From: a virus
Taxonomy: Duplodnaviria; Caudoviricetes
IMG/VR virus record: IMGVR_UViG_3300021963_000134
Location: 1-62,000 of that record
DNA: 62,000 nt
Reading direction: 5' to 3' (one strand)
Shown here: one piece after another, positions 1-62,000 of the stretch
How positions within the stretch are numbered: position 1 is the first letter of the stretch
Layout of the letters: the number at the start of each line of letters is the position of its first letter
Translations under genes and position numbers: made by a program
The notes under the pieces: model-generated
The model's input: only the letters and a program-made list of their open reading frames with translations
The model's database searches: none
What the model was told of the DNA's origin: nothing

Positions 1-306
1 AACACCGTCTCGTCTTTGAACGCTGCGGACTTCCGCACGGCCATCGGTGCTGGCACTGGTGGTGGCTCCGTTTCTTCTGTTGCTGGTACTGGCTCGGCCA
101 ACGGCCTAACGCTCTCTGGCACCGTGACATCCTCGGGCAACATCACGCTGAGTGGCTCCGTCACAAGCCTGACAACAACCAACTTCACAATCATGGAAGA
201 GAGCGGTAAGCTCGTGATCAAGTACCAAGGCACTGTGGTCGCCTCGTTCAGCAGCGCGGGTGCCATGATCTCCGCAGACAACATCACCGCCTACGGCACC
301 CCATAA
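1..306 (+). CDS. Tail fibre protein, C-terminal part (5' truncated by window)
   Basis: Frame is open from base 1 (NTVSSLNAADFRTAIGAG...). G/S/T-rich, ends ...ADNITAYGTP. May be the continuation of the fibre gene that starts at 61267. Confidence 0.65.
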   Translation, partial: NTVSSLNAADFRTAIGAGTGGGSVSSVAGTGSANGLTLSGTVTSSGNITLSGSVTSLTTTNFTIMEESGKLVIKYQGTVVASFSSAGAMISADNITAYGTP

Positions 307-315
307 GGAGCAAGC

Positions 316-1338
316 ATGACAATGCCAGCAAGCGGCCCCTTAAATATGGGGGGCACATCAAGCCCAGTCAGTGTTGCGCAAGAACTTGGCCTGAGCCTGA
401 CCGCGACCATTTCAATGAACCAAACAAACGTCCGCACTTTGGCAGGCGTGAGCACAACCAGCGGCACATCTTGGAGCATGAGTTCCTTGTACGGAAAAGC
501 CAACACATACGCCATTGAGTATCTAGTTGTCGCTGGCGGAGGTTCCGGCGGGTATGAGGGCGCTGGTGGCGGTGCGGGCGGCTATCGTACTGGATCGGCT
601 TCGATTGGCTCCGGCGGCTCATATGGGGTAACAGTTGGTGCGGGGGGAGCAGCGGTGGGTTTCTATTACGTAGCGTATGCACCATCGGGGTCAAATTCAA
701 GTTTTAATTCTTTAACTTCAACTGGCGGCGGCGGCGCGGGTAAATCAACAAGTGGAGGCGGCGACAATTGGATCTATGGTGTTGGCCAAAACGGTGGTTC
801 TGGCGGCGGGGGCGGCGCAACTAGCAACCAATACCGCGATTATTCGGGAGGGTCTGGTACGTCAGGGCAAGGAAATAATGGCGGCGCAGGTTTTTATAGT
901 ACGAATAACGGCAGACTTGGTTCGGGCGGCGGTGGCGGTGCGGGTGCAGTGGGACAGAGCACTAACTACGGTTACCCTCCGTCGGCCTGTAACGGCGGAA
1001 ACGGCTCTACTTGGTCAAACGGCACCACCTATGCCGGGGGCGGTGGAGGGTATTCGCGGGATTTTAACGGGAGTTATCCGGGCAACGGAGGTACTGGTGG
1101 TGGTGGCCGTGCGGGATTAATTTATGCAATAGACGGAAGAGACCCGCAGTCTGGAACAGCCAACACAGGGGGCGGTGGCGGGGGTGGGTCGTTCGAAAGT
1201 GGGGTTCCCGGTTCTGGTGGCTCCGGGGTCGTCATTATTCGTTACGCTGGCGCACAGCGCGGCTCAGGCGGAACAGTCACATCGGCTGGCGGGTATACAT
1301 ATCACACATTTACTTCTTCGGGGACGTATACATCATGA
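316..1338 (+). CDS. Glycine-rich tail-associated protein
   Basis: RBS AAGGAG; YLVVAGGGSGG...GGGAGG repeats and GGSGVVIIRY end typical of phage Gly-rich domain proteins; next to the fibre gene. Confidence 0.7.
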   Translation: MTMPASGPLNMGGTSSPVSVAQELGLSLTATISMNQTNVRTLAGVSTTSGTSWSMSSLYGKANTYAIEYLVVAGGGSGGYEGAGGGAGGYRTGSASIGSGGSYGVTVGAGGAAVGFYYVAYAPSGSNSSFNSLTSTGGGGAGKSTSGGGDNWIYGVGQNGGSGGGGGATSNQYRDYSGGSGTSGQGNNGGAGFYSTNNGRLGSGGGGGAGAVGQSTNYGYPPSACNGGNGSTWSNGTTYAGGGGGYSRDFNGSYPGNGGTGGGGRAGLIYAIDGRDPQSGTANTGGGGGGGSFESGVPGSGGSGVVIIRYAGAQRGSGGTVTSAGGYTYHTFTSSGTYTS

Positions 1339-1721
1339 GCCACTTTGCACAAATCGACGAAAACAACGTCGTCCAGCAAGTGCTGGTTATTGACCAAGCT
1401 GAAATTGACACGGGCAACTGGGGCGATCCTGCACGCTGGATTCAGACCAGCTACAACACTCACGGCGGGGTCTACTACATACCCAACACAGGCACGCCCG
1501 ACCCAGATCAATCGAAGGCATTCCGTAAAAACTATGCGGGGGTGGGGTTCCTTTGGGATGGAATTGGTTTCTTTACCCCGCAACCGTTTCCGTCATGGTC
1601 ATTGAACAGTTTTTCATATCTCTGGGAGGCCCCTGTGCCGATTCCCGATCCAAACAACCCACAGTGGTATTCTTGGAATGAGGACACGCAGTCTTGGGAT
1701 TACATTGGCCCACCTGTATAA
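1335..1721 (+). CDS. Conserved phage protein, tail-fibre associated
   Basis: ATGA overlap with the upstream gene; MSHFAQID..V..V and RKNYAG.G..WD motifs usually follow Gly-rich tail genes. Confidence 0.6.
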   Translation: MSHFAQIDENNVVQQVLVIDQAEIDTGNWGDPARWIQTSYNTHGGVYYIPNTGTPDPDQSKAFRKNYAGVGFLWDGIGFFTPQPFPSWSLNSFSYLWEAPVPIPDPNNPQWYSWNEDTQSWDYIGPPV

Positions 1722-1786
1722 AAACTAAAACGCCTTTCATCACTCCAGCTCTTCGCACAACAAACTCTACCCCGTAAGGAGCAAAC

Positions 1787-2389
1787 ATGAGACTGATCGC
1801 AACCCTCTTCTGCGCACTGGCCCTGACCGGCTGCGCCCACGAATACGCAGCCTACGCCGAAGCCCACAAGGCCCAAGCAGCGGCTCAGACAGCCCGTTAC
1901 CAAGCTCTGGCCGACATCGCCAAGCAAGGTGACACCACGGCCAAAGTCGCTGCGGTCATGTCCCTGCAAATGGGTGGTGGTCAGCAGAATACGCAGATCA
2001 ATGCTCCCAAGAACTGGGCCGACTACGCCTTGCAGTGGACTGGCCTGTTGCTCCCCACCGTCGGGCAAATCTACACAGTCAACAAGCAGACCAGCCTCGG
2101 CATGCGCCAGTCTGACAACGCCACCGCTGTGGCCGTCAGCACCAACAACGCCTTCCTTGGCATGGCCTCGCAGATTCAAGCACCTGCAGCCAACGTGACA
2201 ACCATCGGCGGAAATGGTGTAATCGGCGCAGGTTCATACTCGATTGGAGCGAACAGTGGAAGCAACTCTGGTAACTCTGGTCGCATTGCTGGTGGCAGCA
2301 TCACTGACAATACTTCTGTTCCAACCGTAGTCCCAACGACTACGACCACCACGACCAGCAACCTGACCTGCACAACAGGACCCTGCTGA
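1787..2389 (+). CDS. Putative lipoprotein
   Basis: RBS AAGGAG; signal peptide with lipobox LTG-C; T/N/S-rich C-terminus. Confidence 0.6.
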   Translation: MRLIATLFCALALTGCAHEYAAYAEAHKAQAAAQTARYQALADIAKQGDTTAKVAAVMSLQMGGGQQNTQINAPKNWADYALQWTGLLLPTVGQIYTVNKQTSLGMRQSDNATAVAVSTNNAFLGMASQIQAPAANVTTIGGNGVIGAGSYSIGANSGSNSGNSGRIAGGSITDNTSVPTVVPTTTTTTTSNLTCTTGPC

Positions 2390-2487
2390 TGAAAGACTGG
2401 GCTGTTGCATTTATTGCTGCAGCCCTTCTCGTTGGGTTGGTAATCTGGTGTGCATACATCGTTATCCCGTTGTTTAGGAGCATGTAG
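2389..2487 (+). CDS. Small single-pass membrane peptide (32 aa; not in the ORF track)
   Basis: MKDWAVAFIAAALLVGLVIWCAYIVIPLFRSM; start overlaps the upstream stop (TGATG) and stop overlaps the next start. Confidence 0.5.
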   Translation: MKDWAVAFIAAALLVGLVIWCAYIVIPLFRSM

Positions 2488-2936
2488 TGCTTGCCGAGAT
2501 TGCTGCCGCCAATGCGGCCTTTGCTGTAATAAAAGGTGCGCTGGCGAATGGCAAGGAGCTGCATCAGCTCGGTTCGCGGGTCTTTGATTACTTCGACAAC
2601 AAGGCCAAGATTCAGGAGCAGGCCACCAAGAAGGGTGGAGGCTCCGACCTTGAAGAGTTCATGGCGCTTGAGCAGCTCAAGCAGCAAGAAGAGGAACTCC
2701 GAGAGCGCATGGTCTATGCTGGCCGTCCGGGGATGTGGAATGACTGGGTGAAGTTCCAAGCTGCCGCAGCCAGAAAGCGCAGGGAGGCTCAAGAAGCTGC
2801 CAAGCGCGAGGCGGCGCAGAAGAAGAGGCGCAGGGAACAGTTGGCCGAGTACATTGCCGTCGGGATTGCAACCGTCATCCTTGCCGCCTTGTTGACCTAC
2901 GGGGCTTACATCTACATCATGTATATACGGAAATGA
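2487..2936 (+). CDS. Coiled-coil protein with C-terminal transmembrane helix (lysis region)
   Basis: Charged helical body followed by hydrophobic IAVGIATVILAALLTYGAYIYI. Confidence 0.55.
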   Translation: MLAEIAAANAAFAVIKGALANGKELHQLGSRVFDYFDNKAKIQEQATKKGGGSDLEEFMALEQLKQQEEELRERMVYAGRPGMWNDWVKFQAAAARKRREAQEAAKREAAQKKRRREQLAEYIAVGIATVILAALLTYGAYIYIMYIRK

Positions 2937-3550
2937 GCGACGAGAAGCTGAACGCCAACACCACACTCGACAAAGTGCTCGGGTATGTGGACTCGCCGTT
3001 CAAGCTTTTCTCCCTGCTGTTGATGGCCGTCGTTGCCTTCGTGGGTTACTTCCTTTGGCAGAATCAGGAATTTATGAGGGACGCCTACAAGGAGTCCAAG
3101 AAGCTGCCCGAGATCAACACCACACGGGCTGATGAGGCGAGCGCTATGTTGTTTAAACAAACTGGCGCTGCTGTTGTTGCCATTTTCAAGGTCAATCCTC
3201 TGTTCAATTCCCGGGTGGTCTACAAGGCATACACCAAGGATGGCCGGGACAAGAGCATCGACGACATCGATGTGGGCCTGTTTACACACAGCACACCCAA
3301 CAATGACGATGTGGTTAAGCTGATGACCAACCAAATTCCTTGTGGCGCGTACCGATATGCGCAGTCCGAGGTGGGCCTCTGGTACATCGAGAAGGGTGTG
3401 GGATACACCTGCCGGGTGAGCGTTCCGCCAGACAGCCCTCGTTTTGTAGGACAGGTCACTGTTGGCTGGCCTCAAGAGCCAGAAAACTTGGAGCAGATCA
3501 AATTTATGCTGGAGATCGCCAGCGCAATGCTAACCAAAAGGGGTAACTGA
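2933..3550 (+). CDS. Membrane protein with one N-terminal TM and a soluble domain; resembles T4-type holin T (GAF-like)
   Basis: TM FSLLLMAVVAFVGYFLW; motifs GAAVVAIFKVNP and FVGQVTVGW recall holin T; lies in the lysis cassette. Confidence 0.4.
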   Translation: MSDEKLNANTTLDKVLGYVDSPFKLFSLLLMAVVAFVGYFLWQNQEFMRDAYKESKKLPEINTTRADEASAMLFKQTGAAVVAIFKVNPLFNSRVVYKAYTKDGRDKSIDDIDVGLFTHSTPNNDDVVKLMTNQIPCGAYRYAQSEVGLWYIEKGVGYTCRVSVPPDSPRFVGQVTVGWPQEPENLEQIKFMLEIASAMLTKRGN

Positions 3551-3551
3551 C

Positions 3552-4049
3552 ATGGAATGGCTTAAACAAATCGCACCGACCATTGCCACGGCGATGGGTG
3601 GACCGTTGGCTGGCATGGCTGTGTCGGCCATCTCCAAGGCCATTGGCGTGGACCCCGACAAGGTGGGTGACATGATCTCTAACAACAAGCTGACCGCTGA
3701 GCAAATCGCGCAAGTCAAGATTGCCGAGATTGAGTTGCAAAAGCAAGCGCAGGAGCTTGGCCTAAACTTTGAGAAACTTGAGGTGGAAGACCGCAAGTCA
3801 GCTCGAGAGATGCAAGCCACCACTCGCAGCCTGATGCCTCCATTGCTGGCTGGCGCTGTCACTGTCGGATTCTTTGGCATCTTAATCATGATGTTCATTG
3901 GCCAAGTGGACAGTAACAACCCGGCCATCCTGATGATGCTGGGCTCGCTTGGCACGGCGTGGACGGGCATCATTGCGTATTATTTCGGCAGCTCTGCGGG
4001 ATCGCAGGCTAAAACTGATTTACTTTCAAAGGCAGGACCAGTCAAATGA
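3552..4049 (+). CDS. Holin (3TM / gene-transfer-release type)
   Basis: APTIATAMGGPLAG start, DRKSAREM, two C-terminal TMs, YYFGSS motif; directly before the endolysin. Confidence 0.7.
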   Translation: MEWLKQIAPTIATAMGGPLAGMAVSAISKAIGVDPDKVGDMISNNKLTAEQIAQVKIAEIELQKQAQELGLNFEKLEVEDRKSAREMQATTRSLMPPLLAGAVTVGFFGILIMMFIGQVDSNNPAILMMLGSLGTAWTGIIAYYFGSSAGSQAKTDLLSKAGPVK

Positions 4050-4636
4050 CAGAAGACCAACTCAAAGAGATGCACATCGACCCGGCTTGGCTTGAGCCAC
4101 TGACGGCAGCATTCAATCGTTTTGACATCAGCACCCCTGAGCGCCAAGCCGCATTCATCGGCCAGTGCGCCCATGAGTCCGGCAACTTCAAGACCCTGCA
4201 GGAGAACCTCAACTACAGCGCCAAGGGTTTAAACGCCACTTGGCCAAGCCGTTTCCCATCCGAGGAGGCGGCGCAGCCGTTCCACCGCAACCCTGAGAAG
4301 ATCGCCAACAAGGTGTACTCCGGGCGCATGGGCAACACCGAAGAGGGTGACGGCTGGAAGTACAGGGGCAGGGGTCTGATCCAGTTGACCGGCAAGGACA
4401 ACTACCGTCTTGCTTCTGACGCCTTAGGGGTGGACTTTGTGGCCAATCCCGACTTGGTTCTGACGCGGGAGTACGCAGCCCTTACGGCTGCTTGGTACTG
4501 GAACAAGCGCGGTTTAAACAAGGAGGCGGATGCCAAAGACTTCACCGGGATGACAAAGAAGATCAACGGTGGGACAATTGGGCTCGCAGACAGGGTTGCG
4601 CATATCAACACCGCCCTCAACGTCTTAACCGCTTGA
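4046..4636 (+). CDS. Endolysin, glycoside hydrolase family 19 (chitinase-like)
   Basis: AAFIGQCAHES, ENLNYS, GDGWKYRGRGLIQLTG, TKKINGG motifs. Confidence 0.9.
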   Translation: MTEDQLKEMHIDPAWLEPLTAAFNRFDISTPERQAAFIGQCAHESGNFKTLQENLNYSAKGLNATWPSRFPSEEAAQPFHRNPEKIANKVYSGRMGNTEEGDGWKYRGRGLIQLTGKDNYRLASDALGVDFVANPDLVLTREYAALTAAWYWNKRGLNKEADAKDFTGMTKKINGGTIGLADRVAHINTALNVLTA

Positions 4637-4644
4637 GGTAACTT

Positions 4645-6552
4645 ATGCCGCTCAAGAAATTGCTATTTCGCCCGGGGGTCAGCCGTGAAAACACGCCTTA
4701 CCTGTCGGAAAACGTCGGACCCACTGGGGTAAACGGCTCGTATTCTGCTGGCTGGTACGACTGCGACAAGGTGCGATTTCGCTCTGGCTCCCCTGAAAAG
4801 ATTGGTGGCTGGGAGCGCATCTCGGCCAACTTCTTCCTTGGCGCTTGCCGATCCCTGTGGAACTGGGTAACTCTGGGTGGTGCCAACCTGCTGGGCGTAG
4901 GCACAAACCTCAAGTTCTACGTCGAGAACGGCGGCTCCTACTTTGACATTACGCCCATCCGCTCGTCGCCAACTCTCAACAACCCCTTCACTGCCACACT
5001 GGGCTCCAGTGTCATCACCGTTGCAGATACAGCCCATGGCTGCTTGACCGGGGACTTTGTGACCTTCAGCGGCGCAGCCGGTCTTGGCGGCAACATCACG
5101 GCAGGCGTGCTCAACGCCGAGTACCAAGTTACCGTGATCGACGTAGACAGCTACACCATCACCGTGTCGGCCACGGCCAATGCAACTGATGTGTCGGGCT
5201 CTCCCGGCGGTGGAGCCTCTGTGGTGGCTGCATATCAGATCAATACTGGGTATGAGTACGCCGTGCCTTTGGTTGGCTGGGGCGCTGGTGGTTGGGGCTC
5301 TGGCGGCTGGGGCACAGGCACTTCCTCGCTGGAAACTCTGCGCTTGTGGAGCCAGTTCAACTTCGGTGAAGACTTGATCTTCGGCCCAAGGGGCGGAGCC
5401 ATTTATTACTGGGACTCATCGTCTGGCACCGGAACTCGGGCTGTCGATCTGACTTCCGTTAGCGGGGCTGCGGACGTACCGACCGTGCAGAATTTCTTGT
5501 TGGTCTCAGATGTGAGCCGGTTTGTGCTGGCCTTTGGCTGCAATGATTATGGTTCCGCGACTCAAAACCCCATGCTGATTCGCTGGTCGGATCAGGAGAG
5601 CGCCGCTGACTGGACGCCCGCACCAACAAATCAAGCTGGCAGTCTGCAGTTGTCTCGCGGCTCAGAGATCATCACAGCCATCCAGTCGCGCCAAGAGATC
5701 GTGGTGTTTACCGACAACGCCGTGTATGCGCTTCAGTACCTTGGCCCACCGGCTGTTTGGGGTGCAACCCTGTTGGGAGACAACACTTCCATCGTCAGTC
5801 AAAACGCTGCCACGATTGCCTCTGGCGTCACGTTCTGGATGGGCGTGGACAAGTTCTACAAGTATGACGGTCGAGTACAAACCCTGCGCTGCGATCTGCG
5901 CCAGCACATCTTCTCCAACATCAACAAGGATCAGTACCAGCAGGTGTTTGCTGGAACCAACGAGGGCTTTAACGAGGTCTGGTGGTTCTACTGCTCCGCA
6001 GGTTCACTTGTGGTGGATCAGTACGCCGTCTACAACTACCTCGAAGACATCTGGTACTACGGCACCATGGGCCGCACAGCTTGGCTGGACTCTGGCCTGC
6101 GGGACTACCCAATTGCCGCAACCTACTCCCACAACATCGTGAACCACGAGTCTGGCGTAGACGACAACACGACAGCAGTGCCAACACCGATTGAGGCGAC
6201 CATCACCTCGGCGCAGTTTGACTTGGACGATGGCCACAAGTTCATGTTCCTGTGGCGCGTGCTGCCGGACATTACATTCCGTGGCTCAGAGGCTGAGTCC
6301 CCAACGGCTCGCATGTACATGCAGCCCCTGAAGAACTCGGGCTCCGGCTACACCGACCCGCCATCTGTCGGTGGTGAGAATAACCGACCAATCACGCGCA
6401 CCGCAGTCTTGCCGATTGAAGCTTTCACCGGGCAGATTTACACACGGGTCCGCGCTCGTCAAATGTCCGTGAAGGTGGAAAGCACCGGCCTTGGTGTGAC
6501 TTGGCAGCTTGGCGCTCCTCGCCTTGACCTGCGTGCTGATGGATCGAGGTAA
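4645..6552 (+). CDS. Tail nozzle / packaged-DNA stabilisation protein (P22 gp10 or tail tubular B-like)
   Basis: 635 aa, beta-rich, IRWSDQE motif; precedes the internal virion genes. Confidence 0.6.
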   Translation: MPLKKLLFRPGVSRENTPYLSENVGPTGVNGSYSAGWYDCDKVRFRSGSPEKIGGWERISANFFLGACRSLWNWVTLGGANLLGVGTNLKFYVENGGSYFDITPIRSSPTLNNPFTATLGSSVITVADTAHGCLTGDFVTFSGAAGLGGNITAGVLNAEYQVTVIDVDSYTITVSATANATDVSGSPGGGASVVAAYQINTGYEYAVPLVGWGAGGWGSGGWGTGTSSLETLRLWSQFNFGEDLIFGPRGGAIYYWDSSSGTGTRAVDLTSVSGAADVPTVQNFLLVSDVSRFVLAFGCNDYGSATQNPMLIRWSDQESAADWTPAPTNQAGSLQLSRGSEIITAIQSRQEIVVFTDNAVYALQYLGPPAVWGATLLGDNTSIVSQNAATIASGVTFWMGVDKFYKYDGRVQTLRCDLRQHIFSNINKDQYQQVFAGTNEGFNEVWWFYCSAGSLVVDQYAVYNYLEDIWYYGTMGRTAWLDSGLRDYPIAATYSHNIVNHESGVDDNTTAVPTPIEATITSAQFDLDDGHKFMFLWRVLPDITFRGSEAESPTARMYMQPLKNSGSGYTDPPSVGGENNRPITRTAVLPIEAFTGQIYTRVRARQMSVKVESTGLGVTWQLGAPRLDLRADGSR

Positions 6553-6554
6553 TC

Positions 6555-7199
6555 ATGGCAGAGCCACAAAAAATACCGCCGCCAGCCCTGCCATTTGCGC
6601 CGTTGACGTATAGAACTGCGTACATGGACCAGCTCCTCAATGTGCTGCGCCTGTATTTCAATCGGCTCTCAAGCACGATCAACGATCTCTTGGGGGTAAA
6701 TGGCGGGGTGGCCATTCAGAATCCGCATGCCATGCTGATGAGCAATCAGGATCAGGCAAATGCAGGGGTCACAGTTGCCAACCAGTTGACCTTCAACCAG
6801 CCAGTCATCACGCAGGGCATTGAGGTGCGCAACACAGATGAGATTTGGTTTGAGCAAGCGGGGCAGTACCTTGTCACATTCACTCTTCAGGTGTCCAACC
6901 GGGGGAACGCCGCGCAGGTGTTTGAGGTTTGGGCTGGGTATGACGGCACCAACTACCCGTTGTCAAACACACGGTTTGACATTCCGGCACGCAAGAGTGT
7001 GTCTGAATGGGCGCACATTGTCCCAGCCATCACAGGCATCTTCACAGTCACCAACCCCGACACCGAGTATCTAACCATCAAGTGGTGGGCAGACAGCACG
7101 GACGTGTTCTTGGAACACTACGCCGCAGGCACTAGCCCAACTCGCCCAGAGATTCCGTCAGTTATTTTGACGGTCAATTTTGTGTCGCGGCTCTCGTAA
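6555..7199 (+). CDS. Virion structural protein (tail)
   Basis: LRLYFNRL N-terminal helix plus beta-sandwich-like C-terminus; position in tail module. Confidence 0.5.
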   Translation: MAEPQKIPPPALPFAPLTYRTAYMDQLLNVLRLYFNRLSSTINDLLGVNGGVAIQNPHAMLMSNQDQANAGVTVANQLTFNQPVITQGIEVRNTDEIWFEQAGQYLVTFTLQVSNRGNAAQVFEVWAGYDGTNYPLSNTRFDIPARKSVSEWAHIVPAITGIFTVTNPDTEYLTIKWWADSTDVFLEHYAAGTSPTRPEIPSVILTVNFVSRLS

Positions 7200-7216
7200 G
7201 CCCAAAGGAGAAGAAT

Positions 7217-8746
7217 ATGGCAAACCCATGGGATGATGCGTACAGCCAGTATGACAAGCGCCTGCGTGAAGGCGAGATGGATGCTGATTTCATACGCGAG
7301 ATATACGGCCCACTTGGCCGCGAGTCTGAAAAAGGCAACTCGTTCGCAGACCGGGTGATTGCCATTCATCAGGAGCTGGAAGATCAAGGGAAGAAGTTCA
7401 AGGTGCCAGTGTCTGGCGGCGACATTGGGGCGGCCGATGCTCTTTGGGACACAGCCTTCCGATTGGCTCAGACCGGAACTGATTCAATTTACGACCTTGG
7501 CCAGCGGACAGTAGAAAAGGTTGGTTTTGATGGCGGTGAGACTGGGACCGAGGAGTACAGGCACCGAGAAAATGAGCTGTACCACAAGCCAACGGGGGCA
7601 GTGGTCAAATTGCCCGCCATGTGGGGTTTCGATAACGAGTACCAGTTGCAGTTCACCGACGACGGCACGCCAGTGGCCTACTCCACGCCAAAGCAAAGTG
7701 ACTGGATGGAGTTTCGAGAAGACTTCCTTCGCCCTGCGGTCAACATGGTTGCCCCATTCATTCCCGGTGTTGGCCCATGGGTTGCCGGAGCCAATGCGGC
7801 TTACGCCGCCTCCAAGGGTGATTGGGAAAAGGCTTTGATGTCAGGACTTGCCGCAGCCGTGCCGCTGGCCGGTCAGTTTGGTGCAAGCGCCGATACCGTG
7901 AGCATGCTCAACAACGCCAAGCAAGCGGCCAATGTGCTGAAGGTTCTGGAGAGTAAAGACCTGTTGGGCGCGGTTATGACCGGCACTGGGCTTGCTGGAG
8001 TCACCGAAATCGGTGGCTTTGACATCAAGGACATCAACAAGGCCCTTGGTTTCGTTAAGGCGCTGGGAAGCGAAGACCCAGCCGCCATCATCCGTGCAGG
8101 TATGGGGTATCTGCCAAAAGACGGTATGGGTGGGCCTGATTCAAACGACTTCACTCCGGGATACTTTGCCCCGGGCGGAGAGGGTTATATTGCGTCACCC
8201 ACCTACGAGGCAGACACTCGTGGGTATTTTGATGAGGTGACGGGTAACTTCATTCCTGATGAAAATGGATACTTGACGTTTGGCCAACTGACCAACGAGA
8301 CCTCTGGAACAAACATTGATTCCATGAAGGACTACCAGTACAACCCGAAAACCGGGAACTGGACACTGCCGGATGGCACGGAAATTGACACGAGCTACAT
8401 GCAGAACAGCCAAACGTCCTTGACGGGTCAGCAGATCATGGATAACGCTGGTGCTGGCGCTTCCAATAGACCGGGTAGGCCAACGGCCCCCGGGAAGCCC
8501 GTAACCCCACCTAAACCCGGGACGCCCCCAAAAGCAGAAACTCCGGGATCGGGTGTGGATATAAACGCACTGATGTCGCTTCTCGGCGGCGGTCAGCAGC
8601 AAGCCCCAACAGTTGTCACATCTGGTCAGGATAACTCTGCAGACGTACAATTGATGGAAGATATTTTTGGAACCACCTTGTCTGCGCCTCCGGCAGGTGA
8701 CCCCGACACACGGACCCGCGAACTTGCGCGTCTTATGAGGAGCTGA
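7217..8746 (+). CDS. Putative internal/ejected virion protein
   Basis: RBS AAGGAG; amphipathic A/G-rich segments and Pro-rich linker; lies in the ejection-protein block. Confidence 0.5.
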   Translation: MANPWDDAYSQYDKRLREGEMDADFIREIYGPLGRESEKGNSFADRVIAIHQELEDQGKKFKVPVSGGDIGAADALWDTAFRLAQTGTDSIYDLGQRTVEKVGFDGGETGTEEYRHRENELYHKPTGAVVKLPAMWGFDNEYQLQFTDDGTPVAYSTPKQSDWMEFREDFLRPAVNMVAPFIPGVGPWVAGANAAYAASKGDWEKALMSGLAAAVPLAGQFGASADTVSMLNNAKQAANVLKVLESKDLLGAVMTGTGLAGVTEIGGFDIKDINKALGFVKALGSEDPAAIIRAGMGYLPKDGMGGPDSNDFTPGYFAPGGEGYIASPTYEADTRGYFDEVTGNFIPDENGYLTFGQLTNETSGTNIDSMKDYQYNPKTGNWTLPDGTEIDTSYMQNSQTSLTGQQIMDNAGAGASNRPGRPTAPGKPVTPPKPGTPPKAETPGSGVDINALMSLLGGGQQQAPTVVTSGQDNSADVQLMEDIFGTTLSAPPAGDPDTRTRELARLMRS

Positions 8747-8747
8747 G

Positions 8748-11700
8748 ATGGCAGACGACACATATTATGGTGATTTTGACCCTGTGTACGAGGAAATCCC
8801 CTACTTTCCAAATTACGGCGGAGAGGCCCCGATTGATTCGAGCGAAGAACCGCGCCTGCCAGATTTTGCAGGCAGCGAATCGCAAGACCACGACTTCACC
8901 AAGGAAGAGGCTGATGCTCTTTGGAAAGCTGGCGTATGGGATCAGGTAAAGGGCCTTGGCAAGAATGTTTTGGACTTGCTGAAAACAAATGGCAAATTTG
9001 ATCCTGCAAAACTTGCTGTGCTTGGGAGTGGGTTTGCTGCTGCAAACAGGCCAAACAGTGCCGCGCCTACCGGCTACCAAGGCAAGATTCCCAAGCTGAC
9101 CGCAACCAGCAACATGCTGACTGCGCCCCCAGTGGGTCGTCGTCCCGGCTCGGGCGGTATCAATTACGGTGGTGGTGCAACATTCCGTGACGAGACTGGC
9201 AAAGTCATCTCCTCCAATGAGAAGACTTTGGAAGAGCTGCTGAAGGCCGCACGGGAAAATCCATTCAACCGCCCCAGCACGTACGAAAACCCAAGCTACG
9301 GGCGTCCGCCAGTAAACCCTACGCCCGGTGGTGGTGGCCTTCCAGATATTGCGCCACCTCCAAGCGGTGGTACGCGCCCAGAGGTTCAGCGGCCCCCGTC
9401 AACTGGCGGATACAAGCCGCCTCCTCCAACCATGGACACCAGCGGTTTCGTAACTGGTGCCGGGGATACTGGCGCTCGGTTCGATCCGTTTAAACCATCG
9501 CTGCCGGAAGGCACAACGATGGCCATGGACCCATCCACCCGGGTTGGCAACACCGTTACCACTGATGGCGTGACTCGTGGGTATGACCCTCTGCGCGGCA
9601 CAATGTTTACAAACGCAGAGATGCAAGCGCGTGCCGACAAGGAGCTTGCTGACCGCCAGCGCCGTCGTGCAGAGATGGCTGCGGGCACTTACGTCGAGCC
9701 AGAGTTCAGCACCTCATCGCAGAACACAGCACCCATTCACGAGAGCACCCCGGGCTTTGTTGCGCCAATCTACAACGCAGCCGTGTTGCCGCCCAAAGAT
9801 CAGCCGTATGTAAACCCGTACGCATCTTCCTTGGCTAATCCGGCAACCATCCCCCTGATGTCTGGCGAGACCCAAGAGCAGGGCGCTGCCCGGCTCAAAG
9901 CCCAGTCCGACGCCCTTGAGGCGCGACGTGCTGCTCGGTCGCAAATGCAAGAGGGTATTGCCAGCGGCGGTGCTGCTGTTGGCCTTGCAAAAGGTGGCTT
10001 GGCCCGTGACGGCTTCGTTGTCCCTGCTGACGTGGTGAGCCACTTCGGCAATGGCAGCTCTGAGGCTGGCCTGAAGCTGTTGGCCCAAAAGATTGGTGCC
10101 ACCCCGATCAAGGGTGCTGGCGATGGCATGAGCGACTCCATCAAAACCAAGATCGACGGCGTTCAAGAAGCGCGTGTCGCCAATGACGAAGCCTATGTTT
10201 CGCCTGAAATGGTGAAAAGACTGGGTAACGGGAGCCCTGAGAAGGGAGCCAGAAAGCTGTATGCCATGATGGATCAAGTCCGCAAAGCCCGCACCGGCAC
10301 AACCAAGCAGGGCAAAGAGATCGACCCGAACAAGTACATGCCCGGCGGCTCTGTGCAGCGGTATGAGGGTGGCGGCTCGACAAAGCTGCCCACTGGCGCA
10401 ACTGGCGCTGAGTCGAGCTTGTCCAACTGGGCTGGCGACTATGTGACCAACATGCTTGGTCAAGGTGCCGCGCTGGCCAATAAGCCCTACGAAGCGTACA
10501 CCGGCCCTCTGACGGCTGGTGCTTCAGGATTGCAGAACCAAGCCTTTGGCATGGCCTCGGGACTGCGGACGCCCGGCTCTATTGGCCAAGCTGCTGGCAC
10601 GGCGGGTGGCATTGCCAACTTGGCAGCAAACATGCGCTACACCCCGCAGACCACGGACTTCCTTGGCGGTGCCAACATGTCCGGCTTGGGCATGTCTCCG
10701 TCCTATGGTATGGGCATGCCTCAGCAGCCATCCCCGATGGGCACCTACAACAACCCCATCCCGATGCCGCGCCCCGGGATCACTTCGCCCGCCGATCAGG
10801 GTCCGACTACGTTCTCCACGAGGCCGACGCGTGTAAAGCAGGACCCGCAGCAGGTTCCTGACCGTATTGACTTCAACGATTACTTCAACGGCACGAATCC
10901 TTTCGGCGGAAATACAAATCAGGACCCCCAGCAAGACAACAGCATTAACTACGCCGGGGGCTCGCGTGACTTCGATGAAACCACGGGAACATACCGGTCG
11001 GAAGATGGTCGAGGCATGCTTCCTTTGCCAACAATTACACGGGATGAGAACGGACGCGAGTTTGATGCGGAAGGGCGCGAGTTTTATCGAGTCCCTGAAA
11101 CCGACTTTGACTACGGCCCAGACCCGTTGCAAAAGCAGCGCCCAACCCCGGCGGGTGGCGACAGCTTCCAGACGCGCCCCATGCGCGAATACGGCGGCTC
11201 ACGGTACGATCCAGCCACAGGCATTGAGTCACGCGACCTTGTGAAGCTCCAGCCCGGCGACCCACGACTTGAGAACACAAACTTCCAAGCGAAGCCTTTC
11301 CAAGTCGAATCATCTGAACCATTCATGCAGAATGGCGCGATGACCGGCGGCACCATGCGCCCACCAAGCCAAGAGGCAGGGTTGCCCGGCTTGATGCAGG
11401 GTCAGCAGGGCATGCAGGCTCAGCAGCCACAAGCCTCCCAGCAAGTGGGCAACATCGCTCAGCAGTACATGAACCCGTATCTGGAGTCGGCCCTGCGCCC
11501 ACAGATGGCGGAGATGCAACGTGCCGCTGACATTGCCCGCACGTCCGATGCCGCCCGCTTGACTCAGGCTGGCGCGTTTGGCGGTAGCCGTCAGGCCATC
11601 ATGGAATCCGAGGGTCGCCGCAACCTACTGGACAAGCAAAGCGAAGCTTTGGGTCAAGGCTACTCCACTGCCTACGACAAGGCCATGGCGCAGTTCAATG

Positions 11701-12089
11701 CAGACCAAGCCCGTCGCGCACAAGAGGCACAGTTCGGTGCCACGTTCGGCCTGCAAGGTCTTCAAACAGGCATCCAAGGTGCGCAGACTCAAGGTCAACT
11801 CGGCGCTCTGCAAAGCCAATCGGATGTCAACAACCTTCGCGCAACACTGGACGCTGGCGCTGTGGAGCGCGGCATCGAGTCCGAGGGCATTGCAGCCGAC
11901 AAGGCACAGTTCGAGGAGGCTCGTTTAAACCCCTACAAGATGCTGCAGTTCCAGCAGTCTCTGCTGTCTGGTATGCCGTTGTCTGCGCAGTCGTACAACA
12001 TGCCTGCGCAAAGCAATCTCCAGCAGTTTGCGGGTGGCGCGTCAACCCTTCAGGCTCTTCTGAAGAGCCTCGGGTACAAGTTCGACTAA
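8748..12089 (+). CDS. Putative DNA-transfer/ejection protein
   Basis: 1113 aa; QYMNPY...GAFGGSRQA motif of podovirus pilot/ejection proteins; contains xxGG motifs and a GDGMSDSI domain. Confidence 0.55.
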   Translation: MADDTYYGDFDPVYEEIPYFPNYGGEAPIDSSEEPRLPDFAGSESQDHDFTKEEADALWKAGVWDQVKGLGKNVLDLLKTNGKFDPAKLAVLGSGFAAANRPNSAAPTGYQGKIPKLTATSNMLTAPPVGRRPGSGGINYGGGATFRDETGKVISSNEKTLEELLKAARENPFNRPSTYENPSYGRPPVNPTPGGGGLPDIAPPPSGGTRPEVQRPPSTGGYKPPPPTMDTSGFVTGAGDTGARFDPFKPSLPEGTTMAMDPSTRVGNTVTTDGVTRGYDPLRGTMFTNAEMQARADKELADRQRRRAEMAAGTYVEPEFSTSSQNTAPIHESTPGFVAPIYNAAVLPPKDQPYVNPYASSLANPATIPLMSGETQEQGAARLKAQSDALEARRAARSQMQEGIASGGAAVGLAKGGLARDGFVVPADVVSHFGNGSSEAGLKLLAQKIGATPIKGAGDGMSDSIKTKIDGVQEARVANDEAYVSPEMVKRLGNGSPEKGARKLYAMMDQVRKARTGTTKQGKEIDPNKYMPGGSVQRYEGGGSTKLPTGATGAESSLSNWAGDYVTNMLGQGAALANKPYEAYTGPLTAGASGLQNQAFGMASGLRTPGSIGQAAGTAGGIANLAANMRYTPQTTDFLGGANMSGLGMSPSYGMGMPQQPSPMGTYNNPIPMPRPGITSPADQGPTTFSTRPTRVKQDPQQVPDRIDFNDYFNGTNPFGGNTNQDPQQDNSINYAGGSRDFDETTGTYRSEDGRGMLPLPTITRDENGREFDAEGREFYRVPETDFDYGPDPLQKQRPTPAGGDSFQTRPMREYGGSRYDPATGIESRDLVKLQPGDPRLENTNFQAKPFQVESSEPFMQNGAMTGGTMRPPSQEAGLPGLMQGQQGMQAQQPQASQQVGNIAQQYMNPYLESALRPQMAEMQRAADIARTSDAARLTQAGAFGGSRQAIMESEGRRNLLDKQSEALGQGYSTAYDKAMAQFNADQARRAQEAQFGATFGLQGLQTGIQGAQTQGQLGALQSQSDVNNLRATLDAGAVERGIESEGIAADKAQFEEARLNPYKMLQFQQSLLSGMPLSAQSYNMPAQSNLQQFAGGASTLQALLKSLGYKFD

Positions 12090-12098
12090 GGATCAATC

Positions 12099-13814
12099 AT
12101 GCAAAGACCCAGCGCCCAAGGCATCGCAGACCTCTATCGCGGCAACCCAGCACCACTTCAGCAGCGCATCCAGCAGGAGCAGCAGGCCAAACCCGGCTTG
12201 GCTCCTGACTTGCAAAAGCTTCTGGCTTTAAACATCGTCACCAACGAAGGTGACGCCATGGCAAGAGAGAAGGCCATGAGTCAACTCGCCCAGATGCAAG
12301 GCCAGCAAGGCAAGCCGCCCACAGTGATGGAGACCGTGCAGGAGCAGGCCCGCAAGAAGATGCAGGCCCAGCAGGTTCAGGCTCAGCAGCAACAGCAAGC
12401 CATGCAGTCCATGGCCCAGCAAGCTGGCCCCGGCCCAGTTCCACCCGGAACTCCTCAACCCCAAGCCCAGCCTCAAGGTATTGATGATCTGCCGGTAGAG
12501 TTCGAGATGGCCGGTGGCGGCATTGTTGCGTTCCAAAGTCGTGGTTCCGTTCCAGAGGCCGAGCCTGCCAGCGACAGCATGGGCGGGTTTACATCAGACC
12601 CCGTAAGAGAAGCTTTAAACGCACTGCGTCTTGAGGAAAAGGGTGCCGAAAGAAGGCTTTTGGAGCTGCAACAAAAAGCAGATTTTCTGGAAAGAGCAGG
12701 AGCCCCTCAGGCTGGTGCTGCCCGCGCTCAATTAGAAGCCGAGCAACGCAAGCTTGCAGATCGTGACGTAAAGGCTGGGCCCCGGCAGGAAGAGGTCGTT
12801 TACAGGCCAGAAGACCAAACCCGCCGCGCAGATTACGAAGGCGGCATCCGTCAGTTGGCTCCTCGTCCACGTCCACCACAAGCCGTTTCGGCTCCCGCTC
12901 CCGCTCCAGCCAAGATGGCTCCGGAAGAGGAATACCTGCGCAGTCAGTTTGCCTCGATGGACCCAGAGAGAGCCCGGAACGAAGAGCTGCGCAGGTTCAG
13001 AGAGCTTGTGCCAGCCCCAGACACCACTCAGCGAGATGCGGCCATCAAGGCGCTGCAGGAAGAGCGCCGCCGCCACACCGATCCAGAGGGTGGCTTTGCT
13101 GGTTTGATGGAATACCTTGGCCAGATCGCTGCCACACCTCGAGGCATGTCCTCGTTTGAGGCTGGCGCTGCTGGTGCTCGTGGCGTTCAAGCTCTGCAGA
13201 AGCAACGTGCTGACCAGCGCATGGAACTCGGCATGAAGATCATCGAGCAAGAGCAAGGCAAGCTCGACACCTTGAGAGCCTACGGCAAAGAGACATACGG
13301 CGTTGGCAAGAAAGAGTTCGACCAAATCTTTGGCGAGAAGCTCAAGATTGCTGGTGACCTGACCAAGAACAACCTTGAGAAGCAGAAGCTTGCTCAGGAT
13401 ATGACCTTAAAACAGATGGAGCTGGCAGCTCGCCGCTCAGAGGAGGCTGGCCGAGCCACCCGTGATGTTGATTCGCGTCTGCTCCAAGGCTACATCGATG
13501 CTGCTGGCGGAGACATTGTCAAAGCCCATCAGAACATGGCAAAAGCTCAAGGCAAGGACAAGCCAAGTCCTTACCTGCAAGAGTTGATGAAGTCGATTGC
13601 CGAAAAAGAAGTTGCCTTGGCTTCTCAGCCCAAAAACAAATTGGCTGACGAAGCCCGTGCGCAGTTGAATGCATTGAAACGTGAGGCGGGTATTTTGGGT
13701 GGCACCCCAACAGGCGGAACGGGGGGTGCTGTAACCTCGAAAGCACAGTATGATGCCTTGCCAAAAGGGGCAAGCTATGTTGCACCGGATGGGACAACGC
13801 GCATAAAAGGGTAA
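12099..13814 (+). CDS. Putative internal virion protein
   Basis: Q/A-rich coiled coil, MAGGGIVAF motif, C-terminal YDALPKGASYVAPDG. Confidence 0.5.
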   Translation: MQRPSAQGIADLYRGNPAPLQQRIQQEQQAKPGLAPDLQKLLALNIVTNEGDAMAREKAMSQLAQMQGQQGKPPTVMETVQEQARKKMQAQQVQAQQQQQAMQSMAQQAGPGPVPPGTPQPQAQPQGIDDLPVEFEMAGGGIVAFQSRGSVPEAEPASDSMGGFTSDPVREALNALRLEEKGAERRLLELQQKADFLERAGAPQAGAARAQLEAEQRKLADRDVKAGPRQEEVVYRPEDQTRRADYEGGIRQLAPRPRPPQAVSAPAPAPAKMAPEEEYLRSQFASMDPERARNEELRRFRELVPAPDTTQRDAAIKALQEERRRHTDPEGGFAGLMEYLGQIAATPRGMSSFEAGAAGARGVQALQKQRADQRMELGMKIIEQEQGKLDTLRAYGKETYGVGKKEFDQIFGEKLKIAGDLTKNNLEKQKLAQDMTLKQMELAARRSEEAGRATRDVDSRLLQGYIDAAGGDIVKAHQNMAKAQGKDKPSPYLQELMKSIAEKEVALASQPKNKLADEARAQLNALKREAGILGGTPTGGTGGAVTSKAQYDALPKGASYVAPDGTTRIKG

Positions 13815-13817
13815 ATC

Positions 13818-16800
13818 ATGGCTGAAAACTTCTGGGAAAAAGACACCGTTGCCGAGCCTGCTGGCGAATGGTGGAGCCAAGATAAGGTTGCGAAAGAGTC
13901 AGAGACGACAGCCATTTCCGACGAAGCCAAAAAGCGCACAGTCGGTGAAGCCATCAAAGATGTAGGCGCTGGACTTGTGTCCGGCGCTGGCTCTCTTGTG
14001 CAGCTTCCCGGCCAGCTCTACGGCTTGGCTACAGGCGACTTTTCTAAGACTGGAGCGCTTGGTCTTGGCGAAGACATCTCCAAATATGGTGAGGAGATGA
14101 AGTCTGCGGGTCTGAAGGCTCGGGAGGCCGAGCGTGCTGCCAAGATTCAAGAGGCAGAGAAGGAGGGCCAGTTTGCTGCGTTTAAAGCTGGTTTTGGTGA
14201 GACCATTACCGACCCTGCGCTGTTTGCATCTTTCATTGCTGAGCAAGTTCCAAACATCCTCCCGATGATTCTGACGGGCGGTGCTACTGCCGCCTTGACC
14301 GCTGGCCGAGCATCTGCTGCCGCTCTGGCAAAGGGTGCTACCAAAGAAGCTGCCGCTGACGCAGGCAAGATTGCAGCCGCCAAGGCTGGAACCACTGCCG
14401 CCGTTCAGACTGGTGCAGTCATGCAGGGCTCGGACATTGGCGCTGGGTCATACGATGAAATCTACAACGAGCTTCTTGCTCAAGGCAGGTCTGAAGAAGA
14501 AGCTGCTGCCGAGACAATCAACAAGGCCCGTGCCGCAGGTTTGACGGGTTATGGTTTTTCCCTTTTGGCAAACAAATACCTTCCCGGCGGTAAGGCTCTT
14601 GAAGAGATTCTGGCTGGCAAGAAAATTACCGGTAGCCGCATTGGCTCTGGTGTTGTAACTGGTGTCAAAGAAATCCCCAGTGAGAATATCGAGGAGGTCG
14701 GCGGTCGCATTGCGCAGAACGTTGCCGCTCAGCAGGCCGGACTTGACCGCGAACTGTTGGCTGGCACTGGAGAGACTGCCGCTCTGGCTACGCTTGGTGC
14801 CGCTGGTATTGGCGGTGCTGCTGGAGCGCTTGCGCCCCGACAAATTGGCCCAGAGCCTATTAAGACACCCGAGTCCGTAGATGCCTTCGAGAAAGAGAAG
14901 GCAGAGTTCCGCAAGCAGTTTGGCCAAGCCGAGCCTGTTGCTCCAACTGCCGAGACTGCAGAAGCACCCGTGGAGCGAGAGCCTGAGCCCGTAGAGCCCC
15001 CAACAGAGTTTCCCGGTGGCTACACAGCCACCCGCAGAGAAATCTCCCGCCAAGACGTACCTGAGTCGTTTGGCATCTTTGCCGAAGGCTCAGACAAGCC
15101 CCTGACCACTGTCTCCTCCCAAGAAGAGGTGGACAAGAAGATTCAGTCCCTGACCGAGATTCGCCAGCAAGAGCAAGAGCGTCTCATGGCAGAGGGCGAC
15201 AAGATCATGAAGCCCATCGAGGAGGCTCGCCGCAAGCTTGAGGTCATGGAGGCCACAGGCAAAGCCAATACCGATGAGTATGTGCAAGCCAAGGCGCTGC
15301 TCACTCAACAAGAGCAAGCAGCCGATGACAGGTTTGCAGAGATATTCGCCGAGATCAACAGCTACTCTGCACCCCTGACATCCGCGCCAATCGGCACTCG
15401 TACTGATGTGCAGAATGAGTTCGTCGTCAACCGTGGCAATGAGCCAATTGGGGTATTCCCAACTCTGGAGCAGGCCGAAGCCACGCTGCGCGAGCGCGAG
15501 CCAGAAGTGTTTAAACAGGCAGAGGTTGCAGCCCGCACGCAGGAGCTGGAGAAGACCCTCAAGCCTATGCTGGCCAAGTTCAACCTTGGTGATGTTGGTT
15601 TAAACATTGTTGAGAAGCTCGAGAACAACGCGGGCGGAAGTTATCTCGACAGCCTGATCCGGGTTTCGCTGGAAGAGGCCAACCCCATCCAGACCATGCG
15701 CCACGAGTCCCTGCATGCGCTGAAGGACTTGGAGTTCTTCACCCCGCAGCAATGGAATGCTCTGACTGAGCGTGCAAACAAAGATTGGCTCGTCCAACTG
15801 AAGAAGACGCCTTACGAAGAAGGCGTGTCTCGCTACGATGCGTACCTCGACATGTTTACCAAAGAGGGTCAGGCAAAAGGATTGCAAGGCCCGGAGCTGG
15901 AGCAATACGCCAACGAGGCTTTGGTTGAAGAAGCCATCGCTGATGCGTTTGGCGCTTACGACCGTGGAGCTACACCGCCTCCCGGCATGATTGCTGCGCT
16001 GTTCAAGAAGCTGAAGAACTTCTTCATGAACTTTGGCCAAGCCCTGCGCGGTGCTGGCTTTGAGTCTGCGGATGATGTATTCCAGCGCGTTGAGCGTGGT
16101 GAGTTGAAGTCCCGCAAGCCAAAGGCAGAAAAGGCCGCGCCGAAAGCGGAGTCAAAAGAGAAGCCAGAAGAGAAGGCTGAAAAACCAGAGCAGACTATGG
16201 GTGACCGCCTGAGTCTGCTGCGTAAAGCATATCCGGATGAGATCGACATCTCAACGCAAAACCCTCAAGGTGTTAAACGCATCTATGACCCCATCACTGA
16301 GATGCTGTCTATTGATGAGGCCGCTGTGCGCGAGGCCATGAAGGCCAATCCAAAGATGGCTCAAAAGACGATCCAAGCCATCAAGTCTTATGGGTTTATT
16401 CCTGACGGCACGCCAAATAATAAGGTTCTTGAGTTGTTCCGGGAAAACATTGTTAACAACTTGATGTTCTTGTACAACAAGGTTCCGGCCAGTATTCGCA
16501 ACCGCAGCAAGCTTTGGTATGACGGAGCCAACAAAATTGCCGATGAGATGGCAAACAACTACGACATGTCGCTGCGACAGATTGCTGCGATCATGGCGGC
16601 AATGTCTCCGCAAAAGGATTGGTTCCAAAACGTATCAATGGCTGAACGGGCCATTGATGTCTTGAAAAAACAAGGCGATCAGGCTTGGACGCCAGACATG
16701 CTGAAGTACGCCGAGAGCTATGTCAAAGAAACAAAAGACAGGAAAGAGCGTGAGAAGCGCCAAGATGCTTTTGAGAAGATCAAGAAAGTTGCCAAATCCG

Positions 16801-19800
16801 GAACCGTCTTGAATGACATGGACGAGAAGTCTGCCGCAGCGTTTATCCGAGCATATGACGAAGCGTTCCACTCAAGGAACTATCGTATTGTTACGCCAGA
16901 GGGTGGTTTTGGCGACTTGGTCAAGAACAATGACGGCACACCTTCCACAATGATGTGGTCAACTTACGGCCCAATTGAGAAGGCCGTCAGCATCTTCCGT
17001 GATGGAAGCCGTGAGAATGTGAGTCAGCAACTTGGCTTCGAGCACAAGATTCGTTCTTTCTACAACAACATTGCCAACCCCAACAGTGAGATTGATCACG
17101 TCACCATCGACACGCATGCCGTGGCTGCTGCGTTGTTTGAGGCTTTGGCTGGGACAGATACCGAAGTAACGCAAAACTTTGGCGGTACAGGCTCCTCTGA
17201 TGTACTTGGTGTTGGTGGCACATATGGCTTGATTGCTGATGCCTACCGAGAAGCTGCCAAGAAGGCTGGTGTTCGCGCCAGAGAGATGCAGTCCATCACT
17301 TGGGAGGCTGTCCGGGCGCTCTTCTCTGAAGAGGTCAAGTCAACCATCAAGCCAAAGATTCGCGCCGAATGGAAGAAATACAAAACCGGGCAGCAATCTT
17401 TTGACGAGACCCGCGACAACGTCTTGGAGATTGCAGGTCAACCCGATAAGCTTGATGAGCCAGACTGGATTGACTCCGGCGAAGGTCAGTTTGTGTCCGA
17501 TGGCGGCACAAGCTACGACAAGACGTTTACACCCACTGGTGGTGTTCGCCTGCGTGAATCACGAGAGATTCGTGAGAAGGTCACGTTTAACTTGTCGGCA
17601 GTAACCAACAGCATCCCGGGGCTGCGTGAGCTTTACAGCAAGGCCATGAAGGGTGATGACAAGGCTTATGAGTTGCTGCAAAAGGTTGCCGAAAGCTCCT
17701 TGCAGTATTTGCTCAAGGGCTCCGGCGCAAAGATCAAGATCGAATATTCCAAGGGAGTTTATCTTTCTGACCGTGAGCCATCAATCTCTGTCAGCGCCGC
17801 ATTTGACGAGAGCAATCAACGAGCCGTAATGGGCGCTCTTGCCAAGTTTGCAGAGAACTACAACCAGCAACAGATTCACGTCCGAGTCCCGACCATCCGT
17901 AAGCTTGGTTATGAGTTTGGAGATGGCTCTTACGCAACACCTGTGTACGAAATTCCGTTGCGCAAGAAATTGAACAACGCGCAGATTTCGGACATAATCA
18001 ATCAGACGGGTTTGCAAGGCTTCTCTGTCTCCGAGAGGCAAGTTGTTGCCGAAGGCAAGACAGTCACAGAAAACTTCTTAACCGCATACTGGGTAGCACC
18101 AAATGACATCGAACAAGAATTCGCAAGCTTCGACAGCTTCGAGCAAGCCATCCGGGCAGCACAGGCCTTGGCTGGAGTCGAGGGTTCAAAACCTAAACAA
18201 TCTGTTGAACGCCTCTACGTCTACGGCTCAGGACCGGGAGCAAGAATCTCCTACGAAGAAATACAAAGCGACATTCTTTCCCGAGACGGAACGGACACAG
18301 TCACGCCAAGGCTGATCTCCGAATACCTGAGGGGCGAACCCATAAAGGTGTTTAAACAAAAAGACCTGACCAACAAGCAGGTCGAAAGCCAGAAGCTACT
18401 GGCAAAAGTTTTTGACGAGCTCCCGACCAAGGATTTAAAGAACCCCTTGGTGCGCAGCGCTTACAACGCCTTGAACAAAGAGCTTGTACAGCAGTACAAC
18501 GCCATGCCAATCAAAGTCCAGCTTGTCGAGGGTCAGCGGGACGAGGATGGCAACTTCATTGACATCTACAAAAACAGCGCAGAGATGCGCAAAGATGTGA
18601 GTGACAACAACAGGTTCAAGGTTTACAAGACAGAGCCCGGAACATTTGGTCCTGAAGGTTTTAATTTCAAAGACCACCCGCTTTTAAAAGACTCTGGCGT
18701 CAAAGATGCAGATGGCAAAGCCATGCTGTTCAATGATGTGCTTCGCGCCGTCCACGACTACTACGCCCACAACCTTTCCGATATTCAGTTTGGCCCCAAA
18801 GGTGAGGCCGCTGCTTGGCGTAACCACATGTCCGTCACCGCCAACCCATTGGCTCGATGGGCGCTTACCGCTGAAACGCGGGCACAGAATGCGTGGCAGA
18901 ACTTCAGGGAGGGTGTAGAAGACGTTCCTCTTAAAGATCGCCCTTACGCCGATCAGAAGGCCATGCTGCCTCCAATCAACTTTACTTTTACGGGTGAAGA
19001 AGGCGTTGATCGCGTCATGGCAGACTACGCAGCAACTCTGACCCCCGAGCAGCAGCTTGGGAGCCTTCCGGCCAACAGTCAATATGCCACAGAAGTTAGA
19101 AAGCAAATGCCGAAGCTCAGCCTTCGCACGCACTTCTCATCCGTTAAGGCGGCAAAGGATGCCGCATCCGAAGCCAAAGTCCCAAAGACTGAAGAGTTTA
19201 AACGTTTCATTGCGGGCAACCAGTGGACAGATGCCGACGGAAACCCCAAGGTTTTCTATCACGCTACTGCACGAGAGTTCTTTGAGTTCACCCCCGCAGG
19301 TCAGTCGCAAGCAATCTTCTTGGCCGATACACCAGAAGAAGCCGAGACATTCGGCAGCATTGCCGAAGACCGTCTGCGCCGCGAAATCTATCGAGCCCTT
19401 GGTAAAGATGAGAAGCTAAACTTCTTCCAAAACATCGTAGATGCTCAAGTGAAGAACGGCTTCATGTCGGAAAAGCAAGGCTCTGACTTCATGCGTCAGG
19501 CCAAGCGCAAGGTTCCCGAGTACGGTGACTTTGGTGACATCGAGCAAGAGACCTACGACGCTCTGCTTGATCTGTCCCCTACCCGCATGTCAATCATGCC
19601 CCTGTACGCACGGGCAGAGACTCCATTCGAGTTCGAGAACCCAGACCATGTAGAGCAGGTCATGCAGTGGGTTGCCAACAACACAGAGTACCCTCAGGAC
19701 TTCCCAGACAAGTGGCTGGCAGGTATGAAGGGCCGCATCAAGCAGGGCCTGTGGCAAGCAATCGAAGACAAGCGTGTGCAGCAAGCTATTCGTGCCTTGG

Positions 19801-22487
19801 GGCATGACAGCTTCACCGTGCGAGAAAACCGCAACTCTCCCAAGAACTACGCCGTTTACACACCCGAGCAGGTGAAGTCTGCGACCGGTAACGTGGGCGA
19901 GTACAGCCGCGAGTCGAAGAACATCAAGTACAGCCTGCCAACCATCCCGCAAGATATTACCGACCGGATTAACGAAACTACATTTAAACGGCAGAAGAAA
20001 GGTTTTGCTGAGCGCATGATTGAAGCTATCTCTCCTCAGAGCGCCTCCAGCTTCCGGCAGCGTTACCTCAACCGCTACAACCAGATGTCGGTCTACGACA
20101 AGAAGCGAGCCGAGCAGATGGGTGGTGCAGCCCTTCTCGCAGACCAGAGCGCAGAAGCTGCGGCTTTGATGTCTGACCTTGGGGCAGGCATTGCAGCATC
20201 CGCTATGGGCATGGGGGATCGCAACGGCGGCATCCCAGTCCTTCGCAATGGCATCACGACCATCGACACCAGCGTCAAAGGAATGGTTGCCTCTCTGGCT
20301 CCTCTGGCGGCATATGGAGACCCGGTGGTCTTCCAGCAGTATCAGTACTGGGCCATGATCAAGCGCGGCGTCCGTTTAAACAAAGAAGGAAAGCTTACCG
20401 GTATCGACTCAGCCGACGTTGCATTCGCCAAGGCGTTGGAGCAGAAGTATCCAAAAGACTTGTTTGTAAACGTTCAGAAAGACTTGATCGCTTTCAACAA
20501 CGGCTTGGTCAAGTACATGGTGGATACAGGCGTTCTCTCTAAAGAACGTGCCCACGAATACACCAAGCATGCCGACTACATTCCCTTCTATCGTCAGATG
20601 GATGGGGATACGACTCTGGGGCCAAATCTCTTCCAGTCGCTGTCCGGGGTCAAGCCACCCAAGAAACTCAAAGGAAAAGACGTAGCCGAGGCTCCTCTGG
20701 CCGACTTCCTTGAGACCATGGTGCGCAACACTCAGTCAGCCATCCAAGCTGGCGTGAAGAACTACGCAGCCCAGCGAGCCATCAACGTGGCACTCCAAGT
20801 CAAAGCCCCGGGCATGGAGCTTGAGCGCTTGCCTGTGGCTTCGACAGAGCCGGATGTCATCAACGTCTTGGAAAAGGGAAAGCTTGTCTCTTACCGGACT
20901 GCGGACAGTTTGCTCATCGATGCAATGAAGAGCTTGAATCTGTCTGAGCTTCCCTTCATGGGCATTTTGTCTGCGCCAGCCGACTTGCTGCGCAACTTGG
21001 TGACCAAAGACCCCGGCTTCATGATGGCCAACTTGATGCGTGACTCAATGTCTGCGTGGGTGACTTCGGGCCAAAAAATGACTCCTATCGCAGGAACGGT
21101 CATCAACTTCGGCAAGGCTCTTACCCGCAACTCTCCCGGCTTCGAGGCCATGCTGAACGCTGGCATCATCGGCGGCTATGAGTTCAGTGCCAACGTCGAG
21201 CAGTCCGGGTTTAAACTTGAAGAGGACTTGAAACGCAAAGCGGGCAAGCGCGACGACTCCATCTTGCTTCGCCCGTTTAAATCCTTATGGGATGCGCTGG
21301 AGACCGGAACAACCGCCTCTGATGCTGCCACCCGCGCCTTGATCTACGAGCGTGTGCTGGCTGATACAGGCAACGAGGCTGAGGCCTTGTACCGATCCCT
21401 TGAAGTGATGAACTTCCACCGCAAGGGTAACTCTGCTTTGATCCGAGTGCTGACTGCCACCGTCCCGTTCTTTAATGCCCGTCTGCAGGGTTTGGATTTG
21501 TTCTACCGTGCCTCTACAGGCAACATGAACAACAAGGATGCTGCCTCTATCCAGCGTCAGTTCTTTGCCCGTGGCATGACCATGATGGCTCTGTCGGCTG
21601 CCTACTGGTTCATGGTCTCCGATGATGAGGAGTACAAGAAGCAGGAGCAGGAGACCCGGGACAACAACTGGATCATCCCAAGCTTGGGCATCCGCATCCC
21701 AATTCCTTTCGAGGTGGGTGTGTTGTTTAAAGTGATCCCTGAGCGGATTGCTGCCTACACATTCGGTGACGACACTGGGCAAGACCTGCGTGACTCCTTG
21801 TTCCGCAACGCCGTTGCCACATTTGCGTTTAACCCAACCCCGCAGATCATCAAGCCAATTGCCGAGGCTGTGGTTGACTTCAACCCGTTTACATGGCGAT
21901 CAATTGTCAGCAAGGGCATGGAGGATGTCGAGGCCAAGTATCAAGTCGGCCCAAGCACATCCGCTTTTGCAACAATGATTGCTCAAAACTTGGGTCTGTC
22001 ACCCATAAAAGTGGATCACATCATCAAGGGCTACACCGGAACCATCGGTATGTACGGCATCGACTTGATCGACATGGTCTTGGATCAGTTCGGCGACAGC
22101 CCCAAGCCAACCAAACGGTTTGAGCAGCTTCCCGTGATCAAGCGGTTTGCTCTGGATGAAGAAGCGCGGGGTTACGTCACTCAGTACTACCAGCTCAAAG
22201 ACGCAGTGGACACGACCGTCAGGACGATGAACCTGCTGGAGAAGACTGGTGAGTCAGAGGAGTATGTGAAGTACCTGACTGAGAATCAGGGGACTCTCGC
22301 CTTCAAGGACTACATCCGGGATACCGAAAAGGTCATGAAGGAATACAGGGAGATGCGCCTTGCGATTCGTTCCTCGCAGATGACTGGAGATGAGAAGCGA
22401 GACGCCCTGCTCGAGATCAGCAAAGCAGAGAGCGCCGTCACTTCCCAAATCCAGACCATCAAGAAGGCTATCGCTTCAGTCCAATAA
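13818..22487 (+). CDS. Large polyvalent (injected) protein: HExxH metallopeptidase-like, helical glycosylase-like, ADP-ribosyltransferase-like and LPD38-like domains
   Basis: 2889-aa ORF with RHESLHAL, WY..AAMSPQ..VTIDTHA, VFYHAT..IFLAD..PEQVKSATGN and C-terminal PFFNARLQG..RIPIPFE motifs. Confidence 0.7.
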   Translation: MAENFWEKDTVAEPAGEWWSQDKVAKESETTAISDEAKKRTVGEAIKDVGAGLVSGAGSLVQLPGQLYGLATGDFSKTGALGLGEDISKYGEEMKSAGLKAREAERAAKIQEAEKEGQFAAFKAGFGETITDPALFASFIAEQVPNILPMILTGGATAALTAGRASAAALAKGATKEAAADAGKIAAAKAGTTAAVQTGAVMQGSDIGAGSYDEIYNELLAQGRSEEEAAAETINKARAAGLTGYGFSLLANKYLPGGKALEEILAGKKITGSRIGSGVVTGVKEIPSENIEEVGGRIAQNVAAQQAGLDRELLAGTGETAALATLGAAGIGGAAGALAPRQIGPEPIKTPESVDAFEKEKAEFRKQFGQAEPVAPTAETAEAPVEREPEPVEPPTEFPGGYTATRREISRQDVPESFGIFAEGSDKPLTTVSSQEEVDKKIQSLTEIRQQEQERLMAEGDKIMKPIEEARRKLEVMEATGKANTDEYVQAKALLTQQEQAADDRFAEIFAEINSYSAPLTSAPIGTRTDVQNEFVVNRGNEPIGVFPTLEQAEATLREREPEVFKQAEVAARTQELEKTLKPMLAKFNLGDVGLNIVEKLENNAGGSYLDSLIRVSLEEANPIQTMRHESLHALKDLEFFTPQQWNALTERANKDWLVQLKKTPYEEGVSRYDAYLDMFTKEGQAKGLQGPELEQYANEALVEEAIADAFGAYDRGATPPPGMIAALFKKLKNFFMNFGQALRGAGFESADDVFQRVERGELKSRKPKAEKAAPKAESKEKPEEKAEKPEQTMGDRLSLLRKAYPDEIDISTQNPQGVKRIYDPITEMLSIDEAAVREAMKANPKMAQKTIQAIKSYGFIPDGTPNNKVLELFRENIVNNLMFLYNKVPASIRNRSKLWYDGANKIADEMANNYDMSLRQIAAIMAAMSPQKDWFQNVSMAERAIDVLKKQGDQAWTPDMLKYAESYVKETKDRKEREKRQDAFEKIKKVAKSGTVLNDMDEKSAAAFIRAYDEAFHSRNYRIVTPEGGFGDLVKNNDGTPSTMMWSTYGPIEKAVSIFRDGSRENVSQQLGFEHKIRSFYNNIANPNSEIDHVTIDTHAVAAALFEALAGTDTEVTQNFGGTGSSDVLGVGGTYGLIADAYREAAKKAGVRAREMQSITWEAVRALFSEEVKSTIKPKIRAEWKKYKTGQQSFDETRDNVLEIAGQPDKLDEPDWIDSGEGQFVSDGGTSYDKTFTPTGGVRLRESREIREKVTFNLSAVTNSIPGLRELYSKAMKGDDKAYELLQKVAESSLQYLLKGSGAKIKIEYSKGVYLSDREPSISVSAAFDESNQRAVMGALAKFAENYNQQQIHVRVPTIRKLGYEFGDGSYATPVYEIPLRKKLNNAQISDIINQTGLQGFSVSERQVVAEGKTVTENFLTAYWVAPNDIEQEFASFDSFEQAIRAAQALAGVEGSKPKQSVERLYVYGSGPGARISYEEIQSDILSRDGTDTVTPRLISEYLRGEPIKVFKQKDLTNKQVESQKLLAKVFDELPTKDLKNPLVRSAYNALNKELVQQYNAMPIKVQLVEGQRDEDGNFIDIYKNSAEMRKDVSDNNRFKVYKTEPGTFGPEGFNFKDHPLLKDSGVKDADGKAMLFNDVLRAVHDYYAHNLSDIQFGPKGEAAAWRNHMSVTANPLARWALTAETRAQNAWQNFREGVEDVPLKDRPYADQKAMLPPINFTFTGEEGVDRVMADYAATLTPEQQLGSLPANSQYATEVRKQMPKLSLRTHFSSVKAAKDAASEAKVPKTEEFKRFIAGNQWTDADGNPKVFYHATAREFFEFTPAGQSQAIFLADTPEEAETFGSIAEDRLRREIYRALGKDEKLNFFQNIVDAQVKNGFMSEKQGSDFMRQAKRKVPEYGDFGDIEQETYDALLDLSPTRMSIMPLYARAETPFEFENPDHVEQVMQWVANNTEYPQDFPDKWLAGMKGRIKQGLWQAIEDKRVQQAIRALGHDSFTVRENRNSPKNYAVYTPEQVKSATGNVGEYSRESKNIKYSLPTIPQDITDRINETTFKRQKKGFAERMIEAISPQSASSFRQRYLNRYNQMSVYDKKRAEQMGGAALLADQSAEAAALMSDLGAGIAASAMGMGDRNGGIPVLRNGITTIDTSVKGMVASLAPLAAYGDPVVFQQYQYWAMIKRGVRLNKEGKLTGIDSADVAFAKALEQKYPKDLFVNVQKDLIAFNNGLVKYMVDTGVLSKERAHEYTKHADYIPFYRQMDGDTTLGPNLFQSLSGVKPPKKLKGKDVAEAPLADFLETMVRNTQSAIQAGVKNYAAQRAINVALQVKAPGMELERLPVASTEPDVINVLEKGKLVSYRTADSLLIDAMKSLNLSELPFMGILSAPADLLRNLVTKDPGFMMANLMRDSMSAWVTSGQKMTPIAGTVINFGKALTRNSPGFEAMLNAGIIGGYEFSANVEQSGFKLEEDLKRKAGKRDDSILLRPFKSLWDALETGTTASDAATRALIYERVLADTGNEAEALYRSLEVMNFHRKGNSALIRVLTATVPFFNARLQGLDLFYRASTGNMNNKDAASIQRQFFARGMTMMALSAAYWFMVSDDEEYKKQEQETRDNNWIIPSLGIRIPIPFEVGVLFKVIPERIAAYTFGDDTGQDLRDSLFRNAVATFAFNPTPQIIKPIAEAVVDFNPFTWRSIVSKGMEDVEAKYQVGPSTSAFATMIAQNLGLSPIKVDHIIKGYTGTIGMYGIDLIDMVLDQFGDSPKPTKRFEQLPVIKRFALDEEARGYVTQYYQLKDAVDTTVRTMNLLEKTGESEEYVKYLTENQGTLAFKDYIRDTEKVMKEYREMRLAIRSSQMTGDEKRDALLEISKAESAVTSQIQTIKKAIASVQ

Positions 22488-22857
22488 GATCGTTGTCAAA
22501 GAGCCAGCCCACCGTTGACCGGTGGGCGTCCTCCCACATGTTTACACGCTCTTGTTTAGACATCTTGGAGCCTTGATCCAGCTCTGCGTGGCAGCGAAAG
22601 CACAAGGCTGCGATCCGGTAGTCATGGGCTTTGAGTCCCCGGCCCTTACCATCACGCAGTTGATTGGAGTGAGCGGCCACCACTGTGCCATCGCTCACCC
22701 CGCAGTGCTGGCAAGGACTACTCCTCACGGCTTCTAACAGCTTTTGGTTTCGATACAACGACTCTCTCCTCGGTTGTGAATCTGTGGTTGTTGCCACATT
22801 CTTTTCGTCTGACGATGACACCATCGATTTTGCGGGTACGGGTCTCCAGAACGTCAA
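22468..22857 (-). CDS. Zn-binding HNH-like protein (DUF968/DUF1364-like)
   Basis: PCQHCG..VVAAHSN..GKGRGLKAHD..LCFRCH; true start uncertain. Confidence 0.65.
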   Translation of the reverse strand: MTFWRPVPAKSMVSSSDEKNVATTTDSQPRRESLYRNQKLLEAVRSSPCQHCGVSDGTVVAAHSNQLRDGKGRGLKAHDYRIAALCFRCHAELDQGSKMSKQERVNMWEDAHRSTVGWLFDNDLIGLKR

Positions 22858-22884
22858 AGACCTTTGTGCCGCACTCGGGGCATC

Positions 22885-23073
22885 TCACTGAAGCTTCTTC
22901 AGTTGATCAACAACCTCATCCGCACTGAACGGGATGGAGCCAAGTGATTTAAACATGTCGATGGCGTCGGCGACGGCAGCTCTGTAGCCAGCTCTCCACA
23001 CCGACTCCGACCATCCCTCGTCTTCCTCTACGGCGCTCTTGCCGAGGAACTCCAGCATTTTCGTTTTGTTCAT
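22885..23073 (-). CDS. Hypothetical protein
   Basis: Tightly packed in the minus-strand operon. Confidence 0.5.
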   Translation of the reverse strand: MNKTKMLEFLGKSAVEEDEGWSESVWRAGYRAAVADAIDMFKSLGSIPFSADEVVDQLKKLQ

Positions 23074-23076
23074 GAT

Positions 23077-23751
23077 CTAGTCTTCAAGGTTGAACTTTGG
23101 AATACCGTCCGGCTTGTACTCTTCTGTGAGCTGCTTGAGTACTGTCGCTCTTTGCGGGTGCTTAAGCTTGCGCAAGGCCTTGCATTCGATCTGCCGGATG
23201 CGCTCTCTCGTAACTTCTAGGACTTGTCCTGTTTCTTCTAGGGTGTGCTCCTCGCAGCCGATGCCGTAGCGTAAACGCAGGACCTTTTCCTCTCTTGGTG
23301 TTATTGAGGCCAACTGCTCCTCAATGAGTTTTTGGATGTCCTTTTCCTCCATAACCTCCTCTGGTGATGGGGCAACCAGTAGCAGGGCCTCTTCTGCGTT
23401 TATACCAAGCGCAGCACGCATACCATCAAGGTTCACATCCCTTTCGGCGCTGTTGTGCCTGAGCTTTAACGTGAGCTGCTCAGATGTCCATAGATCGGTT
23501 GGTGCCAAACAGAGAAACTCCATCAGACTCTTTGCACCTTCGCTGAACTCTCCTGTAACCAACAGAGGTGGGTTCTTCATGGTGATCAGGCCGCTTAGTG
23601 CGGTCGATGTCATGCCAGCTTCTCTGCAAAACGCAGCCGCACTCCTGTAACCAGCTTTCTCAATGGCCGTCAGGATCAGGTTATTTTTTACCGTTACCTT
23701 GACACGGTATTCATTCACCAGTTCGTAGTCAAAATCATCCTCTTTGGTCAT
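23077..23751 (-). CDS. HTH plus sigma-70 region 4-like protein
   Basis: C-terminus TPREEKVLRLRYGI..HTLEETGQVLEVTRERIRQIECKALRKLKHP closely matches RpoD region 4. Start moved to the ATG at 23751 (GAGGA RBS, overlaps upstream stop). Confidence 0.8.
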   Translation of the reverse strand: MTKEDDFDYELVNEYRVKVTVKNNLILTAIEKAGYRSAAAFCREAGMTSTALSGLITMKNPPLLVTGEFSEGAKSLMEFLCLAPTDLWTSEQLTLKLRHNSAERDVNLDGMRAALGINAEEALLLVAPSPEEVMEEKDIQKLIEEQLASITPREEKVLRLRYGIGCEEHTLEETGQVLEVTRERIRQIECKALRKLKHPQRATVLKQLTEEYKPDGIPKFNLED

Positions 23752-24074
23752 ATCTTCCTCCACAAGACTTTGGGTGAACCGTTGGATGACTTGGCTGCTG
23801 CAAATCCAGCAGAGACGATCAGTCCATCCTTCTGGCAACGCTTGGCAATGTGGCCCCAAGCCCTGCCGTCAGGTGCGCTTGGTAGTCCATAGGACTCAGC
23901 AAACACCCGGGCCTCTTCCGTCAAGAATGGTGACTGCGCCTTCTTTGCAAACTCAGCAAACATGGCAACAGCCCTCAAAGTCCAGTCATCGATCTCACGG
24001 TCTGCTCGTTCAGCCGAGGCCTGTGCTGCAGCGTGGCCCTTCTCTGATGGTGTAAACAAATCTGGTTGTTTCAT
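23748..24074 (-). CDS. Hypothetical protein (winged-helix-like)
   Basis: ATGA-coupled; RAWGHIAKR..GLIV..G motif. Confidence 0.5.
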   Translation of the reverse strand: MKQPDLFTPSEKGHAAAQASAERADREIDDWTLRAVAMFAEFAKKAQSPFLTEEARVFAESYGLPSAPDGRAWGHIAKRCQKDGLIVSAGFAAAKSSNGSPKVLWRKI

Positions 24075-24331
24075 TTTGAAATCTCGTGTTTGTTGGGGGA
24101 TGGTTTGATGTTGGGGTTGGCTCTCATGTAGATGCCAAACTGCTTGTAGGCGATCATCTCCTTCTCTTTAAGTTCCTTGGACTTTCTTTTCTCCTCCTCC
24201 GGGGTGAAGTGGGAGCCAAACTCCGTCACAACAACACCCTTCGCCCGGAAGGACAGGTCTTTGATGAAGATGCTGGGTCGCGGGTTGTGCGCCCAATGAA
24301 AGGGGGATTCGGGGTGGCAGTTGCATTTCAT
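24071..24331 (-). CDS. Hypothetical protein
   Basis: ATGA-coupled ORF in the operon. Confidence 0.5.
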   Translation of the reverse strand: MKCNCHPESPFHWAHNPRPSIFIKDLSFRAKGVVVTEFGSHFTPEEEKRKSKELKEKEMIAYKQFGIYMRANPNIKPSPNKHEISK

Positions 24332-24717
24332 ATTGATTTCCTTATCTCTCTGATCTTGTCTCTGGTCATTGCCATGTTGAACACACTGTTCATGCGATAC
24401 ATGCGGTTCTTGCTTTGCTCATGCCTTCGCCTGTTGGCGGCTACATCTGGCTTGGGCTTTGGCTTGTCCGGCTTGTCTCCAACCATGAAGACAGGCCGTG
24501 GGTAGCGCCTTGCGCTGTCGTGGGAGTACACCCAGTCAGCGATGTGTAAACGCTTCACGCCGTCCTTCGTGCGTTTGCTCATCTTTGCCAAGGCTGCGTG
24601 TGCGTCATACCTGCCGATGTCTGCGTAATCTGCAAACTCCTGCGCGGTGATCTTGCCGAACTCGTGTAACGCCTCCCATGCCTTGGCTATCAGTGTGCCG
24701 CTGTTCAATGGGGTCAA
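24328..24717 (-). CDS. Putative HTH DNA-binding protein
   Basis: ITAQEFADYADIGRYDAHAAL HTH-like segment; RYPRPVF motif. Confidence 0.5.
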   Translation of the reverse strand: MTPLNSGTLIAKAWEALHEFGKITAQEFADYADIGRYDAHAALAKMSKRTKDGVKRLHIADWVYSHDSARRYPRPVFMVGDKPDKPKPKPDVAANRRRHEQSKNRMYRMNSVFNMAMTRDKIREIRKSI

Positions 24718-24944
24718 GTGTTCTTCTCCCGCAGCTTGGCCTCGATGGCTCGGGCAACGTCAATCCGGTGCTGCTCCCACGGCACTGTGTAGTCAACACT
24801 GCGCCATGCCTTGTCAATCTCCTCATCCGTCAGCCCCACCCAAGGGCGCACGTAGTCTTGGATGTCATCGTCATCATCACGCTTGGGTTTGCGCATGGTG
24901 GCTTCGCGTTCAATGCGGTTGAACTCTTCGTCTTCGTCAGTCAT
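24714..24944 (-). CDS. WVGLTDEE-module protein
   Basis: [11 protein letters not shown]...ARAIEAKLREKNT, shared with the ORFs at 26539 and 28243. Confidence 0.6.
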   Translation of the reverse strand: MTDEDEEFNRIEREATMRKPKRDDDDDIQDYVRPWVGLTDEEIDKAWRSVDYTVPWEQHRIDVARAIEAKLREKNT

Positions 24945-25126
24945 GGTTTCTCCTTAAAGTGATCCATTGCAATGCACCCACGCTCACGGCAGCCCTCGTC
25001 AAGGTCGGGCAGGAACTCGTCCAGCGCGTTGTAAATCTTCTCGCGCAACATGGTTGGCGATGCGTGATACAGAACAGCAAGGTTCATCAACTGTTCCACC
25101 AGCGGTTTGGCTTGGCTGTATTTCAT
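24941..25126 (-). CDS. Hypothetical protein
   Basis: Start at MKYSQAK, coupled to upstream small ORF. Confidence 0.45.
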   Translation of the reverse strand: MKYSQAKPLVEQLMNLAVLYHASPTMLREKIYNALDEFLPDLDEGCRERGCIAMDHFKEKP

Positions 25127-25215
25127 TTGATGATCCTCATAAACCCGCCACAACGGGCGCACTTGTAAATGGGTTGGCCTTGGACAGGCTCCCAGCGGTG
25201 TTGGCATTCAGTCAT
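25123..25215 (-). CDS. Small Zn-ribbon peptide (30 aa; not in track)
   Basis: MTECQHRW...YKCARCG with AGGAGAGG RBS. Confidence 0.4.
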   Translation of the reverse strand: MTECQHRWEPVQGQPIYKCARCGGFMRIIK

Positions 25216-25408
25216 GGCCTCTCCTGAGTTTCAGTATTTCAAACAGTACCATTTCAGTCTCCACTGCCTCGGCTCCAAGAGCGTCAATGCGCTGCTGCTT
25301 GTATCCCTTGTACCGGGCTTGCGCGTCCTGATGCACCTCCAATGCGTTGTCGTGCGCCAAGCGCAGCACTTCGATTAAGCGGTCTTGCAGGTCAGGTGGG
25401 ATGTTCAT
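25208..25408 (-). CDS. Hypothetical protein
   Basis: GAGGAG RBS before MNIPPDL. Confidence 0.45.
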   Translation of the reverse strand: MNIPPDLQDRLIEVLRLAHDNALEVHQDAQARYKGYKQQRIDALGAEAVETEMVLFEILKLRRGHD

Positions 25409-25466
25409 ACGCAGCTCCTCAGTGTCATCAGGGTCAGCATCACAATGATGAAAGTCCATGCGAGTT

Positions 25467-25679
25467 TCATAACTTCTGCTCCCGAATCCACACAGCAAAG
25501 CTGGCGGCAGTGTCGCCAAAGGGCATGGCTTCGATCTTCTTGGCGGTGTCATCTAACGCTGCGTTCCATGCGTAGCTGAAAGCTTTACCGTGGCTGGAGT
25601 TATCCAGTGTGAACTGGTCTGCCAGTCGCTCCGTACCGGCAGCGGTACACCACGCTTTCCATGCTTCAAGTTTTGTCAT
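25467..25679 (-). CDS. Hypothetical protein
   Basis: Coupled ORF; PFGDTAASFAVWI motif. Confidence 0.5.
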   Translation of the reverse strand: MTKLEAWKAWCTAAGTERLADQFTLDNSSHGKAFSYAWNAALDDTAKKIEAMPFGDTAASFAVWIREQKL

Positions 25680-25879
25680 TTCGTCACCTGCCTTATTGCT
25701 GTTTCAATCAACCCAGAAAGCTCTATCCACTCTGATGCTGTAAACAGGCTCATGTGAAAGTCGCCGATCTGCGCCTCATCTGGTGCAGCTTCTTTGGTGT
25801 CAGGGGCTGTCACTGTTGTGATGTGCAAGCCGTCCATTTCAATTGTGACCTCGCTGACTCTTGCTTGAAAGTTGCTCAT
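25676..25879 (-). CDS. Hypothetical protein
   Basis: ATGA-coupled start MSNFQARV. Confidence 0.45.
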   Translation of the reverse strand: MSNFQARVSEVTIEMDGLHITTVTAPDTKEAAPDEAQIGDFHMSLFTASEWIELSGLIETAIRQVTK

Positions 25880-26178
25880 TTCAAAAACCTCACGATGTCC
25901 TTGTACACGCCGTTGCGTGCGCTGTTGTCTGACTCGTACTTGTTCCATCCTGCGTAGCGCATCTCTGTCTCTGCGCGGCGCAGCAGGTCAAGCGCACGAT
26001 CACGCTCCTCAGACAACTCCTTCATCACCTCAATGACCGCCTGCTCATGCTTTAGCAATATGGCGTGGATCATCTCCATCGGCGTTTCAATCATGGCAAC
26101 CGCTGCGGCTTTGACTTTCTCATCATGTGTCTTTGCCTTGGCAACGGCTTCGGCGTGTAGCTTGCTTAATGGCTTCAT
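25876..26178 (-). CDS. Hypothetical protein
   Basis: Coupled ORF, helical. Confidence 0.5.
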   Translation of the reverse strand: MKPLSKLHAEAVAKAKTHDEKVKAAAVAMIETPMEMIHAILLKHEQAVIEVMKELSEERDRALDLLRRAETEMRYAGWNKYESDNSARNGVYKDIVRFLK

Positions 26179-26402
26179 GATGCGTACCCATCCGAAATAA
26201 CTTTGGCCTTGGCTTCTTCCAGCATCCCGATCAATGCAAGCCGGTCCGGTGTCGATGATGTCTTGATGGTGAACTGGCCTTTGTCGTACCAGAATGAAAG
26301 CACGATCGCAGTATCCGGTTCTTCGTCAATGGCCTCATTTAGGACCGCCTTGGCGTTTACCTTGTGGTGGTTTGGTATGGTGAGGGTTTTGAGTTTTCTC
26401 AT
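26175..26402 (-). CDS. Hypothetical protein
   Basis: AAGGA RBS before MRKLKTL. Confidence 0.45.
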   Translation of the reverse strand: MRKLKTLTIPNHHKVNAKAVLNEAIDEEPDTAIVLSFWYDKGQFTIKTSSTPDRLALIGMLEEAKAKVISDGYAS

Positions 26403-26538
26403 TTTGTTTCCTTTGCTTTCTCTATGAACTTTGTTGGCGGCAATTTGCCATTGATGACAGCGCATCCACCACATCTTGCAAGCACGTTGATGGCTGGTGC
26501 GTGTGGTGCGTTGCACTGTTTGCAGTAGTCAGCGGCTG

Positions 26539-27234
26539 TCATGTGTTCTTCTCCTTGAGTTTGGATTCGATAGCTTGGGCAAAATTGACTGCCTTGTCAG
26601 CCTCGAAGTCATCGACCTCTTGCCAGCGGATGGGGTAGGCCAGTTTGAGTATTTCCTCATCCGTCAGCCCAACCCATTGCCGCTGTGCTGCGGGTGGGGT
26701 GGTGTACATGTCTTGAATTTCTTTGGCGATAGCGACGGCAAGCTGAACGTCCATCGGCTTCTGTGCGTTTTCTGGATGCGTCCAGCCACGGGCAATAGCC
26801 CCAAGCACATCCTCCCACGCCACAGGCTCCTGCACAGGTGCTGGCTGTGCTGTGGGTGGGGTGGCGCCGTTCTTCTCCTTGAGTCTGGCTTCCCAGTAAC
26901 GGGCAGTCTTATATTCTTCTGTGTCGCAGTTTGCCAAGTCCTCATCCGTCAACCCAGCCCACTCCCGCTTCGCGTACAGCGGCACGTCGTCCGCGAACGC
27001 ACGGTGCGAGGTGAACGTGGTGGTGACAGAGCCGCCTTCCACCAGCTCTTTGAATCGGTCTTTGTCGACCCAGCAGACTTCGTTTTGGTGGGTCATGTGT
27101 TGCGCTCCTTGAGTTTGGCCTCTGGCGGTGATGGCGGTTTTAGCTTTTTGCTGGTATTCGTAGTCCATTGCATTGACCCGCGAAATCCAATCCAACGCCT
27201 CCAGCGCCAAGTCGAGTGCTTTGTCTTTGGTCAT
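26539..27234 (-). CDS. Mosaic [13 protein letters not shown]-module protein
   Basis: [51 protein letters not shown]; AAGGAG RBS at the revised start. Confidence 0.6.
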
Positions 27235-27941
27235 GTGTTCTCCTTGATAGCGTAATCGTGAAATATCACACCTTTGCTGGCGTCCCCCACTTTGCAGGAC
27301 TTGACCCAAACATTCTTTCCGCTTGCAAGCCGCCTCAAATGACCACGGCGGTCATGCAAGCGAGGTGATGCGTGTGTGCCCCCATTGCCCTCTGATCGAG
27401 GCTTGGCTGGCTCAATCCAGACCGTTGTCCAGTCGTAGGTCGGCAGCTTGCCCTGCTGAATCTTTCGGCGGTTGGTAAATGTGTCACGCACTGTGGGAAT
27501 GTGCGCCTCAATACGCCTGTCCATCGCACCGTACCAAGCGCCAATTTGAGCCAACATGAGTTCTGCAAGCTCCTTGTCCACTGGCTCGTCATCGCTGACA
27601 GACCCGTATCGAATGTTGTCATCCTCAATGAAGTAAAACATGGCAGGGATCGGCATCAATCGAGTCCCGGTTGGCCCCTTCCACATTGACACCGTGATGC
27701 CTTCATCTGGATCATCTCCAGCCACCATCATCAAGACGGTGTAGCTCGGGTGATGGCTTGTCTTTCCTTGCCAAACAACAAAGCATTTGTCAAAAGGTGG
27801 TCGGTGCGTCATCACCGGGTCAAGGTCTGCCCGTTGCTTGTCAGTGAACGCACCAGACAGGTCAAACCATTTGATGTCCACAATGTCCACGCCAGCATCA
27901 GCCATCAGCTTCATAGAGTCACGAACAAGTTGAGTGGTCAT
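27231..27941 (-). CDS. Conserved phage protein with C-terminal HxRRGHxR motif
   Basis: [16 protein letters not shown]...VWVKSCKVG; AAGGAG RBS. Confidence 0.6.
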
Positions 27942-28246
27942 GTGTTGCTCCTTGCTCGGATGGCGGCGGCAAGGTCTTCTCGCCACGGATTTTTAAACTG
28001 ACGCACGTATACATCCTCAACGAATTTCGCTATGTGCTTACGCTCGTCAGCCCTAGCTTCTGCCAGCGCATCGGTCAGGATGTTGACCTGTCGCTCCATT
28101 GCTTCCATCTCCAAGGGCCAAGAGTTGCGCTCGTCAGAACGGACAAGGGCTTCAAAGGCTTTCAGCTTTTCAAGGTAGATTGGCTCACCAGTTACAAAGT
28201 CATAGGGCATCTTGACTTCACGGGCCATGTCTATCGTGTCTCTCAT
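27938..28246 (-). CDS. Hypothetical protein
   Basis: Coupled ORF; RADER / AAAIRAR motifs. Confidence 0.5.
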   Translation of the reverse strand: MRDTIDMAREVKMPYDFVTGEPIYLEKLKAFEALVRSDERNSWPLEMEAMERQVNILTDALAEARADERKHIAKFVEDVYVRQFKNPWREDLAAAIRARSNT

Positions 28247-28755
28247 ACGTTGCGCTCCTTTAACTTGGCTTCGATGGCTCGGGCAAACATCTCTGGTGTT
28301 GTGATGCCGTTAAATGGAAACGCAAGACCCAAAGCAAATCGTTTTGCCTCAGACAATACTTCCTCATCCGTCAGCCCAACCCATGACCGCTGTGCTGCGG
28401 GTGGGGTGGTGTCAGACTTAGGCTTTCCAACGCAAGGGCCGAATCCGCATTTCTTGCATGTTCGGGGATATGCCTTGCCTTGGGCACGTAGCGTTTCATT
28501 GCATGTGCTGTTATGGGAAGGCGCTTCGGATTTTGCAGCGTGGACAGTGTAGGTTCCTTCGCCCAAGCTGCCCCAATAATCAAAGTCGTAGTTTCCGTGT
28601 CCCTTGTAAAACCAGATGTTCAACGTGCCAACAGGCTCCTGCACAGGTGCTGAACGGGCTTGCTTGATGGCGGTAATGGCTTTGTCTTTTCCTTGCCAGT
28701 TAGCTTGGTTAAATTCCAACGCCTCCAGCGCCAGCTTCATTGCTTCTCGACTCAT
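28243..28755 (-). CDS. Mosaic [12 protein letters not shown]-module protein with Cys cluster
   Basis: [46 protein letters not shown]. Confidence 0.6.
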   Translation of the reverse strand: MSREAMKLALEALEFNQANWQGKDKAITAIKQARSAPVQEPVGTLNIWFYKGHGNYDFDYWGSLGEGTYTVHAAKSEAPSHNSTCNETLRAQGKAYPRTCKKCGFGPCVGKPKSDTTPPAAQRSWVGLTDEEVLSEAKRFALGLAFPFNGITTPEMFARAIEAKLKERNV

Positions 28756-28958
28756 ATGTCTTCTCCTGAAATCTTTAGTGCATCATCAGTAATCTGTTGG
28801 ACATACCGCAGTACATCCTCAAGATCAGACTTGTGAGTGAAGCGTTTGTTTACACGGTTCTTTATTTCCCACAGTGTGTCGAACGCTTCATCTGCGTGGA
28901 TTGCTCTACGGCACTTGTCAGTGTCCTGTGGATAGTTGAACTCGAGTACGGCCTTCAT
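28752..28958 (-). CDS. Hypothetical protein
   Basis: MKAVLEFNYP start, coupled. Confidence 0.5.
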   Translation of the reverse strand: MKAVLEFNYPQDTDKCRRAIHADEAFDTLWEIKNRVNKRFTHKSDLEDVLRYVQQITDDALKISGEDI

Positions 28959-29038
28959 ACGCTGCTCCGTTTAAACGCATCAGCAGTCTTGCCTTGCGCC
29001 ATGTTTTTGTTACGTCCGTCTTCGATGCGTCGAGCCAT

Positions 29039-29308
29039 TTAAATTTCGGGCTCGTGATGCTCCTCGTTGGGATCACCATCGTCGGATTCTGATTGTTCAA
29101 TTTCTCGCTTGTCCATGTGTCCATGATATTTCTCCGTTATCCAAAATCCTGCGTGATTGATAAGCATCCCGAGGGCCGTCATTTCTTCCGGTGTTCTGCA
29201 ACGGCGGTTAACGCCGTGCTCCCCAGTGCGATGCTTGTCAAATGCAGAGTTGCTGTTGAAGTACTGTTTACATGCTTGGCATTGATTACGACTGCCCGTC
29301 AGCTTCAT
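29039..29308 (-). CDS. FDxHR-type zinc-binding phage protein
   Basis: CQACKQYFNSNSAFDKHRTG...RRC motif; revised start MKLTG. Confidence 0.65.
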   Translation of the reverse strand: MKLTGSRNQCQACKQYFNSNSAFDKHRTGEHGVNRRCRTPEEMTALGMLINHAGFWITEKYHGHMDKREIEQSESDDGDPNEEHHEPEI

Positions 29309-29609
29309 GATCAACCCCCTCCCGCATAAGGCCCTTGCTGACCTCTTGCTCCACCAACTCAAAGAAGGAGAGCCCCGAGGGGAATCGCATCTGAGCCGCC
29401 TCGATGCCGCCAACGATCTTGATGGCCTTGAGCAAGCCCTCGTTGAAACCGCTGGTGTACTGGTTGCCAGAAGACAGACGGGCATCAATGCCCTCCCGCA
29501 CAATCTGGGTCATCGGCATCTTGTTGGCCTTTGAGAATCGCTTGAGTCTGACGATGTCCTTGGGCTCAAGGTACGTCATGAATGGTTTGTAGTTTGTCGA
29601 GAATGTCAT
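29286..29609 (-). CDS. Ribbon-helix-helix-like DNA-binding protein
   Basis: FMTYL...RLKRFSKANKMPMTQIVREGID pattern. Confidence 0.5.
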   Translation of the reverse strand: MTFSTNYKPFMTYLEPKDIVRLKRFSKANKMPMTQIVREGIDARLSSGNQYTSGFNEGLLKAIKIVGGIEAAQMRFPSGLSFFELVEQEVSKGLMREGVDHEADGQS

Positions 29610-29618
29610 TTTCTTTCC

Positions 29619-30011
29619 TCAGAAAGGATCGTCTGGCCATTTGTATGTTTCGTATTCCTTGACCAGATCGTCAAAGATTTGTTTGGCCACTTCATTGCCG
29701 TGTAGCTCGGTGCGGCTTTCGATGCCGCATCGTTTACACAGCTCTATCGCTGCCTCGTTTTCCGTGTTGACCTCAAGGTAGTCATGGAACTTGGGTTCCT
29801 TGCAGAGCATCCCCGCCTTCTGAACCCTGTTGTTGTACGGAGTGGCGGACTCGTCATCTTGAATCCGCACCAGCGCACAACCGTATCGCGCCCCAACGAA
29901 GTCACGCAGAATCTCTTCTGGGCACTCGTCAGGGTGGATCGCCAGCGTCAAAACAAAACCAGTGCGGTCTTGTTTCAACGCCACCTTACGTGCTTCAAAT
30001 TGCAGCGCCAT
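29619..30011 (-). CDS. Conserved hypothetical protein
   Basis: AGMLC...CGIESRTEL motif. Confidence 0.55.
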   Translation of the reverse strand: MALQFEARKVALKQDRTGFVLTLAIHPDECPEEILRDFVGARYGCALVRIQDDESATPYNNRVQKAGMLCKEPKFHDYLEVNTENEAAIELCKRCGIESRTELHGNEVAKQIFDDLVKEYETYKWPDDPF

Positions 30012-30414
30012 TTTGGTTTGCCTCGGTCAATACATCACGGATGTACTGGTCGATGATTCCCTGAAGGACAGCCATGCGAGTTGTCTTTCTGCCCGATGCC
30101 AGCGCAGAGATGACCCAGTAGTGGGGCTGGTTGACACCAACCGCAAAACCTTCCGTCTTGTTCTTGGATGCAAGAAGCGCCTCTGGCTTCTTTTCCTTCT
30201 TTGTCTTACTTGGAGGATTGCCCAAGACTTGGTAGACGTAGATGCTTGTCGCGCCAACAGCATCAGCGACCTGCTTGGCTGTGGCATCTGGATTGGCGGC
30301 TTTGTAATCCCGAATGCGTTGCGACATATTGATCTTTGGAATCTCGGTGATCGCGGGTGCATCCACTGGAGTGATTGCTTCTGGTGCGGGGGCTGTTTTC
30401 AAAAAATCCAACAT
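29995..30414 (-). CDS. HTH DNA-binding protein
   Basis: NPDATAKQVADAVGATSIYVYQV; GAGGAG RBS at the revised start. Confidence 0.55.
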   Translation of the reverse strand: MLDFLKTAPAPEAITPVDAPAITEIPKINMSQRIRDYKAANPDATAKQVADAVGATSIYVYQVLGNPPSKTKKEKKPEALLASKNKTEGFAVGVNQPHYWVISALASGRKTTRMAVLQGIIDQYIRDVLTEANQNGAAI

Positions 30415-30424
30415 GGTTCTCTCC

Positions 30425-30742
30425 TCAGAATGGAACGTCATCGTCGCCAAAGTTATCTTCTTGGCGGGTCTCTTGGCGGGTGTAGCCGCCACTCTTCTGT
30501 TCAGGCACGAAGCGGTCAACAGAGATCGACAGGTATGTCTTGCCCTGCTTGTCCACCTTCTTCCAACCAGAGAGCTTGACAACCGTCAGGCCGTCCTCGT
30601 TCTTGATGTTGGTCATGTCCTTGAGGTTGATGGCAATGTTGCCCCAGTAGTCAGGTGACTTTGGCCCCTTCTTGGAGGTCGAGGCACGAAGGGAGCCCGA
30701 GTCAGGGAAGGGCTTGTATTCAGTCTTTGGTTGGTAGGCCAT
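30425..30742 (-). CDS. Single-stranded DNA-binding protein-like
   Basis: KSPDYWGNI, LSGWKK...YLSISV, acidic tail GDDDVPF; adjacent to the annealase. Confidence 0.7.
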   Translation of the reverse strand: MAYQPKTEYKPFPDSGSLRASTSKKGPKSPDYWGNIAINLKDMTNIKNEDGLTVVKLSGWKKVDKQGKTYLSISVDRFVPEQKSGGYTRQETRQEDNFGDDDVPF

Positions 30743-31416
30743 TATTTATTCTCCGAAAGTTGCTTCTTCAGTTCTGCGAAGCGATTGCGAACCCGGTCGT
30801 AAAGATCGGGGTGACTTACTTTGAGCCCGTCAAGTTGTCCTTGATTGGCTTTCCAGTAACTGTTTAAACCCTTGACGTCAGTGCAATGGTTTGTGTAGGT
30901 CATCATTCCTTCTGCAAACAACTCTGCGTTTGCATCTGCCTGTCCAGTGTTGACCTGAACATCTGCCACCGCAGTACCGTCTGGAGTCACGGCCTTGATG
31001 ATTACAGGCTCTACTGCGTTGTCCTCTGGCAAGTCCTCACCCGCATAGATATACAGGCCCAATCCGTGCAACGCCAAGCCCTTGGTCATGCATCGCATGA
31101 TGGAGGTGTTGACCTGAAAGGAGTCAGGGTTCTGGATGGGTTGGTTGCGGTGGTTCATCACGGGGAGGAAGCAGGTCATAGGCTTGCCAAACATGGTGAC
31201 GGTGACCCAAACCATCGCAGTGCCATTGACATCCATGTAAGGGAACTCTTGGTAGGTGTCCTTTACCGCCTGTCTAAAGGTCTTCACCTCAAACGTGGCG
31301 GCAGGGTCAGCCTTCAAGGCCTCTGCCCATGCCCATGCCCATGACAGGTAGGACAGGTTTTGCTTCTTCTCAACGTGGTCGTTGACGTTCAGCTTCAACA
31401 GGTCAAGCTGGGACAT
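30742..31416 (-). CDS. Single-strand annealing protein (Sak/DUF1071, Rad52-like)
   Basis: VEKKQNLSYLSWAWAW, LPVMNHRN, MRCMTKGLALHGLGLYIYAGEDLP. Confidence 0.85.
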   Translation of the reverse strand: MSQLDLLKLNVNDHVEKKQNLSYLSWAWAWAEALKADPAATFEVKTFRQAVKDTYQEFPYMDVNGTAMVWVTVTMFGKPMTCFLPVMNHRNQPIQNPDSFQVNTSIMRCMTKGLALHGLGLYIYAGEDLPEDNAVEPVIIKAVTPDGTAVADVQVNTGQADANAELFAEGMMTYTNHCTDVKGLNSYWKANQGQLDGLKVSHPDLYDRVRNRFAELKKQLSENK

Positions 31417-32269
31417 TGAGTTCTCCTTGGTATTGGGAGCACCACTGGGCAACTCCGCAGAAGTTTCCGACACAGCGGCGGGGCTCTCCGAGTCTTGTTT
31501 CGACATATCCTTTTTCCTTCTCTGCCAACTCTGTGGCTTCTTCGATGGTTTTAAACACACGGATGGCAGTCTTCCTGCCTTCCCTCTTCACAGCGAATGT
31601 CGTCTCCGACATCCAGCGTTCCTCGTTGGAGCAGTTCTGAAGTTCCTCTTCAAAGTCTGCCCTCATCTTTGCCTCACGGTGCATCTCAAGACGCTCCCGG
31701 ATATACATCTCAGTCTTCACGCTGTCCCACATGGGGACATCCACCACGCAGATGGGGGAGGCGGGGTAGCCCTCCTTGCGGTCATGCCTGTTGAAGTCTC
31801 TGACCAGCGCACAAATCTTCAGGCCAACAACCTTGCGTTGCTTGACGGTCTCCACCAGCCACTTGTAAATGTTGAGTTGCTCAGTCCACTCTTCCTTCTC
31901 TTGCATGACTGCCCATGCGGAGGTGAACTTGTAATCGTGGATGATGATTCCACCCTCGGCCTCTTCTTGCAAATCGATTGCGCCGCTGATCTTGACTCCA
32001 GCCACCTCGGCGAATATGCGCTCCTCCTTGATCCACCCCGGTGTCTCGCCACGCTCCATCACCACATGAAGGGCAGAGCCCAGCAGAGTCCACATCATGT
32101 CGCTGACATCTTGCTTGATCTGGTCGTTGTACTTCTCCCGCATCCGGCGAATCTTGGGGGGAGACATGATCTCTGTGACGCTGTACTGAGCCTCACCCTT
32201 ACTGTAGTATTCCCGCTTTGCGAGGGTTACCAGAGGTTCTGGTAGATTGTGAACGTTCGTAACTTGCAT
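31403..32269 (-). CDS. PD-(D/E)xK exonuclease (Cas4/RecB-like)
   Basis: GSALH, ISGAIDL...IHDYK, EQLNIY, terminal Cys cluster; revised start MQVTN. Confidence 0.8.
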   Translation of the reverse strand: MQVTNVHNLPEPLVTLAKREYYSKGEAQYSVTEIMSPPKIRRMREKYNDQIKQDVSDMMWTLLGSALHVVMERGETPGWIKEERIFAEVAGVKISGAIDLQEEAEGGIIIHDYKFTSAWAVMQEKEEWTEQLNIYKWLVETVKQRKVVGLKICALVRDFNRHDRKEGYPASPICVVDVPMWDSVKTEMYIRERLEMHREAKMRADFEEELQNCSNEERWMSETTFAVKREGRKTAIRVFKTIEEATELAEKEKGYVETRLGEPRRCVGNFCGVAQWCSQYQGELNVPA

Positions 32270-32288
32270 CTTAACTCCGAAGGTTTGT

Positions 32289-32723
32289 ATGACTGACATC
32301 TGCAATGATAGTGATGATACAACAGAATTGCAATCCCTTGCACAAATTATTTTTGGTGAGCCAGCATCAAAGGCCAACAGCCGGAGGGTTGTGAAGTTCG
32401 GGTCAATGTCCCGTCTCATCAAGAGCCAGAAGGCGTTGGATTACTCAGATGTGTTTAAACAGCAATGCAAACCGCTGGCCAAGCTCATGACGGGAGACCT
32501 GAGAGTTACTCTCTGGATTTACTACGCCAGCCGAAGGCCAGACTTGGATGAGTCATTGATCCTCGACCTGATGCAGGGGCTGGTCTACGAGAACGACCGG
32601 CAGGTCAAAGAGCGCCATGCGTACTGGGGTCTTGATCCTGAGAACCCAAGGGCAGAGATACTGGTGGAGAAGATTGAAGAGATCGCCCCCAAAAAGAAAC
32701 CCCAGCGCAAAGGCCGGGGTTAA
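32289..32723 (+). CDS. RusA-like Holliday junction resolvase
   Basis: GEPASKANSRR, RRPDLD..LILDLMQG..YENDRQV, DPENPRAEI; start uncertain. Confidence 0.8.
   Translation: MTDICNDSDDTTELQSLAQIIFGEPASKANSRRVVKFGSMSRLIKSQKALDYSDVFKQQCKPLAKLMTGDLRVTLWIYYASRRPDLDESLILDLMQGLVYENDRQVKERHAYWGLDPENPRAEILVEKIEEIAPKKKPQRKGRG
32305..32333 (-). promoter_or_regulatory. Sigma-70 promoter for the leftward recombination/accessory operon
   Basis: Minus strand TTGCAA-N17-TATCAT, about 35 nt upstream of the ATG at 32269. Confidence 0.6.
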
Positions 32724-32873
32724 AGGAGAAGCAACTGCAAGGGGGAGAAACCCTGCGGCGTCAGTGTAAACGAAATCACCTTGGCCGGTTAGCGTGACGG
32801 CAAGCAGGCTCACCCGGTGAGCTACTACGTTTAAACGCAGCATGAGTCGAGTTAAGAAAAACAACCGTGAGTG

Positions 32874-32909
32874 CAGGGGTAACAGGGGTGGCAAGGGTGG
32901 CAAGCGTTT
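32874..32909 (+). repeat. Four imperfect 9-bp tandem repeats
   Basis: CAGGGGTAA CAGGGGTGG CAAGGGTGG CAAGCGTTT. Confidence 0.5.
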
Positions 32910-33004
32910 AAACACCTGTCATGCCAAATCAGCGATTTCAAAGGACAGACATCGCCTTGCCGATGACGTAAGGGTTTCCCCTCACGAACGTTCGCAATCT
33001 TTTC

Positions 33005-33033
33005 TTGCAAGCTCCAATAAGCTGTGATACAGT
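33005..33033 (+). promoter_or_regulatory. Sigma-70 promoter for the ncRNA/replication operon
   Basis: TTGCAA-N17-TACAGT with TG extension. Confidence 0.6.
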
Positions 33034-33040
33034 TTGTCCT

Positions 33041-33177
33041 GCTAGGTGTGGAAACCAAGCGAAGTGAAAGCCGTTAGATAAGACTCCGACCCCGTATGGG
33101 GTAGCGTCCTCCACAAGGGGATGTTTTTCCACCGGGGTCTTTTCTAACGGCTTTTTTTCGTCTGTACTTTCCACACC
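33041..33177 (+). ncRNA. C4/CI-like antisense or attenuator RNA
   Basis: Long stalk (33067-88 with 33133-54) carrying two hairpins and followed by a T-run; TTCCAC and TTTCCACACC are complementary to the upstream loop GGTGTGGAAA. Confidence 0.5.
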
Positions 33178-33250
33178 CCGCCGTACTCCGCACGACAGCA
33201 GGGGCCGCAAGTGGGGCCGCTCGGAAGTAAACCGCGACACGGTATGCAAT

Positions 33251-33392
33251 CGTGGATTTGGTGATGGTGAATGCGCAGGCTGATGCGCAGTAAGCTGGGG
33301 TGGCATGGTTACGTCCGAGTAGACAGTGCCGAAATAATCCCCCGCCTCGGAGAAGCCGGAGATCAGCACCGGCCACCATCACCAAGTCCATG
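33251..33392 (+). ncRNA. Structured RNA domain with kissing loops
   Basis: 19-bp closing stem with two G-U pairs; hairpin loops GCTGAT (33279-84) and ATCAGC (33362-67) are complementary. Confidence 0.55.
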
Positions 33393-33570
33393 AGCTAGGG
33401 GGCAGTTCCCGAAGAATCCGTGCGGCTGGTCGCATCATCAAGCCGAGGGTAGACGGTGAGAATCCGTCACATGATGATCCTGCTTTGCAGGGGTGGAACC
33501 TTCCCCTTCTCCTCACATCCCGTGGGGTAGGGGGTCTTTGGGTGGAAATTATCCATCCGGCGGAGGAGAG

Positions 33571-33804
33571 ATGGAAAGCATCGAATACTACAAGGCTGTA
33601 GCCAGCGAACTCAGGGAGCATCTGGATTACAGGAAGAGGAAGCCACTCCTGTGGCTGACCAAACAGGAAGCTTCATTGCTCCTCTCTGCAAACAGGCAGT
33701 GGGGAATTGATGAAAACAAATTCCGAGCGATTTACAGGGAGATACAGAAAAAGGTGACAGAGATCAACCGCAGAGAGAACCAACCAACCAAAGAGGAAAT
33801 ATGA
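33571..33804 (+). CDS. Hypothetical protein
   Basis: GGAGGAG RBS before MESIEYY. Confidence 0.55.
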   Translation: MESIEYYKAVASELREHLDYRKRKPLLWLTKQEASLLLSANRQWGIDENKFRAIYREIQKKVTEINRRENQPTKEEI

Positions 33805-34016
33805 GAGAAGAACGCATTTACTTTGTCGGCACATCGGATAACAATATCCGTCTGGTCAGGGCAGTTTCAAGGCAACAAGCCTTGATGCACGTTGCACACA
33901 CATCGTTTGTTGTACGCAAGGCAAGTCAGGATGACTTGGTTTCTGCGTTGACCAGCGGGGTCAAGGTGGAAAACTACCGTGCGCCAGATCAAACTGAACT
34001 CAACTTGGAGAACTGA
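33801..34016 (+). CDS. Conserved small phage protein
   Basis: RIY...RLVRA....QAL.HVA....VR.ASQDDLV motif. Confidence 0.6.
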   Translation: MREERIYFVGTSDNNIRLVRAVSRQQALMHVAHTSFVVRKASQDDLVSALTSGVKVENYRAPDQTELNLEN

Positions 34017-34017
34017 T

Positions 34018-34167
34018 ATGAAGAAGATCATCGTAGCCCTGACCCTCGCCGCAACGGCCACCGCAGTATGGGCAACCTGCACCACCCACAGCTACAGCAT
34101 CAACGGTCGGTTTGTCACCTGCACCACCTGCTGTTACGGCAGCAACTGCTCAACAAACTGTTTTTAA
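34018..34167 (+). CDS. Small secreted cysteine-rich peptide
   Basis: GGAG RBS; signal peptide MKKIIVALTLAATATAVWA, then 30 aa with 6 Cys. Confidence 0.6.
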   Translation: MKKIIVALTLAATATAVWATCTTHSYSINGRFVTCTTCCYGSNCSTNCF

Positions 34168-34210
34168 ACACAACCGAGGGGCAGTCGCCCCTCTCATTTA
34201 GGAGAAGCAA

Positions 34211-34465
34211 ATGTACGAAGAACAAAAGATTGACACCAGCGAGGCCATCGCAGAAGCCATTGTTGATGCCGCACACATCCTTGCAAACAACAGAGCAACC
34301 AGCCCAAACGGCACACCATTTGGCGGGATGGAACTGCATGGCATGACTGTCGCCGCCTCAATCAATAACCTTGCCGCCGCAGTCGAAGGCGTGGCGTTCC
34401 ACATGGAGCGCATCGCAGACGCACTCATCGACAGAAACACCATCGAGGAGAGAAAAGATGCGTGA
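34211..34465 (+). CDS. Hypothetical protein
   Basis: AGGAG RBS. Confidence 0.5.
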   Translation: MYEEQKIDTSEAIAEAIVDAAHILANNRATSPNGTPFGGMELHGMTVAASINNLAAAVEGVAFHMERIADALIDRNTIEERKDA

Positions 34466-34706
34466 TTACAAGGCCGAGTACGCCAACTACGATGGCACAC
34501 CCGAGGTCAAGAAGAAGAGAGCGCAGAGAAACAAAGCCCGAAGAATGCTGGAGCGTGAAGGGGTAGTGAAGAAAGGTGACGGCAAGGATGTCGATCACAT
34601 GACCCCTCTCAGTAAAGGCGGCACATCCGCCCGCAGTAACCTCAAGGCCAAGCCCGCATCGGCCAACCGCTCGTTTAAACGAACCTCTACCGGGGCCATC
34701 AAATGA
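34458..34706 (+). CDS. Small HNH-fold protein
   Basis: RDYKAEY..RAQRNKARR..GDGKDVDH..PLSKGG...NL.....ANR. Confidence 0.75.
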   Translation: MRDYKAEYANYDGTPEVKKKRAQRNKARRMLEREGVVKKGDGKDVDHMTPLSKGGTSARSNLKAKPASANRSFKRTSTGAIK

Positions 34707-36397
34707 TCGAAGCGCTCGTAGCGGATACATACTTCAATGATTCGACACGGGTGATCTGCCCCTTCTGCACTCCAGACCGCAGAAAACAAAACGTCAAGGA
34801 CATGACCCTCACCCGCAAGAGTGACGGGGCCGTTGTCTATCACTGCCATCACTGCTATGCATCGGGTTCAGTACAACCCAAGGAGAACAAATTGTCAGCA
34901 GTCCCAGCCGCAACAATCGTCAACAACAGGCTCACCCATCAACATTACCAGTGGCTCAAGTCACGGGGCATATCGGAGATCACAGCAGATGCCATGCGTC
35001 TGTTCTCAGCGGAGAAGTTCTTCTCCCGTCTCAGCAAACCCACACAGGCCATCGGTTTCCCCTACTACCGCAGTGGGGCGCTGGTCTCAGCGAAGTACCG
35101 AAGCATTGAGGCCAAGGACTTCACCCAAGACGCAGGAGGAGCGCATGACTTCTTTGGCATCGACAAGGTAGAGAAGGGCCAGCCTCTGATCATTGTGGAA
35201 GGCGAGATGGATTGCCTGACTGCCATTGAGGCGGGTATCGCCAACGTGGTCAGTGTTCCCGGCGGCGCTCCCGTCAAGGTCGCAGATGGCAAGGTACTAC
35301 CCACAGAGGACAAGAAGTTTGGGTTTGTCTGGAATGCCCGAGAGATCATCGATGCCGCACCCTATGTCATCCTTGCCACAGACCAAGACCCTCCCGGTCA
35401 AGCACTGGCAGAAGAGTTGGCAAGGCGCATCGGCAAAGAGAAATGCAGACTCGCCAAGTTCGGGTGGAAGGATTTAAACGAAGCATGGATGGACGACGAT
35501 CCGACGGCAGACGACACACCGACTGAACGTTTAAACAAGATCATCAATGACGCCGAGCCGTACCCCATCAACGGTATCTCAGAGGCAACGGCTTACCTCG
35601 ACAAGATCAATGACCTCTACACCAAGGGATCGGGTAAAGGGTTCAGCACGGGGTATCCATCGGTGGACAACATCTACACAGTCGCACCGGGGCAGTTGAC
35701 TGTGGTGACGGGTTACCCTTCCAGTGGTAAGTCGAACTTTGTTGATCAGTTGATGGTCAACCTCGCAAGGACATCGGATTGGAAGTTTGCGGTCTGCTCG
35801 TTTGAGAACCAACCCGAGGTTCACATCACCCGTCTCATGGAACTCTACTCGTTTCAATCCTTTTACGAAGGCCGAGACAGGATGAGCGAGAGCGCAAAGA
35901 TGGATGCGTTTAAATGGGTCAATGAGCATTTCCTTTTCATCGACACCAACGGCGAAGAACCCAGCACCCTTGAGTCGATCCTGACAAGGGCGAAGGCGGC
36001 AGTCAAGAGAATGGGGGTGCGTGGTCTGGTGATTGACCCGTACAACTACATTGAAATGCCGGGGTCGGATAAGACGGAGACGAATGCCATCAGCGACATC
36101 CTGACGAAGGTCAAGAAGTTTTGCATGGCTCATGATGTACACACATGGTTTGTCGCCCATCCAAGCAAGATCAATCGCTCTGGTGTCGAACAGCCCCGTC
36201 CAGACGGGATGTCGATCAGTGGTTCGATGGCGTGGTGGGCGAAGACAGACTGCGGGTTGACCATCCATCGGAAGGACAACTACACGGAGTTGGCAGTCTG
36301 GAAGTGCCGCTACCGCTGGGTAGGGACACAAGGGGAAACAACCCTGATCTTCAACAAGACGGCAGGGACATACTCAGAGAATCTGGATATGTTTTAA
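34703..36397 (+). CDS. DNA primase-helicase (T7 gp4/Twinkle-like)
   Basis: Zn finger CPFC..CHHC, TOPRIM IVEGEMD..ATDQD, Walker A GYPSSGKS, LVIDPYN, VAHP. Confidence 0.92.
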   Translation: MIEALVADTYFNDSTRVICPFCTPDRRKQNVKDMTLTRKSDGAVVYHCHHCYASGSVQPKENKLSAVPAATIVNNRLTHQHYQWLKSRGISEITADAMRLFSAEKFFSRLSKPTQAIGFPYYRSGALVSAKYRSIEAKDFTQDAGGAHDFFGIDKVEKGQPLIIVEGEMDCLTAIEAGIANVVSVPGGAPVKVADGKVLPTEDKKFGFVWNAREIIDAAPYVILATDQDPPGQALAEELARRIGKEKCRLAKFGWKDLNEAWMDDDPTADDTPTERLNKIINDAEPYPINGISEATAYLDKINDLYTKGSGKGFSTGYPSVDNIYTVAPGQLTVVTGYPSSGKSNFVDQLMVNLARTSDWKFAVCSFENQPEVHITRLMELYSFQSFYEGRDRMSESAKMDAFKWVNEHFLFIDTNGEEPSTLESILTRAKAAVKRMGVRGLVIDPYNYIEMPGSDKTETNAISDILTKVKKFCMAHDVHTWFVAHPSKINRSGVEQPRPDGMSISGSMAWWAKTDCGLTIHRKDNYTELAVWKCRYRWVGTQGETTLIFNKTAGTYSENLDMF

Positions 36398-36499
36398 AGA
36401 GAAGGGGCGTAAGGTGTGAGTGGCCCCTGCATGAATAACCGCATCAGTTGACCATACTGCCACCCATGCGTGGGTTGCATTCCTGTAGTAGGGGTCAGC

Positions 36500-36540
36500 A
36501 AAAGGGGGGTGAAGCTTGGACTTCACCCCCCTTTTTATTT
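36500..36540. terminator. Bidirectional intrinsic terminator
   Basis: AAAAGGGGGGTGAAG-cttgga-CTTCACCCCCCTTTT between convergent operons. Confidence 0.85.
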
Positions 36541-36768
36541 CAGCGCATAAAACACGGCGCTGATTACGTTGTTGTATCTCCCATAAATCTGGGGAGTGTC
36601 TCTGTGCGTGTAAACACACCAGAGCTGGCGTGCGGAGCTGTACTTGATAAAGCGCTCACCTCGTTTAAACATCTGTGAGCTTGAGTGCAATTCCAGAAGA
36701 TGGTCATACTTGGTTGCCTGTCTGGCGAAGTGAGGGCAGGGATCAGTCAGCGTCTTGACCTTACGCAC
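36535..36768 (-). CDS. Hypothetical protein
   Basis: Last ORF of the early operon. Confidence 0.45.
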   Translation of the reverse strand: MRKVKTLTDPCPHFARQATKYDHLLELHSSSQMFKRGERFIKYSSARQLWCVYTHRDTPQIYGRYNNVISAVFYALK

Positions 36769-36994
36769 AAATGAAGTCGTAGGTCTTTACGTCAACCACC
36801 AGATCAGGGAACACCAGCAGTTTGCCGATCATCTTGGGCATCACGCTGGAACCCATAACGAAGGCCACATACCAGATGTCGATTGGCTCATCAATGACAA
36901 CAGCCAATGCAAACACGGCCTTGTCTTCACCGATGTCGTGGATCGTGACCTTGAGATGCTCGTCACGCAGTTTTTGGATCAGGTCTCTCATCAA
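36761..36994 (-). CDS. Hypothetical protein
   Basis: Coupled ORF. Confidence 0.45.
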   Translation of the reverse strand: MMRDLIQKLRDEHLKVTIHDIGEDKAVFALAVVIDEPIDIWYVAFVMGSSVMPKMIGKLLVFPDLVVDVKTYDFICA

Positions 36995-37218
36995 TGCACC
37001 TCGTTTGAAGAAAAACGCACGGCTCGGTCGTGGTCATAGACTTGGCTGATGGTGTCCATCAGGTCTTGCTTGGGAAGGTCTCCCGCTATCTGCACCGTCA
37101 GATTAACCAGAAGGCCAAACACCTCCTCGGGTTTTAATTTGTGACGGTCAAACAGGTTAAAAAAATCATCGTATGCAACAGCTAAACGATCTACTTTCTT
37201 CTTAGCAACGGTCATCAT
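36991..37218 (-). CDS. Hypothetical protein
   Basis: GGAGG RBS. Confidence 0.5.
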   Translation of the reverse strand: MMTVAKKKVDRLAVAYDDFFNLFDRHKLKPEEVFGLLVNLTVQIAGDLPKQDLMDTISQVYDHDRAVRFSSNEVH

Positions 37219-37336
37219 GCCTCCAGAAAAAGAAAAGCCACCATGAAGATGGCGAAAAAAAGAAAGATCACCAGTTCGGCTTGGTCGCTGATGATCTCAC
37301 GGTGCGTTGGGATTGGTCTTGCTGGGCCTTTGTATC

Positions 37337-37645
37337 TCATAACCCCTCCGGCACGTTGACCTCGTCACCCAACTTGCTGGCAACGTAGTACCTCATGGCG
37401 GCAACCAGCGGGGTTGGGCCATACCTCTCAAACCCATCGACATATTTGCAAGCGCTCCAGACTGGCAGGGCAGAGTCAACATCATCAAACCCGTCAAACC
37501 CCACGGCAATCCTTTCCCGCTCAATTATCGGCCCACCGAACTCCCACTTGCCGCAGTAGTTGACCGGGGCCAACATATCTGTCAGTCCCTCGGCGTGGTT
37601 AACTGCCCAGTTGAGGGCGTTGCCTGTCAGTTCAGATGTCTTCAT
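37337..37645 (-). CDS. DUF2591/NinX-like phage protein
   Basis: SELTG.AL.WAV, W..GGPIIERE.I, GPTPL.AAMR..VASKLGDEV. Confidence 0.75.
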   Translation of the reverse strand: MKTSELTGNALNWAVNHAEGLTDMLAPVNYCGKWEFGGPIIERERIAVGFDGFDDVDSALPVWSACKYVDGFERYGPTPLVAAMRYYVASKLGDEVNVPEGL

Positions 37646-37857
37646 GCTGTCTCTCCTTTTGGGTGAAGTAAAAATACAGAGGGGGCAAGGGTGTCAACCC
37701 GATAACCCCGGCGCTTCAAAGCATTGATGGTTGGCATTGACCACGGCTTATAACGGCCTGTCTCCATGTACAAGTTGCCCTCATATCCATTGCCGCCGTG
37801 CGCCAGCATGGCAAGTGCGCCATCAACATTGGGTTTCCATTTTTCCCAATCAATCAT
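37642..37857 (-). CDS. Hypothetical protein
   Basis: Revised start MIDWEKW after AAGGAGAGACAGC. Confidence 0.5.
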   Translation of the reverse strand: MIDWEKWKPNVDGALAMLAHGGNGYEGNLYMETGRYKPWSMPTINALKRRGYRVDTLAPSVFLLHPKGETA

Positions 37858-37996
37858 GCTGTCTCTCCTTTGGTTGTTGCAAATAAAACAATGCGGCTCT
37901 TGATGGCTCGGCGCTCCTCTGCCAAAGCCTCTCGCTTGCTGGTGTAGGTGCGTTGACGGGTAGACCCGTCCATGAAGGTGATGGTCACGGTGTATC

Positions 37997-38209
37997 TCAT
38001 GCTGGTTCTCCTTGTGGCCCATATGAGCGGGTCTCGTCAGTTGCAATGTCATCCAGTTCGATGGACTCAATGTCCCATGCTCCATCATCCCGGTAGTAAT
38101 CTTGGTCAACTTGTTTCCAAGCCAATGCCTCGGCCTCATCCACATTGTCGGCCTCAATGGTGAGGTTGATGTAGGAGGTGCGCTTCAATTCGATCTGGTA
38201 GGTTTTCAT
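37997..38209 (-). CDS. Small acidic phage protein
   Basis: Y.IE.....I.IEADNVDEAE.LA motif. Confidence 0.55.
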   Translation of the reverse strand: MKTYQIELKRTSYINLTIEADNVDEAEALAWKQVDQDYYRDDGAWDIESIELDDIATDETRSYGPQGEPA

Positions 38210-38433
38210 GCTGTCTCTCCTTGTTTAAACATATCTTCATGCAACATCTGTTGCTCCAGTGCTCTGCCCAGACGGGCAACCAACTCTTCCAGCCCCTGCT
38301 TGGTGTCACAGCCAATGAAGGGGTCGCTGTATGAGGTCGGTACACCGTCCTCGTAGTACACCTCCTTGAAGGTAATGTAGTCATCCCCACCATTCTCGGA
38401 GGGGCAGTTCATAACTCGGTGATTCCAGTTCAT
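38206..38433 (-). CDS. Hypothetical protein
   Basis: MNWNHRV..EVYY motif; GAGGAG RBS. Confidence 0.55.
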   Translation of the reverse strand: MNWNHRVMNCPSENGGDDYITFKEVYYEDGVPTSYSDPFIGCDTKQGLEELVARLGRALEQQMLHEDMFKQGETA

Positions 38434-38620
38434 CTCAGGTCTCCTCAATCAAAGTTCTTGTCAAACTCGCCCTTGTCACTCTCAAGAGCGACAACGTGGT
38501 TGTCCTCGCCGTAGGTGATGTAGTCCACCTCATCGTGCAGTTTCTCGAGCGCATCTTCTGCGCTCTCACCCTTGACCCAGACGGTGCATTGAAATTTGTA
38601 CAGGTTCATGTTGCTTCTCC

Positions 38621-40228
38621 TTAAGCCGCAAGCTTGATTTGTTTAAACGAAACAGCACCGATGTCGGCGATGTCTTTCACTGCCACGGCGTTGCCGTAGA
38701 TGCCAGAGACATCGGACATGATGCCGACACCAATGGTTGTCACACCCAGTGCGTTGCCGGACTGGATTTGTTGGCGAACCCCAGCGGGGTTGCCGTACCC
38801 GTCAGTGATCACAAAGACCAGCTTGCGGTGTTCATTGCGCCTTGCCAGCAACTCATGCGAGTAGCGCAGGGCGGTGTAATCGTTTGTCCCACCAGCAGAG
38901 GTGACACGCCCGATCAGGGTGTTGGCTTTGCGATGGTTCATGCCGAAGGGCTTGATCTCAAACACGGCAGACCCGAAGGCCACAACAGCAGTCTTGACCC
39001 CAGCCGCATCAAGCGTTTCCAGCAGGGCACGGCACGTTGCAACAGCAGGGCCAATGCGAGGCTTCTTGCCGTTGTCGCAGTCGAACATCGAACCGCTGAT
39101 GTCCAGCAAAACCACAACCGCAGAGTCCACGCCCTCCACATCGAGGCGGCGTTTAAACACACGATCGTTGCCAGTGGCCACGGATGGCAGGGCATGGACG
39201 TTGACCACACCAGCCTTGCGGTTGCGGTTGAACTCAGTCAGACCTGAGTTGTCAAACAGGCGCTTGACCTCATACCGAAGCTTTGCAGGGACAGGCGCAG
39301 TCACCAGACCCTCCCGCTCGGTGTCTCGCAGGACAGCACTGCCCTCTCGGATTTGCTCGGAGGTGTAGTTACCCATCACCCCACCGCTGGGCAGTTTGGG
39401 CTCAACCTCCCTTGCCTCAACATCGACAGGTGATTTGACAGGTGCGTCAGGGGCTGGGGGAGCCTCTTTGCTCTCTTCCGCACCCTTACCCTTATCCTCA
39501 CCCTGATCGGGGCTTGTAGGCCCATCCTGACCATTTGTAGGGCCATCCTTGGGCTTGCCGGGGCGCTTGGGTTCATCCTTTGGTCGGCTGGGCTTCTGAC
39601 TCTCCTGCTTGATCTGCTCATAAACCCACTGAGCAATCTTCAGGGTGTCGGTGCTGGATGTGGCGCTTTCGCACTTCACAGCCGCCATCTCAAAGATGGC
39701 AGTCAGGCGGGGGTTGCAAGGAACCTTGACGGCGGCGTGTTTACGGCAAGCCACTGCGAGGATGTAGGGATACTGGCGAGGATCGTTCCAGTCCTTGACC
39801 GATGCCAATGCCTCACGGGTCATGCCATCGATCAACTCACCCAGCAGGGGGCCGATGTTGCCCAGCAGACCAGAGGCAATCCCGGTGTTCTCGATCCAGC
39901 CATCTTCCACAGCGTTGTGCAGGGTCTGGACGTACTGGTTGTCACCCCTCGCATGGAAGTCGGTGTACTTGTGGTGCAACAGTTCATGCACCACATAACC
40001 CGCATACTTGACCACAAGGGCACGGCTCACCGTGGAATCGTCAGGGATGCCAGCAAGGTACAAGTTGCCATGATCATTGATGCCAGCAGTCTGGATGTCG
40101 TGCCTCCAGTAGACACGCACACTGCTCAGAGCCAAGGACTTGCCCACCTTGTGGGCGAAGGCCTCCAGACCCAAGCGGAACTCAAGACCACGGACGGAGG
40201 GGCGCGAGAGAATGGTTTCGATGTTCAT
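38621..40228 (-). CDS. vWA (MIDAS) protein with N-terminal HExxH domain, CobT-like
   Basis: VHELLHHKYT; LLDISGSM, GGT, FVITDG; revised start MNIETIL. Confidence 0.85.
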   Translation of the reverse strand: MNIETILSRPSVRGLEFRLGLEAFAHKVGKSLALSSVRVYWRHDIQTAGINDHGNLYLAGIPDDSTVSRALVVKYAGYVVHELLHHKYTDFHARGDNQYVQTLHNAVEDGWIENTGIASGLLGNIGPLLGELIDGMTREALASVKDWNDPRQYPYILAVACRKHAAVKVPCNPRLTAIFEMAAVKCESATSSTDTLKIAQWVYEQIKQESQKPSRPKDEPKRPGKPKDGPTNGQDGPTSPDQGEDKGKGAEESKEAPPAPDAPVKSPVDVEAREVEPKLPSGGVMGNYTSEQIREGSAVLRDTEREGLVTAPVPAKLRYEVKRLFDNSGLTEFNRNRKAGVVNVHALPSVATGNDRVFKRRLDVEGVDSAVVVLLDISGSMFDCDNGKKPRIGPAVATCRALLETLDAAGVKTAVVAFGSAVFEIKPFGMNHRKANTLIGRVTSAGGTNDYTALRYSHELLARRNEHRKLVFVITDGYGNPAGVRQQIQSGNALGVTTIGVGIMSDVSGIYGNAVAVKDIADIGAVSFKQIKLAA

Positions 40229-40235
40229 ACAGACC

Positions 40236-41696
40236 TTACAGAAGTTGGTTGATGGTTGTCTCGCTGATGCAAGACAGGTAGATGGCAGTGAGACCGGGGA
40301 GGGACTCAACTGGTTGACGGGCGGCAATGGTGGATGCCCAAGCCTTGTCCACGGGCAAGACCCGCAGGGCACGAACAAACGCAATCACAGACCGAATGGA
40401 AGGGGCATCGATGACCTCGCCTGTCTGCACCTTTTCACGGGCCACACGCACAGCGTCAAGGATGTGGGCGGCAAGCTTCATGTTGCACCCTGTGTGGCGC
40501 ACAACAGCGTCCACCTCGGACATGATGGGCAGGTAATCGAACTGCACCACACGGGCGAAGCGATCCACAAGGGCGCTGTTCATCTGGCGAGTCCCGGCGT
40601 AGCGTCCAGAGTCATCACCATTGCCCAAGGTGTTGTCGGCGGCAAAGACCAGCACACCGGGGGCACGGGTCTGGACAGACCCACCGAATGACACGGCGCT
40701 GTTGGGCTCCAAGAACCCGTTCAGCGGGGCCAGTTCGCCGGGGTCTGCGTTGGTCACTTCATCCAGCAGGATCACGGTGGACGGGTGCGTGAAGGCGGCA
40801 AGGAAATCACCACGCTTGAACACGGTCTGACCATTCTCCAAACCCACTGCACCGATGTAGTCCTCGGCACTGGTGTACTTGTGGAAGTTGATGCGTTTAA
40901 ACGCACGGCCTGTCATGGCGGCAAACTGACGGGCGGTCTCGGACTTGCCAGTGCCCTTTGGCCCACCGAACCAGACGTTTTCACCCAAGTCCTGCGAGAG
41001 GATCAGGTGCTGGAGGATGTCGGCAGTCCAGATGAAGCAGGGGTCAACAGCCGGGGCGGTTGGGTCATTCCAGATGTCCACCTTGAGCGGGTCACCCTTG
41101 CGATCCAGCACCTCGACACCAAAGACCTCCAAGCAGGGCTTGGTGTCCACCACATGGACAGAGGCAAGGTCTGCGACCACAGCCTGTGCGCCAACGGCCT
41201 CGACTGCTTTTCGGAAAGGTGCGAAGGCATCAGCGACAACCTTGTTGACAGCATCTTCTACCTTACGGTCATCAATCTTGGTCTCGCCAAGCTTTTTGGC
41301 GATGGCCCGAATCTCGGTGCGCAGGGTGTCATCATCCTGAATCCGGGCGTTGCGATCATCTGCCAACTCATCGGACAGTTTCTGGTGTGACCTCTTCACG
41401 GCCTCGATGGCCTTGAGGGCGGCGGCTTCAGCACGGTTTGCAACAGACCCCACGGCATCGACAGCGGCGGTGTCCACCGCAGGGCCAGTCTGGAACGGGC
41501 CAGAGGGGGCGGCGGCTTTGATGTCGGTCAGGGTGATGTTGTTGGCCTGAACACAAGACGCCAACCAATCAGCGGCCTTGGACTTTTGCTCGGCAGGTGT
41601 CCCGGTCAGGGGATGAGGTGAGCGGGATGCATAAGCACCCAGCACAGTGGTGATTGGAAGCTTGAGAATTTCGATTTTGATTTGCAGGGCGTTCAT
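40236..41696 (-). CDS. MoxR/CbbQ/CobS-like AAA+ ATPase
   Basis: GPKGTGKS, ILLDE, NTLGNGD..GRYAG...NSALVDRF. Confidence 0.88.
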   Translation of the reverse strand: MNALQIKIEILKLPITTVLGAYASRSPHPLTGTPAEQKSKAADWLASCVQANNITLTDIKAAAPSGPFQTGPAVDTAAVDAVGSVANRAEAAALKAIEAVKRSHQKLSDELADDRNARIQDDDTLRTEIRAIAKKLGETKIDDRKVEDAVNKVVADAFAPFRKAVEAVGAQAVVADLASVHVVDTKPCLEVFGVEVLDRKGDPLKVDIWNDPTAPAVDPCFIWTADILQHLILSQDLGENVWFGGPKGTGKSETARQFAAMTGRAFKRINFHKYTSAEDYIGAVGLENGQTVFKRGDFLAAFTHPSTVILLDEVTNADPGELAPLNGFLEPNSAVSFGGSVQTRAPGVLVFAADNTLGNGDDSGRYAGTRQMNSALVDRFARVVQFDYLPIMSEVDAVVRHTGCNMKLAAHILDAVRVAREKVQTGEVIDAPSIRSVIAFVRALRVLPVDKAWASTIAARQPVESLPGLTAIYLSCISETTINQLL

Positions 41697-41709
41697 GTCA
41701 GGTCTCCGT

Positions 41710-42285
41710 TTAAACAAGGTTCAGGGTGTCGGAATCGACAGGGCAGGAAGGAAGGCCAAGGGCGGCCCATTTGCTGGTGAGGCGCACGGTGTACCCGCAG
41801 GACGGGCACACTGCCTTGAGCATGCGAGTGGTCTGCACTTTCTTGGTGCTCATGGTCAGGGCGGCATGAGGGTATGGGCCAAGCGAGTCCACGATTGCCC
41901 CGAAGGTGGGGAGGAACTCAGGGCCACGGGCAGTGGCTTTCCAGCCATCCACAGGGGTGGCCTCAAGGTGCATCAGGGCGGCAACCTTTTGGAAGTTGAC
42001 CCCGTGGTTCATTGCCCCGGCAGTCGAGTGGCACAACTCATGCACCAACACCTCGAAGACATCGATTGGATTGGCAAGCTTGGGGTTGATGAGAATTTCG
42101 AAGGTCTTGTCAGCAGAGGCGGTGTCTGCCCAGCACTGACCAAGTGCGCCAGTGCGATTGGCCCCCAGCGGGAAACCACAGGCCACGCGAACGTTCGCAG
42201 GGAGTGGCTTGCCAATTGCATCAAAGAAGGGGCGCAGTTCACTCACGGCGGCTGAAAGCCAGTCTTCACGGTTGTTGATTGTCAT
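41710..42285 (-). CDS. SprT-like zinc metallopeptidase with C-terminal Zn ribbon
   Basis: VLVHELCH..NHG..F; KAVCPSCGYTVR..PSCP. Confidence 0.8.
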   Translation of the reverse strand: MTINNREDWLSAAVSELRPFFDAIGKPLPANVRVACGFPLGANRTGALGQCWADTASADKTFEILINPKLANPIDVFEVLVHELCHSTAGAMNHGVNFQKVAALMHLEATPVDGWKATARGPEFLPTFGAIVDSLGPYPHAALTMSTKKVQTTRMLKAVCPSCGYTVRLTSKWAALGLPSCPVDSDTLNLV

Positions 42286-42332
42286 ATCGTTTCTCCAGTG
42301 CTAGTGATTGTATAGCGTTTAAATGGAAGGGG

Positions 42333-42662
42333 TCAATAGTTGCGGCTGGCATGGATGCGAGCCACATATTCACGGGCTGAGACCCTGCGCACAATGGCGT
42401 GGAAAGAGACGCACCCACAGCAGTCGTATTCATGGCGGCAACCACTGCGAGACAGGGTGCTGGCGATGGCGTTGGACAGGTCTGTCTTGCGGTGTGATGA
42501 CGGGGCAATCACCCGTTGGGTGAAGGTGTCGGTGTCATCAGTGCTGGCAACCAGTTTGAGGGGCAGGATTTTGGCGCTGACGGCGTGATCCCAGTCATCC
42601 TCATGCGACCAGCCCAAGGTGAACTTGTGGGTGAGACGGTAGTAAAGATCGATGCTATGCAT
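42333..42662 (-). CDS. Hypothetical protein
   Basis: AAGGA RBS; GCRHEYDCCGC motif. Confidence 0.55.
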   Translation of the reverse strand: MHSIDLYYRLTHKFTLGWSHEDDWDHAVSAKILPLKLVASTDDTDTFTQRVIAPSSHRKTDLSNAIASTLSRSGCRHEYDCCGCVSFHAIVRRVSAREYVARIHASRNY

Positions 42663-42687
42663 GGTGTTTCCTTTCGGTGTTTAAACG

Positions 42688-42727
42688 GATTGCACTCCAA
42701 TGCCCGGCAGGGCATCAGGCTGGAATC
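42688..42727 (-). repeat. Intergenic hairpin, copy 1
   Basis: Minus strand GATTCCA...ATGCCC/GGGCAT...AGTGCAATC; same design as 43780-43822. Confidence 0.55.
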
Positions 42728-42980
42728 AGGGTCGGTATGCGGCATAAGAGCGGATGGGGTGTCGCCCGTTGGTGTGCTTGTCGGTGAACTGCACATCGAT
42801 GCCAGCTTTACGGGCGGCGGACATGAATTCAGACAGGTCGCAATCCTCTTCAAGGTAGGCGGTGTCGCCTCTCTGGTAGCTGTAGGTGCTGATCTTGTTG
42901 GCGATGCCCAGTGTGACCAACAGGTCACGCTTGACAGCCAGCCAGCCGTGGCCGGGGTCGGTGTAGAAGTTGAGGTTCAT
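42726..42980 (-). CDS. Conserved early phage protein
   Basis: DPGHGWLAV..YLEEDCD motif; revised start MNLNF. Confidence 0.65.
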   Translation of the reverse strand: MNLNFYTDPGHGWLAVKRDLLVTLGIANKISTYSYQRGDTAYLEEDCDLSEFMSAARKAGIDVQFTDKHTNGRHPIRSYAAYRP

Positions 42981-42997
42981 GGTTGGTCTCCAGTTGG

Positions 42998-43300
42998 TTA
43001 GAAAACGGCGAACTCTTGCAGGGCTTGCTTGGTGTCCATGCCCACAGTGGCACGGGAGATGACGTTCGACCATTCGCCCAAGGGGTTGGCGGTCAAGTCG
43101 AAGGCCAGTTTCTCCCTGTCAACCGCAGAGGTGCGGATGGCCCATTCGATTTGCTGGTGGGCGAACATAGTCCGAAGGCACACCTGCCAGTTGGTGGCGT
43201 TGGGTGTTTTGTTGAAGGCCTTTTGGGCAATGGCCAAGTTTTTCTTGATCAGGCCAGCGGCCTCGGTCAGGGTCTGCAGGGTGGCGGCATTGATGGTCAT
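42998..43300 (-). CDS. Hypothetical early protein
   Basis: Revised start MTINAAT, downstream of the hammerhead. Confidence 0.5.
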   Translation of the reverse strand: MTINAATLQTLTEAAGLIKKNLAIAQKAFNKTPNATNWQVCLRTMFAHQQIEWAIRTSAVDREKLAFDLTANPLGEWSNVISRATVGMDTKQALQEFAVF

Positions 43301-43319
43301 GGCTGGTCTCGGGTTAGTT

Positions 43320-43369
43320 GCACAAGACCCCCGGAGGGGTTTCGCCCAGTCAGGGCTCATCAGTTGTGC
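43320..43369 (-). ncRNA. Hammerhead ribozyme, type I
   Basis: GCACAA CUGAUGA GCCC UGACU GGGC GAA A CCCC UCCG GGGG UC^ UUGUGC: full catalytic core, three perfect stems, GUC cleavage triplet. Confidence 0.9.
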
Positions 43370-43563
43370 TTGCGTTGCAGGAAGGCGAGGCGGTCACGCA
43401 TGGCATCCAGTTCGGCCCAAAGCTTTTGGATGTAGGGGTGATTCAAGTCACCCTCATGCAGGGCGATGGTTGTGTGGATGTCACGCATGGCGAACTCGCA
43501 TTCGGTTGCGGTGTATCCCCGCGCCTTGTTGCGGTACAGGGCGGTCATGTCGCTGTAGTTCAT
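43360..43563 (-). CDS. Hypothetical early protein
   Basis: GGGAG RBS; stop codon lies inside the ribozyme core. Confidence 0.55.
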   Translation of the reverse strand: MNYSDMTALYRNKARGYTATECEFAMRDIHTTIALHEGDLNHPYIQKLWAELDAMRDRLAFLQRKHN

Positions 43564-43565
43564 GG

Positions 43566-43760
43566 TCAGGCTCCCTTGGTTGATGCAAGCGGCAACCAGT
43601 TGTCGGTTGCCAAGTCGGTAACCAGCAGACGGGCCAGCAAGACAACGTCTTTTTTGTCCAACAACAGGGAGGCAAAGGGGTGCTTGATGTCATAGGCCAG
43701 CACGGCACGGGCGTTGGCATCGGTGGGGTTTGCACGGTAGCGATCGATGAGTTTTTGCAT
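43566..43760 (-). CDS. Hypothetical early protein (first in operon)
   Basis: GGAGAG RBS before MQKLIDR. Confidence 0.55.
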   Translation of the reverse strand: MQKLIDRYRANPTDANARAVLAYDIKHPFASLLLDKKDVVLLARLLVTDLATDNWLPLASTKGA

Positions 43761-43779
43761 GGTCTCTCCAGTAGTGCGG

Positions 43780-43822
43780 GATTGCACTGCGAAGCCCACA
43801 GCGTGGGCTTAACGGTGGAATC
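43780..43822 (-). repeat. Intergenic hairpin, copy 2
   Basis: Minus strand GATTCCA...AAGCCCAC/GTGGGCTT...AGTGCAATC. Confidence 0.55.
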
Positions 43823-43970
43823 TCATGGGGGATTTTTTATCTACCGTCACGGTGGACAGGTACAGGGCTTGAACCCTGTCTGACTTGCTCCCAAGCTTCC
43901 CTTGGGTTTCGCCTCAGACCGACCGTATCGTGGGCCGTTCACATCAGCACTATTGCTAGTGCATGGACGA

Positions 43971-44000
43971 ATCATATCACTAGTGTTTAAACAGTGTCAA
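43971..44000 (-). promoter_or_regulatory. Strong sigma-70 early promoter
   Basis: Minus strand TTGACA-N18-TATGAT with TG extension; GTTTAAAC in the spacer. Confidence 0.75.
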
Positions 44001-44221
44001 ACAGATACCTGAGCAAACTGTAGGGATATTGGTTCGAGGGTCAGGGTGCAAGGGGTATCAACAGTGCTGAGACCCTTGGGTTTGGCGCTCTTATTAGTGG
44101 GATACAACGCCGCAGATCAGAGGGTCTACAAGCCCCGGAAGGGGCATCAGGCGGGGTAGGTATGGGTAAGGTGTTTACACCGCCAGCAATCACGGTGTGC
44201 AATGAAAAAGTTAACAGAAAG

Positions 44222-44293
44222 TTATCCACAGTATCCACAGGAGGTTGTGGATAAGTCGGGTTATCAACAGGGAGTTGTGGATTGCGTGGATAA
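44222..44293. promoter_or_regulatory. DnaA-box cluster
   Basis: Perfect TTATCCACA (44222) and TGTGGATAA (44246); near matches at 44231, 44261, 44276, 44285. Confidence 0.8.
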
Positions 44294-44365
44294 GTCCATG
44301 AGTACTTATTCATTGCAGACGGCGTTTAAACTGGTGATCTGCGATGGGGTGAGGGGATGGGCACT

Positions 44366-44394
44366 TGGACAGGTGATCGGGCCTCTGGTAGCAT
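44366..44394 (+). promoter_or_regulatory. Sigma-70 promoter candidate for the terS-like gene
   Basis: TGGACA-N17-TAGCAT with TG extension. Confidence 0.5.
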
Positions 44395-44411
44395 GCGGCG
44401 ACAGAACGGTG

Positions 44412-44444
44412 CTGTGCATAAGCACAGGCTGGATGAAACCACAG
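44412..44444. promoter_or_regulatory. Two tandem SOS (LexA) boxes
   Basis: CTGTGCATAAGCACAG (44412-27) and CTGGATGAAACCACAG (44429-44) fit CTG-N10-CAG. Confidence 0.6.
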
Positions 44445-44454
44445 GAACCAAACC

Positions 44455-45096
44455 ATGAGCGAGACACAAAGACCCGGACGGGCCACGAAAGATGAACTAC
44501 TGGCGGCGCTGGAGGCGGCGCACTTACCAGATGACGAAGGCCATGATGAAGGCCCGGAACTCAGCGAAGCGGAACGGTTGGCCGCTCACGCAGAACCTCC
44601 GCCCTTAAGGGTAGATGGAAGACCAAAGGGAGTGGAAGAGTACAAGAGGATCAATCCTCTCACGCCATCAGCAATGGAATTCGCAAAGGGCATGATCATT
44701 GGGAAAACAATGAGACAAGCCTACCGAGATGCATACCCAAACGCCAAAGGCAGTGATCAGGTGATCACATCAGCCGCATACAGACTGAGCAGGGATGAAC
44801 GGATACAGAAGGTCTTGCAAGATGCTTGGGGCGAGACGGTGGAGGTGTTGGCAGAGGACACAGCGGCAACGAAACGATACGTGCTGAAAGAGTTGTTGGC
44901 ACTTACCAAGGGAGGCAAGCAGGAAGGCTCCCGGTTGAAAGCACTGGAACTCATGGGCAGAGCCGCAGGGATGTTCCAACAGACCACTGAAGCACCGACA
45001 GAGAAACCCACCGCAGAGCAGTTGCGCAAGGAACTCTCAGGGCATCTCAAGCTACTGGACAACGTCAAGCCACTGAAGGCGAAGGCCAAGGCGTAG
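44455..45096 (+). CDS. Terminase small subunit-like protein
   Basis: LTP....FA......TMRQAYRDAY, AYRL, RLKALELMGRAAGMF; upstream of terL. Confidence 0.7.
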   Translation: MSETQRPGRATKDELLAALEAAHLPDDEGHDEGPELSEAERLAAHAEPPPLRVDGRPKGVEEYKRINPLTPSAMEFAKGMIIGKTMRQAYRDAYPNAKGSDQVITSAAYRLSRDERIQKVLQDAWGETVEVLAEDTAATKRYVLKELLALTKGGKQEGSRLKALELMGRAAGMFQQTTEAPTEKPTAEQLRKELSGHLKLLDNVKPLKAKAKA

Positions 45097-45312
45097 CGTG
45101 TAAACTCAGGGGAGGACATCGGTCATCAGTGCTGGGAGGCGGTGTGCGATTGGCTGGGAGTGGCGACCCCACCGGCCCCCGACCCCCCAAAGCTGTCAGC
45201 GAGGCCCCGCTCCCGTATACGCTCTAATCCACACAAACAATCCCATAGCTACACACCCCCATCATTTCCAAATGCCCACCCCCCGGGGGTATATATATTT
45301 TGTGTAAACACC

Positions 45313-45341
45313 TTGCGAACGTTCTGTTGTGCGTTTAAACT
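45313..45341 (+). promoter_or_regulatory. Sigma-70 promoter candidate (possibly leaderless transcript)
   Basis: TTGCGA-N17-TAAACT; ATG at 45348 lies at the expected start site. Confidence 0.45.
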
Positions 45342-45347
45342 CTCGGC

Positions 45348-45530
45348 ATGGTACTGACTTTATCAAATGGAAAAACCTTGGAGCGAGGCGTTGGATGCCC
45401 CACGATGGGTTTGCGTTTACACGCAGTAACCCTTGATTTGGAGGATTTGTACAAACTCCGCAAGATGGATGATGAGCAGATTAAGTTTTGGTTGTCTACG
45501 CTATGCACAAGGTTTGCGCCGCAGGGTTGA
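45348..45530 (+). CDS. Hypothetical protein
   Basis: Fills the gap before the LexA-like gene; no RBS seen. Confidence 0.4.
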   Translation: MVLTLSNGKTLERGVGCPTMGLRLHAVTLDLEDLYKLRKMDDEQIKFWLSTLCTRFAPQG

Positions 45531-45532
45531 TC

Positions 45533-45766
45533 ATGTTGAATGAAAAGCATCAATTGGTTTTGGACTTCATCCGGGCTTATATCAAGCTCCATGGTGTTGC
45601 GCCGTCGTATTCCGTGATTGCCCGGGGACTGGGATTGAAGAGTAAGTCCAACATCCACCGGGTGGTCCACCTCCTGAAGGATGAGGGATTGCTGGTGGTC
45701 AAGCCGTACCAGTTCAATTCGATCAAGCTCATTGACCGCAGTGTCAGAGGGGTCTCTTCTCTATGA
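45533..45766 (+). CDS. LexA-like DNA-binding domain protein (no peptidase domain)
   Basis: VLDFIRAYIKLHGVAPSYSVIARGLGLKSKSNIHRVVHLLKDEG matches the LexA winged HTH; revised start MLNEK. Confidence 0.8.
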   Translation: MLNEKHQLVLDFIRAYIKLHGVAPSYSVIARGLGLKSKSNIHRVVHLLKDEGLLVVKPYQFNSIKLIDRSVRGVSSL

Positions 45767-47259
45767 TGACTCGTCAGGAGGTAGAGAAGTACAGGGAGCT
45801 GATTCCGTTGGTGGATGATCTTGAGAGAGCCAAGATCATGATGCTGTTGGAGTACGACAGGATTGAGAAGTGCAAGGAGTCGTTCATTTACTTCGCCTCC
45901 CACATGTGGCCCGGGTTCATTTCCGGGAAGCACCACCAGATCATGGCCAACGCTTTTGAGCGTGTGGCCAAGGGGGAGTTGAAGAGACTCATCATCAACA
46001 TGCCTCCTCGGCACACCAAGTCCGAGTTTGCTTCGTATCTGCTACCGGCATGGTTTCTCGGGAAGTACCCGGAGAAGAAGATCATCCAGACTGCTCACAC
46101 CGCAGAACTGGCTGTTGGTTTTGGCCGCAAGGTGAGGAACTTGGTCTCCTCTGAGGCCTTCTCCAATGTGTTTGACACCAAACTATCTTCTGACTCCAAG
46201 GCCGCAGGAAGGTGGAACACCCACAAGGGTGGTGATTACTTCGCGATTGGTGTTGGTGGTGCGGTAACCGGTAAGGGTGCTGATCTTTTGATCATTGACG
46301 ACCCCCATTCGGAGCAGGAAGCCAAGCAGGGCAACCCCGCAGTCTTTGACAATGTGTATGAGTGGTACACATCAGGCCCTCGTCAGCGTCTGCAGCCGGG
46401 TGGGGCCATCATTATTGTGATGACGCGCTGGTCAAAGAGAGATTTGACTGGGCAGATTCTCAAAAACTCGGAAAAAGACGGTGTAAACGAGTGGGAAGTC
46501 ATCGAATTCCCCGCAATTTTGCCGTCTGGAACCCCTTTATGGCCCGGATTTTGGAAGAAAGAGGAGTTGGAGGCCATCAAGGCTGAGATTCCTGTCGCCA
46601 AATGGGAAGCGCAGTACCAACAGAACCCCACATCCGAGGGAAATGCGATCATCAAGCGTGATCACTGGCGGATTTGGGAGTCGGATCAGGCCCCGCAGTG
46701 CGATTACATCATCCAAAGCTGGGATACAGCCTTCGAGAAGTCCAACAGGGCCGACTATTCGGCTTGTACGACGTGGGGAATCTTCCAGCATCCCAATGCC
46801 AACGGGGAAATGAAGCCCAACATCATCTGTCTGGACGCAGTAAAGGCCCGGATGGAGTTCCCTGAGCTGAAACAAAAGGCGCTTGAGATGTACAAGGAGT
46901 GGGAGCCGGATACCCTGATTGTGGAAAAGAAGGCCGCTGGCGCTCCTTTGATCTATGAGCTTCGGCAGATGGGAATTCCGCTTTCGGAGTACACACCGGG
47001 CAAAGGAAGCGATAAGATTGCGCGTGTAAACGCAATCTCAGACCTTTTTGCCTCCGGAGTTGTTTGGTGCCCTGAAACAAGATGGGCAGATGAATTGATC
47101 GAAGAGTTGGCTGCTTTCCCAAACGGGGACCATGACGACCTTGTTGACTCATCGAGCCAAGCGCTTCTCAGATTCAGAAGAGGCGGGTTCATCTCGATAG
47201 ATTCGGATGAGCCTGAAGAGAAGCGCTATTTCCGCCGCAGAAGCGGTGGGTTTTATTAA
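45763..47259 (+). CDS. terL: Terminase large subunit
   Basis: INMPPRHTKS, LLIIDDP, MTRW, AQYQQNP, SWDTA, HDDLVDS. Confidence 0.95.
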   Translation: MMTRQEVEKYRELIPLVDDLERAKIMMLLEYDRIEKCKESFIYFASHMWPGFISGKHHQIMANAFERVAKGELKRLIINMPPRHTKSEFASYLLPAWFLGKYPEKKIIQTAHTAELAVGFGRKVRNLVSSEAFSNVFDTKLSSDSKAAGRWNTHKGGDYFAIGVGGAVTGKGADLLIIDDPHSEQEAKQGNPAVFDNVYEWYTSGPRQRLQPGGAIIIVMTRWSKRDLTGQILKNSEKDGVNEWEVIEFPAILPSGTPLWPGFWKKEELEAIKAEIPVAKWEAQYQQNPTSEGNAIIKRDHWRIWESDQAPQCDYIIQSWDTAFEKSNRADYSACTTWGIFQHPNANGEMKPNIICLDAVKARMEFPELKQKALEMYKEWEPDTLIVEKKAAGAPLIYELRQMGIPLSEYTPGKGSDKIARVNAISDLFASGVVWCPETRWADELIEELAAFPNGDHDDLVDSSSQALLRFRRGGFISIDSDEPEEKRYFRRRSGGFY

Positions 47260-47268
47260 GGATTCGAT

Positions 47269-49731
47269 ATGGCAGCATCAGACATGTTCCCCGGCATTGG
47301 CGGAGCCCCATTGGGCTTGGAAGACATTGCGCAGGACGAAACCCCCGCAATCGAGATCATGATTGAGAACCCTGATGATGTCCAAATCGGCATCGATGGA
47401 ATGATGATTGACCTGATGCCGGAAGAGGAAAGCATCCCGTTTGATGCCAACTTGGCCGAGTACATGGACGAGAGCACCCTCAAGTCCATCGCCAATGAGC
47501 TGATTGAGTTGATCGAGGCAGATGTGACCAGCCGTAAAGACTGGACAGAGATGTACGTCAAAGGCCTCGAGGTCTTGGGCATGCGCTACGAAGAGCGCAC
47601 CGAACCTTGGGATGGCGCTTGTGGGGTGTTCTCCACAGTCCTAACCGAGGCAGCGATCCGCTTCCAGTCCGAGACCATCATCGAGACATTCCCCGCCCAA
47701 GGGCCTGTGAAGACCGAGATCATCGGTGCGATTGACAAGCTCAAGGAAGAAGCCGCAGAGCGAGTTCGTGATGACATGAACTACAAACTGACGGAGCAGA
47801 TGCCTGAGTACCGCCCAGAGCATGAGCGCATGCTGTTCAACTTGGGTCTGGCTGGCGCTGCGTTCAAGAAGGTCTATTTCGACCCAAGCCTTGGCCGTCA
47901 AGCCTCTGTCTTCATCCCCGCAGAAGACATCATCATCCCCTACGGCGCGTCTAATGCGCGTACCGCAGAGCGCATCACCCACACGATGCGCAAGACCAAG
48001 AACGACATCCGCAAGCTCCAAGTCGCAGGCTTCTACCGCGACATCGACCTCGGCGAACCCGTCACTTTCCACAGCGACATCGAGAAGAAAAAGGCCGAGG
48101 ACCAAGGCTACAACCTCAACGATGACAACCGCTACCAGTTGTTTGAGACCTGCGTTGACTTCGACCTGCCCGGCCATGAGGACGAGGACGGCATCGCCCT
48201 TCCTTACGTCGTCACCATCGACCGCTCTACCCAGAACATTCTGGCCATCCGCAGAAACTGGAAAGAGACCGACGAACTCAAACTGCGCCGTCAGCACTTC
48301 GTGGACTATTGCTACGTCCCCGGTTTCGGCGTGTATGGCCTTGGCCTGATCCACATCATCGGCGGCTATGCCCGTGCCGGTACATCCTTGATTCGCCAAC
48401 TGATTGACGCAGGCACATTGTCCAACCTGCCCGGCGGTTTGAAGGCTCGCGGTCTGCGCATCAAGGGTGATGACACCCCAATCCAGCCCGGCGAGTTCCG
48501 TGACGTGGATGTGCCATCTGGCACAGTGCGCGACAACATCATGACGCTGCCCTATAAGGAACCTTCACAAGTTCTGATGGGTCTCCTGAACCAGATCACC
48601 GACGAAGCTCGCCGTCTGGGTTCCGTGGCCGACATGAAGGTCAGCGACATGAGCGCCAACGCGCCCGTGGGCACTACACTGGCCATCCTTGAGCGTCAAC
48701 TCAAGACCATGTCTGCTGTGCAGGCTCGTGTCCACTACTCGATGAAGCAGGAATTCAAGCTGCTCAAAGAGATCATCCGCGACAACACCCCGGGTGAGTA
48801 CGAGTACATCCCGGTCGAGGGCAACACAAAGGCCAAGCGTGCTGACTACGACATGGTGGAAGTCATCCCCGTGTCGGACCCCAACAGCGCGACCATGGCC
48901 CAGCGGATCATGCAGTACCAAGCTGCGATCCAGTTGGCTCAGGGCGCTCCTCAGATTTACGACTTGCCGCAGTTGCACCGCCAGATGCTGGAGGTGTTGG
49001 GCATTAAGAATGCTGAGAAGCTCGTGCCGATTGAGGACGACATGAAGCCACGCGACCCGATCAGCGAGAACATGGCTTTCTTGACCGGCAAGCCCACCAA
49101 GGCCTTCATCTACCAAGACCACGACGCGCACATCGCCGTCCACTCTTCGATGATGCAAGACCCCATGGTCATGGGTCAGATGGGTCAAAACCCCATGGCC
49201 CAGCAGATGCAGGCCTCAATCATGGCCCACATCGCCGAGCACGTTGCATTCCAGTACCGCAACCAAATCCAAGAGCGCCTCGGCGCAACCTTGCCAGCAC
49301 CCAACGCAGAGTTGCCAGAGCAGGTCGAGGTTCAGTTGGCCAAGTTGGTCGCCCAAGCAGCTCAGCAGCTCACCCAGATTCACCAAGGTGAAGCAGCTCA
49401 GAAGCAAGCGCAGCAACAACAGCAAGACCCCATCGTGCAGATGCAGCAGCAAGAGCTGCAGATCAAGATGCAGGAAGCTCAGATCAAGGCCCAGAAGGTT
49501 CAGGGCGATCTGGCTATCAAGCAGGCAGAGCTGCAAATGAAAATGCAACAGGCAAGCCAAGGCTCAAACCCTCAGCTCGAGGCAGAGCAGGCCATGATGG
49601 AAATGCAAATCCAGCAGCAAGAGCATGCATTGAAGATGCAGCAAGAGCAGGAAAAGCACCAAATGAGGATGATCCAAGAGCGTGACAAAGCCATGCTCAA
49701 GGCCATGCAACCACAAAATCCGGCTGCGTAA
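47269..49731 (+). CDS. Portal protein with Gln-rich C-terminal coiled coil (P22-like)
   Basis: 820 aa directly after terL; FKKVYFD, RQLIDAGTLSNLP motifs. Confidence 0.85.
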   Translation: MAASDMFPGIGGAPLGLEDIAQDETPAIEIMIENPDDVQIGIDGMMIDLMPEEESIPFDANLAEYMDESTLKSIANELIELIEADVTSRKDWTEMYVKGLEVLGMRYEERTEPWDGACGVFSTVLTEAAIRFQSETIIETFPAQGPVKTEIIGAIDKLKEEAAERVRDDMNYKLTEQMPEYRPEHERMLFNLGLAGAAFKKVYFDPSLGRQASVFIPAEDIIIPYGASNARTAERITHTMRKTKNDIRKLQVAGFYRDIDLGEPVTFHSDIEKKKAEDQGYNLNDDNRYQLFETCVDFDLPGHEDEDGIALPYVVTIDRSTQNILAIRRNWKETDELKLRRQHFVDYCYVPGFGVYGLGLIHIIGGYARAGTSLIRQLIDAGTLSNLPGGLKARGLRIKGDDTPIQPGEFRDVDVPSGTVRDNIMTLPYKEPSQVLMGLLNQITDEARRLGSVADMKVSDMSANAPVGTTLAILERQLKTMSAVQARVHYSMKQEFKLLKEIIRDNTPGEYEYIPVEGNTKAKRADYDMVEVIPVSDPNSATMAQRIMQYQAAIQLAQGAPQIYDLPQLHRQMLEVLGIKNAEKLVPIEDDMKPRDPISENMAFLTGKPTKAFIYQDHDAHIAVHSSMMQDPMVMGQMGQNPMAQQMQASIMAHIAEHVAFQYRNQIQERLGATLPAPNAELPEQVEVQLAKLVAQAAQQLTQIHQGEAAQKQAQQQQQDPIVQMQQQELQIKMQEAQIKAQKVQGDLAIKQAELQMKMQQASQGSNPQLEAEQAMMEMQIQQQEHALKMQQEQEKHQMRMIQERDKAMLKAMQPQNPAA

Positions 49732-49754
49732 ACGCCGGGCAGTAAAGGAGAAAG

Positions 49755-49955
49755 ATGGACGAAAAGGTTTTGCAGCACCTCAACAAGAAACTTGAGGAGC
49801 GCGTCGTATCTCTTGTCGAATTTATGGCGGACGGAGGATGCAAGTCCTACGACCACTATAAAGAACTGTGCGGAACTATCCGAGGTCTCCGAGCCGCACA
49901 GTCAGAAACCGGTGACCTCGTGCGAAAACTGAAAGAGTATGACAATGACGACTAA
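49755..49955 (+). CDS. Small conserved head-module protein
   Basis: AAGGAG RBS; Y...CG.IRGL motif. Confidence 0.6.
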   Translation: MDEKVLQHLNKKLEERVVSLVEFMADGGCKSYDHYKELCGTIRGLRAAQSETGDLVRKLKEYDNDD

Positions 49956-50346
49956 CTTTGATGTTCAGGCGGTTGATCTGTCTGGCCTTCTCAACAAGCC
50001 CGTTGAGGACAAGGCCAAGCAGGTTCCTGATCCCGCCACTTTCCATTTGCTTTGCATGCTTCCTGAAGCTCAGGAGGAGTACGAAGGCGGATTGCTGAAA
50101 GCTGGGCAGACCATGCAATTTGAAGAGTTGCTGTCTCCAGTCCTTTTCGTGGCCAAGATGGGTCCCGATGCGTTCAAGGACGAAAAGCGTTTCCCGAGCG
50201 GCCCAAGCTGCAAGGTCGGCGACTTTGTAATCGTGCGCCCCAACACCGGCACCCGGATGAAAATCCACGGCACCGAGTGGCGGATCATCAACGATGACTC
50301 TGTCGAGGCGGTTGTGCAAGACCCTCGCGGCATCCAGCGCGTTTAA
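49939..50346 (+). CDS. GroES-like co-chaperonin
   Basis: CKVGDFVIVRPNTGTRMKIHGTEWRIINDDSVEAVV matches the GroES C-terminal strands. Confidence 0.75.
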   Translation: MTMTTNFDVQAVDLSGLLNKPVEDKAKQVPDPATFHLLCMLPEAQEEYEGGLLKAGQTMQFEELLSPVLFVAKMGPDAFKDEKRFPSGPSCKVGDFVIVRPNTGTRMKIHGTEWRIINDDSVEAVVQDPRGIQRV

Positions 50347-50355
50347 GGAGTCACC

Positions 50356-51300
50356 ATGGCTGATTTTGAAAAAACTGAATTTGAGTTCCCCGACGAAGCT
50401 GCAGAAAACCCCCGCAAGGGCGGAGCAGTGGTTGAGCCGGAGGCCGACATTGAAGTCGTAGATGACACGCCCGTTGCGGATCAAAACCGCAAGCCCATGG
50501 CCGAGCCGCCAAAGGACGTGACTGACGACGAGCTGGCCAAGTACGACGAGAGCGTCCAAAAACGCATCAAGCACTTCAGCAAGGGCTACCACGAAGAGCG
50601 TCGGGCCAAAGAGTCTGCTCTGCGGGAACGTGAAGAAGCTCTCCGACTGGCGCAGGCCATCGTCGAGGAGAACAAGAAGCTCAAAGGCTCCTTGAGCGTC
50701 AATCAGAATGCGCTTCTGGAGCAGGCCAAGCGCACTGTCTCGGGTGAGGTGGAAGATGCCAAGCGCAAGTACAAGCAAGCATACGAATCTGGCGACTCTG
50801 ATGCATTGGTTGCAGCTCAAGAAGAGCTGACAACTGCCCGGATCAAAGCCGACAAGATCAACAACTTCAAGCCTGTTGCTTTACAGGAAGAAAGAAATGA
50901 GGTACAACAGCCTCAACGAACCTACCAAGAACAGCCTGTTGATCCAAAACTGCTCTCGTGGAAAGACGAGAACGAATGGTTTGGCTCCAACAAGCGAATG
51001 ACGGCTTACGCTCTTGGCCTTCATGAGGACTTGGTAGGAGAGGGTATACCGGCTGGCACTGATGAGTACTATCGTCGTCTCGACAGTGACATCCGGGCAC
51101 GTTTCCCAGATCAGTTTGAGTCAGGGAAGCCGATGGATGCGTCCACTCCATCGCGAGCATCAAACGTTGTCGCACCGGCAACGCGGAGTACTGCGCCCCG
51201 AAAGGTCGTACTTACCAAATCGCAGGTCGAAATCGCCAAGCGGCTGGGTGTTCCTTTGGAACTCTATGCTCGTAAGGTTGCGGAAGAAATGAGGAAATGA
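50356..51300 (+). CDS. Capsid scaffolding protein
   Basis: Acidic N-terminus, long coiled coil, C-terminal LTKSQVEIAKRLGVPLELYA; lies between portal and capsid genes. Confidence 0.7.
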   Translation: MADFEKTEFEFPDEAAENPRKGGAVVEPEADIEVVDDTPVADQNRKPMAEPPKDVTDDELAKYDESVQKRIKHFSKGYHEERRAKESALREREEALRLAQAIVEENKKLKGSLSVNQNALLEQAKRTVSGEVEDAKRKYKQAYESGDSDALVAAQEELTTARIKADKINNFKPVALQEERNEVQQPQRTYQEQPVDPKLLSWKDENEWFGSNKRMTAYALGLHEDLVGEGIPAGTDEYYRRLDSDIRARFPDQFESGKPMDASTPSRASNVVAPATRSTAPRKVVLTKSQVEIAKRLGVPLELYARKVAEEMRK

Positions 51301-51301
51301 A

Positions 51302-51754
51302 ATGACTGAGCAAAATCGTACAAAGCGTGAACTCGATACACGAGTTGCTATGGCCCGCCCCACAAAATGGGCACCTGCGCAGCTTCTGCCCGACCCCACA
51401 CCGGAGCCCGGGTATGCTTATCGTTGGATTCGTGTAAGCACTATGAACGCTGATGATCCGCGTAACATTTCGTCGAAACTCCGCGAGGGATGGGAACCTG
51501 TAAAGGCGTCTGATCACCCAGAGATTCAATTGTTCGGGGAGACCAATGGTCGATTCCCAGATTCAATCTGTGTTGGCGGTCTTCTTCTTTGCAAAACACC
51601 TGCTGAATTCATTGAACAGCGGTCTGCGCACTTTAACCAACAGTCCGAGTCGCAGATGGCATCAGTGGATAACAGCTACATGCGTGAGAGTGATCCTCGT
51701 ATGCCTCTCTTCAAAGAGCGGTCGTCGAAGACTACTTTCGGTAAAGGTATTTAA
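51302..51754 (+). CDS. Conserved head-module protein
   Basis: GYAYRWIR, REGWEPV, GGLLLCK motifs. Confidence 0.6.
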   Translation: MTEQNRTKRELDTRVAMARPTKWAPAQLLPDPTPEPGYAYRWIRVSTMNADDPRNISSKLREGWEPVKASDHPEIQLFGETNGRFPDSICVGGLLLCKTPAEFIEQRSAHFNQQSESQMASVDNSYMRESDPRMPLFKERSSKTTFGKGI

Positions 51755-51771
51755 CTTTTTGGAGTCCAAAC

Positions 51772-52368
51772 ATGGCTTACCCCACCGTTTCGGCACCCTA
51801 CGGCTTGCAAGCTATCAATCGTATTGATGGCATGCCGTACGCAGGTGCATTCCGCCAGATTCCCGTAGCTGCTGGCTTCGGCACCGCCATTTTTGATGGC
51901 GATACCGTTGTGATCAACAGCGATGGCTATCTGGTCAAGTCCACCACAACTGACTCCGGCAACATTGTCGGCGTTTGCGTTGGTGGTTCGTACGTGAACT
52001 CCAGCGGCCAGCCCGTTGAAGGTCAGTACATTCCTGCTCTGGCTTCTACAGCAAGCAACTTGGCCTACGCCTATGTGATCGACGATCCAATGGCTCTGTT
52101 CAAAGTTGCCGTTGTGACCTCGGGCACTACCATGGGCACTGCTGGTCGTACTGTTGTTGGCTCGAACCTTCCTTTGGTTCTGAACGCTGGCAGCACAACC
52201 ACCGGTAACTCTGCTTTCGCTGTCACTTTGACTGGCGCTGGCACTACCGCCACTATCCCTGTGCGTGTTATCGATGTTGTGCCCGAGACAGCTACTGCTG
52301 CCGACACATACACCGAGCTGTTGGTGAAAATCAACACACACCAGTACAACAACACCACTGGTGTTTAA
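51772..52368 (+). CDS. Capsid decoration / minor capsid protein
   Basis: Beta-rich, APYGL..IF.GD.V..DDP; immediately before the major capsid gene. Confidence 0.6.
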   Translation: MAYPTVSAPYGLQAINRIDGMPYAGAFRQIPVAAGFGTAIFDGDTVVINSDGYLVKSTTTDSGNIVGVCVGGSYVNSSGQPVEGQYIPALASTASNLAYAYVIDDPMALFKVAVVTSGTTMGTAGRTVVGSNLPLVLNAGSTTTGNSAFAVTLTGAGTTATIPVRVIDVVPETATAADTYTELLVKINTHQYNNTTGV

Positions 52369-52378
52369 GGAGTAAATC

Positions 52379-53287
52379 ATGGCTATTTCACGCGCACAAC
52401 TGCTCAAGGAATTGCTGCCCGGTCTGAACGCTTTGTTCGGCCTTGAGTACGCCAAATATGGCGAGCAGCACAAAGAAATCTACGAAACCGAGTCCTCGGA
52501 GCGTAGCTTTGAAGAGGAAACCAAGCTGTCTGGCTTCTCCGCCGCTCCGGTGAAGAACGAAGGCGCTGCCATTGCTTATGACAATGCGCAGGAAGCTTGG
52601 ACTGCACGTTACACCCACGAAACCATTGCGATGGGCTTCTCCATCACCGAAGAGGCTGTGGAAGATAACTTGTACGACAGCCTCTCCAGCCGCTACACCA
52701 AGGCTCTGGCCCGTGGTATGGCTTACACCAAGCAGGTCAAAGCTGCTGCTATCTTGAACAGCGGCTTCACCGCTGGCGTAACGTACGGCGACGGCGTTAC
52801 CCTGTTCTCGACTGCTCACCCTCTGATCTCTGGTGGCGTCAACAGCAACCGTCCTGCCACAGCAGCCGACTTGAACGAGACTTCGTTGGAAAACGCCGTC
52901 ATTCAGATCGCAGCTTGGACAGACGAACGCGGTTTGCTGATTGCCGCTAAGCCTAAGAAGCTGGTGGTGCCTCCAGCACTGCAATTCGTTGCAACCCGCT
53001 TGTTGGAAACTGAACTCCGCGTTGGCACTGCCGACAACGACATCAACGCCATCAAGAACAACGGTTCCATCCCCGGTGGTTACACAGTCAACAACTTCTT
53101 GACTGACACCAACGCTTGGTTCCTGTTGACTGATGTGCCCAACGGCCTGAAGCACTTCGTGCGTTCGCCTCTGGCAAACAGCATGGACGGCGACTTCGAC
53201 ACCGGCAACGTCCGTTACAAGGCTCGCGAGCGTTATTCGTTCGGCGTGTCCGACCCTCTGGGTATCTACGGCTCCCCCGGCGCGTAA
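52379..53287 (+). CDS. Major capsid protein
   Basis: AISRAQLLKELLPGLNALFG..RYKARERYSFG.SDP.G; strong codon bias, AAGGAG RBS, followed by a terminator. Confidence 0.88.
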   Translation: MAISRAQLLKELLPGLNALFGLEYAKYGEQHKEIYETESSERSFEEETKLSGFSAAPVKNEGAAIAYDNAQEAWTARYTHETIAMGFSITEEAVEDNLYDSLSSRYTKALARGMAYTKQVKAAAILNSGFTAGVTYGDGVTLFSTAHPLISGGVNSNRPATAADLNETSLENAVIQIAAWTDERGLLIAAKPKKLVVPPALQFVATRLLETELRVGTADNDINAIKNNGSIPGGYTVNNFLTDTNAWFLLTDVPNGLKHFVRSPLANSMDGDFDTGNVRYKARERYSFGVSDPLGIYGSPGA

Positions 53288-53304
53288 GCTCTGGCGGAAA
53301 TCTG

Positions 53305-53332
53305 AAAAGGGCTCCTTCGGGGGCCCTTTTTT
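53305..53332 (+). terminator. Intrinsic terminator after the capsid gene
   Basis: AAAAGGGCTCC-TTCG-GGGGCCCTTTTTT. Confidence 0.85.
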
Positions 53333-53333
53333 G

Positions 53334-53362
53334 TTGCAATGGTTTAAACGCAATGGTATATT
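53334..53362 (+). promoter_or_regulatory. Sigma-70 promoter
   Basis: TTGCAA-N17-TATATT with TG extension; GTTTAAAC in the spacer. Confidence 0.65.
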
Positions 53363-53371
53363 GACCATACC

Positions 53372-53447
53372 CCCGGACTTTTCCGGTGTATCTGACGGCT
53401 CCGGGCCGACGACATGCAGACAGATGCACCTCAACTCGCATGTGAGG
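53372..53447 (+). ncRNA. Pseudoknotted 5' leader RNA (candidate)
   Basis: Three interleaved pairings: 53372-77/53400-05, 53385-94/53421-30, 53412-17/53438-43. Confidence 0.45.
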
Positions 53448-53455
53448 AAATCATC

Positions 53456-53857
53456 ATGAGCAATACGACTTTCAGCGGCCCAGTTCGTTCCGAGAACGGC
53501 TTTCAATCCATCTCCGTCAGCGCCACTACCGGTGCCGTCACAGTGAACTCTTCGTTCGGTACTGACGTTGTTCTGGGCACCCAGTCTCTGTCCGGCGCTG
53601 GCGCAGTTAGCGTCACCAACACTTTCACTGCCCTGACCACCACAGGCGCTGCACAAGCCCTGACGCTGGCCGATGGCACAGCAGGTGAGTTGAAGATCAT
53701 CACCCACGTTGTGGATGGCGGCTCCGCTGTTCTGACTCCCACCACCAAAATCGGTTTCAGCACCATCACCTTCACGGGCGTGGGCGAGTCCGCCACTCTG
53801 GTGTATACCGCTGCCGGTTGGGCCATCGTTGCTCTGAATGGCGCTGTTGCAGCTTAA
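53456..53857 (+). CDS. Virion structural protein (head fibre/decoration-like)
   Basis: GAGG RBS, revised start MSNTTFSGPVRS; T/A/G-rich. Confidence 0.6.
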   Translation: MSNTTFSGPVRSENGFQSISVSATTGAVTVNSSFGTDVVLGTQSLSGAGAVSVTNTFTALTTTGAAQALTLADGTAGELKIITHVVDGGSAVLTPTTKIGFSTITFTGVGESATLVYTAAGWAIVALNGAVAA

Positions 53858-53894
53858 TTGATCTCGGGGGCTTAGGCCCCCGCTTTACAGGAGA

Positions 53895-54179
53895 TTGATT
53901 ATGGGTATGCAAACCGACGTAAAAGCGATTTCGCTGGCGGCTTCTGGTGCCGTCACCGATACCCGCACCCGCGTGCGCAGCATGGTCATCGAGCCCGGCG
54001 CATCTGCTGGCAGCGTGATCCTCAAGGATGGCGGCTCCAGCGGCACAACGCTGTTCACCATCAACACCACTGCCAACGGTGAGACTTTCAACGTCTTGAT
54101 CCCGGCAGAGGGCGTTCTGTGTTTGACCAGTGCCTACGCTACTTTGTCAAACGCAAAGGTGACGGTGTTTTATGGCTGA
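53895..54179 (+). CDS. Small virion structural protein
   Basis: AGGAG RBS; beta-rich, ends VTVFYG. Confidence 0.55.
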   Translation: MIMGMQTDVKAISLAASGAVTDTRTRVRSMVIEPGASAGSVILKDGGSSGTTLFTINTTANGETFNVLIPAEGVLCLTSAYATLSNAKVTVFYG

Positions 54180-54921
54180 AGAAGCACGCCCGATGGACAT
54201 TGCAGGTCGCAAACTGATGATTGCGATCCCTGCATACGATGGCAAACTGAACATCAAGACCTCCTTTGCTTTGGCCGATCTTGTGGTCAAAGCTTCGAGG
54301 TTTGGCGTTCAGGTTCAACTGTCGCACCTATCGGGCTGCTCTCTCATCACCAAGGCCCGCAACGTCTTGGTGGCCAACTTCCTTGAGTCGGACTGCACGG
54401 ACATGCTGTTTGTGGACGCCGACATCGTGGTGGACGCAGACTCTGTGCTCCGACTGCTGGCGCTGAGCACCGGCAAGGACATCACGGCTGGCATGTATAC
54501 CCGCCGCGCAGAGGATCGCAAGTTCTTCTTGGACATCTACAAGGACCAGAACAACACCCTTGAGTTTGATGCTCACGGGATGCTTCGGGTTGAGAATGTG
54601 GCCACTGGCTTCATGATGATCCAGCGCCATGTGATTGAGAAGATGATCCAGAACCACCCCGAGTGGAAGTACTTCAACGACTTCTACAACCGGGACGAGT
54701 TCTGCCTGTTCGACTTTGAGCTGTCGAACGGCCAGTACATTGGCGAGGACTACACCTTCTGCAAGCGTGCCCGCGCAGACGGCTTCACGGTCTTCGTTGA
54801 CCCAGAGATCACCCTGCCGCACGTTGGCTCTCAGGAATATCACCGCAGCTTCAAAGAGTCTGTGCTGATGCCCTTGATCGAGCAGTACTGCACACCCCAA
54901 CTGAAGGTCGTCAATGGCTAA
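54172..54921 (+). CDS. GT-A fold glycosyltransferase-like protein
   Basis: MIAIPAY, SLITKARN, LFVDAD (DxD), ATGFMMI, GEDYTFC, HVG. Confidence 0.75.
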   Translation: MAEEARPMDIAGRKLMIAIPAYDGKLNIKTSFALADLVVKASRFGVQVQLSHLSGCSLITKARNVLVANFLESDCTDMLFVDADIVVDADSVLRLLALSTGKDITAGMYTRRAEDRKFFLDIYKDQNNTLEFDAHGMLRVENVATGFMMIQRHVIEKMIQNHPEWKYFNDFYNRDEFCLFDFELSNGQYIGEDYTFCKRARADGFTVFVDPEITLPHVGSQEYHRSFKESVLMPLIEQYCTPQLKVVNG

Positions 54922-55186
54922 GACACCCGCACCCAAGAAGAAAGGCCCATCCTTGGCGGTGGGTCGCGGCGAGAAGCTGCCTGTTTCCAAAGGTGCAGGG
55001 CTGACTGCCAAGGGACGCGCCAAGTACAACGCTGCGACGGGCAGCAACCTCAAGGCTCCACAGCCCCAAGGTGGCCCTCGCAAGGATTCTTTCTGCGCCC
55101 GAATGTCCGGCATGCCCGGCCCCATGAAGGACGAGAAAGGCCAACCTACGCGCAAGGCTGCGGCCTTGAAGAGATGGAAGTGCTGA
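54914..55186 (+). CDS. Small basic conserved phage protein
   Basis: GLTAKGRAKYN..SNLKAP..RKDSFCARM..LKRWKC. Confidence 0.65.
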   Translation: MAKTPAPKKKGPSLAVGRGEKLPVSKGAGLTAKGRAKYNAATGSNLKAPQPQGGPRKDSFCARMSGMPGPMKDEKGQPTRKAAALKRWKC

Positions 55187-55187
55187 G

Positions 55188-55427
55188 ATGGACATCAATA
55201 CCATTTGGTCCGCCGCGCTGTCTCTCATAATGGGGGCGGTTTGGTTCTTCATGCGCGAAAAGTTTGATGAACTCAAGCGGCTTGACATCCTGCTAAACAA
55301 AACACGCGAGGAGATAGCCCGTGATTACACGACTAACGCAGAAGTTCAGAGAATTACTGACCACATTGACCAACGCTTTAATCGCCTCGAAGCAAAAATT
55401 GACCAGCTTATTCAAGCGGGGAAGTAA
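55188..55427 (+). CDS. Small membrane-anchored coiled-coil protein
   Basis: N-terminal TM; TREEIARDY..RLEAKID. Confidence 0.6.
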   Translation: MDINTIWSAALSLIMGAVWFFMREKFDELKRLDILLNKTREEIARDYTTNAEVQRITDHIDQRFNRLEAKIDQLIQAGK

Positions 55428-55819
55428 TGCCAAGCAAAACTAAAGCGCAGCATAATTTCATGAACGCCGTGGCACACAGCCCGGCATTTGCGAGGAAGGC
55501 TGGCGTCCCACAATCGGTGGGCAAAGATTTTTCCAACGCGGACAAGGGCCGCAAATTCTCAAAAGGTGGCGATATGAAAGAGTCCAAAGCAATGGTGAAG
55601 AAGGAAGTCGGCTTCATGAAGAAAGCTGGCGCACCCAAGTCCATGATCAAGCACGAAATGGCTGAAGCCAAGGGCAAAGGCTACAAAGCCGGTGGCTCGA
55701 TTGGCACAACCAAGATGGGCGCGGTAAAGACCAACCCCGGTAACATCAACGGCGTTGCCACCAAAGGCAAAACCAAAGGCACCATGGTCAAGATGGCCCG
55801 TGGCGGCAAGGCCTGCTAA
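55427..55819 (+). CDS. Lys-rich xxGG-motif protein
   Basis: FSKGG, YKAGG, MARGG. Confidence 0.65.
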   Translation: MPSKTKAQHNFMNAVAHSPAFARKAGVPQSVGKDFSNADKGRKFSKGGDMKESKAMVKKEVGFMKKAGAPKSMIKHEMAEAKGKGYKAGGSIGTTKMGAVKTNPGNINGVATKGKTKGTMVKMARGGKAC

Positions 55820-55828
55820 GGAGTAGTC

Positions 55829-56866
55829 ATGGCGACAAAGAAGATCAAGCGCTTTAACGAAGGCGGAGTGTCTGACAAAGACCGTGGACTGGAATCATCG
55901 AAAGATGAGAAGGTTGGCTTCTTTGAACGCCTGCGCATGGGTAACATCGACCAAGAGGGCTCTGAGGCCTACAACCGCTTTGGCGCTGGCCGCGCCAAGG
56001 CTGATCGCGACATGGCAAGTGAAGCTGCAGCCATGAAGGCTGTGGATGCGTATCGCGCAGCTCCCGCCGCTCCCGCTGAAGAGCGTGATGCAATGGAAGA
56101 GGCGAACGCACGCGAGCCCATTCCAGTTCCCGCTGGACCAAGGGTTGAGTCGCCCAAACCGGGCGGTAGACCTCGTGTAAACGTTCAGGCAGAAAAGCCT
56201 TCTGCTCCAGCCAAGCCAAAGATGCAAGAGCAGACCTACACCCGCAGGGGTGGGGCCACAGCCGAAGATCGCGCATCCAGAGCTGCTCCGGCCTCCAACC
56301 CCAACTACTCCAACGAGGGTCGTGGTCGTGAGATGACCAAAGAGCAGCAGTACGCTCGAGCCGAAGCTGAAGCAAAGTCGCCAGAGGGTGTGGCAAAGCG
56401 CAAGAAAATGGAAGCCGAGCAGGGTCTTGAGCGCGTAACGCCCGAAACAGCCTTGCTTCCCGGTGGTGGCTTGAAGATGCTGAGCGAAGCAGCCAAAAAG
56501 CTTGCAGCCCCAAAGATGGCCAAGTACGCTCAAGAGGCTTTGCCAGCACCAACCAAGCGTCTGCCTTTCGATAAGGCTGGCTCTCTTGCCCGCAAGCGCT
56601 CCGAGAGAGCGGATATGCGCCGAGAGGAGATGCTGAAAGAAAACGCCAGACGCTACGGGCTAGACGAAGACGCTCCCGGCTACCAAGCAGCCGCTGACGC
56701 TGTGCGCAAAGGTCTTGGCGGTAAAGACTTTGGTCTGAAGAAGGGCGGCTCCGTAAAATCGAAGCCTGTCATGAAGAAGATGGCCTCTGGAGGCTCTGTC
56801 ACACCTGCATCCAAACGTGCAGATGGCATCGCTACTCGCGGCAAAACCCGTTGCAAAATTTGTTAA
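55829..56866 (+). CDS. xxGG-motif protein, low complexity
   Basis: FNEGG, LKKGG, MASGG, RADGIATRGKT; AAGGAG RBS. Confidence 0.65.
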   Translation: MATKKIKRFNEGGVSDKDRGLESSKDEKVGFFERLRMGNIDQEGSEAYNRFGAGRAKADRDMASEAAAMKAVDAYRAAPAAPAEERDAMEEANAREPIPVPAGPRVESPKPGGRPRVNVQAEKPSAPAKPKMQEQTYTRRGGATAEDRASRAAPASNPNYSNEGRGREMTKEQQYARAEAEAKSPEGVAKRKKMEAEQGLERVTPETALLPGGGLKMLSEAAKKLAAPKMAKYAQEALPAPTKRLPFDKAGSLARKRSERADMRREEMLKENARRYGLDEDAPGYQAAADAVRKGLGGKDFGLKKGGSVKSKPVMKKMASGGSVTPASKRADGIATRGKTRCKIC

Positions 56867-56875
56867 GGAGCTGAC

Positions 56876-57097
56876 ATGAACGACGAAATGGAAAAGAAAC
56901 CTCGCGGCATTAAAGATGGTGTTTACACAGAAGACTCCGGCCTTCCTCCTCCACAGGACATCGATGGCGGCTCGGCCTCCAAGCCCAAAAAGCCAAAGAA
57001 GTACGCCAGTGGCGGCGTTACTCGCGCCGATGGCTGCGTCACCAAGGCCCACACCAAGGGCAAGATGATCAAGATGGCTGGCGGCGGGATGTGCTGA
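56876..57097 (+). CDS. Small xxGG-motif protein
   Basis: YASGG, RADGCVTKAHTKG, MAGGG. Confidence 0.6.
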   Translation: MNDEMEKKPRGIKDGVYTEDSGLPPPQDIDGGSASKPKKPKKYASGGVTRADGCVTKAHTKGKMIKMAGGGMC

Positions 57098-57098
57098 C

Positions 57099-57332
57099 AT
57101 GTTAGCAAGCCGTGGTATGGGGGCCATCGCCCCCTCTAAAATGCCCAAAGGCGTCCGCAAGGCTCGCCGGGACGACACCGACTTCACGCAGTACGCTGAA
57201 GGCGGCAAGGTGGGTTTGTACGCAAACATCCACGCCAAGCGTGCTCGGGGTGAGAAAATGCGCAAACCGGGCCAAAAAGGCGCACCCACGGCTCAGGCGT
57301 TCATCGACTCAGCCAAGACAGCGAAGAAGTAA
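57099..57332 (+). CDS. Small basic xxGG-motif protein
   Basis: YAEGG, GLYANIHAKR. Confidence 0.6.
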   Translation: MLASRGMGAIAPSKMPKGVRKARRDDTDFTQYAEGGKVGLYANIHAKRARGEKMRKPGQKGAPTAQAFIDSAKTAKK

Positions 57333-57335
57333 ACC

Positions 57336-58034
57336 ATGGCAACATCAGGCACCACCGCTTTCAATATGGACCTCACGGAAATCGTTGAGGAGGCGTTTGA
57401 ACGCGCTGGTGGTGAGTTGCGCACGGGCTACGACCTGCGCACAGCCAGCAGATCGCTGAACCTGATGTTTGCCCAGTGGGCGAACCGTGGTTTAAACATG
57501 TTCACGTATGAGCAGGGGTCCATTAACTTGGTCGCCGGTCAAGCCACATACGACCTACCAGAAGACACCGTTGACTTGCTGGAGCATGTGATCCGTACCG
57601 GCGCTGGCAATGCTTCGACTCAGGCCGATCTGACCATTACCCGCATCAGTGTCTCAACCTATGCCACGATTCCAAACAAGCTCCAGCAGGCTCGTCCAAT
57701 TCAAGTCTGGATTGAGAGACTGGACACGCCTCGCATTACCGTTTGGCCTACGCCTGATAACTCCCAGCCGTACGTTTTTGTGTATTGGCGTCTTCGTCGT
57801 ATGCAGGACGCTGGCACAGGTGTAAACACCATGGACATGCCATTCCGCTTCTACGAAGCGATGACGGCTGGCTTGGCTTATCACCTTGCCCTGAAGATTC
57901 CCGGAGCCATGGAGCGTTTGGGCGTCCTCAAGCAGCAGTATGACGAGGCTTGGGAGCTGGCCAGTTCGGAGGATCGCGAGAAAGCTGCAATACGCTTTGT
58001 GCCGCGTCGTCAGTTCATCGGTGGAGGCACCTGA
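57336..58034 (+). CDS. Head-to-tail adaptor (P22 gp4-like)
   Basis: IVEEAFER, RSLNLMFAQWANRG, GLAYHLA motifs. Confidence 0.65.
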   Translation: MATSGTTAFNMDLTEIVEEAFERAGGELRTGYDLRTASRSLNLMFAQWANRGLNMFTYEQGSINLVAGQATYDLPEDTVDLLEHVIRTGAGNASTQADLTITRISVSTYATIPNKLQQARPIQVWIERLDTPRITVWPTPDNSQPYVFVYWRLRRMQDAGTGVNTMDMPFRFYEAMTAGLAYHLALKIPGAMERLGVLKQQYDEAWELASSEDREKAAIRFVPRRQFIGGGT

Positions 58035-58423
58035 TGAGTAATCGCTTCGCATCCGGCAAGAAAGCGATTGCGGAGTGTGATCGCTGCGGCCAGCAGTTCA
58101 AACTGAAGAATCTCAAGACCGAGATCATTAAGACCAAGAAGTACGAGCTTCTGGTGTGCCCGGAATGCTGGGACCCAGATCAGCCCCAGTTGCAGCTTGG
58201 CATGTTCCCGGTGGATGACCCTCAAGCTTTGCGCAACCCCCGCAGAGACACGACATACGTGACCTCGGGCATCAACGCAAACGGAAACCTGTCTGGTGGC
58301 TCTCGAGACATCCAGTGGGGCTGGAACCCAGTCGGTGGTTCTCGGCTCTTTGACAACCTGTTGACGCCGAACTATTTGGCGTTGACGGCACAGGTCGGTA
58401 CAGTGACAATCTCAACATCGTAA
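58034..58423 (+). CDS. Zn-finger conserved phage protein
   Basis: CDRCG..VCPECWD..PQL; revised start MSNRFAS (TGATG coupling). Confidence 0.6.
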   Translation: MSNRFASGKKAIAECDRCGQQFKLKNLKTEIIKTKKYELLVCPECWDPDQPQLQLGMFPVDDPQALRNPRRDTTYVTSGINANGNLSGGSRDIQWGWNPVGGSRLFDNLLTPNYLALTAQVGTVTISTS

Positions 58424-58433
58424 GGAGTCCATC

Positions 58434-58601
58434 ATGGATGCAAAAGCAGCAGTTCACAAGCATGAGAAAAACATGCACAAGGGCCAGCCTATGACCAAAT
58501 TGGCCAAGGGCGGCAAGACCAATGCCGACATGAAGAAGTACGGTCGCGGCATGGCCAAGGTCATGAACCAGCGCGTCTCTTCTGCGCCAAAGGGGAAGTA
58601 A
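58434..58601 (+). CDS. Small basic xxGG-motif protein (55 aa; not in track)
   Basis: AAGGAG RBS; MDAKAAVHKHEKNMHKGQPMTKLAKGGKTNADMKKYGRGMAKV... Confidence 0.6.
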   Translation: MDAKAAVHKHEKNMHKGQPMTKLAKGGKTNADMKKYGRGMAKVMNQRVSSAPKGK

Positions 58602-58602
58602 T

Positions 58603-58869
58603 ATGGCCAAGTTCAGCCAGAAGATGATGGGCAAAGAGGTTGGCCAAGCCAGCGTCTATGCCGAGCCCCACACCATGAAAGGTAAAGCCGTGAAAGCTAC
58701 TACCAACCCCGGCAAAGAGCCAAACCACAGCCGTGTTGACACGGTGAATATGTCTGTGGGCGCGTTCAGCAACAAGCCCGATGGCATGGGCACCAAGACC
58801 AGTGGCATCAAAGTCCGTGGCACTGGCGCAGCTACCAAGGGCCTGATGGCCCGAGGCCCAATGGCGTGA
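58603..58869 (+). CDS. Small basic protein
   Basis: KTSGIKVRGTGAATKG..ARGPMA. Confidence 0.6.
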   Translation: MAKFSQKMMGKEVGQASVYAEPHTMKGKAVKATTNPGKEPNHSRVDTVNMSVGAFSNKPDGMGTKTSGIKVRGTGAATKGLMARGPMA

Positions 58870-58876
58870 GGTTTGA

Positions 58877-59530
58877 ATGAACTACACCGAGCTGAAGGTC
58901 AACATTGCCGACATCTGTGAAAACGAGTTCACAGAGGAGCAGTACGCCATGTTCACGCAGCAGGCGGAGCAGAAAATCTACAGCTCGGTGCAGTTGGCCA
59001 ACCTCCGCAAGAACGTCACCGGGACGCTGACTGCAAACAACAAGTACTTGGCGGCTCCGAACGACTTCCTGTCGGTGTACTCGCTGGCCATCTACCCCGC
59101 TGCTGGCGGCGAGTATTTGTTCCTGCTCGACAAGGATGTAAACTTCATCCGTCAGGCGTACCCCAATCCGGCTACTACCGGTAAACCCAAGCACTACGCC
59201 ATCTTCGGACCCCAGTCCAACGATGTGAATGAGCTGACGTTCATTCTTGGCCCAACGCCTGATGCAACGTACAACGCGGAGCTGCATTACTACTACTACC
59301 CTGAGTCCATCGTGACTGCGGGTACGACGTGGCTGGGCGAGAACTTTGACTCCGCTTTGCTCAATGGCGCTCTGGTTGAGGCAATCCGCTTCATGAAGGG
59401 TGAGGAGCAAATGGTCAAGGTGTACAACGATATGTACGTTCAGGCAATTGCTCTGCTCAAGAACTTGGGTGATGGTAAGCAACGCATGGATGCTTATCGC
59501 GATGGTCAAGTAAGGATTAAAGTGTCATGA
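58877..59530 (+). CDS. Neck / tail tubular A-like protein
   Basis: MNY.EL...I, QAEQKIY, PTPD..Y..ELHY, LL.GALVEA. Confidence 0.65.
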   Translation: MNYTELKVNIADICENEFTEEQYAMFTQQAEQKIYSSVQLANLRKNVTGTLTANNKYLAAPNDFLSVYSLAIYPAAGGEYLFLLDKDVNFIRQAYPNPATTGKPKHYAIFGPQSNDVNELTFILGPTPDATYNAELHYYYYPESIVTAGTTWLGENFDSALLNGALVEAIRFMKGEEQMVKVYNDMYVQAIALLKNLGDGKQRMDAYRDGQVRIKVS

Positions 59531-59973
59531 GCATTCTTCAAACAGCAACCACGTCGTTCAAAGTTGAGCTGCTGCAAAGCATCCACAACTTTGGCCCCAC
59601 CTCACCGGACACGTTCAAGATCGCCTTGTACACCGCCGCTGCCGATCTGGGCTATGCAACAACCGCGTACAGCACCTCCAATGAGGTGACTGGTACGGGC
59701 TACACCGCTGGCGGCAACACGCTTACCATCAGCACAAGCCCAACGTCCGGCAACAACTCGCTCAACATCCCGACGGCGTACATCAACTTCAGCAACACAT
59801 CTTGGACTGGCGCTACGTTCACGGCCCGTGCGGCCTTGATCTACAACAGCAGCGAAGGCAACAAGTCCGTGGCCGTTCTGGACTTCGGCTCCGACAAGAC
59901 CGTCAGCAACGACACTTTCCAAATCATCTTCCCAACAGCCGATGCCAACAGCGCAATCGTGCGAATCTCTTAA
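59527..59973 (+). CDS. Virion structural protein
   Basis: SFKVELL, FKIALYT, GYTAGG, ARAALIYN, VLDFG. Confidence 0.6.
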   Translation: MSILQTATTSFKVELLQSIHNFGPTSPDTFKIALYTAAADLGYATTAYSTSNEVTGTGYTAGGNTLTISTSPTSGNNSLNIPTAYINFSNTSWTGATFTARAALIYNSSEGNKSVAVLDFGSDKTVSNDTFQIIFPTADANSAIVRIS

Positions 59974-59982
59974 GGAGCCATC

Positions 59983-60561
59983 ATGGAACACAGCAAAGCA
60001 GCCGACAGCGTTACCGCAGGCATGATCACAAACCGCGTTGGCGGTGAGCGCGTTGGCGCGGGCGGTATCTTCACCGTCACTTGCGTGGGCGCAGACGGCA
60101 AGGAAAAGTGGTCTGACAAGTTTCACAACCTCGTTGTCAATCAGGGCCTGCAGGACATGAACAGCAAGTACTTTGCCGCCTCGGGTTACACCGCCGCTTG
60201 GTACTTGGGTCTGGTCGAAGGCCCCGGCTCCGGCACAACATTCGCTGCTGCCGACACACTGGCTTCGCATGCTGGCTGGACTGAGCTGGTGCCCGGCACC
60301 GCTTACACCGGCAACCGCAAGGCTGTCACTTTTGGCACGGCCACCACGGCTGACCCATCGGTGATCACAAACTCTGGCAGTCCATCTTCGTTTGCCATGC
60401 TGGTGAACAGCACTGTGGTGGCTGGCGCGTTCTTGGCCAGCGTCAGCAGCGGCACCTCCGGCATCTTGTTCTCGGCTGGTGACTTCACTGGCGGCGACAA
60501 GACCGTGGACAACGGCGACACCCTGAACGTGACCTACAGCTTCTCGCTCGACGCAGCCTGA
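59983..60561 (+). CDS. Virion structural protein
   Basis: HNLVVNQG, WYLGL, GDTLNVTY; AAGGAG RBS. Confidence 0.6.
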   Translation: MEHSKAADSVTAGMITNRVGGERVGAGGIFTVTCVGADGKEKWSDKFHNLVVNQGLQDMNSKYFAASGYTAAWYLGLVEGPGSGTTFAAADTLASHAGWTELVPGTAYTGNRKAVTFGTATTADPSVITNSGSPSSFAMLVNSTVVAGAFLASVSSGTSGILFSAGDFTGGDKTVDNGDTLNVTYSFSLDAA

Positions 60562-60570
60562 TAGGGGCAA

Positions 60571-61257
60571 GTGGTGTTTGGTGATGTCACTTTTGCCCAA
60601 GCACCCTTCGCCTCTTTAGGCGGGAACACGTTCGCCGCCACGCAACCAGAAGCTGCTGCAGTGGCAGCTTCCTTTGAGGTTCCCAGCGTCATTCGCGGCG
60701 GCATCATGAGCGAGACTGCCACGGGTCAAAACACCCAGTCGGTCATCGCCACAATGGTGGCCACGCAGACTGAAACATCCTCTGCATCCAGCGTTCAGTC
60801 GGTCATCGCCAACATGGTGGCCAGCATGCTGGAGCAGGGCACTGCCAATGATGCGCAAACAGCCATCGGCACATTCTTGGCATCGCAAGCAGAAAGCACC
60901 AGCGCCACAGCAGCTCAGACCGCCAGCAGCAACGTCTTGGCCGCACTGTCGGAAACGGCCACAGGCTCGGACTCTATGAACCGGGGCCTGCTGGTTTCGG
61001 TGGCCATCGCAGAGAGCGCAGCGGGCACGGCCACGCAAGTGGCTCAGATCAATGTAAACGGCTCCATCGCGGAAGTCGTGAGCGCCCTGAGCACTCTGGG
61101 TGTGGTCAAAGACAAGAACATCTACGCGACTGGCGTGCAGCTCACCATCAGCATCGGAGGGGTGCTCGTGTGGGCGGTAATTGACGACAGCCAGACGCCA
61201 AACTGGCAAAATATCAACGACGTGCAGTCCCCCGGCTGGACGCAGCTACCGTCGTAA
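60571..61257 (+). CDS. A/S/T-rich virion protein
   Basis: FG...FAQAPFASL start, periodic E-x-A repeats, W..IDDSQTPNW end. Confidence 0.55.
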   Translation: MVFGDVTFAQAPFASLGGNTFAATQPEAAAVAASFEVPSVIRGGIMSETATGQNTQSVIATMVATQTETSSASSVQSVIANMVASMLEQGTANDAQTAIGTFLASQAESTSATAAQTASSNVLAALSETATGSDSMNRGLLVSVAIAESAAGTATQVAQINVNGSIAEVVSALSTLGVVKDKNIYATGVQLTISIGGVLVWAVIDDSQTPNWQNINDVQSPGWTQLPS

Positions 61258-61266
61258 GGACACAAA

Positions 61267-62000
61267 ATGGCATTGGCACTCAAAGATCGCGTCAAGGAAA
61301 CCACCACCACGACCGGCACGGGCACGGTTACGTTGGCCGGTGCAGCTTCGGGCTTCCAGTCATTTGCGGCGGTGGGCGACGGCAACCAGACCTTCTACGC
61401 CATCGTGGACTCAGCTTCCGGCGACTGGGAAGTTGGTGTTGGCACATACACATCCTCGGGCACCACGCTGTCCCGAACCACTGTGGTGTCTTCCAGCAAC
61501 GCAGGGTCCTTGGTGAATTTTGGCGCTGGCTCCAAAGACGTGTTTGTCACCTACCCATCCTCGCGGTCGGTGTATCTGGACGCTGCGGGTTCTGCCGTCA
61601 CCACGCTGGACATCGGGACTCTGGGGGCCAGCACGGCCAACATCACCACGGCCAACATCACGTCCGGCACGGTGTCCACAACTCCGACCAGCGGCAACGA
61701 CATCACCAACAAGACCTACGTGGACACGTTGGTCGCCTCGGGCATTCACTTTCATCAGCCCGTAATGGTTGAAAGCCCAACTAACCTTAACGCAACTTAC
61801 AACAACGGCACTGCGGGTGTTGGTGCAACGCTTACTAACGCGGGAACGCAAGTTGAGTTAATTATTGATGGCATCTTCACATCGCCGGGTGATCGCGTTT
61901 TGGTTTATAGCCAAACCAATCCAATCGAGAACGGCATTTATGTTGTCACAGTTGTAGGTACAGTTTCTACAAATTGGGTGCTAACACGCGCCAGCGATGC
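61267..62000 (+). CDS. Tail fibre protein, N-terminal part (3' truncated; not in track)
   Basis: AAGGA RBS; MALALKDRVKETTTTTGTG..WEVGVGTY..LSRT; frame runs off the window end. Confidence 0.7.
   Translation, partial: MALALKDRVKETTTTTGTGTVTLAGAASGFQSFAAVGDGNQTFYAIVDSASGDWEVGVGTYTSSGTTLSRTTVVSSSNAGSLVNFGAGSKDVFVTYPSSRSVYLDAAGSAVTTLDIGTLGASTANITTANITSGTVSTTPTSGNDITNKTYVDTLVASGIHFHQPVMVESPTNLNATYNNGTAGVGATLTNAGTQVELIIDGIFTSPGDRVLVYSQTNPIENGIYVVTVVGTVSTNWVLTRASD

Follow-up and report, generated by a model that had tools for sequence, protein, structure and literature searches.

Across phages whose hosts belong to three phyla, the abundance of one short DNA word tracked a single phage gene, 41710-42285(-) of a freshwater phage, which encodes a SprT-like protein with a zinc ribbon. 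The word, GTTTAAAC together with a one-letter variant, GTGTAAAC, occurred about 50 times in the 62,000-nt stretch analyzed here (the window). We consider the word to be a dispersed, operator-like site in double-stranded DNA that would be read by this protein of the phage itself, and we give this whole reading a probability of about two in three. Its support comes from co-occurrence, placement and one structural model. We found no description in the literature of a pairing between the word and a SprT-like zinc-ribbon protein.

Exact GTTTAAAC was the top-count 8-mer of the window with 30 copies, and each copy listed in the initial annotation was present. Dinucleotide shuffles gave a mean of 0.45 copies (sd 0.66, maximum 3; 0 of 100 shuffles reached 30), and Markov models of order 0-3 gave an expectation of 0.33-1.78. 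The variant copies, previously put at about 19, were exactly 19 for GTGTAAAC/GTTTACAC (shuffle mean 1.01, maximum 4), all in place. The reversed control word CAAATTTG was found once. Among the one-mismatch variants of GTTTAAAC a strong rise was seen only for GTGTAAAC (19 copies); ATTTAAAC reached 6, CTTTAAAC 4 and the remainder ≤3 each, and the doubly altered word GTGTACAC had 0-1 copies per genome in G000-G005. The recognized word appears to be better written as Y-GT[T/G]TAAAC-R than as a plain palindrome. The palindrome on which attention had been focused is part of the story, but the asymmetric form would also be recognized and is almost exclusive in actinophages. The spacing of the 49 sites was irregular (CV 1.14 vs. 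0.97 for random placement), which argues against a simple need for one site every x kb. The exact copies of GTTTAAAC were:

3151..3158, in gene 2933-3550(+)
4227..4234, in gene 4046-4636(+)
4512..4519, in gene 4046-4636(+)
9488..9495, in gene 8748-12089(+)
11923..11930, in gene 8748-12089(+)
15509..15516, in the 2889-aa gene 13818-22487(+); kept in G001, G005
15598..15605, in the 2889-aa gene; GTGTAAAC in G001, kept in G005
18350..18357, in the 2889-aa gene
19196..19203, in the 2889-aa gene; kept in G005
20374..20381, in the 2889-aa gene; kept in G005
21209..21216, in the 2889-aa gene
28969..28976, intergenic, 10 nt 5' of gene 28752-28958(-)
30862..30869, in the Sak-like annealing-protein gene 30742-31416(-); kept in G001, G002
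32453..32460, in the RusA-like gene 32289-32723(+)
32829..32836, in the non-coding stretch 32724-33570
32906..32913, in the same non-coding stretch
34673..34680, 22 nt before the ATG of the primase-helicase ORF at 34703; kept in G001, G002
35529..35536, in the primase-helicase gene
36663..36670, in the convergent intergenic region 36398-36760
38223..38230, 13 nt 5' of gene 37997-38209(-)
38641..38648, in the VWA gene at its 3' end, 31 nt 5' of gene 38445-38609(-)
39151..39158, in the VWA gene 38621-40228(-)
40895..40902, in the MoxR-like AAA gene 40236-41696(-)
41708..41715, spanning the SprT-like stop codon, 11 nt 5' of the MoxR-like gene; same place in G001
42679..42686, intergenic, 16 nt 5' of gene 42333-42662(-)
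43985..43992, in the spacer of promoter 44000..43971
44324..44331, adjoining the DnaA-box cluster
45333..45340, non-coding, 5' of the wHTH gene and terL; kept in G001, G002
53342..53349, in the spacer of promoter 53334-53362; kept in G001, G002, G005
57490..57497, in gene 57336-58034(+)

The GTGTAAAC variants were:

3280..3287, minus strand
17525..17532, minus strand
19854..19861, minus strand
22540..22547, minus strand
24050..24057, plus strand
24544..24551, plus strand
28848..28855, minus strand; kept in G001
29732..29739, minus strand; kept in G001, G002, G003, G004
32764..32771, plus strand, non-coding
36608..36615, plus strand, non-coding
44173..44180, minus strand, adjoining the DnaA-box cluster
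45098..45105, plus strand, non-coding
45302..45309, plus strand, non-coding; exact GTTTAAAC in G002
45415..45422, minus strand, non-coding
46481..46488, plus strand, in terL
47024..47031, plus strand, in terL; kept in G001, G002, G004, G005
56175..56182, plus strand
56921..56928, minus strand
57820..57827, plus strand

An approximate gene prediction of our own (91 genes, 93% coding) places 20 copies of GTTTAAAC inside genes. Shuffling of synonymous codons within genes (n=1000) gave 1.02±0.98 genic copies with a maximum of 5, and for the GTGTAAAC variant 2.1±1.2 compared to 13 observed. The over-representation claimed in the initial annotation was upheld by the Markov statistics and survived this codon-aware null. 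Both stop-free frames were used, as had been noticed before: xGT-TTA-AAC by 8 copies and xxG-TTT-AAA-Cxx by 12, with none in the stop frame. GTTTAAAC encoded 8 of the 15 [CSRG]-L-N tripeptides and 12 of the 17 x-F-K-[LPHQR] tetrapeptides, and 8 of the 43 TTA codons of the window fell within it. The sites were also kept in place in relatives above the baseline identity of all aligned 8-mers (G001: 14/19, baseline 0.41; G005: 6/8, baseline 0.165; G002: 4/10, baseline 0.094). The enrichment extended to related phages, since 80 terL-relative loci (776 kb) contained 522 word copies, with at least one copy in 70 of them. By these sequence comparisons, the word copies are under selection acting at the DNA level, as had been proposed.

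We compared the 91 window proteins by tblastn to 10 unrelated, word-positive phages with hosts in the Actinobacteria, Proteobacteria and Cyanobacteria. The SprT-like protein alone matched in 10/10, and each of the remaining proteins was common to ≤1 of the phages. None of the five genes for DNA-binding proteins that had been suggested for pull-down (45533, 23077, 29995, 29286, 24328) was common to other word-rich phages, and the shared gene was missing from that list. A forward panel was composed of 12 cultured phages with phrog_6361, hand-picked for host diversity from 164 records; since its members are partly related (W04-W07; actinophage clusters), it represents fewer than 12 independent lineages. 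GTTTAAAC or GTGTAAAC was among the six most enriched 8-mers in 8 of the 12 phages and held rank 1-2 in 6. The copies were:

Bogota: 39 vs. 0.04 expected
Pan1: 16 vs. 0.02 expected
R5C: 17 vs. 0.04 expected
Alexa: 8 vs. 0.98 expected
Mica: 7 vs. 0.09 expected
phage 4A: 13 vs. 0.22 expected
Percival: 14 vs. 0.03 expected
Elezi: 23 vs. 0.14 expected

The rise was weak in two further phages (ECO1230-10, 5 vs. 0.97; Persinger, 4 vs. 0.10), and Epa5 and CN2 had no word. In five terL relatives that lack phrog_6361 (DSL-LC04, HTVC027P, 023Pt_psg01, HTVC023P, MinM2), the count was 0-3 copies, which did not exceed the expectation. For the reverse test, viral records of ≥20 kb were selected solely by a pair of GTTTAAAC or by a pair of CAAATTTG. 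phrog_6361 was present in 11/34 of the former and in 0/36 of the latter control records. It was found in all 10 records with ≥19 word copies, in 1 of 8 with 5-10 copies and in 0 of 16 with ≤4 copies. Six of the 10 strongly enriched, gene-bearing records fell outside the terL clade of the window phage.

The features of the gene are as follows:

41710..42285, minus strand: gene of the proposed reader, 191 aa, SprT-like metalloprotease fold and C-terminal zinc ribbon (phrog_6361 at 1.4e-39)
42028..42042, minus strand: codons of the HExxH metal-binding motif, H82-E83-L-C-H86
41713..41832, minus strand: codons of the zinc ribbon, residues 152-191, a putative DNA-reading module

An alignment of 25 sequences (A1) showed H82, E83 and H86 and the ribbon cysteines C160, C163 and C181 to be invariant. 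The PF10263 score of the protein was 20.3-21.3 bits, under the cut-off of 25.6. Its AF2 model (pLDDT 82) matched the folds of abylysin (4jiu; Z 8.1, rmsd 3.7, 93 residues aligned), SPRTN (6mdx; Z 7.5, rmsd 3.1, 94 residues) and Wss1 (5xbn; Z 7.3, rmsd 3.2, 102 residues), with Z-scores (7.3-8.1) in a range that VIA itself grades as common. Residues 152-191 resembled the MCM zinc ribbon 8q67 (Z 3.9, rmsd 2.6 over 39 residues). A Foldseek search of the PDB with the 191-aa protein gave no match at E ≤0.001. The homodimer model scored 0.72, a value reached by 20 of 30 one-chain-pair structures and 1 of 23 single-chain structures, and the best control scored 0.00; the model runs agreed in ≥63% of contacts with a partner pLDDT of ≥85. 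To judge from this model and from the scarcity of the doubly altered word GTGTACAC, the protein probably binds the word as a dimer. Although its ribbon was near-identical to that of the window, G003 was restricted to GTGTAAAC and GTTGAAAC, and differences in word class are therefore unexplained by the reader. No covariation of reader sequence with word class was found. Homologues in cultured phages carry the annotation 'SprT-like protease'. One homologue in a Bordetella phage is annotated as 'antirestriction protein'.

The word was also placed at predicted promoters, including that of the proposed reader gene itself:

42307..42336, minus strand: promoter of the SprT-like gene, sigma70-like (TTGACC-18-TACAAT), variant word in the spacer
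42317..42324, no strand assigned: ATTTAAAC variant in this spacer
43971..44000, minus strand: the window's best sigma70-like promoter, TTGACA-18-TATGAT, 11/12 matches, heading the leftward operon, word in the spacer
53334..53362, plus strand: sigma70-like promoter TTGCAA-17-TATATT, directly after a terminator-like hairpin, word in the spacer

The equivalent promoter of the SprT-like gene in G001 contains exact GTTTAAAC. Of the 15 word-positive genomes, 10 had the word ≤110 nt upstream of the SprT-like gene, compared to a base rate of 7/91 window genes. It lies within the -35/-10 spacer in the window, G001, G022, G033 and Alexa, and just past the -10 in ECO1230-10, Mica and Elezi. Within the window, 3 of 29 sigma70-like matches, the two best included, had a word (about 0.9 expected). 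Over 16 genomes, the word was in the spacer of 6 of 501 promoter-like matches vs. about 3.1 expected, so this spacer architecture is not general.

The initial annotation had offered several functions. A distributed binding site is supported by our data and a HIP1-like element or modification site is not; for a decoy or defence-protection role the data speak neither for nor against. That the palindrome is made or kept by methyltransferase-linked repair, or marks a site of host or phage modification, with no dedicated binder, is highly improbable. The word is an octameric palindrome hyper-abundant in genes, as the available text on HIP1 GCGATCGC describes for that element (PMC4390886, PMC5861425), and its one-letter deviations concentrate at one position. 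However, it accompanies the phage gene in hosts from three phyla, is absent in the five close structural relatives without the SprT-like gene and is used by actinophages near-exclusively in non-palindromic form. Such a model has no place for a word at the SprT-like gene's own promoter, and the three methyltransferase Pfam families searched (N6/N4, Dam-type, C5) gave no match in the window, in agreement with the earlier remark that no methyltransferase is visible. It is very unlikely that the word is a promoter element of the sigma-like protein 23077-23751 (sigma-70 region 4, PF04545 at 1.5e-16) or of a Cluster AZ-type sigma-like HTH protein. Several words do lie at promoters, and a sigma-like HTH protein adjoins the SprT-like gene in actinophages of Clusters AZ, EB and EH (10.1101/2025.05.26.655371). 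Cluster FP phages are described in the available part of that source as carrying the sigma-like gene and lacking the SprT-like one. The sigma-like protein of the window did not resemble Elezi gp42 (E = 17) and gave no match in the 10 word-positive phages; when gp42 itself was compared to 22 genomes by tblastn, only Percival and phage 4A matched. The majority of words are intragenic and occur in both orientations with no strand bias, and no second conserved element adjoins them.

A function in RNA (processing, translation or an RNA-binding signal in 5' leaders) or as a nick or cleavage site for replication or packaging is likewise quite improbable. It would fit 6-7 copies 10-31 nt upstream of start codons, some actinophage words between ribosome-binding site and ATG, and the words flanking the DnaA-box cluster in the window and 26/34 relatives. 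About two thirds of the copies are deep within genes, though, and gene junctions would be the cheapest place for an AT-rich word. An RNA signal would require a sense-strand bias, but the asymmetric variant was unbiased in window genes (sense vs. antisense 7 vs. 6) and by genome strand in four actinophages (43 vs. 46), which suggests recognition as double-stranded DNA. Rather unlikely is that another factor, a host or unrecognized phage protein, reads the word and that the SprT-like protein acts on or beside it, for instance by cleaving a word-bound host protein. SprT, Wss1 and SPRTN are described as DNA-dependent proteases of DNA-bound proteins in the accessible text of PMC5127644, and our association tests do not separate reading the word from needing it. 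Moreover, phrog_6361 was not matched in three moderately enriched records of the reverse test (G025, with 7 copies over 20.5 kb; G030, 10 over 42.9 kb; G031, 7 over 32.6 kb), where another reader, or chance in AT-richer DNA, may account for the words. Against this, no further window protein is common to word-positive phages, and host readers with the same 8-bp specificity in Actinobacteria, Proteobacteria and Cyanobacteria would be unlikely. HExxH is gone from the homologues of six word-rich phages (G002, G003, G020, G022, G029, G033) that retained ribbon and words, so protease activity is not essential to the word and proteolysis is not the conserved activity. The loss of the ribbon accompanies the loss of the word: the homologues of Epa5 and CN2, the two phages without the word, have zero ribbon cysteines, a contrast that is effectively one event as both belong to one family.

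If the SprT-like protein is the reader, its zinc ribbon would be the module reading Y-GT[T/G]TAAAC-R. A symmetric dimer could place one ribbon on each half-site (GTTT and AAAC) and tolerate one altered half-site, GTGT. The sites would act as operators at a few positions, namely in the spacers of three promoters (that of the reader gene, the strong leftward one at 44000 and the one at 53334), and binding there could feed back on synthesis of the reader and on the other promoters. The remaining copies, approximately 45, are distributed over genes and their junctions, with the highest density in the early/replication module; selection would retain them to have the phage chromosome occupied at numerous positions. 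Our data show the enrichment, the DNA-level selection, the tie between word and gene and the promoter placement, while direct binding, binding as a dimer and repression are what we infer from sequence and model. The intragenic copies may serve as roadblocks, in marking or organization of the chromosome, or in anchoring the protease domain.

Among known systems, the stoperators of Cluster A mycobacteriophages (L5, Bxb1 and relatives) are likewise dozens of short sites for a phage protein, in genes and at an early promoter. Stoperators are oriented relative to transcription, while no such orientation bias was seen here. They also differ from the present site, which has 8-10 bp and is often palindromic, and the Cluster A repressor is an HTH protein, unlike the proposed reader with its metalloprotease fold and zinc ribbon. 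An asymmetric site, bound in Cluster A by the immunity repressor (PMC9283540), is common to the stoperators and the GTGTAAAC form of the present phage. Stoperator sequences are described to vary between immunity groups (PMC6550527), whereas the same word is used here across phages of three phyla. Cyanobacterial HIP1 is described as an octameric palindrome that is tens- to hundreds-fold over-represented, lies in coding sequence and is conserved in place (PMC5861425, PMC4390886). The present word shares these traits of an over-represented palindrome written in coding sequence and kept in place. HIP1 is, however, a feature of the host chromosome tied to DNA methyltransferases that recognize it, while our search with three Pfam families found none and the word tracks a phage gene. 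The proposed reader resembles SprT/Wss1/SPRTN and minigluzincins in its HExxH motif, its fold matches and a DNA-binding module after the protease domain. It differs from SprT/Wss1/SPRTN by its Pfam score under the cut-off and by several members that lack the catalytic motif and retain ribbon and words. Sequence-specific reading of DNA is not known for SPRTN or Wss1. ArdC of plasmid R388 can be likened to the reader by description, as a mobile-element protein with DNA-binding and metalloprotease domains, although the domain order differs. ArdC is active soon after entry (PMC7213743). According to the available part of that source, it binds DNA in single-stranded form and no particular sequence is named, whereas the reader proposed here would recognize a defined word in double-stranded DNA.

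The enrichment of the octameric palindrome GTTTAAAC in this IMG/VR virus record of 62,000 bases, which was rated complete by CheckV, was confirmed, and neither codon use nor composition accounts for it. The 30 exact copies claimed in the initial annotation were all found, each at its position, while dinucleotide shuffles held 0.45 ± 0.66 copies and 0/100 of them reached 30. The asymmetric one-letter variant GTGTAAAC (other strand GTTTACAC), for which about 19 copies had been claimed, occurred 19 times versus 1.01 ± 0.94 in the shuffles. GTTTAAAC was the commonest 8-mer of the window (G+C of 51%–58%), with an expectation of 0.33–1.78 copies under Markov models of order 0–3. The reversed control word CAAATTTG was present once, and only ATTTAAAC (6 copies) and CTTTAAAC (4 copies) were slightly raised among the other one-letter variants. 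A purine followed AAAC in 24 of the 30 sites, and C or T preceded GTTT in 23.

Rough gene calls gave 91 genes covering 93% of the window, and 33 of the 49 sites (word and variant together) were located inside called genes. The 20 genic copies of GTTTAAAC were read in two frames, 8 as xGT-TTA-AAC and 12 as xxG-TTT-AAA-Cxx. When synonymous codons were shuffled within genes 1000 times, 1.02 ± 0.98 copies were obtained (maximum 5), and for the variant 2.1 ± 1.2 compared to 13 observed. Therefore, the enrichment did not vanish under a codon-aware null, the outcome that the initial annotation had named as speaking against its proposal. The peptide [CSRG]-L-N was written as GTTTAAAC in 8 of 15 instances and x-F-K-[LPHQR] in 12 of 17; 8 of the window's 43 TTA codons lay within the word. 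Ten of the 30 copies fell outside the called genes or at their borders, and such DNA makes up only 7% of the window. We concluded that GTTTAAAC is a selected DNA site.

The density was highest in the early/replication module (1.2 per kb), followed by the tail module (0.72) and the head module (0.36). A regular spacing of the sites was rejected (CV of 1.14 versus 0.97 for random placement). Six exact words and two variants fell into one gene (13818–22487, plus strand), whose product is a polyvalent protein of 2889 aa that has LPD38, DUF7178 and ART-PolyVal domains.

At least 598 relatives of the large terminase (terL) were present in IMG/VR. The nearest cultured relatives (47%–59% identity) were Phage DSL-LC04, the Pelagibacter phages HTVC027P and HTVC023P, 023Pt_psg01 and the Synechococcus phage MinM2. 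A near-identity DNA search with positions 30000–36000 of the window against cultured phages gave no match. The enrichment extended to related phages, a check that the initial annotation had proposed: the best 80 terL loci (776 kb) contained 522 exact copies, and 70 of the 80 held at least one. Five whole relative records were counted. Exact words and variants numbered 21 and 18 in G001, 46 and 27 in G002, and 17 and 15 in G005. The exact palindrome was missing from the other two records: G003 had 15 copies of GTGTAAAC and 14 of GTTGAAAC, with TTTAAA occurring only 3 times, and G004 had 22 copies of ATTTAAAC and 8 of ATTTAAAT. In G003 and G004 the exact palindrome looks avoided, perhaps through host cutting of GTTTAAAC or TTTAAA. 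Sites were held in place above the baseline for aligned 8-mers in G001 (14/19; baseline 0.41), G005 (6/8; 0.165) and G002 (4/10; 0.094). Several of the sites "lost" in relatives are now one of the variants. Retention in place together with this conversion pointed to purifying selection with turnover.

The protein considered as reader of the word is encoded on the minus strand:

41710–42285, minus strand: SprT-like zinc-ribbon protein of 191 aa, matching phrog_6361 (1.4e-39, positions 6–194 of 203)

The window protein gave tblastn matches in 164 cultured phage records. We chose 12 of these for host diversity; since the panel was chosen and contains related phages, it represents fewer than 12 independent lineages. 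A phrog_6361 match was confirmed in 10 of the 12; for Percival and Elezi, the annotation and tblastn gave the confirmation.

Word counts in 12 cultured phages with the SprT-like gene (word; observed/expected copies, with expectation from an order-2 Markov model; rank among 8-mers)
Streptomyces phage Bogota: GTGTAAAC; 39/0.04; rank 1
Arthrobacter phage Elezi: GTGTAAAC; 23/0.14; rank 1
Microbacterium phage Percival: GTGTAAAC; 14/0.03; rank 1
Bacteriophage 4A: GTGTAAAC; 13/0.22; rank 1
Pseudanabaena phage Pan1: GTTTAAAC; 16/0.02; rank 2
Dinoroseobacter phage R5C: GTTTAAAC; 17/0.04; rank 2
Acinetobacter phage Alexa: GTTTAAAC; 8/0.98; rank 4
Burkholderia phage Mica: GTTTAAAC; 7/0.09; rank 6
Pseudomonas phage Persinger: GTTTAAAC; 4/0.10; rank 62
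Escherichia phage ECO1230-10: GTTTAAAC; 5/0.97; rank 233
Pseudomonas phage Epa5: neither word; 0 copies; no rank
Bordetella phage CN2: neither word; 0–1 copies; no rank

The top 8-mer of Pan1, R5C, Alexa and Mica was CGTTTAAA, which overlaps the word. Epa5 and CN2, the two phages with neither word, were also the only ones in the alignment whose homologues lacked every ribbon cysteine. CN2 was enriched in another 8-mer, AAGAAGTA (15 copies versus 0.59 expected). Five terminase relatives without phrog_6361 had 0–3 copies of the word, at or below expectation. When the 91 window proteins were compared with 17 genomes by tblastn, the SprT-like protein alone had matches throughout the 10 phages in which GTTTAAAC or GTGTAAAC was raised (word-positive phages), and every other window protein was common to at most one of them. 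The structural proteins of the window were common only to the five word-negative relatives. The terminase relative G005 has words and no SprT-like match; this record is 73% complete and begins about 650 nt before terL, so it does not include the part in which the window has the gene, and its lack of a match is uninformative.

We also went from the word to the gene. IMG/VR was scanned for pairs of word copies separated by 20–50 bases and, as a control, for pairs of CAAATTTG at this distance. Each scan listed 80 loci, beyond which there were at least 39 further word and 36 further control stretches. The search was restricted to records of 20 kb or more (36/80 listed word loci and 38/80 listed control loci) and covered 34 and 36 records, respectively. 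A phrog_6361 match was found in 11/34 of the listed word-picked records and in 0/36 of the control-picked ones. Among the 34 word-picked records, it was present in 10/10 with at least 19 copies of the word, in 1/8 with 5–10 copies and in 0/16 with 4 copies or fewer. Four of the ten records with at least 19 copies belong to the terminase clade of the window (73%–80% identity), and six have a distant or no detectable terminase. Records G025, G030 and G031 were moderately enriched and had no phrog_6361 match.

The SprT-like protein belongs to a large family, with 591 homologues at E ≤ 1e-5 in one search, and shares 36% identity with gp44 of Elezi (E = 4e-38). Members are annotated as "SprT-like protease", "transcription elongation protein" or "antirestriction protein". 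The window protein scored 20.3 and 21.3 bits against PF10263 (SprT-like), below the gathering cut-off of 25.6, and a precomputed PF10263 match was present in 2 among 120 listed homologues. PF17283 (Zn_ribbon_SprT) gave no match at E ≤ 1 in the six frames of the window. Across 25 aligned homologues, H82, E83 and H86 of the HExxH motif and the ribbon cysteines C160, C163 and C181 were invariant. In the AlphaFold model (pLDDT 82), residues 2–136 resembled abylysin (4jiu, Z 8.1), SPRTN (6mdx, Z 7.5) and Wss1 (5xbn, Z 7.3) in VIA-align, modest values, of which those below 8 may reflect a common arrangement only. Residues 152–191 resembled, also modestly, the zinc ribbon of archaeal MCM (Z 3.9). Foldseek against the PDB returned no match at E ≤ 0.001 (best E-value 0.066).

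In six word-rich phages (the terminase relatives G002 and G003 and the records G020, G022, G029 and G033) HExxH was replaced and the ribbon region was kept. Therefore, the tie between protein and word does not lie in proteolysis; it is the ribbon that accompanies the word. Covariation of ribbon sequence with word class was not seen: the ribbon of G003 is nearly identical to that of the window, and the words differ.

The modeled homodimer scored 0.72 versus 0.00 for the best control, a score reached by 20/30 proteins solved as one-chain pairs and by 1/23 solved as single chains. Runs agreed in at least 63% of contacts, with a partner pLDDT of at least 85, and the interface took in the invariant residues 36–39 and 56–59 together with the ribbon. 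The model thus supports dimeric binding. A dimer placing one ribbon on each half-site would explain the palindrome and why a change in one half-site is tolerated. It would also explain the scarcity of the doubly altered word GTGTACAC, which had 0–1 copies in each of six genomes. GTGTACAC is named as a test duplex along with CGTTTAAACG and CGTGTAAACG.

A MoxR-like AAA ATPase gene and a VWA-domain gene directly follow the SprT-like gene (38621–41696, minus strand). A long ORF homologous to the MoxR-like protein also follows it in G001, G002 and G004; neither gene was common to unrelated word-rich phages.

Of 15 word-positive genomes, 10 had a word no more than 110 nt upstream of their SprT-like gene, compared to a base rate of 7/91 window genes. 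Three predicted promoters of the window have a word or a variant in the spacer:

42336..42307, minus strand: sigma70-like promoter of the SprT-like gene, TTGACC-18-TACAAT, predicted, with ATTTAAAC in the spacer
44000..43971: best sigma70-like match of the window, TTGACA-18-TATGAT, predicted, heading a leftward operon, with the word in the spacer
53334–53362: promoter-like site, predicted, with the word in the spacer

G001 has an exact GTTTAAAC at the matching spot of its SprT-like gene promoter, and the unrelated G022 has the promoter-like arrangement TTGACT-tt-GTTTAAAC-N8-TAAACT ahead of the gene. In G033 and Alexa the word lies between the -35 and -10 elements ahead of the SprT-like gene, and in ECO1230-10, Mica and Elezi directly after the -10 element. 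These arrangements suggest autoregulation at its own promoter as the best-supported function of the protein.

In the window, 3/29 sigma70-like matches held a word versus about 0.9 expected. A spacer position as a general rule was rejected, as only 6 of 501 promoter-like matches in 16 genomes held a word versus about 3.1 expected. Six or seven copies lie 10–31 nt before start codons; as the genome is tightly packed, we read this as the cheapest spot for writing an AT-rich word. Repeated promoter-like units were seen in two actinophages: Elezi has TTGCGT-N18-TAGACT followed directly by GTTTACAC at 34268, 34997, 39981 and 40410, and Percival has TTGCGC-N5-GTTTACAC-N4-TATAGT at 20236 and 45213.

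The asymmetric variant showed no bias for the sense strand in window genes (7 versus 6) and was almost evenly divided between the genome strands of four actinophages (43 versus 46). The lack of bias is consistent with a word read in duplex DNA; it speaks against an RNA signal and against a site tied to the direction of transcription.

Other features of the replication and terminase region were recorded. A cluster of DnaA-box-like 9-mers at 44210–44300, about 1.5 kb upstream of terL, is flanked by GTTTACAC (44173) and GTTTAAAC (44324). Clusters of at least three such 9-mers within 150 nt were present in 34 related sources, with a word within 105 nt on the terL side in 26 of them. This cluster probably marks a replication origin to which host DnaA is recruited. 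A primase-helicase (34703–36397) was found in the window, and no DNA polymerase was seen. The gene directly upstream of terL (45488–45766, plus strand) encodes a protein of 92 aa that has a LexA-like winged-helix DNA-binding domain (9.8e-9); this protein may act as the small terminase or as a regulator. About 600 nt without a convincing ORF (32940–33560) separate the RusA-like gene from the rightward genes that come next; Rfam and tRNA scans found nothing in the window, including this stretch.

The reader of the word is most probably the SprT-like zinc-ribbon protein. A second, hidden reader is less probable; no candidate for it was common to the word-positive phages. A promoter element read by a sigma-like protein is an unlikely reading of the word. 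The window does encode a protein of 224 aa with sigma-70 region 4 only (23077–23751, minus strand; PF04545, 1.5e-16). This protein was, however, absent from every word-positive phage, and it has no relationship to the sigma-like protein encoded next to the SprT-like gene in Cluster AZ phages. Its identity to RpoD region 4 of other records reaches 57%–60%, and it may act as a sigma mimic or an appropriator. A HIP1-like or methylation origin of the word is unlikely. The initial annotation had seen no methyltransferase in the window, and searches with three families (PF01555, PF02086 and PF00145) agreed, giving no match. The word, moreover, tracks a phage gene across three host phyla and is missing from close relatives without that gene.

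A broader proposal is that word and SprT-like ribbon protein form a portable module by which tailed phages mark their own DNA, with a near-identical 8-bp code across bacterial phyla, occupancy protecting or organizing the phage DNA and promoter control as a side function. We consider this rather doubtful. Either with an active protease or as a binder only, the protein would sit at dozens of points on the incoming chromosome and might block or cut host proteins that move along foreign DNA or silence it. Phages having only variants (G003, G004 and the actinophages) would then reflect an arms race with host enzymes cutting GTTTAAAC or TTTAAA.

If binding by the SprT-like protein is confirmed, a large phage protein family that has had no function assigned would gain a role as a sequence-specific DNA binder with a defined site. 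The word would be a clean natural example of selection on a DNA word overriding codon choice, a rare single short DNA code conserved over phages of Actinobacteria, Proteobacteria and Cyanobacteria. It could then serve to recognize and annotate regulatory sites across thousands of genomes from uncultured phages. For actinophages of Clusters AZ, EB and EH, only a tentative link has been drawn between lysogeny control and two conserved DNA-binding proteins encoded upstream of the integrase, one of them the SprT-like protease (10.1101/2025.05.26.655371); these phages would gain a concrete candidate regulator and its sites. The main text of that preprint mentions no palindrome, conserved sequence or promoter and uses "motif" for protein motifs. 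In the literature searched, supplements excepted, no paper linked GTTTAAAC or GTGTAAAC to phages or SprT-like proteins, and the pairing is new as far as searched.

The window protein is like SprT, Wss1 and SPRTN in fold and motif, at the modest Z-scores given. To our knowledge, none of these three proteins, nor ArdC, reads a sequence. ArdC, like the window protein, is described as joining DNA binding to a metalloprotease domain (PMC7213743, as far as accessible). HIP1 is likewise an octameric palindrome, far over-represented and written into genes, but the likeness is statistical only: a cognate methyltransferase of the three families was not found in the window, and HIP1 is a trait of the DNA of a host lineage, whereas the word follows phrog_6361 across phyla and is not enriched in the five terL relatives without the gene. 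In its logic, the word system is closest to the stoperators of Cluster A mycobacteriophages, in which many copies of the repressor site are spread across the genome and an operator is located at a promoter (PMC9283540). Both have many copies of one short site genome-wide, also inside genes. In contrast to stoperators, the word would be read by a protein of another class than HTH, its sites are unoriented, the main word being palindromic and the variant showing no strand bias, and one word is common to phages across phyla.

Follow-up and report, generated by a model that had tools for sequence, protein, structure and literature searches.

Results

Genomic setting

The window, by which we mean the whole 62-kb stretch of DNA that was analyzed, is a complete virus record whose genome carries terminase, portal, and virion proteins, as well as a polyvalent protein of 2889 amino acids. 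A leftward block of genes encodes a sigma-70 region-4 protein, the Sak single-strand annealing protein, and a PD-(D/E)XK nuclease. The rightward block opens with a RusA-like gene at 32289-32723 and extends to a T7-gp4-like primase/helicase at 34703-36397. The RNA described here lies in a gap of about 840 nt that separates the RusA-like gene from the gene after it, which has its ATG at 33571. A block of iteron-like repeats lies at 32829-32913, 150 nt upstream. GC skew was tried as an origin marker and was discarded, since it tracks gene orientation over the window and marks no origin at the RNA.

The original prediction had flagged 33180-33560 as an uncharacterized functional RNA. All of the features that it listed are present where it had placed them, and the stretch does contain an RNA element, but the start was set too far downstream; the true unit begins about 140 nt further upstream, at about 33040. 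The flagged stretch is thus most of a larger, intricately folded RNA gene. Read from the sequence, 33040-33558 on the + strand is predicted to be one noncoding RNA gene of about 515 nt, with a start that follows from the closure of the outer helix P0 and from the promoter directly upstream of P0. The RNA consists of three modules: a rod-like 5' domain, a core of about 230 nt, and an optional tRNA-like domain. It is a member of a large, phage-restricted family that has no counterpart in Rfam 15. From the frequency of G-U pairs, the + strand can be recognized as the one that folds; the flagged region as a whole folds with z = -2.97 on the + strand and z = -2.33 on the - strand.

Could the region code for protein? 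The overlapping open reading frames have no match in Pfam or PHROG, nor do two ORF clusters that recur in the relatives. Among the matches listed, a stop-free frame crosses the core in only 26 of 89 distinct copies, and the differences in copy length are evenly spread modulo 3. We rejected a protein-coding reading for the lack of a Pfam or PHROG match and the small number of copies with an open frame, in agreement with the earlier statement that the region holds no credible ORF.

Structure and covariation of the core

The core is interrupted in the window by the tRNA-like extension, and its parts are as follows.

33181..33246, + strand: core 5' part, with the conserved start CCGUACUCC; from model R1, pair counts, and mutual information
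33187-90 / 33222-25, + strand: P1 (UCCG/CGGA), from covariation
33202-06 / 33215-20, + strand: P2 hairpin, from pair counts
33213-14 / 33232-33, + strand: pseudoknot PK1, P2 loop with 33232-33, from covariation
33224-31, + strand: A-rich strand
33238-42 / 33418-22, + strand: P3 (CACGG/CCGUG), from covariation
33395..33552, + strand: core 3' part, from helix pair counts, mutual information, and alignment
33398-33410, + strand: P3b hairpin
33423-27 / 33441-45, + strand: P4 (CGGCU/AGCCG), pseudoknotted with P5
33434-40 / 33472-78, + strand: P5 (AUCAUCA/UGAUGAU), which covaries
33452-68, + strand: P6 hairpin
33479-91, + strand: P7 hairpin
33491-98, + strand: GGGUGGAA motif
33500-14 / 33522-34, + strand: C/U tract paired with the G tract, with GC/GU changes only
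33530-44, + strand: conserved 3' motif GGGGGTCTTTGGGTG

Sixty-five related viral loci were fetched by way of their primase/helicase, and when these were compared by blastn and MAFFT, the segments 33181-33246 and 33395-33552 proved to be conserved. A profile of this conserved part found the core in 22 of the 65 loci. A scan of IMG/VR for the exact 15-base motif at the 3' end gave at least 119 more stretches, nearly all of them full, true matches. Taken together, the searches of viral records gave at least 117 full-length copies, at least 89 of which are distinct. Among the matches listed, 69 are short forms of 222-252 nt and 20 are long forms of 338-430 nt, and the copy in the window is long. 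Most of the copies were retrieved with the 3' motif as bait, so the apparent invariance of the motif and the apparent uniformity of the family are to some extent a product of the retrieval; among 15 copies obtained independently of the motif, 13 carry it exactly.

The alignment A1 was made from the 69 short forms among the matches listed. RNAalifold applied to A1 gave 40 pairs, of which 19 are compensatory, and a mutual-information scan together with helix-by-helix counts added P1, PK1, and P4, giving a 58-pair model. In this model, 96.9% of the cells pair, compared with 83.0% in shuffles, and the covariation score is 0.400, compared with at most 0.097 in controls. Changes on both sides are found for 34 of the 58 pairs, compared with 12-18 when the partners are slid, a comparison that is flattered by the derivation of the structure from the same alignment, though the difference is wide. 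In its roughly 230 nt, the core has at least nine covarying helices and two pseudoknots, both of which covary. The window from 33181 to 33558 matches the covariance model, R1, with 200.8 bits (E = 3.6e-69). The core junctions contain many conserved unpaired nucleotides, and the boundary of conservation at 33181 is sharp. In the short forms, P3a ends in a tetraloop of the GNRA or UUCG type. One highly conserved block consists of two G-runs, then a T-rich stretch, and then an A/T-rich stretch.

Two of the outer features listed originally were borne out by the alignment. The pairing of ATCATCA at 33434-40 with TGATGAT at 33472-78 is P5 and covaries, and the G tract at 33522-34, which was expected to end the region, is present and pairs with the C/U tract at 33500-14. 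The proposed pairing of CCGCACG (33188) with CGTGCGG (33419) has to be given up: the two are complementary here, yet covariation assigns their bases to P1 and P3, and the complementarity is lost in the relatives L013, L015, and L020. P1 itself is changed on both sides in L130 and L159. RNAalifold also proposed a closing helix, ACUC/GGGU (A1 columns 5-8/261-264), which we rejected because it conflicts with the covarying P1; its strands are invariant, which makes it untestable by covariation. Inspection by eye showed no covariation for pairing of the U-run with the A-rich strand 33224-31, of the spacer before 33181 with the conserved CUGGUCG, or of CCGUAC with the upstream UACG.

The tRNA-like extension

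The long forms, including the copy in the window, have an additional domain in place of the tetraloop of P3a, with the following elements.

33247..33394, + strand: optional tRNA-like extension, inserted at the tip of core hairpin P3a
33251-69 / 33374-92, + strand: acceptor-like stem of 19 bp
33272-89, + strand: D-like hairpin
33355-73, + strand: T-like hairpin, which directly abuts the 3' arm
33279-83 / 33363-67, + strand: loop-loop (elbow) pairing, GCUGA/UCAGC, which covaries

The 19-bp stem described in the original prediction is real and was detected independently as a 20-nt inverted repeat with 90% complementarity. The domain 33247-33396 has a folding energy of -71.4 kcal/mol, z = -5.86, and none of 200 shuffles was as good. 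The stem, both hairpins, and their complementary loops are kept by compensatory changes in the 19 distinct relatives that carry the extension. In these relatives, 89.8% of the cells are paired, compared with 79.2% when shuffled, and 24 of the 39 pairs change on both sides, compared with 4-11 in the slid controls. The loop-loop helix is paired in 81% of the cells across relatives, with changes on both sides in four of its five pairs; the first kissing pair (66/213) occurs as GC 6, AU 5, GU 3, and UA 3. All 20 long forms share a stem of 12-19 bp, a linker of two bases (AA or UA), and D-like and T-like hairpins that flank a variable middle, the T-like hairpin abutting the 3' arm.

The extension is present in 20 of the 89 distinct copies among the matches listed, and L010 and L015 have it in altered form. 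In the closest relatives of the window, with flanks 97% identical, a loop of about 9 nt replaces 33247-33394. The arm is present in one and missing in the other of two pairs of near-identical phages, the window compared with L003, and L015 compared with L013. Since it is present or missing between such close relatives, the arm behaves as an exchangeable accessory. The stem domain is therefore real and tRNA-like, as had been proposed, but it is an optional accessory rather than the heart of the RNA.

How close is this domain to a tRNA? The extension of one relative, L083, matches the Rfam tRNA model (RF00005) over model positions 1-71 with 33.7 bits, above the gathering threshold of 29 (E = 1.8e-5); its D-loop is enlarged by an insertion of 51 nt, and its anticodon arm is short. 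A near-canonical T arm is seen in L077, L083, L110, and L179, and a GCUC..GAGC D stem in L083, L110, and L179. The extension of the window has no match to the Rfam tRNA model up to E = 10 and no anticodon arm, and ARAGORN finds no tRNA in it or in any of the long forms. With no tRNA match in the window and an L083 homologue above threshold, we regard the extension as tRNA-like by position and architecture, and not as a tRNA.

The likeness to tRNA, which concerns the extension alone, comprises a 7-bp acceptor-type stem stacked on the T arm, a U8/A9-type linker, a D stem, and a D-loop/T-loop contact. The elbow of a tRNA is reproduced by the covarying contact of the two loops, together with the predicted stacking of the T arm on the acceptor helix. 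In contrast to tRNA, the acceptor helix runs on over 12-19 bp and stays closed, without a free 3' end or CCA; in the window, the closed 19-bp helix is continuous with P3a. Furthermore, the anticodon arm is missing or short, there are large insertions in the D-loop, and in the window copy the T-like loop measures 9 nt and the two loops are joined by 5 bp of Watson-Crick pairing. The closed acceptor-type helix makes these extensions mimics and not tRNAs. The idea of a tRNA mimic with elbow-like geometry, one of those offered originally, thus finds support in the loop-loop covariation and in the L083 version. No tmRNA was called by ARAGORN, and the sole trace of one is a 12.8-bit match of the T arm in L083 to permuted tmRNA. 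Among tRNA-like structures elsewhere are mascRNA at the 3' end of MALAT1 and the tRNA-like half of bacterial YrlA RNAs.

Promoter, 5' domain, and 3' end

The gene is bounded by the following features.

33005..33033, + strand: sigma-70-type promoter (TTGCAA, 17 nt, TACAGT, with the TG of an extended -10), read from sequence
33045..33177, + strand: 5' rod domain, from the fold and the consensus of relatives
33045-54 / 33168-77, + strand: outer helix P0, whose strands diverge among relatives with complementarity kept
33067-88 / 33133-54, + strand: long stem in the 5' domain, tipped by hairpins 33090-33101 and 33105-33123
33152-58, + strand: U-run inside the rod helix
33540..33558, + strand: terminal hairpin GGGUGGA/UCCAUCC, in the window's subgroup only, with no U-run after it

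The promoter in the window matches at 8 of 12 positions plus the TG, and transcription probably starts near 33040. A promoter with at least 9 of 12 matches is found at the same place in 24 of 41 relatives that have the 5' domain (14 of them with 11 of 12), compared with 1 of 41 in shuffled controls.

The 5' domain, of about 135 nt, has a minimum free energy of -75.7 kcal/mol, z = -9.85, and none of 200 shuffles was as good. When 28 relatives were folded together, the consensus contained 29 pairs, and 17 of these show compensatory change. Among the matches listed, the same three-way-junction rod is found upstream of the core in 58 of 88 loci, and most loci have a long stem and a U-run that finishes 15-25 nt ahead of the core. 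In the window, this stem and its run of 7 U extend over 33067-33158, and the minimum free energy fold places the U-run in a helix with the A/G-rich 5' strand. Because the U-run is paired in the rod and is spanned by P0, functional transcripts would have to read through it into the core. The 5' domain is 82% identical in the GenBank phage MW202545, where it occurs alone, placed after a cluster of six tRNA-like genes.

At the other end, the ribosome-binding site of the next gene (33562-70) and its ATG (33571) follow directly after the terminal hairpin. The relatives have different hairpins at the 3' end. A strict hairpin with a T-run is found within 140 nt downstream in 14 of 88 loci among the matches listed, a count that is a lower bound, as the rule was strict and ungapped and more loci with imperfect terminators are seen by eye. 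The count does not decide between a role in trans and a role in cis. In some loci, a terminator and a fresh promoter of the form TTGAC..TGTTAGACT lie between the RNA and the next gene.

Distribution, neighbors, and transcription

The phages that carry this RNA are uncultured and come from freshwater, and the copies number in the hundreds. A scan of metagenomes with a longer motif gave at least 120 stretches. All of the 80 metagenome loci listed match R1; 69 of these are complete, five having the length of the long form, and 11 are cut by the ends of contigs. R1 found no core in the loci with only a 5' domain, L002, L031, L032, L059, L023, and L025, and found only the P1-P2 part (39-43 bits) in L049 and in the GenBank phage MW202753. 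There is no full-length copy in 50,697 GenBank phage records. When one genome for each of 185,579 species was scanned, the exact motif was found in one, on a 7.8-kb contig of a betaproteobacterial metagenome-assembled genome (MAG). A search with R1 of 151 genomes of the same class gave a match only in that genome, G001, and none in the other 150.

The genes flanking the RNA vary between groups of phages. Among the matches listed, RusA is upstream in 31 of 89 loci, Sak in 31 of 89, and the PD-(D/E)XK nuclease in 30 of 89, and a primase/helicase is downstream in 22 of 89. In another phage group, a Toprim primase-like gene is upstream (21 of 89 listed) and a 2OG-Fe(II) oxygenase is downstream (16 of 89). 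tRNA genes are present within 4 kb in 7 of the 89 loci listed, and all of them share the strand of the RNA and lie no more than about 400 nt away.

The RNA region of relatives is covered by contigs in four metatranscriptome runs from three studies, including contigs with the joint 33246>33395 of the short form. This is weak support for transcription because carry-over of DNA is possible. Parts of 32762-32977 have no contig cover in any of the four runs, and since contigs give neither the ends nor the levels of an RNA, these gaps carry no weight.

Discussion

Relationship to known RNAs

The RNA was originally taken to be uncharacterized, without assignment to a family, and it remains outside known families while having gained the support of covariation. 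Scans of the whole window and of eight related loci at the Rfam gathering thresholds gave no match, and permissive scans of 32650-33650 of the window and of the insertion-free relative L013 gave only matches at chance level, none above 22.5 bits. With or without the arm, there is no covariance-model match to GOLLD, ROOL, OLE, raiA, or any other Rfam 15 family, and neither ARAGORN nor Rfam finds a tRNA or tmRNA in the window. A catalogue of 2023, based on IMG/VR, lists 8,495 candidate structured RNAs (PMC10690425). The RNA is undescribed in the portions of the literature consulted, although the supplementary tables of that catalogue may still list it. The core family is new to Rfam, but it belongs among the ornate RNAs borne by phages and is not categorically new. 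Like these, it is encoded by phages, large, associated with tRNA genes, and predicted to have multiple pseudoknots.

The closest parallels of context are GOLLD and ROOL, which are reported to be encoded by phages or prophages and often found near tRNA islands, with tRNAs sometimes located in the GOLLD linker (10.1101/2024.12.08.627333). GOLLD shares with the present RNA a phage or prophage origin, large size, many helices and pseudoknots, a frequent position beside tRNA genes, and a first sighting in lake metagenomes. However, the RNA here has about 370-560 nt, whereas GOLLD has more than 800 nt; the secondary structures are unrelated, with no covariance-model match at any threshold tried; and the tRNA-like unit here takes the form of a closed helix attached to the tip of a hairpin. 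ROOL (Rumen-Originating, Ornate, Large) is likewise described as phage or prophage encoded, near tRNA islands, with multiple pseudoknots and no known protein partner. It differs in its fold and has no model match, and the sources here are freshwater, wetland, and wastewater, with the betaproteobacterial MAG contig as the sole cellular match.

Proposed function and alternatives

What is the function of this RNA? We lean toward a phage RNA that is made early, is stable, and acts in trans, comparable in kind to GOLLD and ROOL, which appears somewhat probable to us; as no covariance-model similarity to GOLLD or ROOL was found, the analogy is one of context only. This reading is favored by the links to tRNA, by the change of neighboring genes between phage groups, and by the terminator and fresh promoter that follow the RNA in some loci. 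Host RNA polymerase would transcribe the RNA early in infection from the near-consensus, host-type promoter, and where phage tRNA genes are present, the RNA would be cotranscribed with them. The RNA would then fold into a compact and stable structure and act in trans rather than on neighboring genes. The tRNA-like arm would be an accessory handle or a passenger and not the functional center. It may attract enzymes that act on tRNA, RNase P among them, so that the RNA is processed, or it may serve as a decoy.

The RNA might instead be the pre-primer or R-loop RNA of a phage replication origin, as the original prediction had also envisaged, with the G-run 33522-34 staying on the template and giving the 3' end, and with the displaced + strand offering primase sites. 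It does lie in the replication and recombination region, beside replication genes in two unrelated contexts, with the primase/helicase downstream (22 of 89 listed) or the Toprim gene upstream (21 of 89 listed), and there is a strong promoter directly upstream, preceded by the iteron-like repeats. The conserved pair of G-runs, with the T-rich and the A/T-rich stretch behind it, would suit such a role, as would the presence in conserved stretches of GGGTC and TGGTC, the recognition sequences of the T7 gp4 primase. ColE1 RNA II, the R-loop origins of phage T4, and mitochondrial CSB II are primer-forming structured transcripts, and like the present RNA they combine a promoter-driven structured transcript with a G-run segment and adjoining replication genes; these RNAs are not known to have a pseudoknotted core or a tRNA-like arm. 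A core with two pseudoknots and GNRA or UUCG caps, together with an optional tRNA-like arm, far exceeds the needs of any known primer RNA. In addition, the co-oriented, adjoining tRNA genes suggest a stable-RNA operon, the G tract is paired to the C/U tract inside the RNA, the motif is unchanged while the primases differ between phage groups, and GC skew marks no origin here. An origin transcript is thus an unlikely reading, but if it were correct, phage origins primed by a transcript would have gained a new type, one with a high degree of RNA structure. Since there is no terminator before the downstream genes in the window and in many relatives, the RNA could also be a long 5' leader of about 530 nt, acting in cis on the rightward early operon by controlling read-through, stability, or translation from 33571, perhaps by sensing a ligand or tRNA. 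In the window, the RNA leads directly to the ribosome-binding site and ATG (33562-33573), a terminator-like stem and U-run come just past the promoter, and 74 of the 88 loci listed have no strict terminator within 140 nt. Yet different phage groups have unrelated genes downstream, in several loci the next gene is preceded by a terminator and a new promoter, the U-run is base-paired in the rod and enclosed by P0, so that it would not be a free terminator tail, and no riboswitch or leader family of Rfam was matched. These findings make a leader quite improbable.

A self-processing ribozyme, also named as a candidate at the outset, seems to us just as hard to credit. In this case, the core would cleave its own transcript, for example at the junction of the 5' domain with CCGUAC or beside the arm. 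The size, the two pseudoknots, the many conserved unpaired nucleotides in the junctions, and the sharp boundary of conservation at 33181 would be in keeping with catalysis, and P4, P5, and P6 share the strand order P7-P3'-P8-P7' of group I introns. However, there are only 6 nt between the 5' strands of P4 and P5, which leaves no equivalent of P4-P6; the RNA has no flanking exons and interrupts no gene; and no ribozyme or intron family of Rfam is matched. A mobile origin of the 148-nt stem domain, as a miniature inverted-repeat element (MITE) that landed in an intergenic region and whose terminal inverted repeats form the stem, is highly improbable. The domain does end in inverted repeats, and in the nearest relatives, where the flanks are 97% identical, precisely 33247-33394 is missing, with about 9 nt in its place. 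But divergent relatives hold homologous domains at the tip of the same hairpin, the arms covary and use G-U pairs, the interior holds tRNA-like D and T arms, and no target-site duplication is visible at the junction. We rejected a MITE on the basis of the homologues at the same site, the covarying arms, and the tRNA-like interior.

A stable RNA acting in trans thus remains our preferred reading. A bolder version of it, which we offer as doubtful, is that the core represents a class of large RNA not seen before, whose function would require no protein, either as a ribozyme or as a self-assembling, RNA-only particle similar to the cages of GOLLD and ROOL. It would be made early from a consensus promoter in virulent freshwater phages, and in some lineages the arm, a tRNA mimic joined covalently to the RNA, might be a substrate, a cargo, or a decoy against host defenses that target tRNA.

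Large bacterial or phage RNAs of comparable tertiary structure are rare, OLE, GOLLD, ROOL, HEARO, and raiA being examples, and each such class has led to new biology or to striking structures. The present family is abundant, with at least 89 distinct copies in IMG/VR and at least 80 metagenome loci, and it bears on the question of why the ornate RNAs borne by phages travel with tRNA genes. Without the arm, the RNA has about 370 nt and is compact enough for structural work, and the natural versions with and without the arm are a ready-made experiment on the role of the arm. In the GenBank entries, the 5' domain of MW202545 and the P1-P2 fragment of MW202753 are each annotated as 'hypothetical protein'.

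Partial relatives of the RNA

Both the rod and part of the core of the structured RNA are found with other partners in related loci, as listed here with the scores against R1, the covariance model of the core.

L002 (MW202545.1, a GenBank phage), 3340-4440: six tRNA-like genes, then a separate promoter, the 5' rod domain and a different non-coding stretch
L309 (MW202753.1), 3001-3130: P1-P2 subdomain (two core helices) alone, R1 39-43 bits over this locus and L049
L049, 4207-4344: P1-P2 subdomain alone, R1 score within the range given for L309

The rod copy in MW202545.1 is 82% identical, and its TTGACA..TATAAT promoter lies between the six tRNA-like genes and the rod. The rod is followed, at the place expected for the core, by about 230 nt of different non-coding sequence, annotated in GenBank as two hypothetical proteins. 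R1 gave no match to this stretch, which may be a second core, unrelated to the first. Of the core, L309 and L049 carry the P1-P2 subdomain alone, CCGUACUCCG...GGAAGGAAAGC, fused to other 3' sequence; in MW202753.1 it falls within a CDS annotated as a hypothetical protein. The occurrence of P1-P2 alone suggests that the core is itself modular.

Linked motifs in the core

Two GGGUG(A/G)A motifs covary in A1, the alignment of 69 short-form (arm-less) core copies. Columns 198 and 266, corresponding to window positions 33495 and 33545, are A/A in 56 copies and G/G in 12; they change jointly, and the bases are unable to pair. This joint change could come from a ligand or a third strand that both motifs share, or it may reflect common ancestry of the copies.

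Elements flanking the RNA

A short way upstream of the RNA promoter is an iteron-like block.

32829-32913: iteron-like block

It contains a perfect 10-bp inverted repeat, GTTTAAACGC / GCGTTTAAAC, which encloses three overlapping G-rich 9-mers (32873-32901). The closest relative, L003, lacks most of this block. On the 3' side, a promoter-like element, TTGAC..N17..TGTTAGACT, recurs 40-120 nt beyond the RNA in many related loci (e.g. L102, L139 and L070), in the order RNA, terminator, promoter-like element. This appears to be an early promoter type used across the family.

Borders of the RusA-like gene and other genes

32698-32721, minus: predicted terminator where the RusA-like gene ends, a hairpin of 9 pairs then TCTTTTT

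This terminator call is located between converging or overlapping signals, and its region gave only weak sRNA-like Rfam matches (≤22.5 bits). As listed, the RusA-like (plus) and PD-(D/E)XK nuclease (minus) ORFs share 134 nt, 32289-32422; the true start of one of them is probably further in, and divergent early promoters should lie within this interval.

Other genes in the window include the following.

13818-22487, plus: polyvalent protein of 2889 aa with ADP-ribosyltransferase, DUF7178 and LPD38 domains
23077-23859, minus: 260-aa protein with sigma-70 region 4
38621-41717, minus: MoxR-type AAA+ ATPase and 587-aa protein carrying a VWA domain at its C terminus

The last two proteins form a CobS/CobT-like pair, encoded on the minus strand within the rightward block.

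Follow-up and report, generated by a model that had tools for sequence, protein, structure and literature searches.

Cleavage by a hammerhead ribozyme leaves a 2',3'-cyclic phosphate and a 5'-OH end. In type I hammerheads of the Schistosoma kind, loop II forms a tertiary contact with a bulge in stem I, and a distal helix holds this bulge. Two other systems bear on the locus described here. The early transcript of phage T7, which the host transcribes, is cut between its early cistrons at RNase III sites, which generates 3'-OH and 5'-phosphate ends, and RiboJ is an engineered insulator that was derived from a type III satellite-RNA hammerhead plus an added hairpin. Closest to the present case are the prophage hammerheads reported by Perreault et al. 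(2011; PMC3088659), which lie in clusters, flank single genes or short gene blocks, and cleave in vitro within native polycistronic fragments; the examples from A. tumefaciens also cleaved after cloning and in vivo transcription. Perreault et al. also proposed that long phage transcripts are processed into gene-length mRNAs. The purpose of phage hammerheads was still considered open in a 2019 review, and type I motifs are described as the usual ones in bacterial and phage DNA in a paper from 2026. A preliminary description of the DNA analyzed here had likewise called the role of phage hammerheads unresolved, in agreement with the review and with PMC3088659.

The window, that is, the whole stretch of DNA analyzed, comprises 62,000 bases of an uncultured aquatic phage and corresponds to an entire IMG/VR virus record that is rated 100% complete. 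It contains one type I hammerhead motif, which lies on the strand of its flanking genes, after the second open reading frame (ORF) past a promoter-like site (Table 1). No terminator-like site was found on the minus strand between the promoter-like site and the hammerhead, and the 200-nt leader upstream of gene 1 contained no tRNA and no Rfam family. Gene 2 begins 2 nt after gene 1. Past the hammerhead, the gene strand carries four small ORFs without known family, followed by genes for a SprT-like protein, an AAA_5/CobS-like ATPase, and a VWA/CobT-like protein. The opposite strand encodes a small terminase, a LexA-like DNA-binding protein, a large terminase, and a portal protein. The preliminary description had placed the ribozyme between the first early genes of the phage; its position between the co-oriented genes 2 and 3, past the promoter-like site, was confirmed, whereas the label "early" for these genes is a reasonable guess. 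An alternative gene 3, read as a longer ORF from the AUG within the hammerhead core (43360), was considered and rejected, since the core of a related locus (L008) reads CUGACGA and since a conserved Shine-Dalgarno (SD)-like motif precedes the downstream ATG. With the hammerheads of Perreault et al. (2011; PMC3088659), the element shares the canonical core, the location between co-oriented small phage genes, the neighbours that are not constant, and the proposed transcript-cutting role. Clustered copies, as described there, occur in relatives of the window phage, whereas the window itself has a single copy.

Table 1. Features of the hammerhead locus in the 62,000-base window (positions refer to the window)
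Feature	Position	Strand	Remarks
Promoter-like site TTGACA-18-TATGAT with TG	43971..44000	-	11/12 matches, consensus match only; candidate transcript start
Gene 1, 64 aa	43566..43760	-	First ORF of leftward operon; ATG at 43760
Gene 2, 67 aa	43360..43563	-	No known family; last codons form 5' strand of stem I
A43370	43370	-	Unpaired, directly 5' of stem I; invariant in subfamily; candidate tertiary-contact nucleotide (putative role)
Type I hammerhead ribozyme	43320..43369	-	Based on sequence and covariation in relatives; 43369..43320 reads GCACAA-CUGAUGA-GCCC(UGACU)GGGC-GAAA-CCCC(UCCG)GGGG-UC/UUGUGC (slash, predicted cut)
Stem I	43369..43364 with 43325..43320	-	GCACAA with UUGUGC, 6 bp
Core CUGAUGA	43363..43357	-	
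Stem-loop II	43356..43344	-	GCCC/GGGC, loop UGACU
GAAA	43343..43340	-	
Stem-loop III	43339..43328	-	CCCC/GGGG, loop UCCG; plus pair A43340-U43327
U16.1	43327	-	
C17	43326	-	Predicted cut between 43326 and 43325
Downstream leader after predicted cut	43301..43325	-	25 nt: UUGUGC + AACUAACCC + SD-like GAGA (43310..43307) + 6 nt
AA	43318..43319	-	Unpaired, directly 3' of stem I; conserved in subfamily; candidate tertiary-contact site (putative role)
Gene 3, 100 aa	42998..43300	-	ORF, no known family; homologues in relatives

Inspection of the minus-strand sequence agreed with the preliminary description in that the core is complete, stems I to III are perfect, and stem III is closed by a UCCG tetraloop. 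All stem pairs are Watson-Crick pairs, and the stems comprise 6, 4, and 4(+1) bp. The nucleotides that constitute the core according to Perreault et al. (2011), namely, C3 U4 G5 A6 N7 G8 A9, G12 A13 A14, A15.1, U16.1, and H17, are unmutated, and the standard pairs that adjoin the core are present as G43356-C43344 (10.1-11.1), A43364-U43325 (1.1-2.1), and A43340-U43327 (15.1-16.1). None of the three helices contains multiple mispairs or bulges, and they are supported by covariation (see below). Since stems II and III are capped by loops and stem I is open to the flanking sequence, the element is of type I. The hammerhead fold was the minimum-free-energy structure for RNAs of 50 and 72 nt. In contexts of 111 and 201 nt, rival folds were 1 to 3 kcal/mol lower than the hammerhead, the helices of which reached ensemble probabilities of 0.06 and 0.015, respectively. 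The stability of the 91-nt fold was not above that of shuffled sequences (z = -0.34). Fold stability says little for or against a ribozyme in this case because the motif is small and its core is unpaired.

The chance occurrence of such motifs was assessed with a purpose-written type I descriptor that was run on both strands of the window and of 300 dinucleotide-preserving shuffles of the whole window. Requiring stems of at least 6/4/4 bp, one site was found in the window and none in the 300 shuffles. Shorter minimum stems of 4/3/3 and 3/2/2 bp resulted in 3 and 26 sites, respectively, summed over the 300 shuffles. Our own covariance model, termed R1, assigned 79.2 bits to the window element, the sequence of which was in the training set, and detected no second hammerhead copy in the 62,000 bases, the next-best match scoring 14 bits.

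The preliminary description had suggested the hammerhead models of Rfam as a check, and this check failed in the sense that there were no matches at gathering thresholds over the whole window. In a permissive search of 201 nt, the best match was Hammerhead_HH9 (RF02275), with 23.5 bits against a threshold of 52 (E = 6.8e-4), so that the motif is not a member by the curated scores of Rfam. The RAGATH-1 hammerhead scored 15.9 bits (threshold, 56.3 bits), and Hammerhead_1 (RF00163) gave no match at E <= 10; the hammerhead families weighed were RF02275, RF00163, RF00008, RF02276, RF02277, and RF03152. The HH9 alignment spanned the core and all three stems of the element. As a member of the Rfam clan CL00010, HH9 has in common with the element the type I topology, a 4-bp stem II, a short stem III, and a core that aligns column for column, whereas the distal stem I of the model (positions 1-10 and 64-77) has no counterpart in the element. 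Among 43 descriptor-positive hammerheads in 20 related loci, none reached any Rfam threshold. The missing matches at gathering thresholds are a limit of the models only.

Evidence from relatives was obtained by scanning with two sequence patterns, each of which left part of the hammerhead free. In pattern 1, the core, GAAACCCC, and the outer parts of stem II were specified, and stem I, loop II, two of the pairs in stem II, and the stem III 3' strand could vary freely. It matched 94 stretches in IMG/VR, and a full type I hammerhead was completed in 79 of the 86 distinct matches. The scan of 596 Gb of bacterial and archaeal genomes, which served as a negative control for this pattern, yielded 22 matches, of which one was complete and another nearly so, both of them located in one Nitrosopumilus MAG. 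Pattern 2 fixed the 5' half only (A-G, the core, the stem II ends, U.A.U in loop II, and GAAAC) and matched at least 132 stretches in viral contigs. Among the matches listed, 139 of the 142 distinct ones were complete hammerheads, with C17 in 135 and A17 in 4 of them. These completion counts are the unbiased tests of pairing; the figure of 97.8% paired that was obtained from the sequence alignment is partly built in, since the scan that selected its rows demanded pairing. The alignment comprised 95 of the 97 family sequences, the two copies in L071 with long stem III insertions being omitted. Of its 16 pairs, 13 change on both sides, and the covariation score was 0.506, as compared with 0.110 in shuffles; a score of 0.506 was reached in none of 500 shuffles, and slid registers gave at most 0.069. 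The catalytic-core positions were all invariant in the 95 relatives, with N7 alone varying. Taken together, the shuffles, the covariation, and the completion of half patterns indicate that the motif is not a product of chance. The comparative data strengthen the earlier assignment of a type I hammerhead on the coding strand. The element is a member of a large subfamily in aquatic phages, and its relatives occur in freshwater and estuary habitats.

This subfamily has a distinctive stem I. It is 6 bp long in nearly all members, and in the 96 distinct members its closing pair consists of G(-6) in 96 and C(+6) in 93. The flanking positions are unpaired, with A(-7) in 96/96, A(+7) in 89/96, and A(+8) in 75/96; in the pattern 2 set, A(+7) was present in 139/139 and AA at +7/+8 in 109/139 among the matches listed. 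Loop II follows the consensus U-R-A-N-U, in which U1 was found in 90, A3 in 83, and U5 in 86 of 90 sequences. The window element carries all these marks (A43370, G43369...C43320, A43319, A43318, and loop UGACU). Like the Schistosoma-type hammerheads, it is of type I and has a stem II of 4 bp (GUCC/GGAC in many family members), and in both cases there is an unpaired break, rich in purines, 5 to 6 bp from the core, at the position of the tertiary contact. In contrast to them, the phage stem I ends after 6 bp without a distal helix, and loop II is the 5-nt U-R-A-N-U. Mutual information revealed neither a Watson-Crick pseudoknot nor a distal stem I helix, the values between loop II and the flanks being at most 0.23 bit. 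Without these two, a tertiary contact for fast cleavage at cellular Mg2+ would rest only on the conserved nucleotides, and we infer that loop II may dock in a non-Watson-Crick manner onto the A-G...C-A-A end of stem I.

A search with the gene 2 protein led to six viral loci (L006 to L011), and homologues with 49 to 92% identity were identified in five viral contigs. In four of these five real homologous junctions (L006 to L009), a hammerhead directly follows the gene 2 homologue. In L010 (49% identity), the genes overlap and there is no ribozyme; L011, which showed a match of 13 residues only, has no ribozyme either. In L012, which was found via the gene 3 protein, the ribozyme precedes the gene 3 homologue and follows a different gene. 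Among these relatives, stem II was present as GCCC/GGGC, GUCC/GGAC, GGCC/GGCC, and GACC/GGUC, and stem I as GCACAA/UUGUGC and GCAUGA/UCAUGC; the sole change in the core was at the free position N7 (U to C). These changes are those that would be expected of a functional RNA. A blastn search with positions 42700..43900 against cultured phages gave no match, and none was obtained with a family member from L017 as the blastn query. Among the sequencing runs on record as RNA, none contains positions 42700..43900; the contigs examined stem from three DNA runs and from one run that was guessed to be RNA but is marked as probably DNA. Streptomyces phage matches to a 72-nt element query were not counted, as their cores, CUGAACGG and CUGACGUG, are non-canonical; they scored 18 bits with R1. 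The nearest cultured phages by terminase (51 to 59% identity) are DSL-LC04, the Pelagibacter phages HTVC027P and HTVC023P, and 023Pt_psg01, and there was no R1 match in any of the four. The absence of the element from L010 and from these cultured relatives indicates that it is dispensable, as does one related contig that skips a 1.1-kb region (42733..43834), which also marks this region as accessory.

The stop codon of the upstream 67-aa ORF (43563..43360) is a UGA (43362..43360) that forms nucleotides 2 to 4 of the hammerhead core, and 25 nt (43325..43301) separate the predicted cut from the next ATG at 43300. The preliminary description was correct on both points. To relate this layout to that of the subfamily, the upstream stop was located in the 92 members with enough flanking sequence, using the longest upstream open stretch as the frame, which is a heuristic. 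The stop coincided with the first core UGA in 20 members and with the UGA of loop II in 15; in 11 members it fell within the final 3 nt of stem I, and in 20 it overlapped the invariant A-G (offsets -8 and -9). Another 21 members had it 10 to 15 nt before the core, and 5 had it elsewhere. The upstream ORF thus ended within -15 to +11 of the core start in 87 of the 92 members. The stop-in-core layout of the window is the commonest single case, not a rule, and the variable stop position makes the overlap look like tight packing that uses the stops the ribozyme happens to offer. The earlier suggestion that cleavage is coupled to translation termination is consequently unsupported as a rule, as the stop is on the core UGA in only 20 of 92 members.

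On the downstream side, the first ORF-opening ATG followed the cut at a median of 26 nt; it was located 25 to 28 nt away in 56 and 20 to 32 nt away in 75 of 91 members. An SD-like motif was present before that ATG in 68 of the 90 members having one, and at each of the positions +7 to +14, G occurred in only 0 to 8 of 96 sequences. The stop, start, and G-content counts define a subfamily unit of stop, ribozyme, G-poor spacer, SD, and start that takes up the entire intergenic region.

The element is very probably a real ribozyme, as judged from the sequence data above. We consider it likely that a true type I hammerhead, located between gene 2 and gene 3 of the leftward polycistronic mRNA, cleaves itself constitutively and uncouples these cistrons; from the sequence, we infer both the cleavage and its consequences for expression. 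After transcription, the RNA of 50 nt would fold locally and cut itself after C17 (43326). Since the cut is located 37 nt after the stop codon, the gene 2 message would retain its stop, and its 3' end would consist of the compactly folded ribozyme with a terminal 2',3'-cyclic phosphate. The gene 3 message would have a 5'-OH end and a short leader of 25 nt, which is unstructured, poor in G, and contains the ribosome-binding site. The two cistrons would be uncoupled, each with its own stability and with a standard translation-start context that is independent of the upstream sequence. The window phage would then probably express its leftward operon as separately processed messages, which bears on the annotation and prediction of small-gene expression. 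Such a junction might be considered analogous to the RNase III sites of T7, with which it would share an intercistronic cut, an upstream 3' hairpin, and a short downstream leader. The hammerhead differs in that it is self-catalysed without a host enzyme, in the 2',3'-cyclic phosphate and 5'-OH ends, and in an unrelated sequence and fold. By analogy, it may also resemble RiboJ, where a hammerhead before a ribosome-binding site removes upstream RNA, resulting in a constant 5' leader; unlike RiboJ, the phage element is natural, of type I, and leaves an unstructured leader.

The distribution of copies points to another possible, though not favoured, explanation, namely, a portable junction cassette, in which the hammerhead moves between intergenic sites as a single module together with its A-rich leader and the ribosome-binding site. 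The repeat of ~50 nt would then be mainly a DNA-level recombination point at which small early genes are gained, lost, or exchanged, both within a phage lineage and between lineages, and cleavage would keep a new gene expressible. Five complete viral genomes of 62 to 67 kb contain 1, 3, 3, 2, and 1 copies, which cluster in regions of no more than about 2.3 kb, and some contigs have up to five. Copies that share a genome often have almost the same stems I and III, as do the three in L017 and the five, of two types, in L020, and in L007, an extra gene is bracketed by two copies. Among relatives that keep the synteny further downstream (SprT-like and AAA genes), the gene in front of the ribozyme may be gene 1, gene 2, or a third one, and the gene behind it may be gene 3, gene 4, or either of two other unrelated genes; the gene 1 matches in this comparison (query 43566..43759) are DNA-level similarities and serve as positional markers only. 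The subfamily is common to ~60-kb phages and T7-like pelagiphages. Related metagenome contigs show a DNA-level depth peak over the ribozyme (bin 43315-43355), and several of them match the window across the hammerhead only, with loose ends at 43307, 43315, 43318, and 43367. All these observations would be consistent with a module. However, matches limited to the hammerhead are expected anyway, as it is the most conserved stretch of 50 nt, the single copy in the window has no internal recombination partner, and a DNA-level role alone leaves the invariance of the catalytic nucleotides unexplained. Tentatively, the self-cleaving ribozyme could also be part of a "plug-in" junction of ~75 nt for early operons of phages that hops between lineages and provides stops in two frames (core UGA and loop II UGA), an RNA cut that is independent of the host, a 3' fold that protects the upstream message, and a standard unstructured leader with a ribosome-binding site, at a median of 26 nt before the next start codon, with its repeats driving the shuffling of early genes. 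If this is true, any gene gained by the phage would be properly expressed regardless of its insertion site, and the element would be nature's equivalent of synthetic ribozyme insulators and would take the place of RNase III sites of the T7 type. Multiple copies might also permit two hammerhead cuts followed by ligation into circular or spliced RNA. The relatives with 2 to 5 copies that have identical stem I sequences and a spacing of 250 to 850 nt would suit this process. In addition, the 5' fragment of a type I hammerhead retains both the cyclic phosphate and the catalytic body, as ligation requires (PMC3088659). We nevertheless consider it extremely improbable for this locus, since it is inapplicable to a single copy and since Perreault et al. 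(2011) report that a search for spliced or circular products was negative (PMC3088659).

Translation-gated cleavage appears unlikely. In this mechanism, stem I and the core would be covered by ribosomes that are finishing gene 2, the RNA would fold and be cut only while gene 2 is untranslated, and its processing would thereby depend on upstream translation. The position of the gene 2 stop inside the core, with the last codons forming one strand of stem I, is suggestive of such a mechanism, and the upstream stop overlaps the element (offsets -9 to +11) in 66 of 92 members. A terminating ribosome shields about 12 to 15 nt downstream of the stop, and this footprint would transiently block stem I. 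However, the stop ranges from -15 to +11 and makes use of three stop sites in conserved sequence or of a separate upstream one, the latter 10 to 15 nt before the core in 21 of 92 members. Genome compaction fits better than tuned gating because the stop position is not fixed. An inactive relic or chance look-alike, which does not cleave and forms at most a pair of hairpins, would account for the missed Rfam thresholds, for the lack of an extended stem I or pseudoknot, and for a fold that is not unusually stable (z = -0.34). It is very improbable in view of the 0 such motifs in 300 shuffles, the invariant core and covarying stems over 95 sequences, and the completion of the free halves in 79/86 cases and in 139/142 among the matches listed. 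In addition, among the best 40 of 96 contig differences, one lies inside 43320..43369, in loop III (43334).

Read as a constitutive ribozyme that uncouples genes 2 and 3, the element is an ordinary example of a kind known in phages since 2011 (PMC3088659). The subfamily differs from the hammerheads described there by its near absence from cellular genomes (1 complete motif among 22 matches) and its abundance in environmental viral contigs, by a stem I that is fixed at 6 bp and has A-G...C-A as invariant flanks, and by the lack of their pseudoknot. Its delimitation and the invariant stem I clamp may be new, and the same may be true for its invisibility to Rfam thresholds (0/43 copies in 20 loci) and its occurrence in cultured pelagiphages. 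A literature search that covered few subscription journals retrieved no description of the subfamily or of pelagiphage hammerheads. Members can be recognized by a 6-bp stem I that is clamped by A-G...C-A-A, by the U-R-A-N-U loop II, and by a start codon at a median of 26 nt past the cut. As current Rfam thresholds miss the subfamily entirely, R1 or a curated covariance model would improve annotation.

The cultured T7-like pelagiphages HTVC142P and Eistla EXVC025P, probably together with HTVC031P, represent a tractable system for studying the purpose of phage hammerheads. Their copies are located in the early region, where they either adjoin small genes close to the left end or precede the RNA polymerase gene. 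HTVC031P, which gave a partial BLAST match to the element, is probably a member. Eistla EXVC025P contains two copies upstream of its RNA polymerase gene, with R1 scores of 48 and 46.6 bits. HTVC142P has a single copy (47.7 bits with R1) at a distance of about 0.65 kb from its left end; this copy separates gp3 from gp4, and the gp3 stop codon lies inside stem I.

The hammerhead and the four small genes of the leftward operon around it (genes 1-4) lie in a block that can be compared with a related freshwater contig. This contig joins window position 42733 to position 43834, with 14 other nucleotides between them, and is therefore without genes 1-4 and the hammerhead. Judged from this sequence comparison, the block 42733-43834 is accessory.

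Within the block, longer predicted folds pair the Shine-Dalgarno-like GAGACC with GGUCU(U), a stretch that spans the cleavage site. This pairing may be fortuitous, or it may belong to an alternative structure in which the ribosome site is concealed. Among viral loci in which the hammerhead directly follows a gene 2 homologue, AGACC is present in two (L008 and L009) and absent from two others (L006 and L007). The leader of gene 1 contains a T-arm-like stretch, CAGGGUUCAAGCCCUG; ARAGORN detected no tRNA in this leader, which also gave no Rfam match at E<=1. The Table lists the positions of these features, together with those of a long open reading frame.

Coordinates of features in the window and in other sequences
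Feature	Sequence	Position	Strand	Location or size
Predicted alternative pairing	Window	43307-43331	-	spans cleavage site
Leader of gene 1	Window	43761-43964	-	~200 nt, between promoter-like site and gene 1
Single ORF	Window	13818-22487	+	2889 aa, structural arm
Pistol ribozyme (RF02679)	L041, viral contig	2259-2323	+	
Hammerhead-like motifs (two)	L130, Streptomyces phage Loofah, PQ244019.1	1198-1235 and 1495-1562		

The search of 596 Gb of bacterial and archaeal genomes with the half-site pattern returned only two complete or nearly complete cellular matches. Both are in one Nitrosopumilus metagenome-assembled genome (OY759726.1; L114 and L128), 1.66 Mb apart on the archaeal chromosome and with near-identical flanks. 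One copy matches the subfamily's type I hammerhead in full, and in the other U16.1, adjoining the cleavage site, is replaced by a non-pairing A.

In the 59.9-kb viral contig L041, the Rfam pistol model matched (54.9 bits; threshold, 34.5) approximately 0.7 kb 3' of a subfamily hammerhead. As predicted from sequence, a single phage gene block carries two ribozyme classes, pistol and hammerhead.

The two motifs of phage Loofah share stem III (CCCCUUCGGGGG) and GAAAC, have non-canonical cores (CUGACGUG and CUGAACGG) and score only 18 bits with R1, our covariance model of the subfamily. Their core may be a variant one, or the ribozyme may have decayed. Small genes flank them, with an OCR-like antirestriction gene upstream, and BLAST retrieved similar motifs from many Streptomyces phages (35 records).
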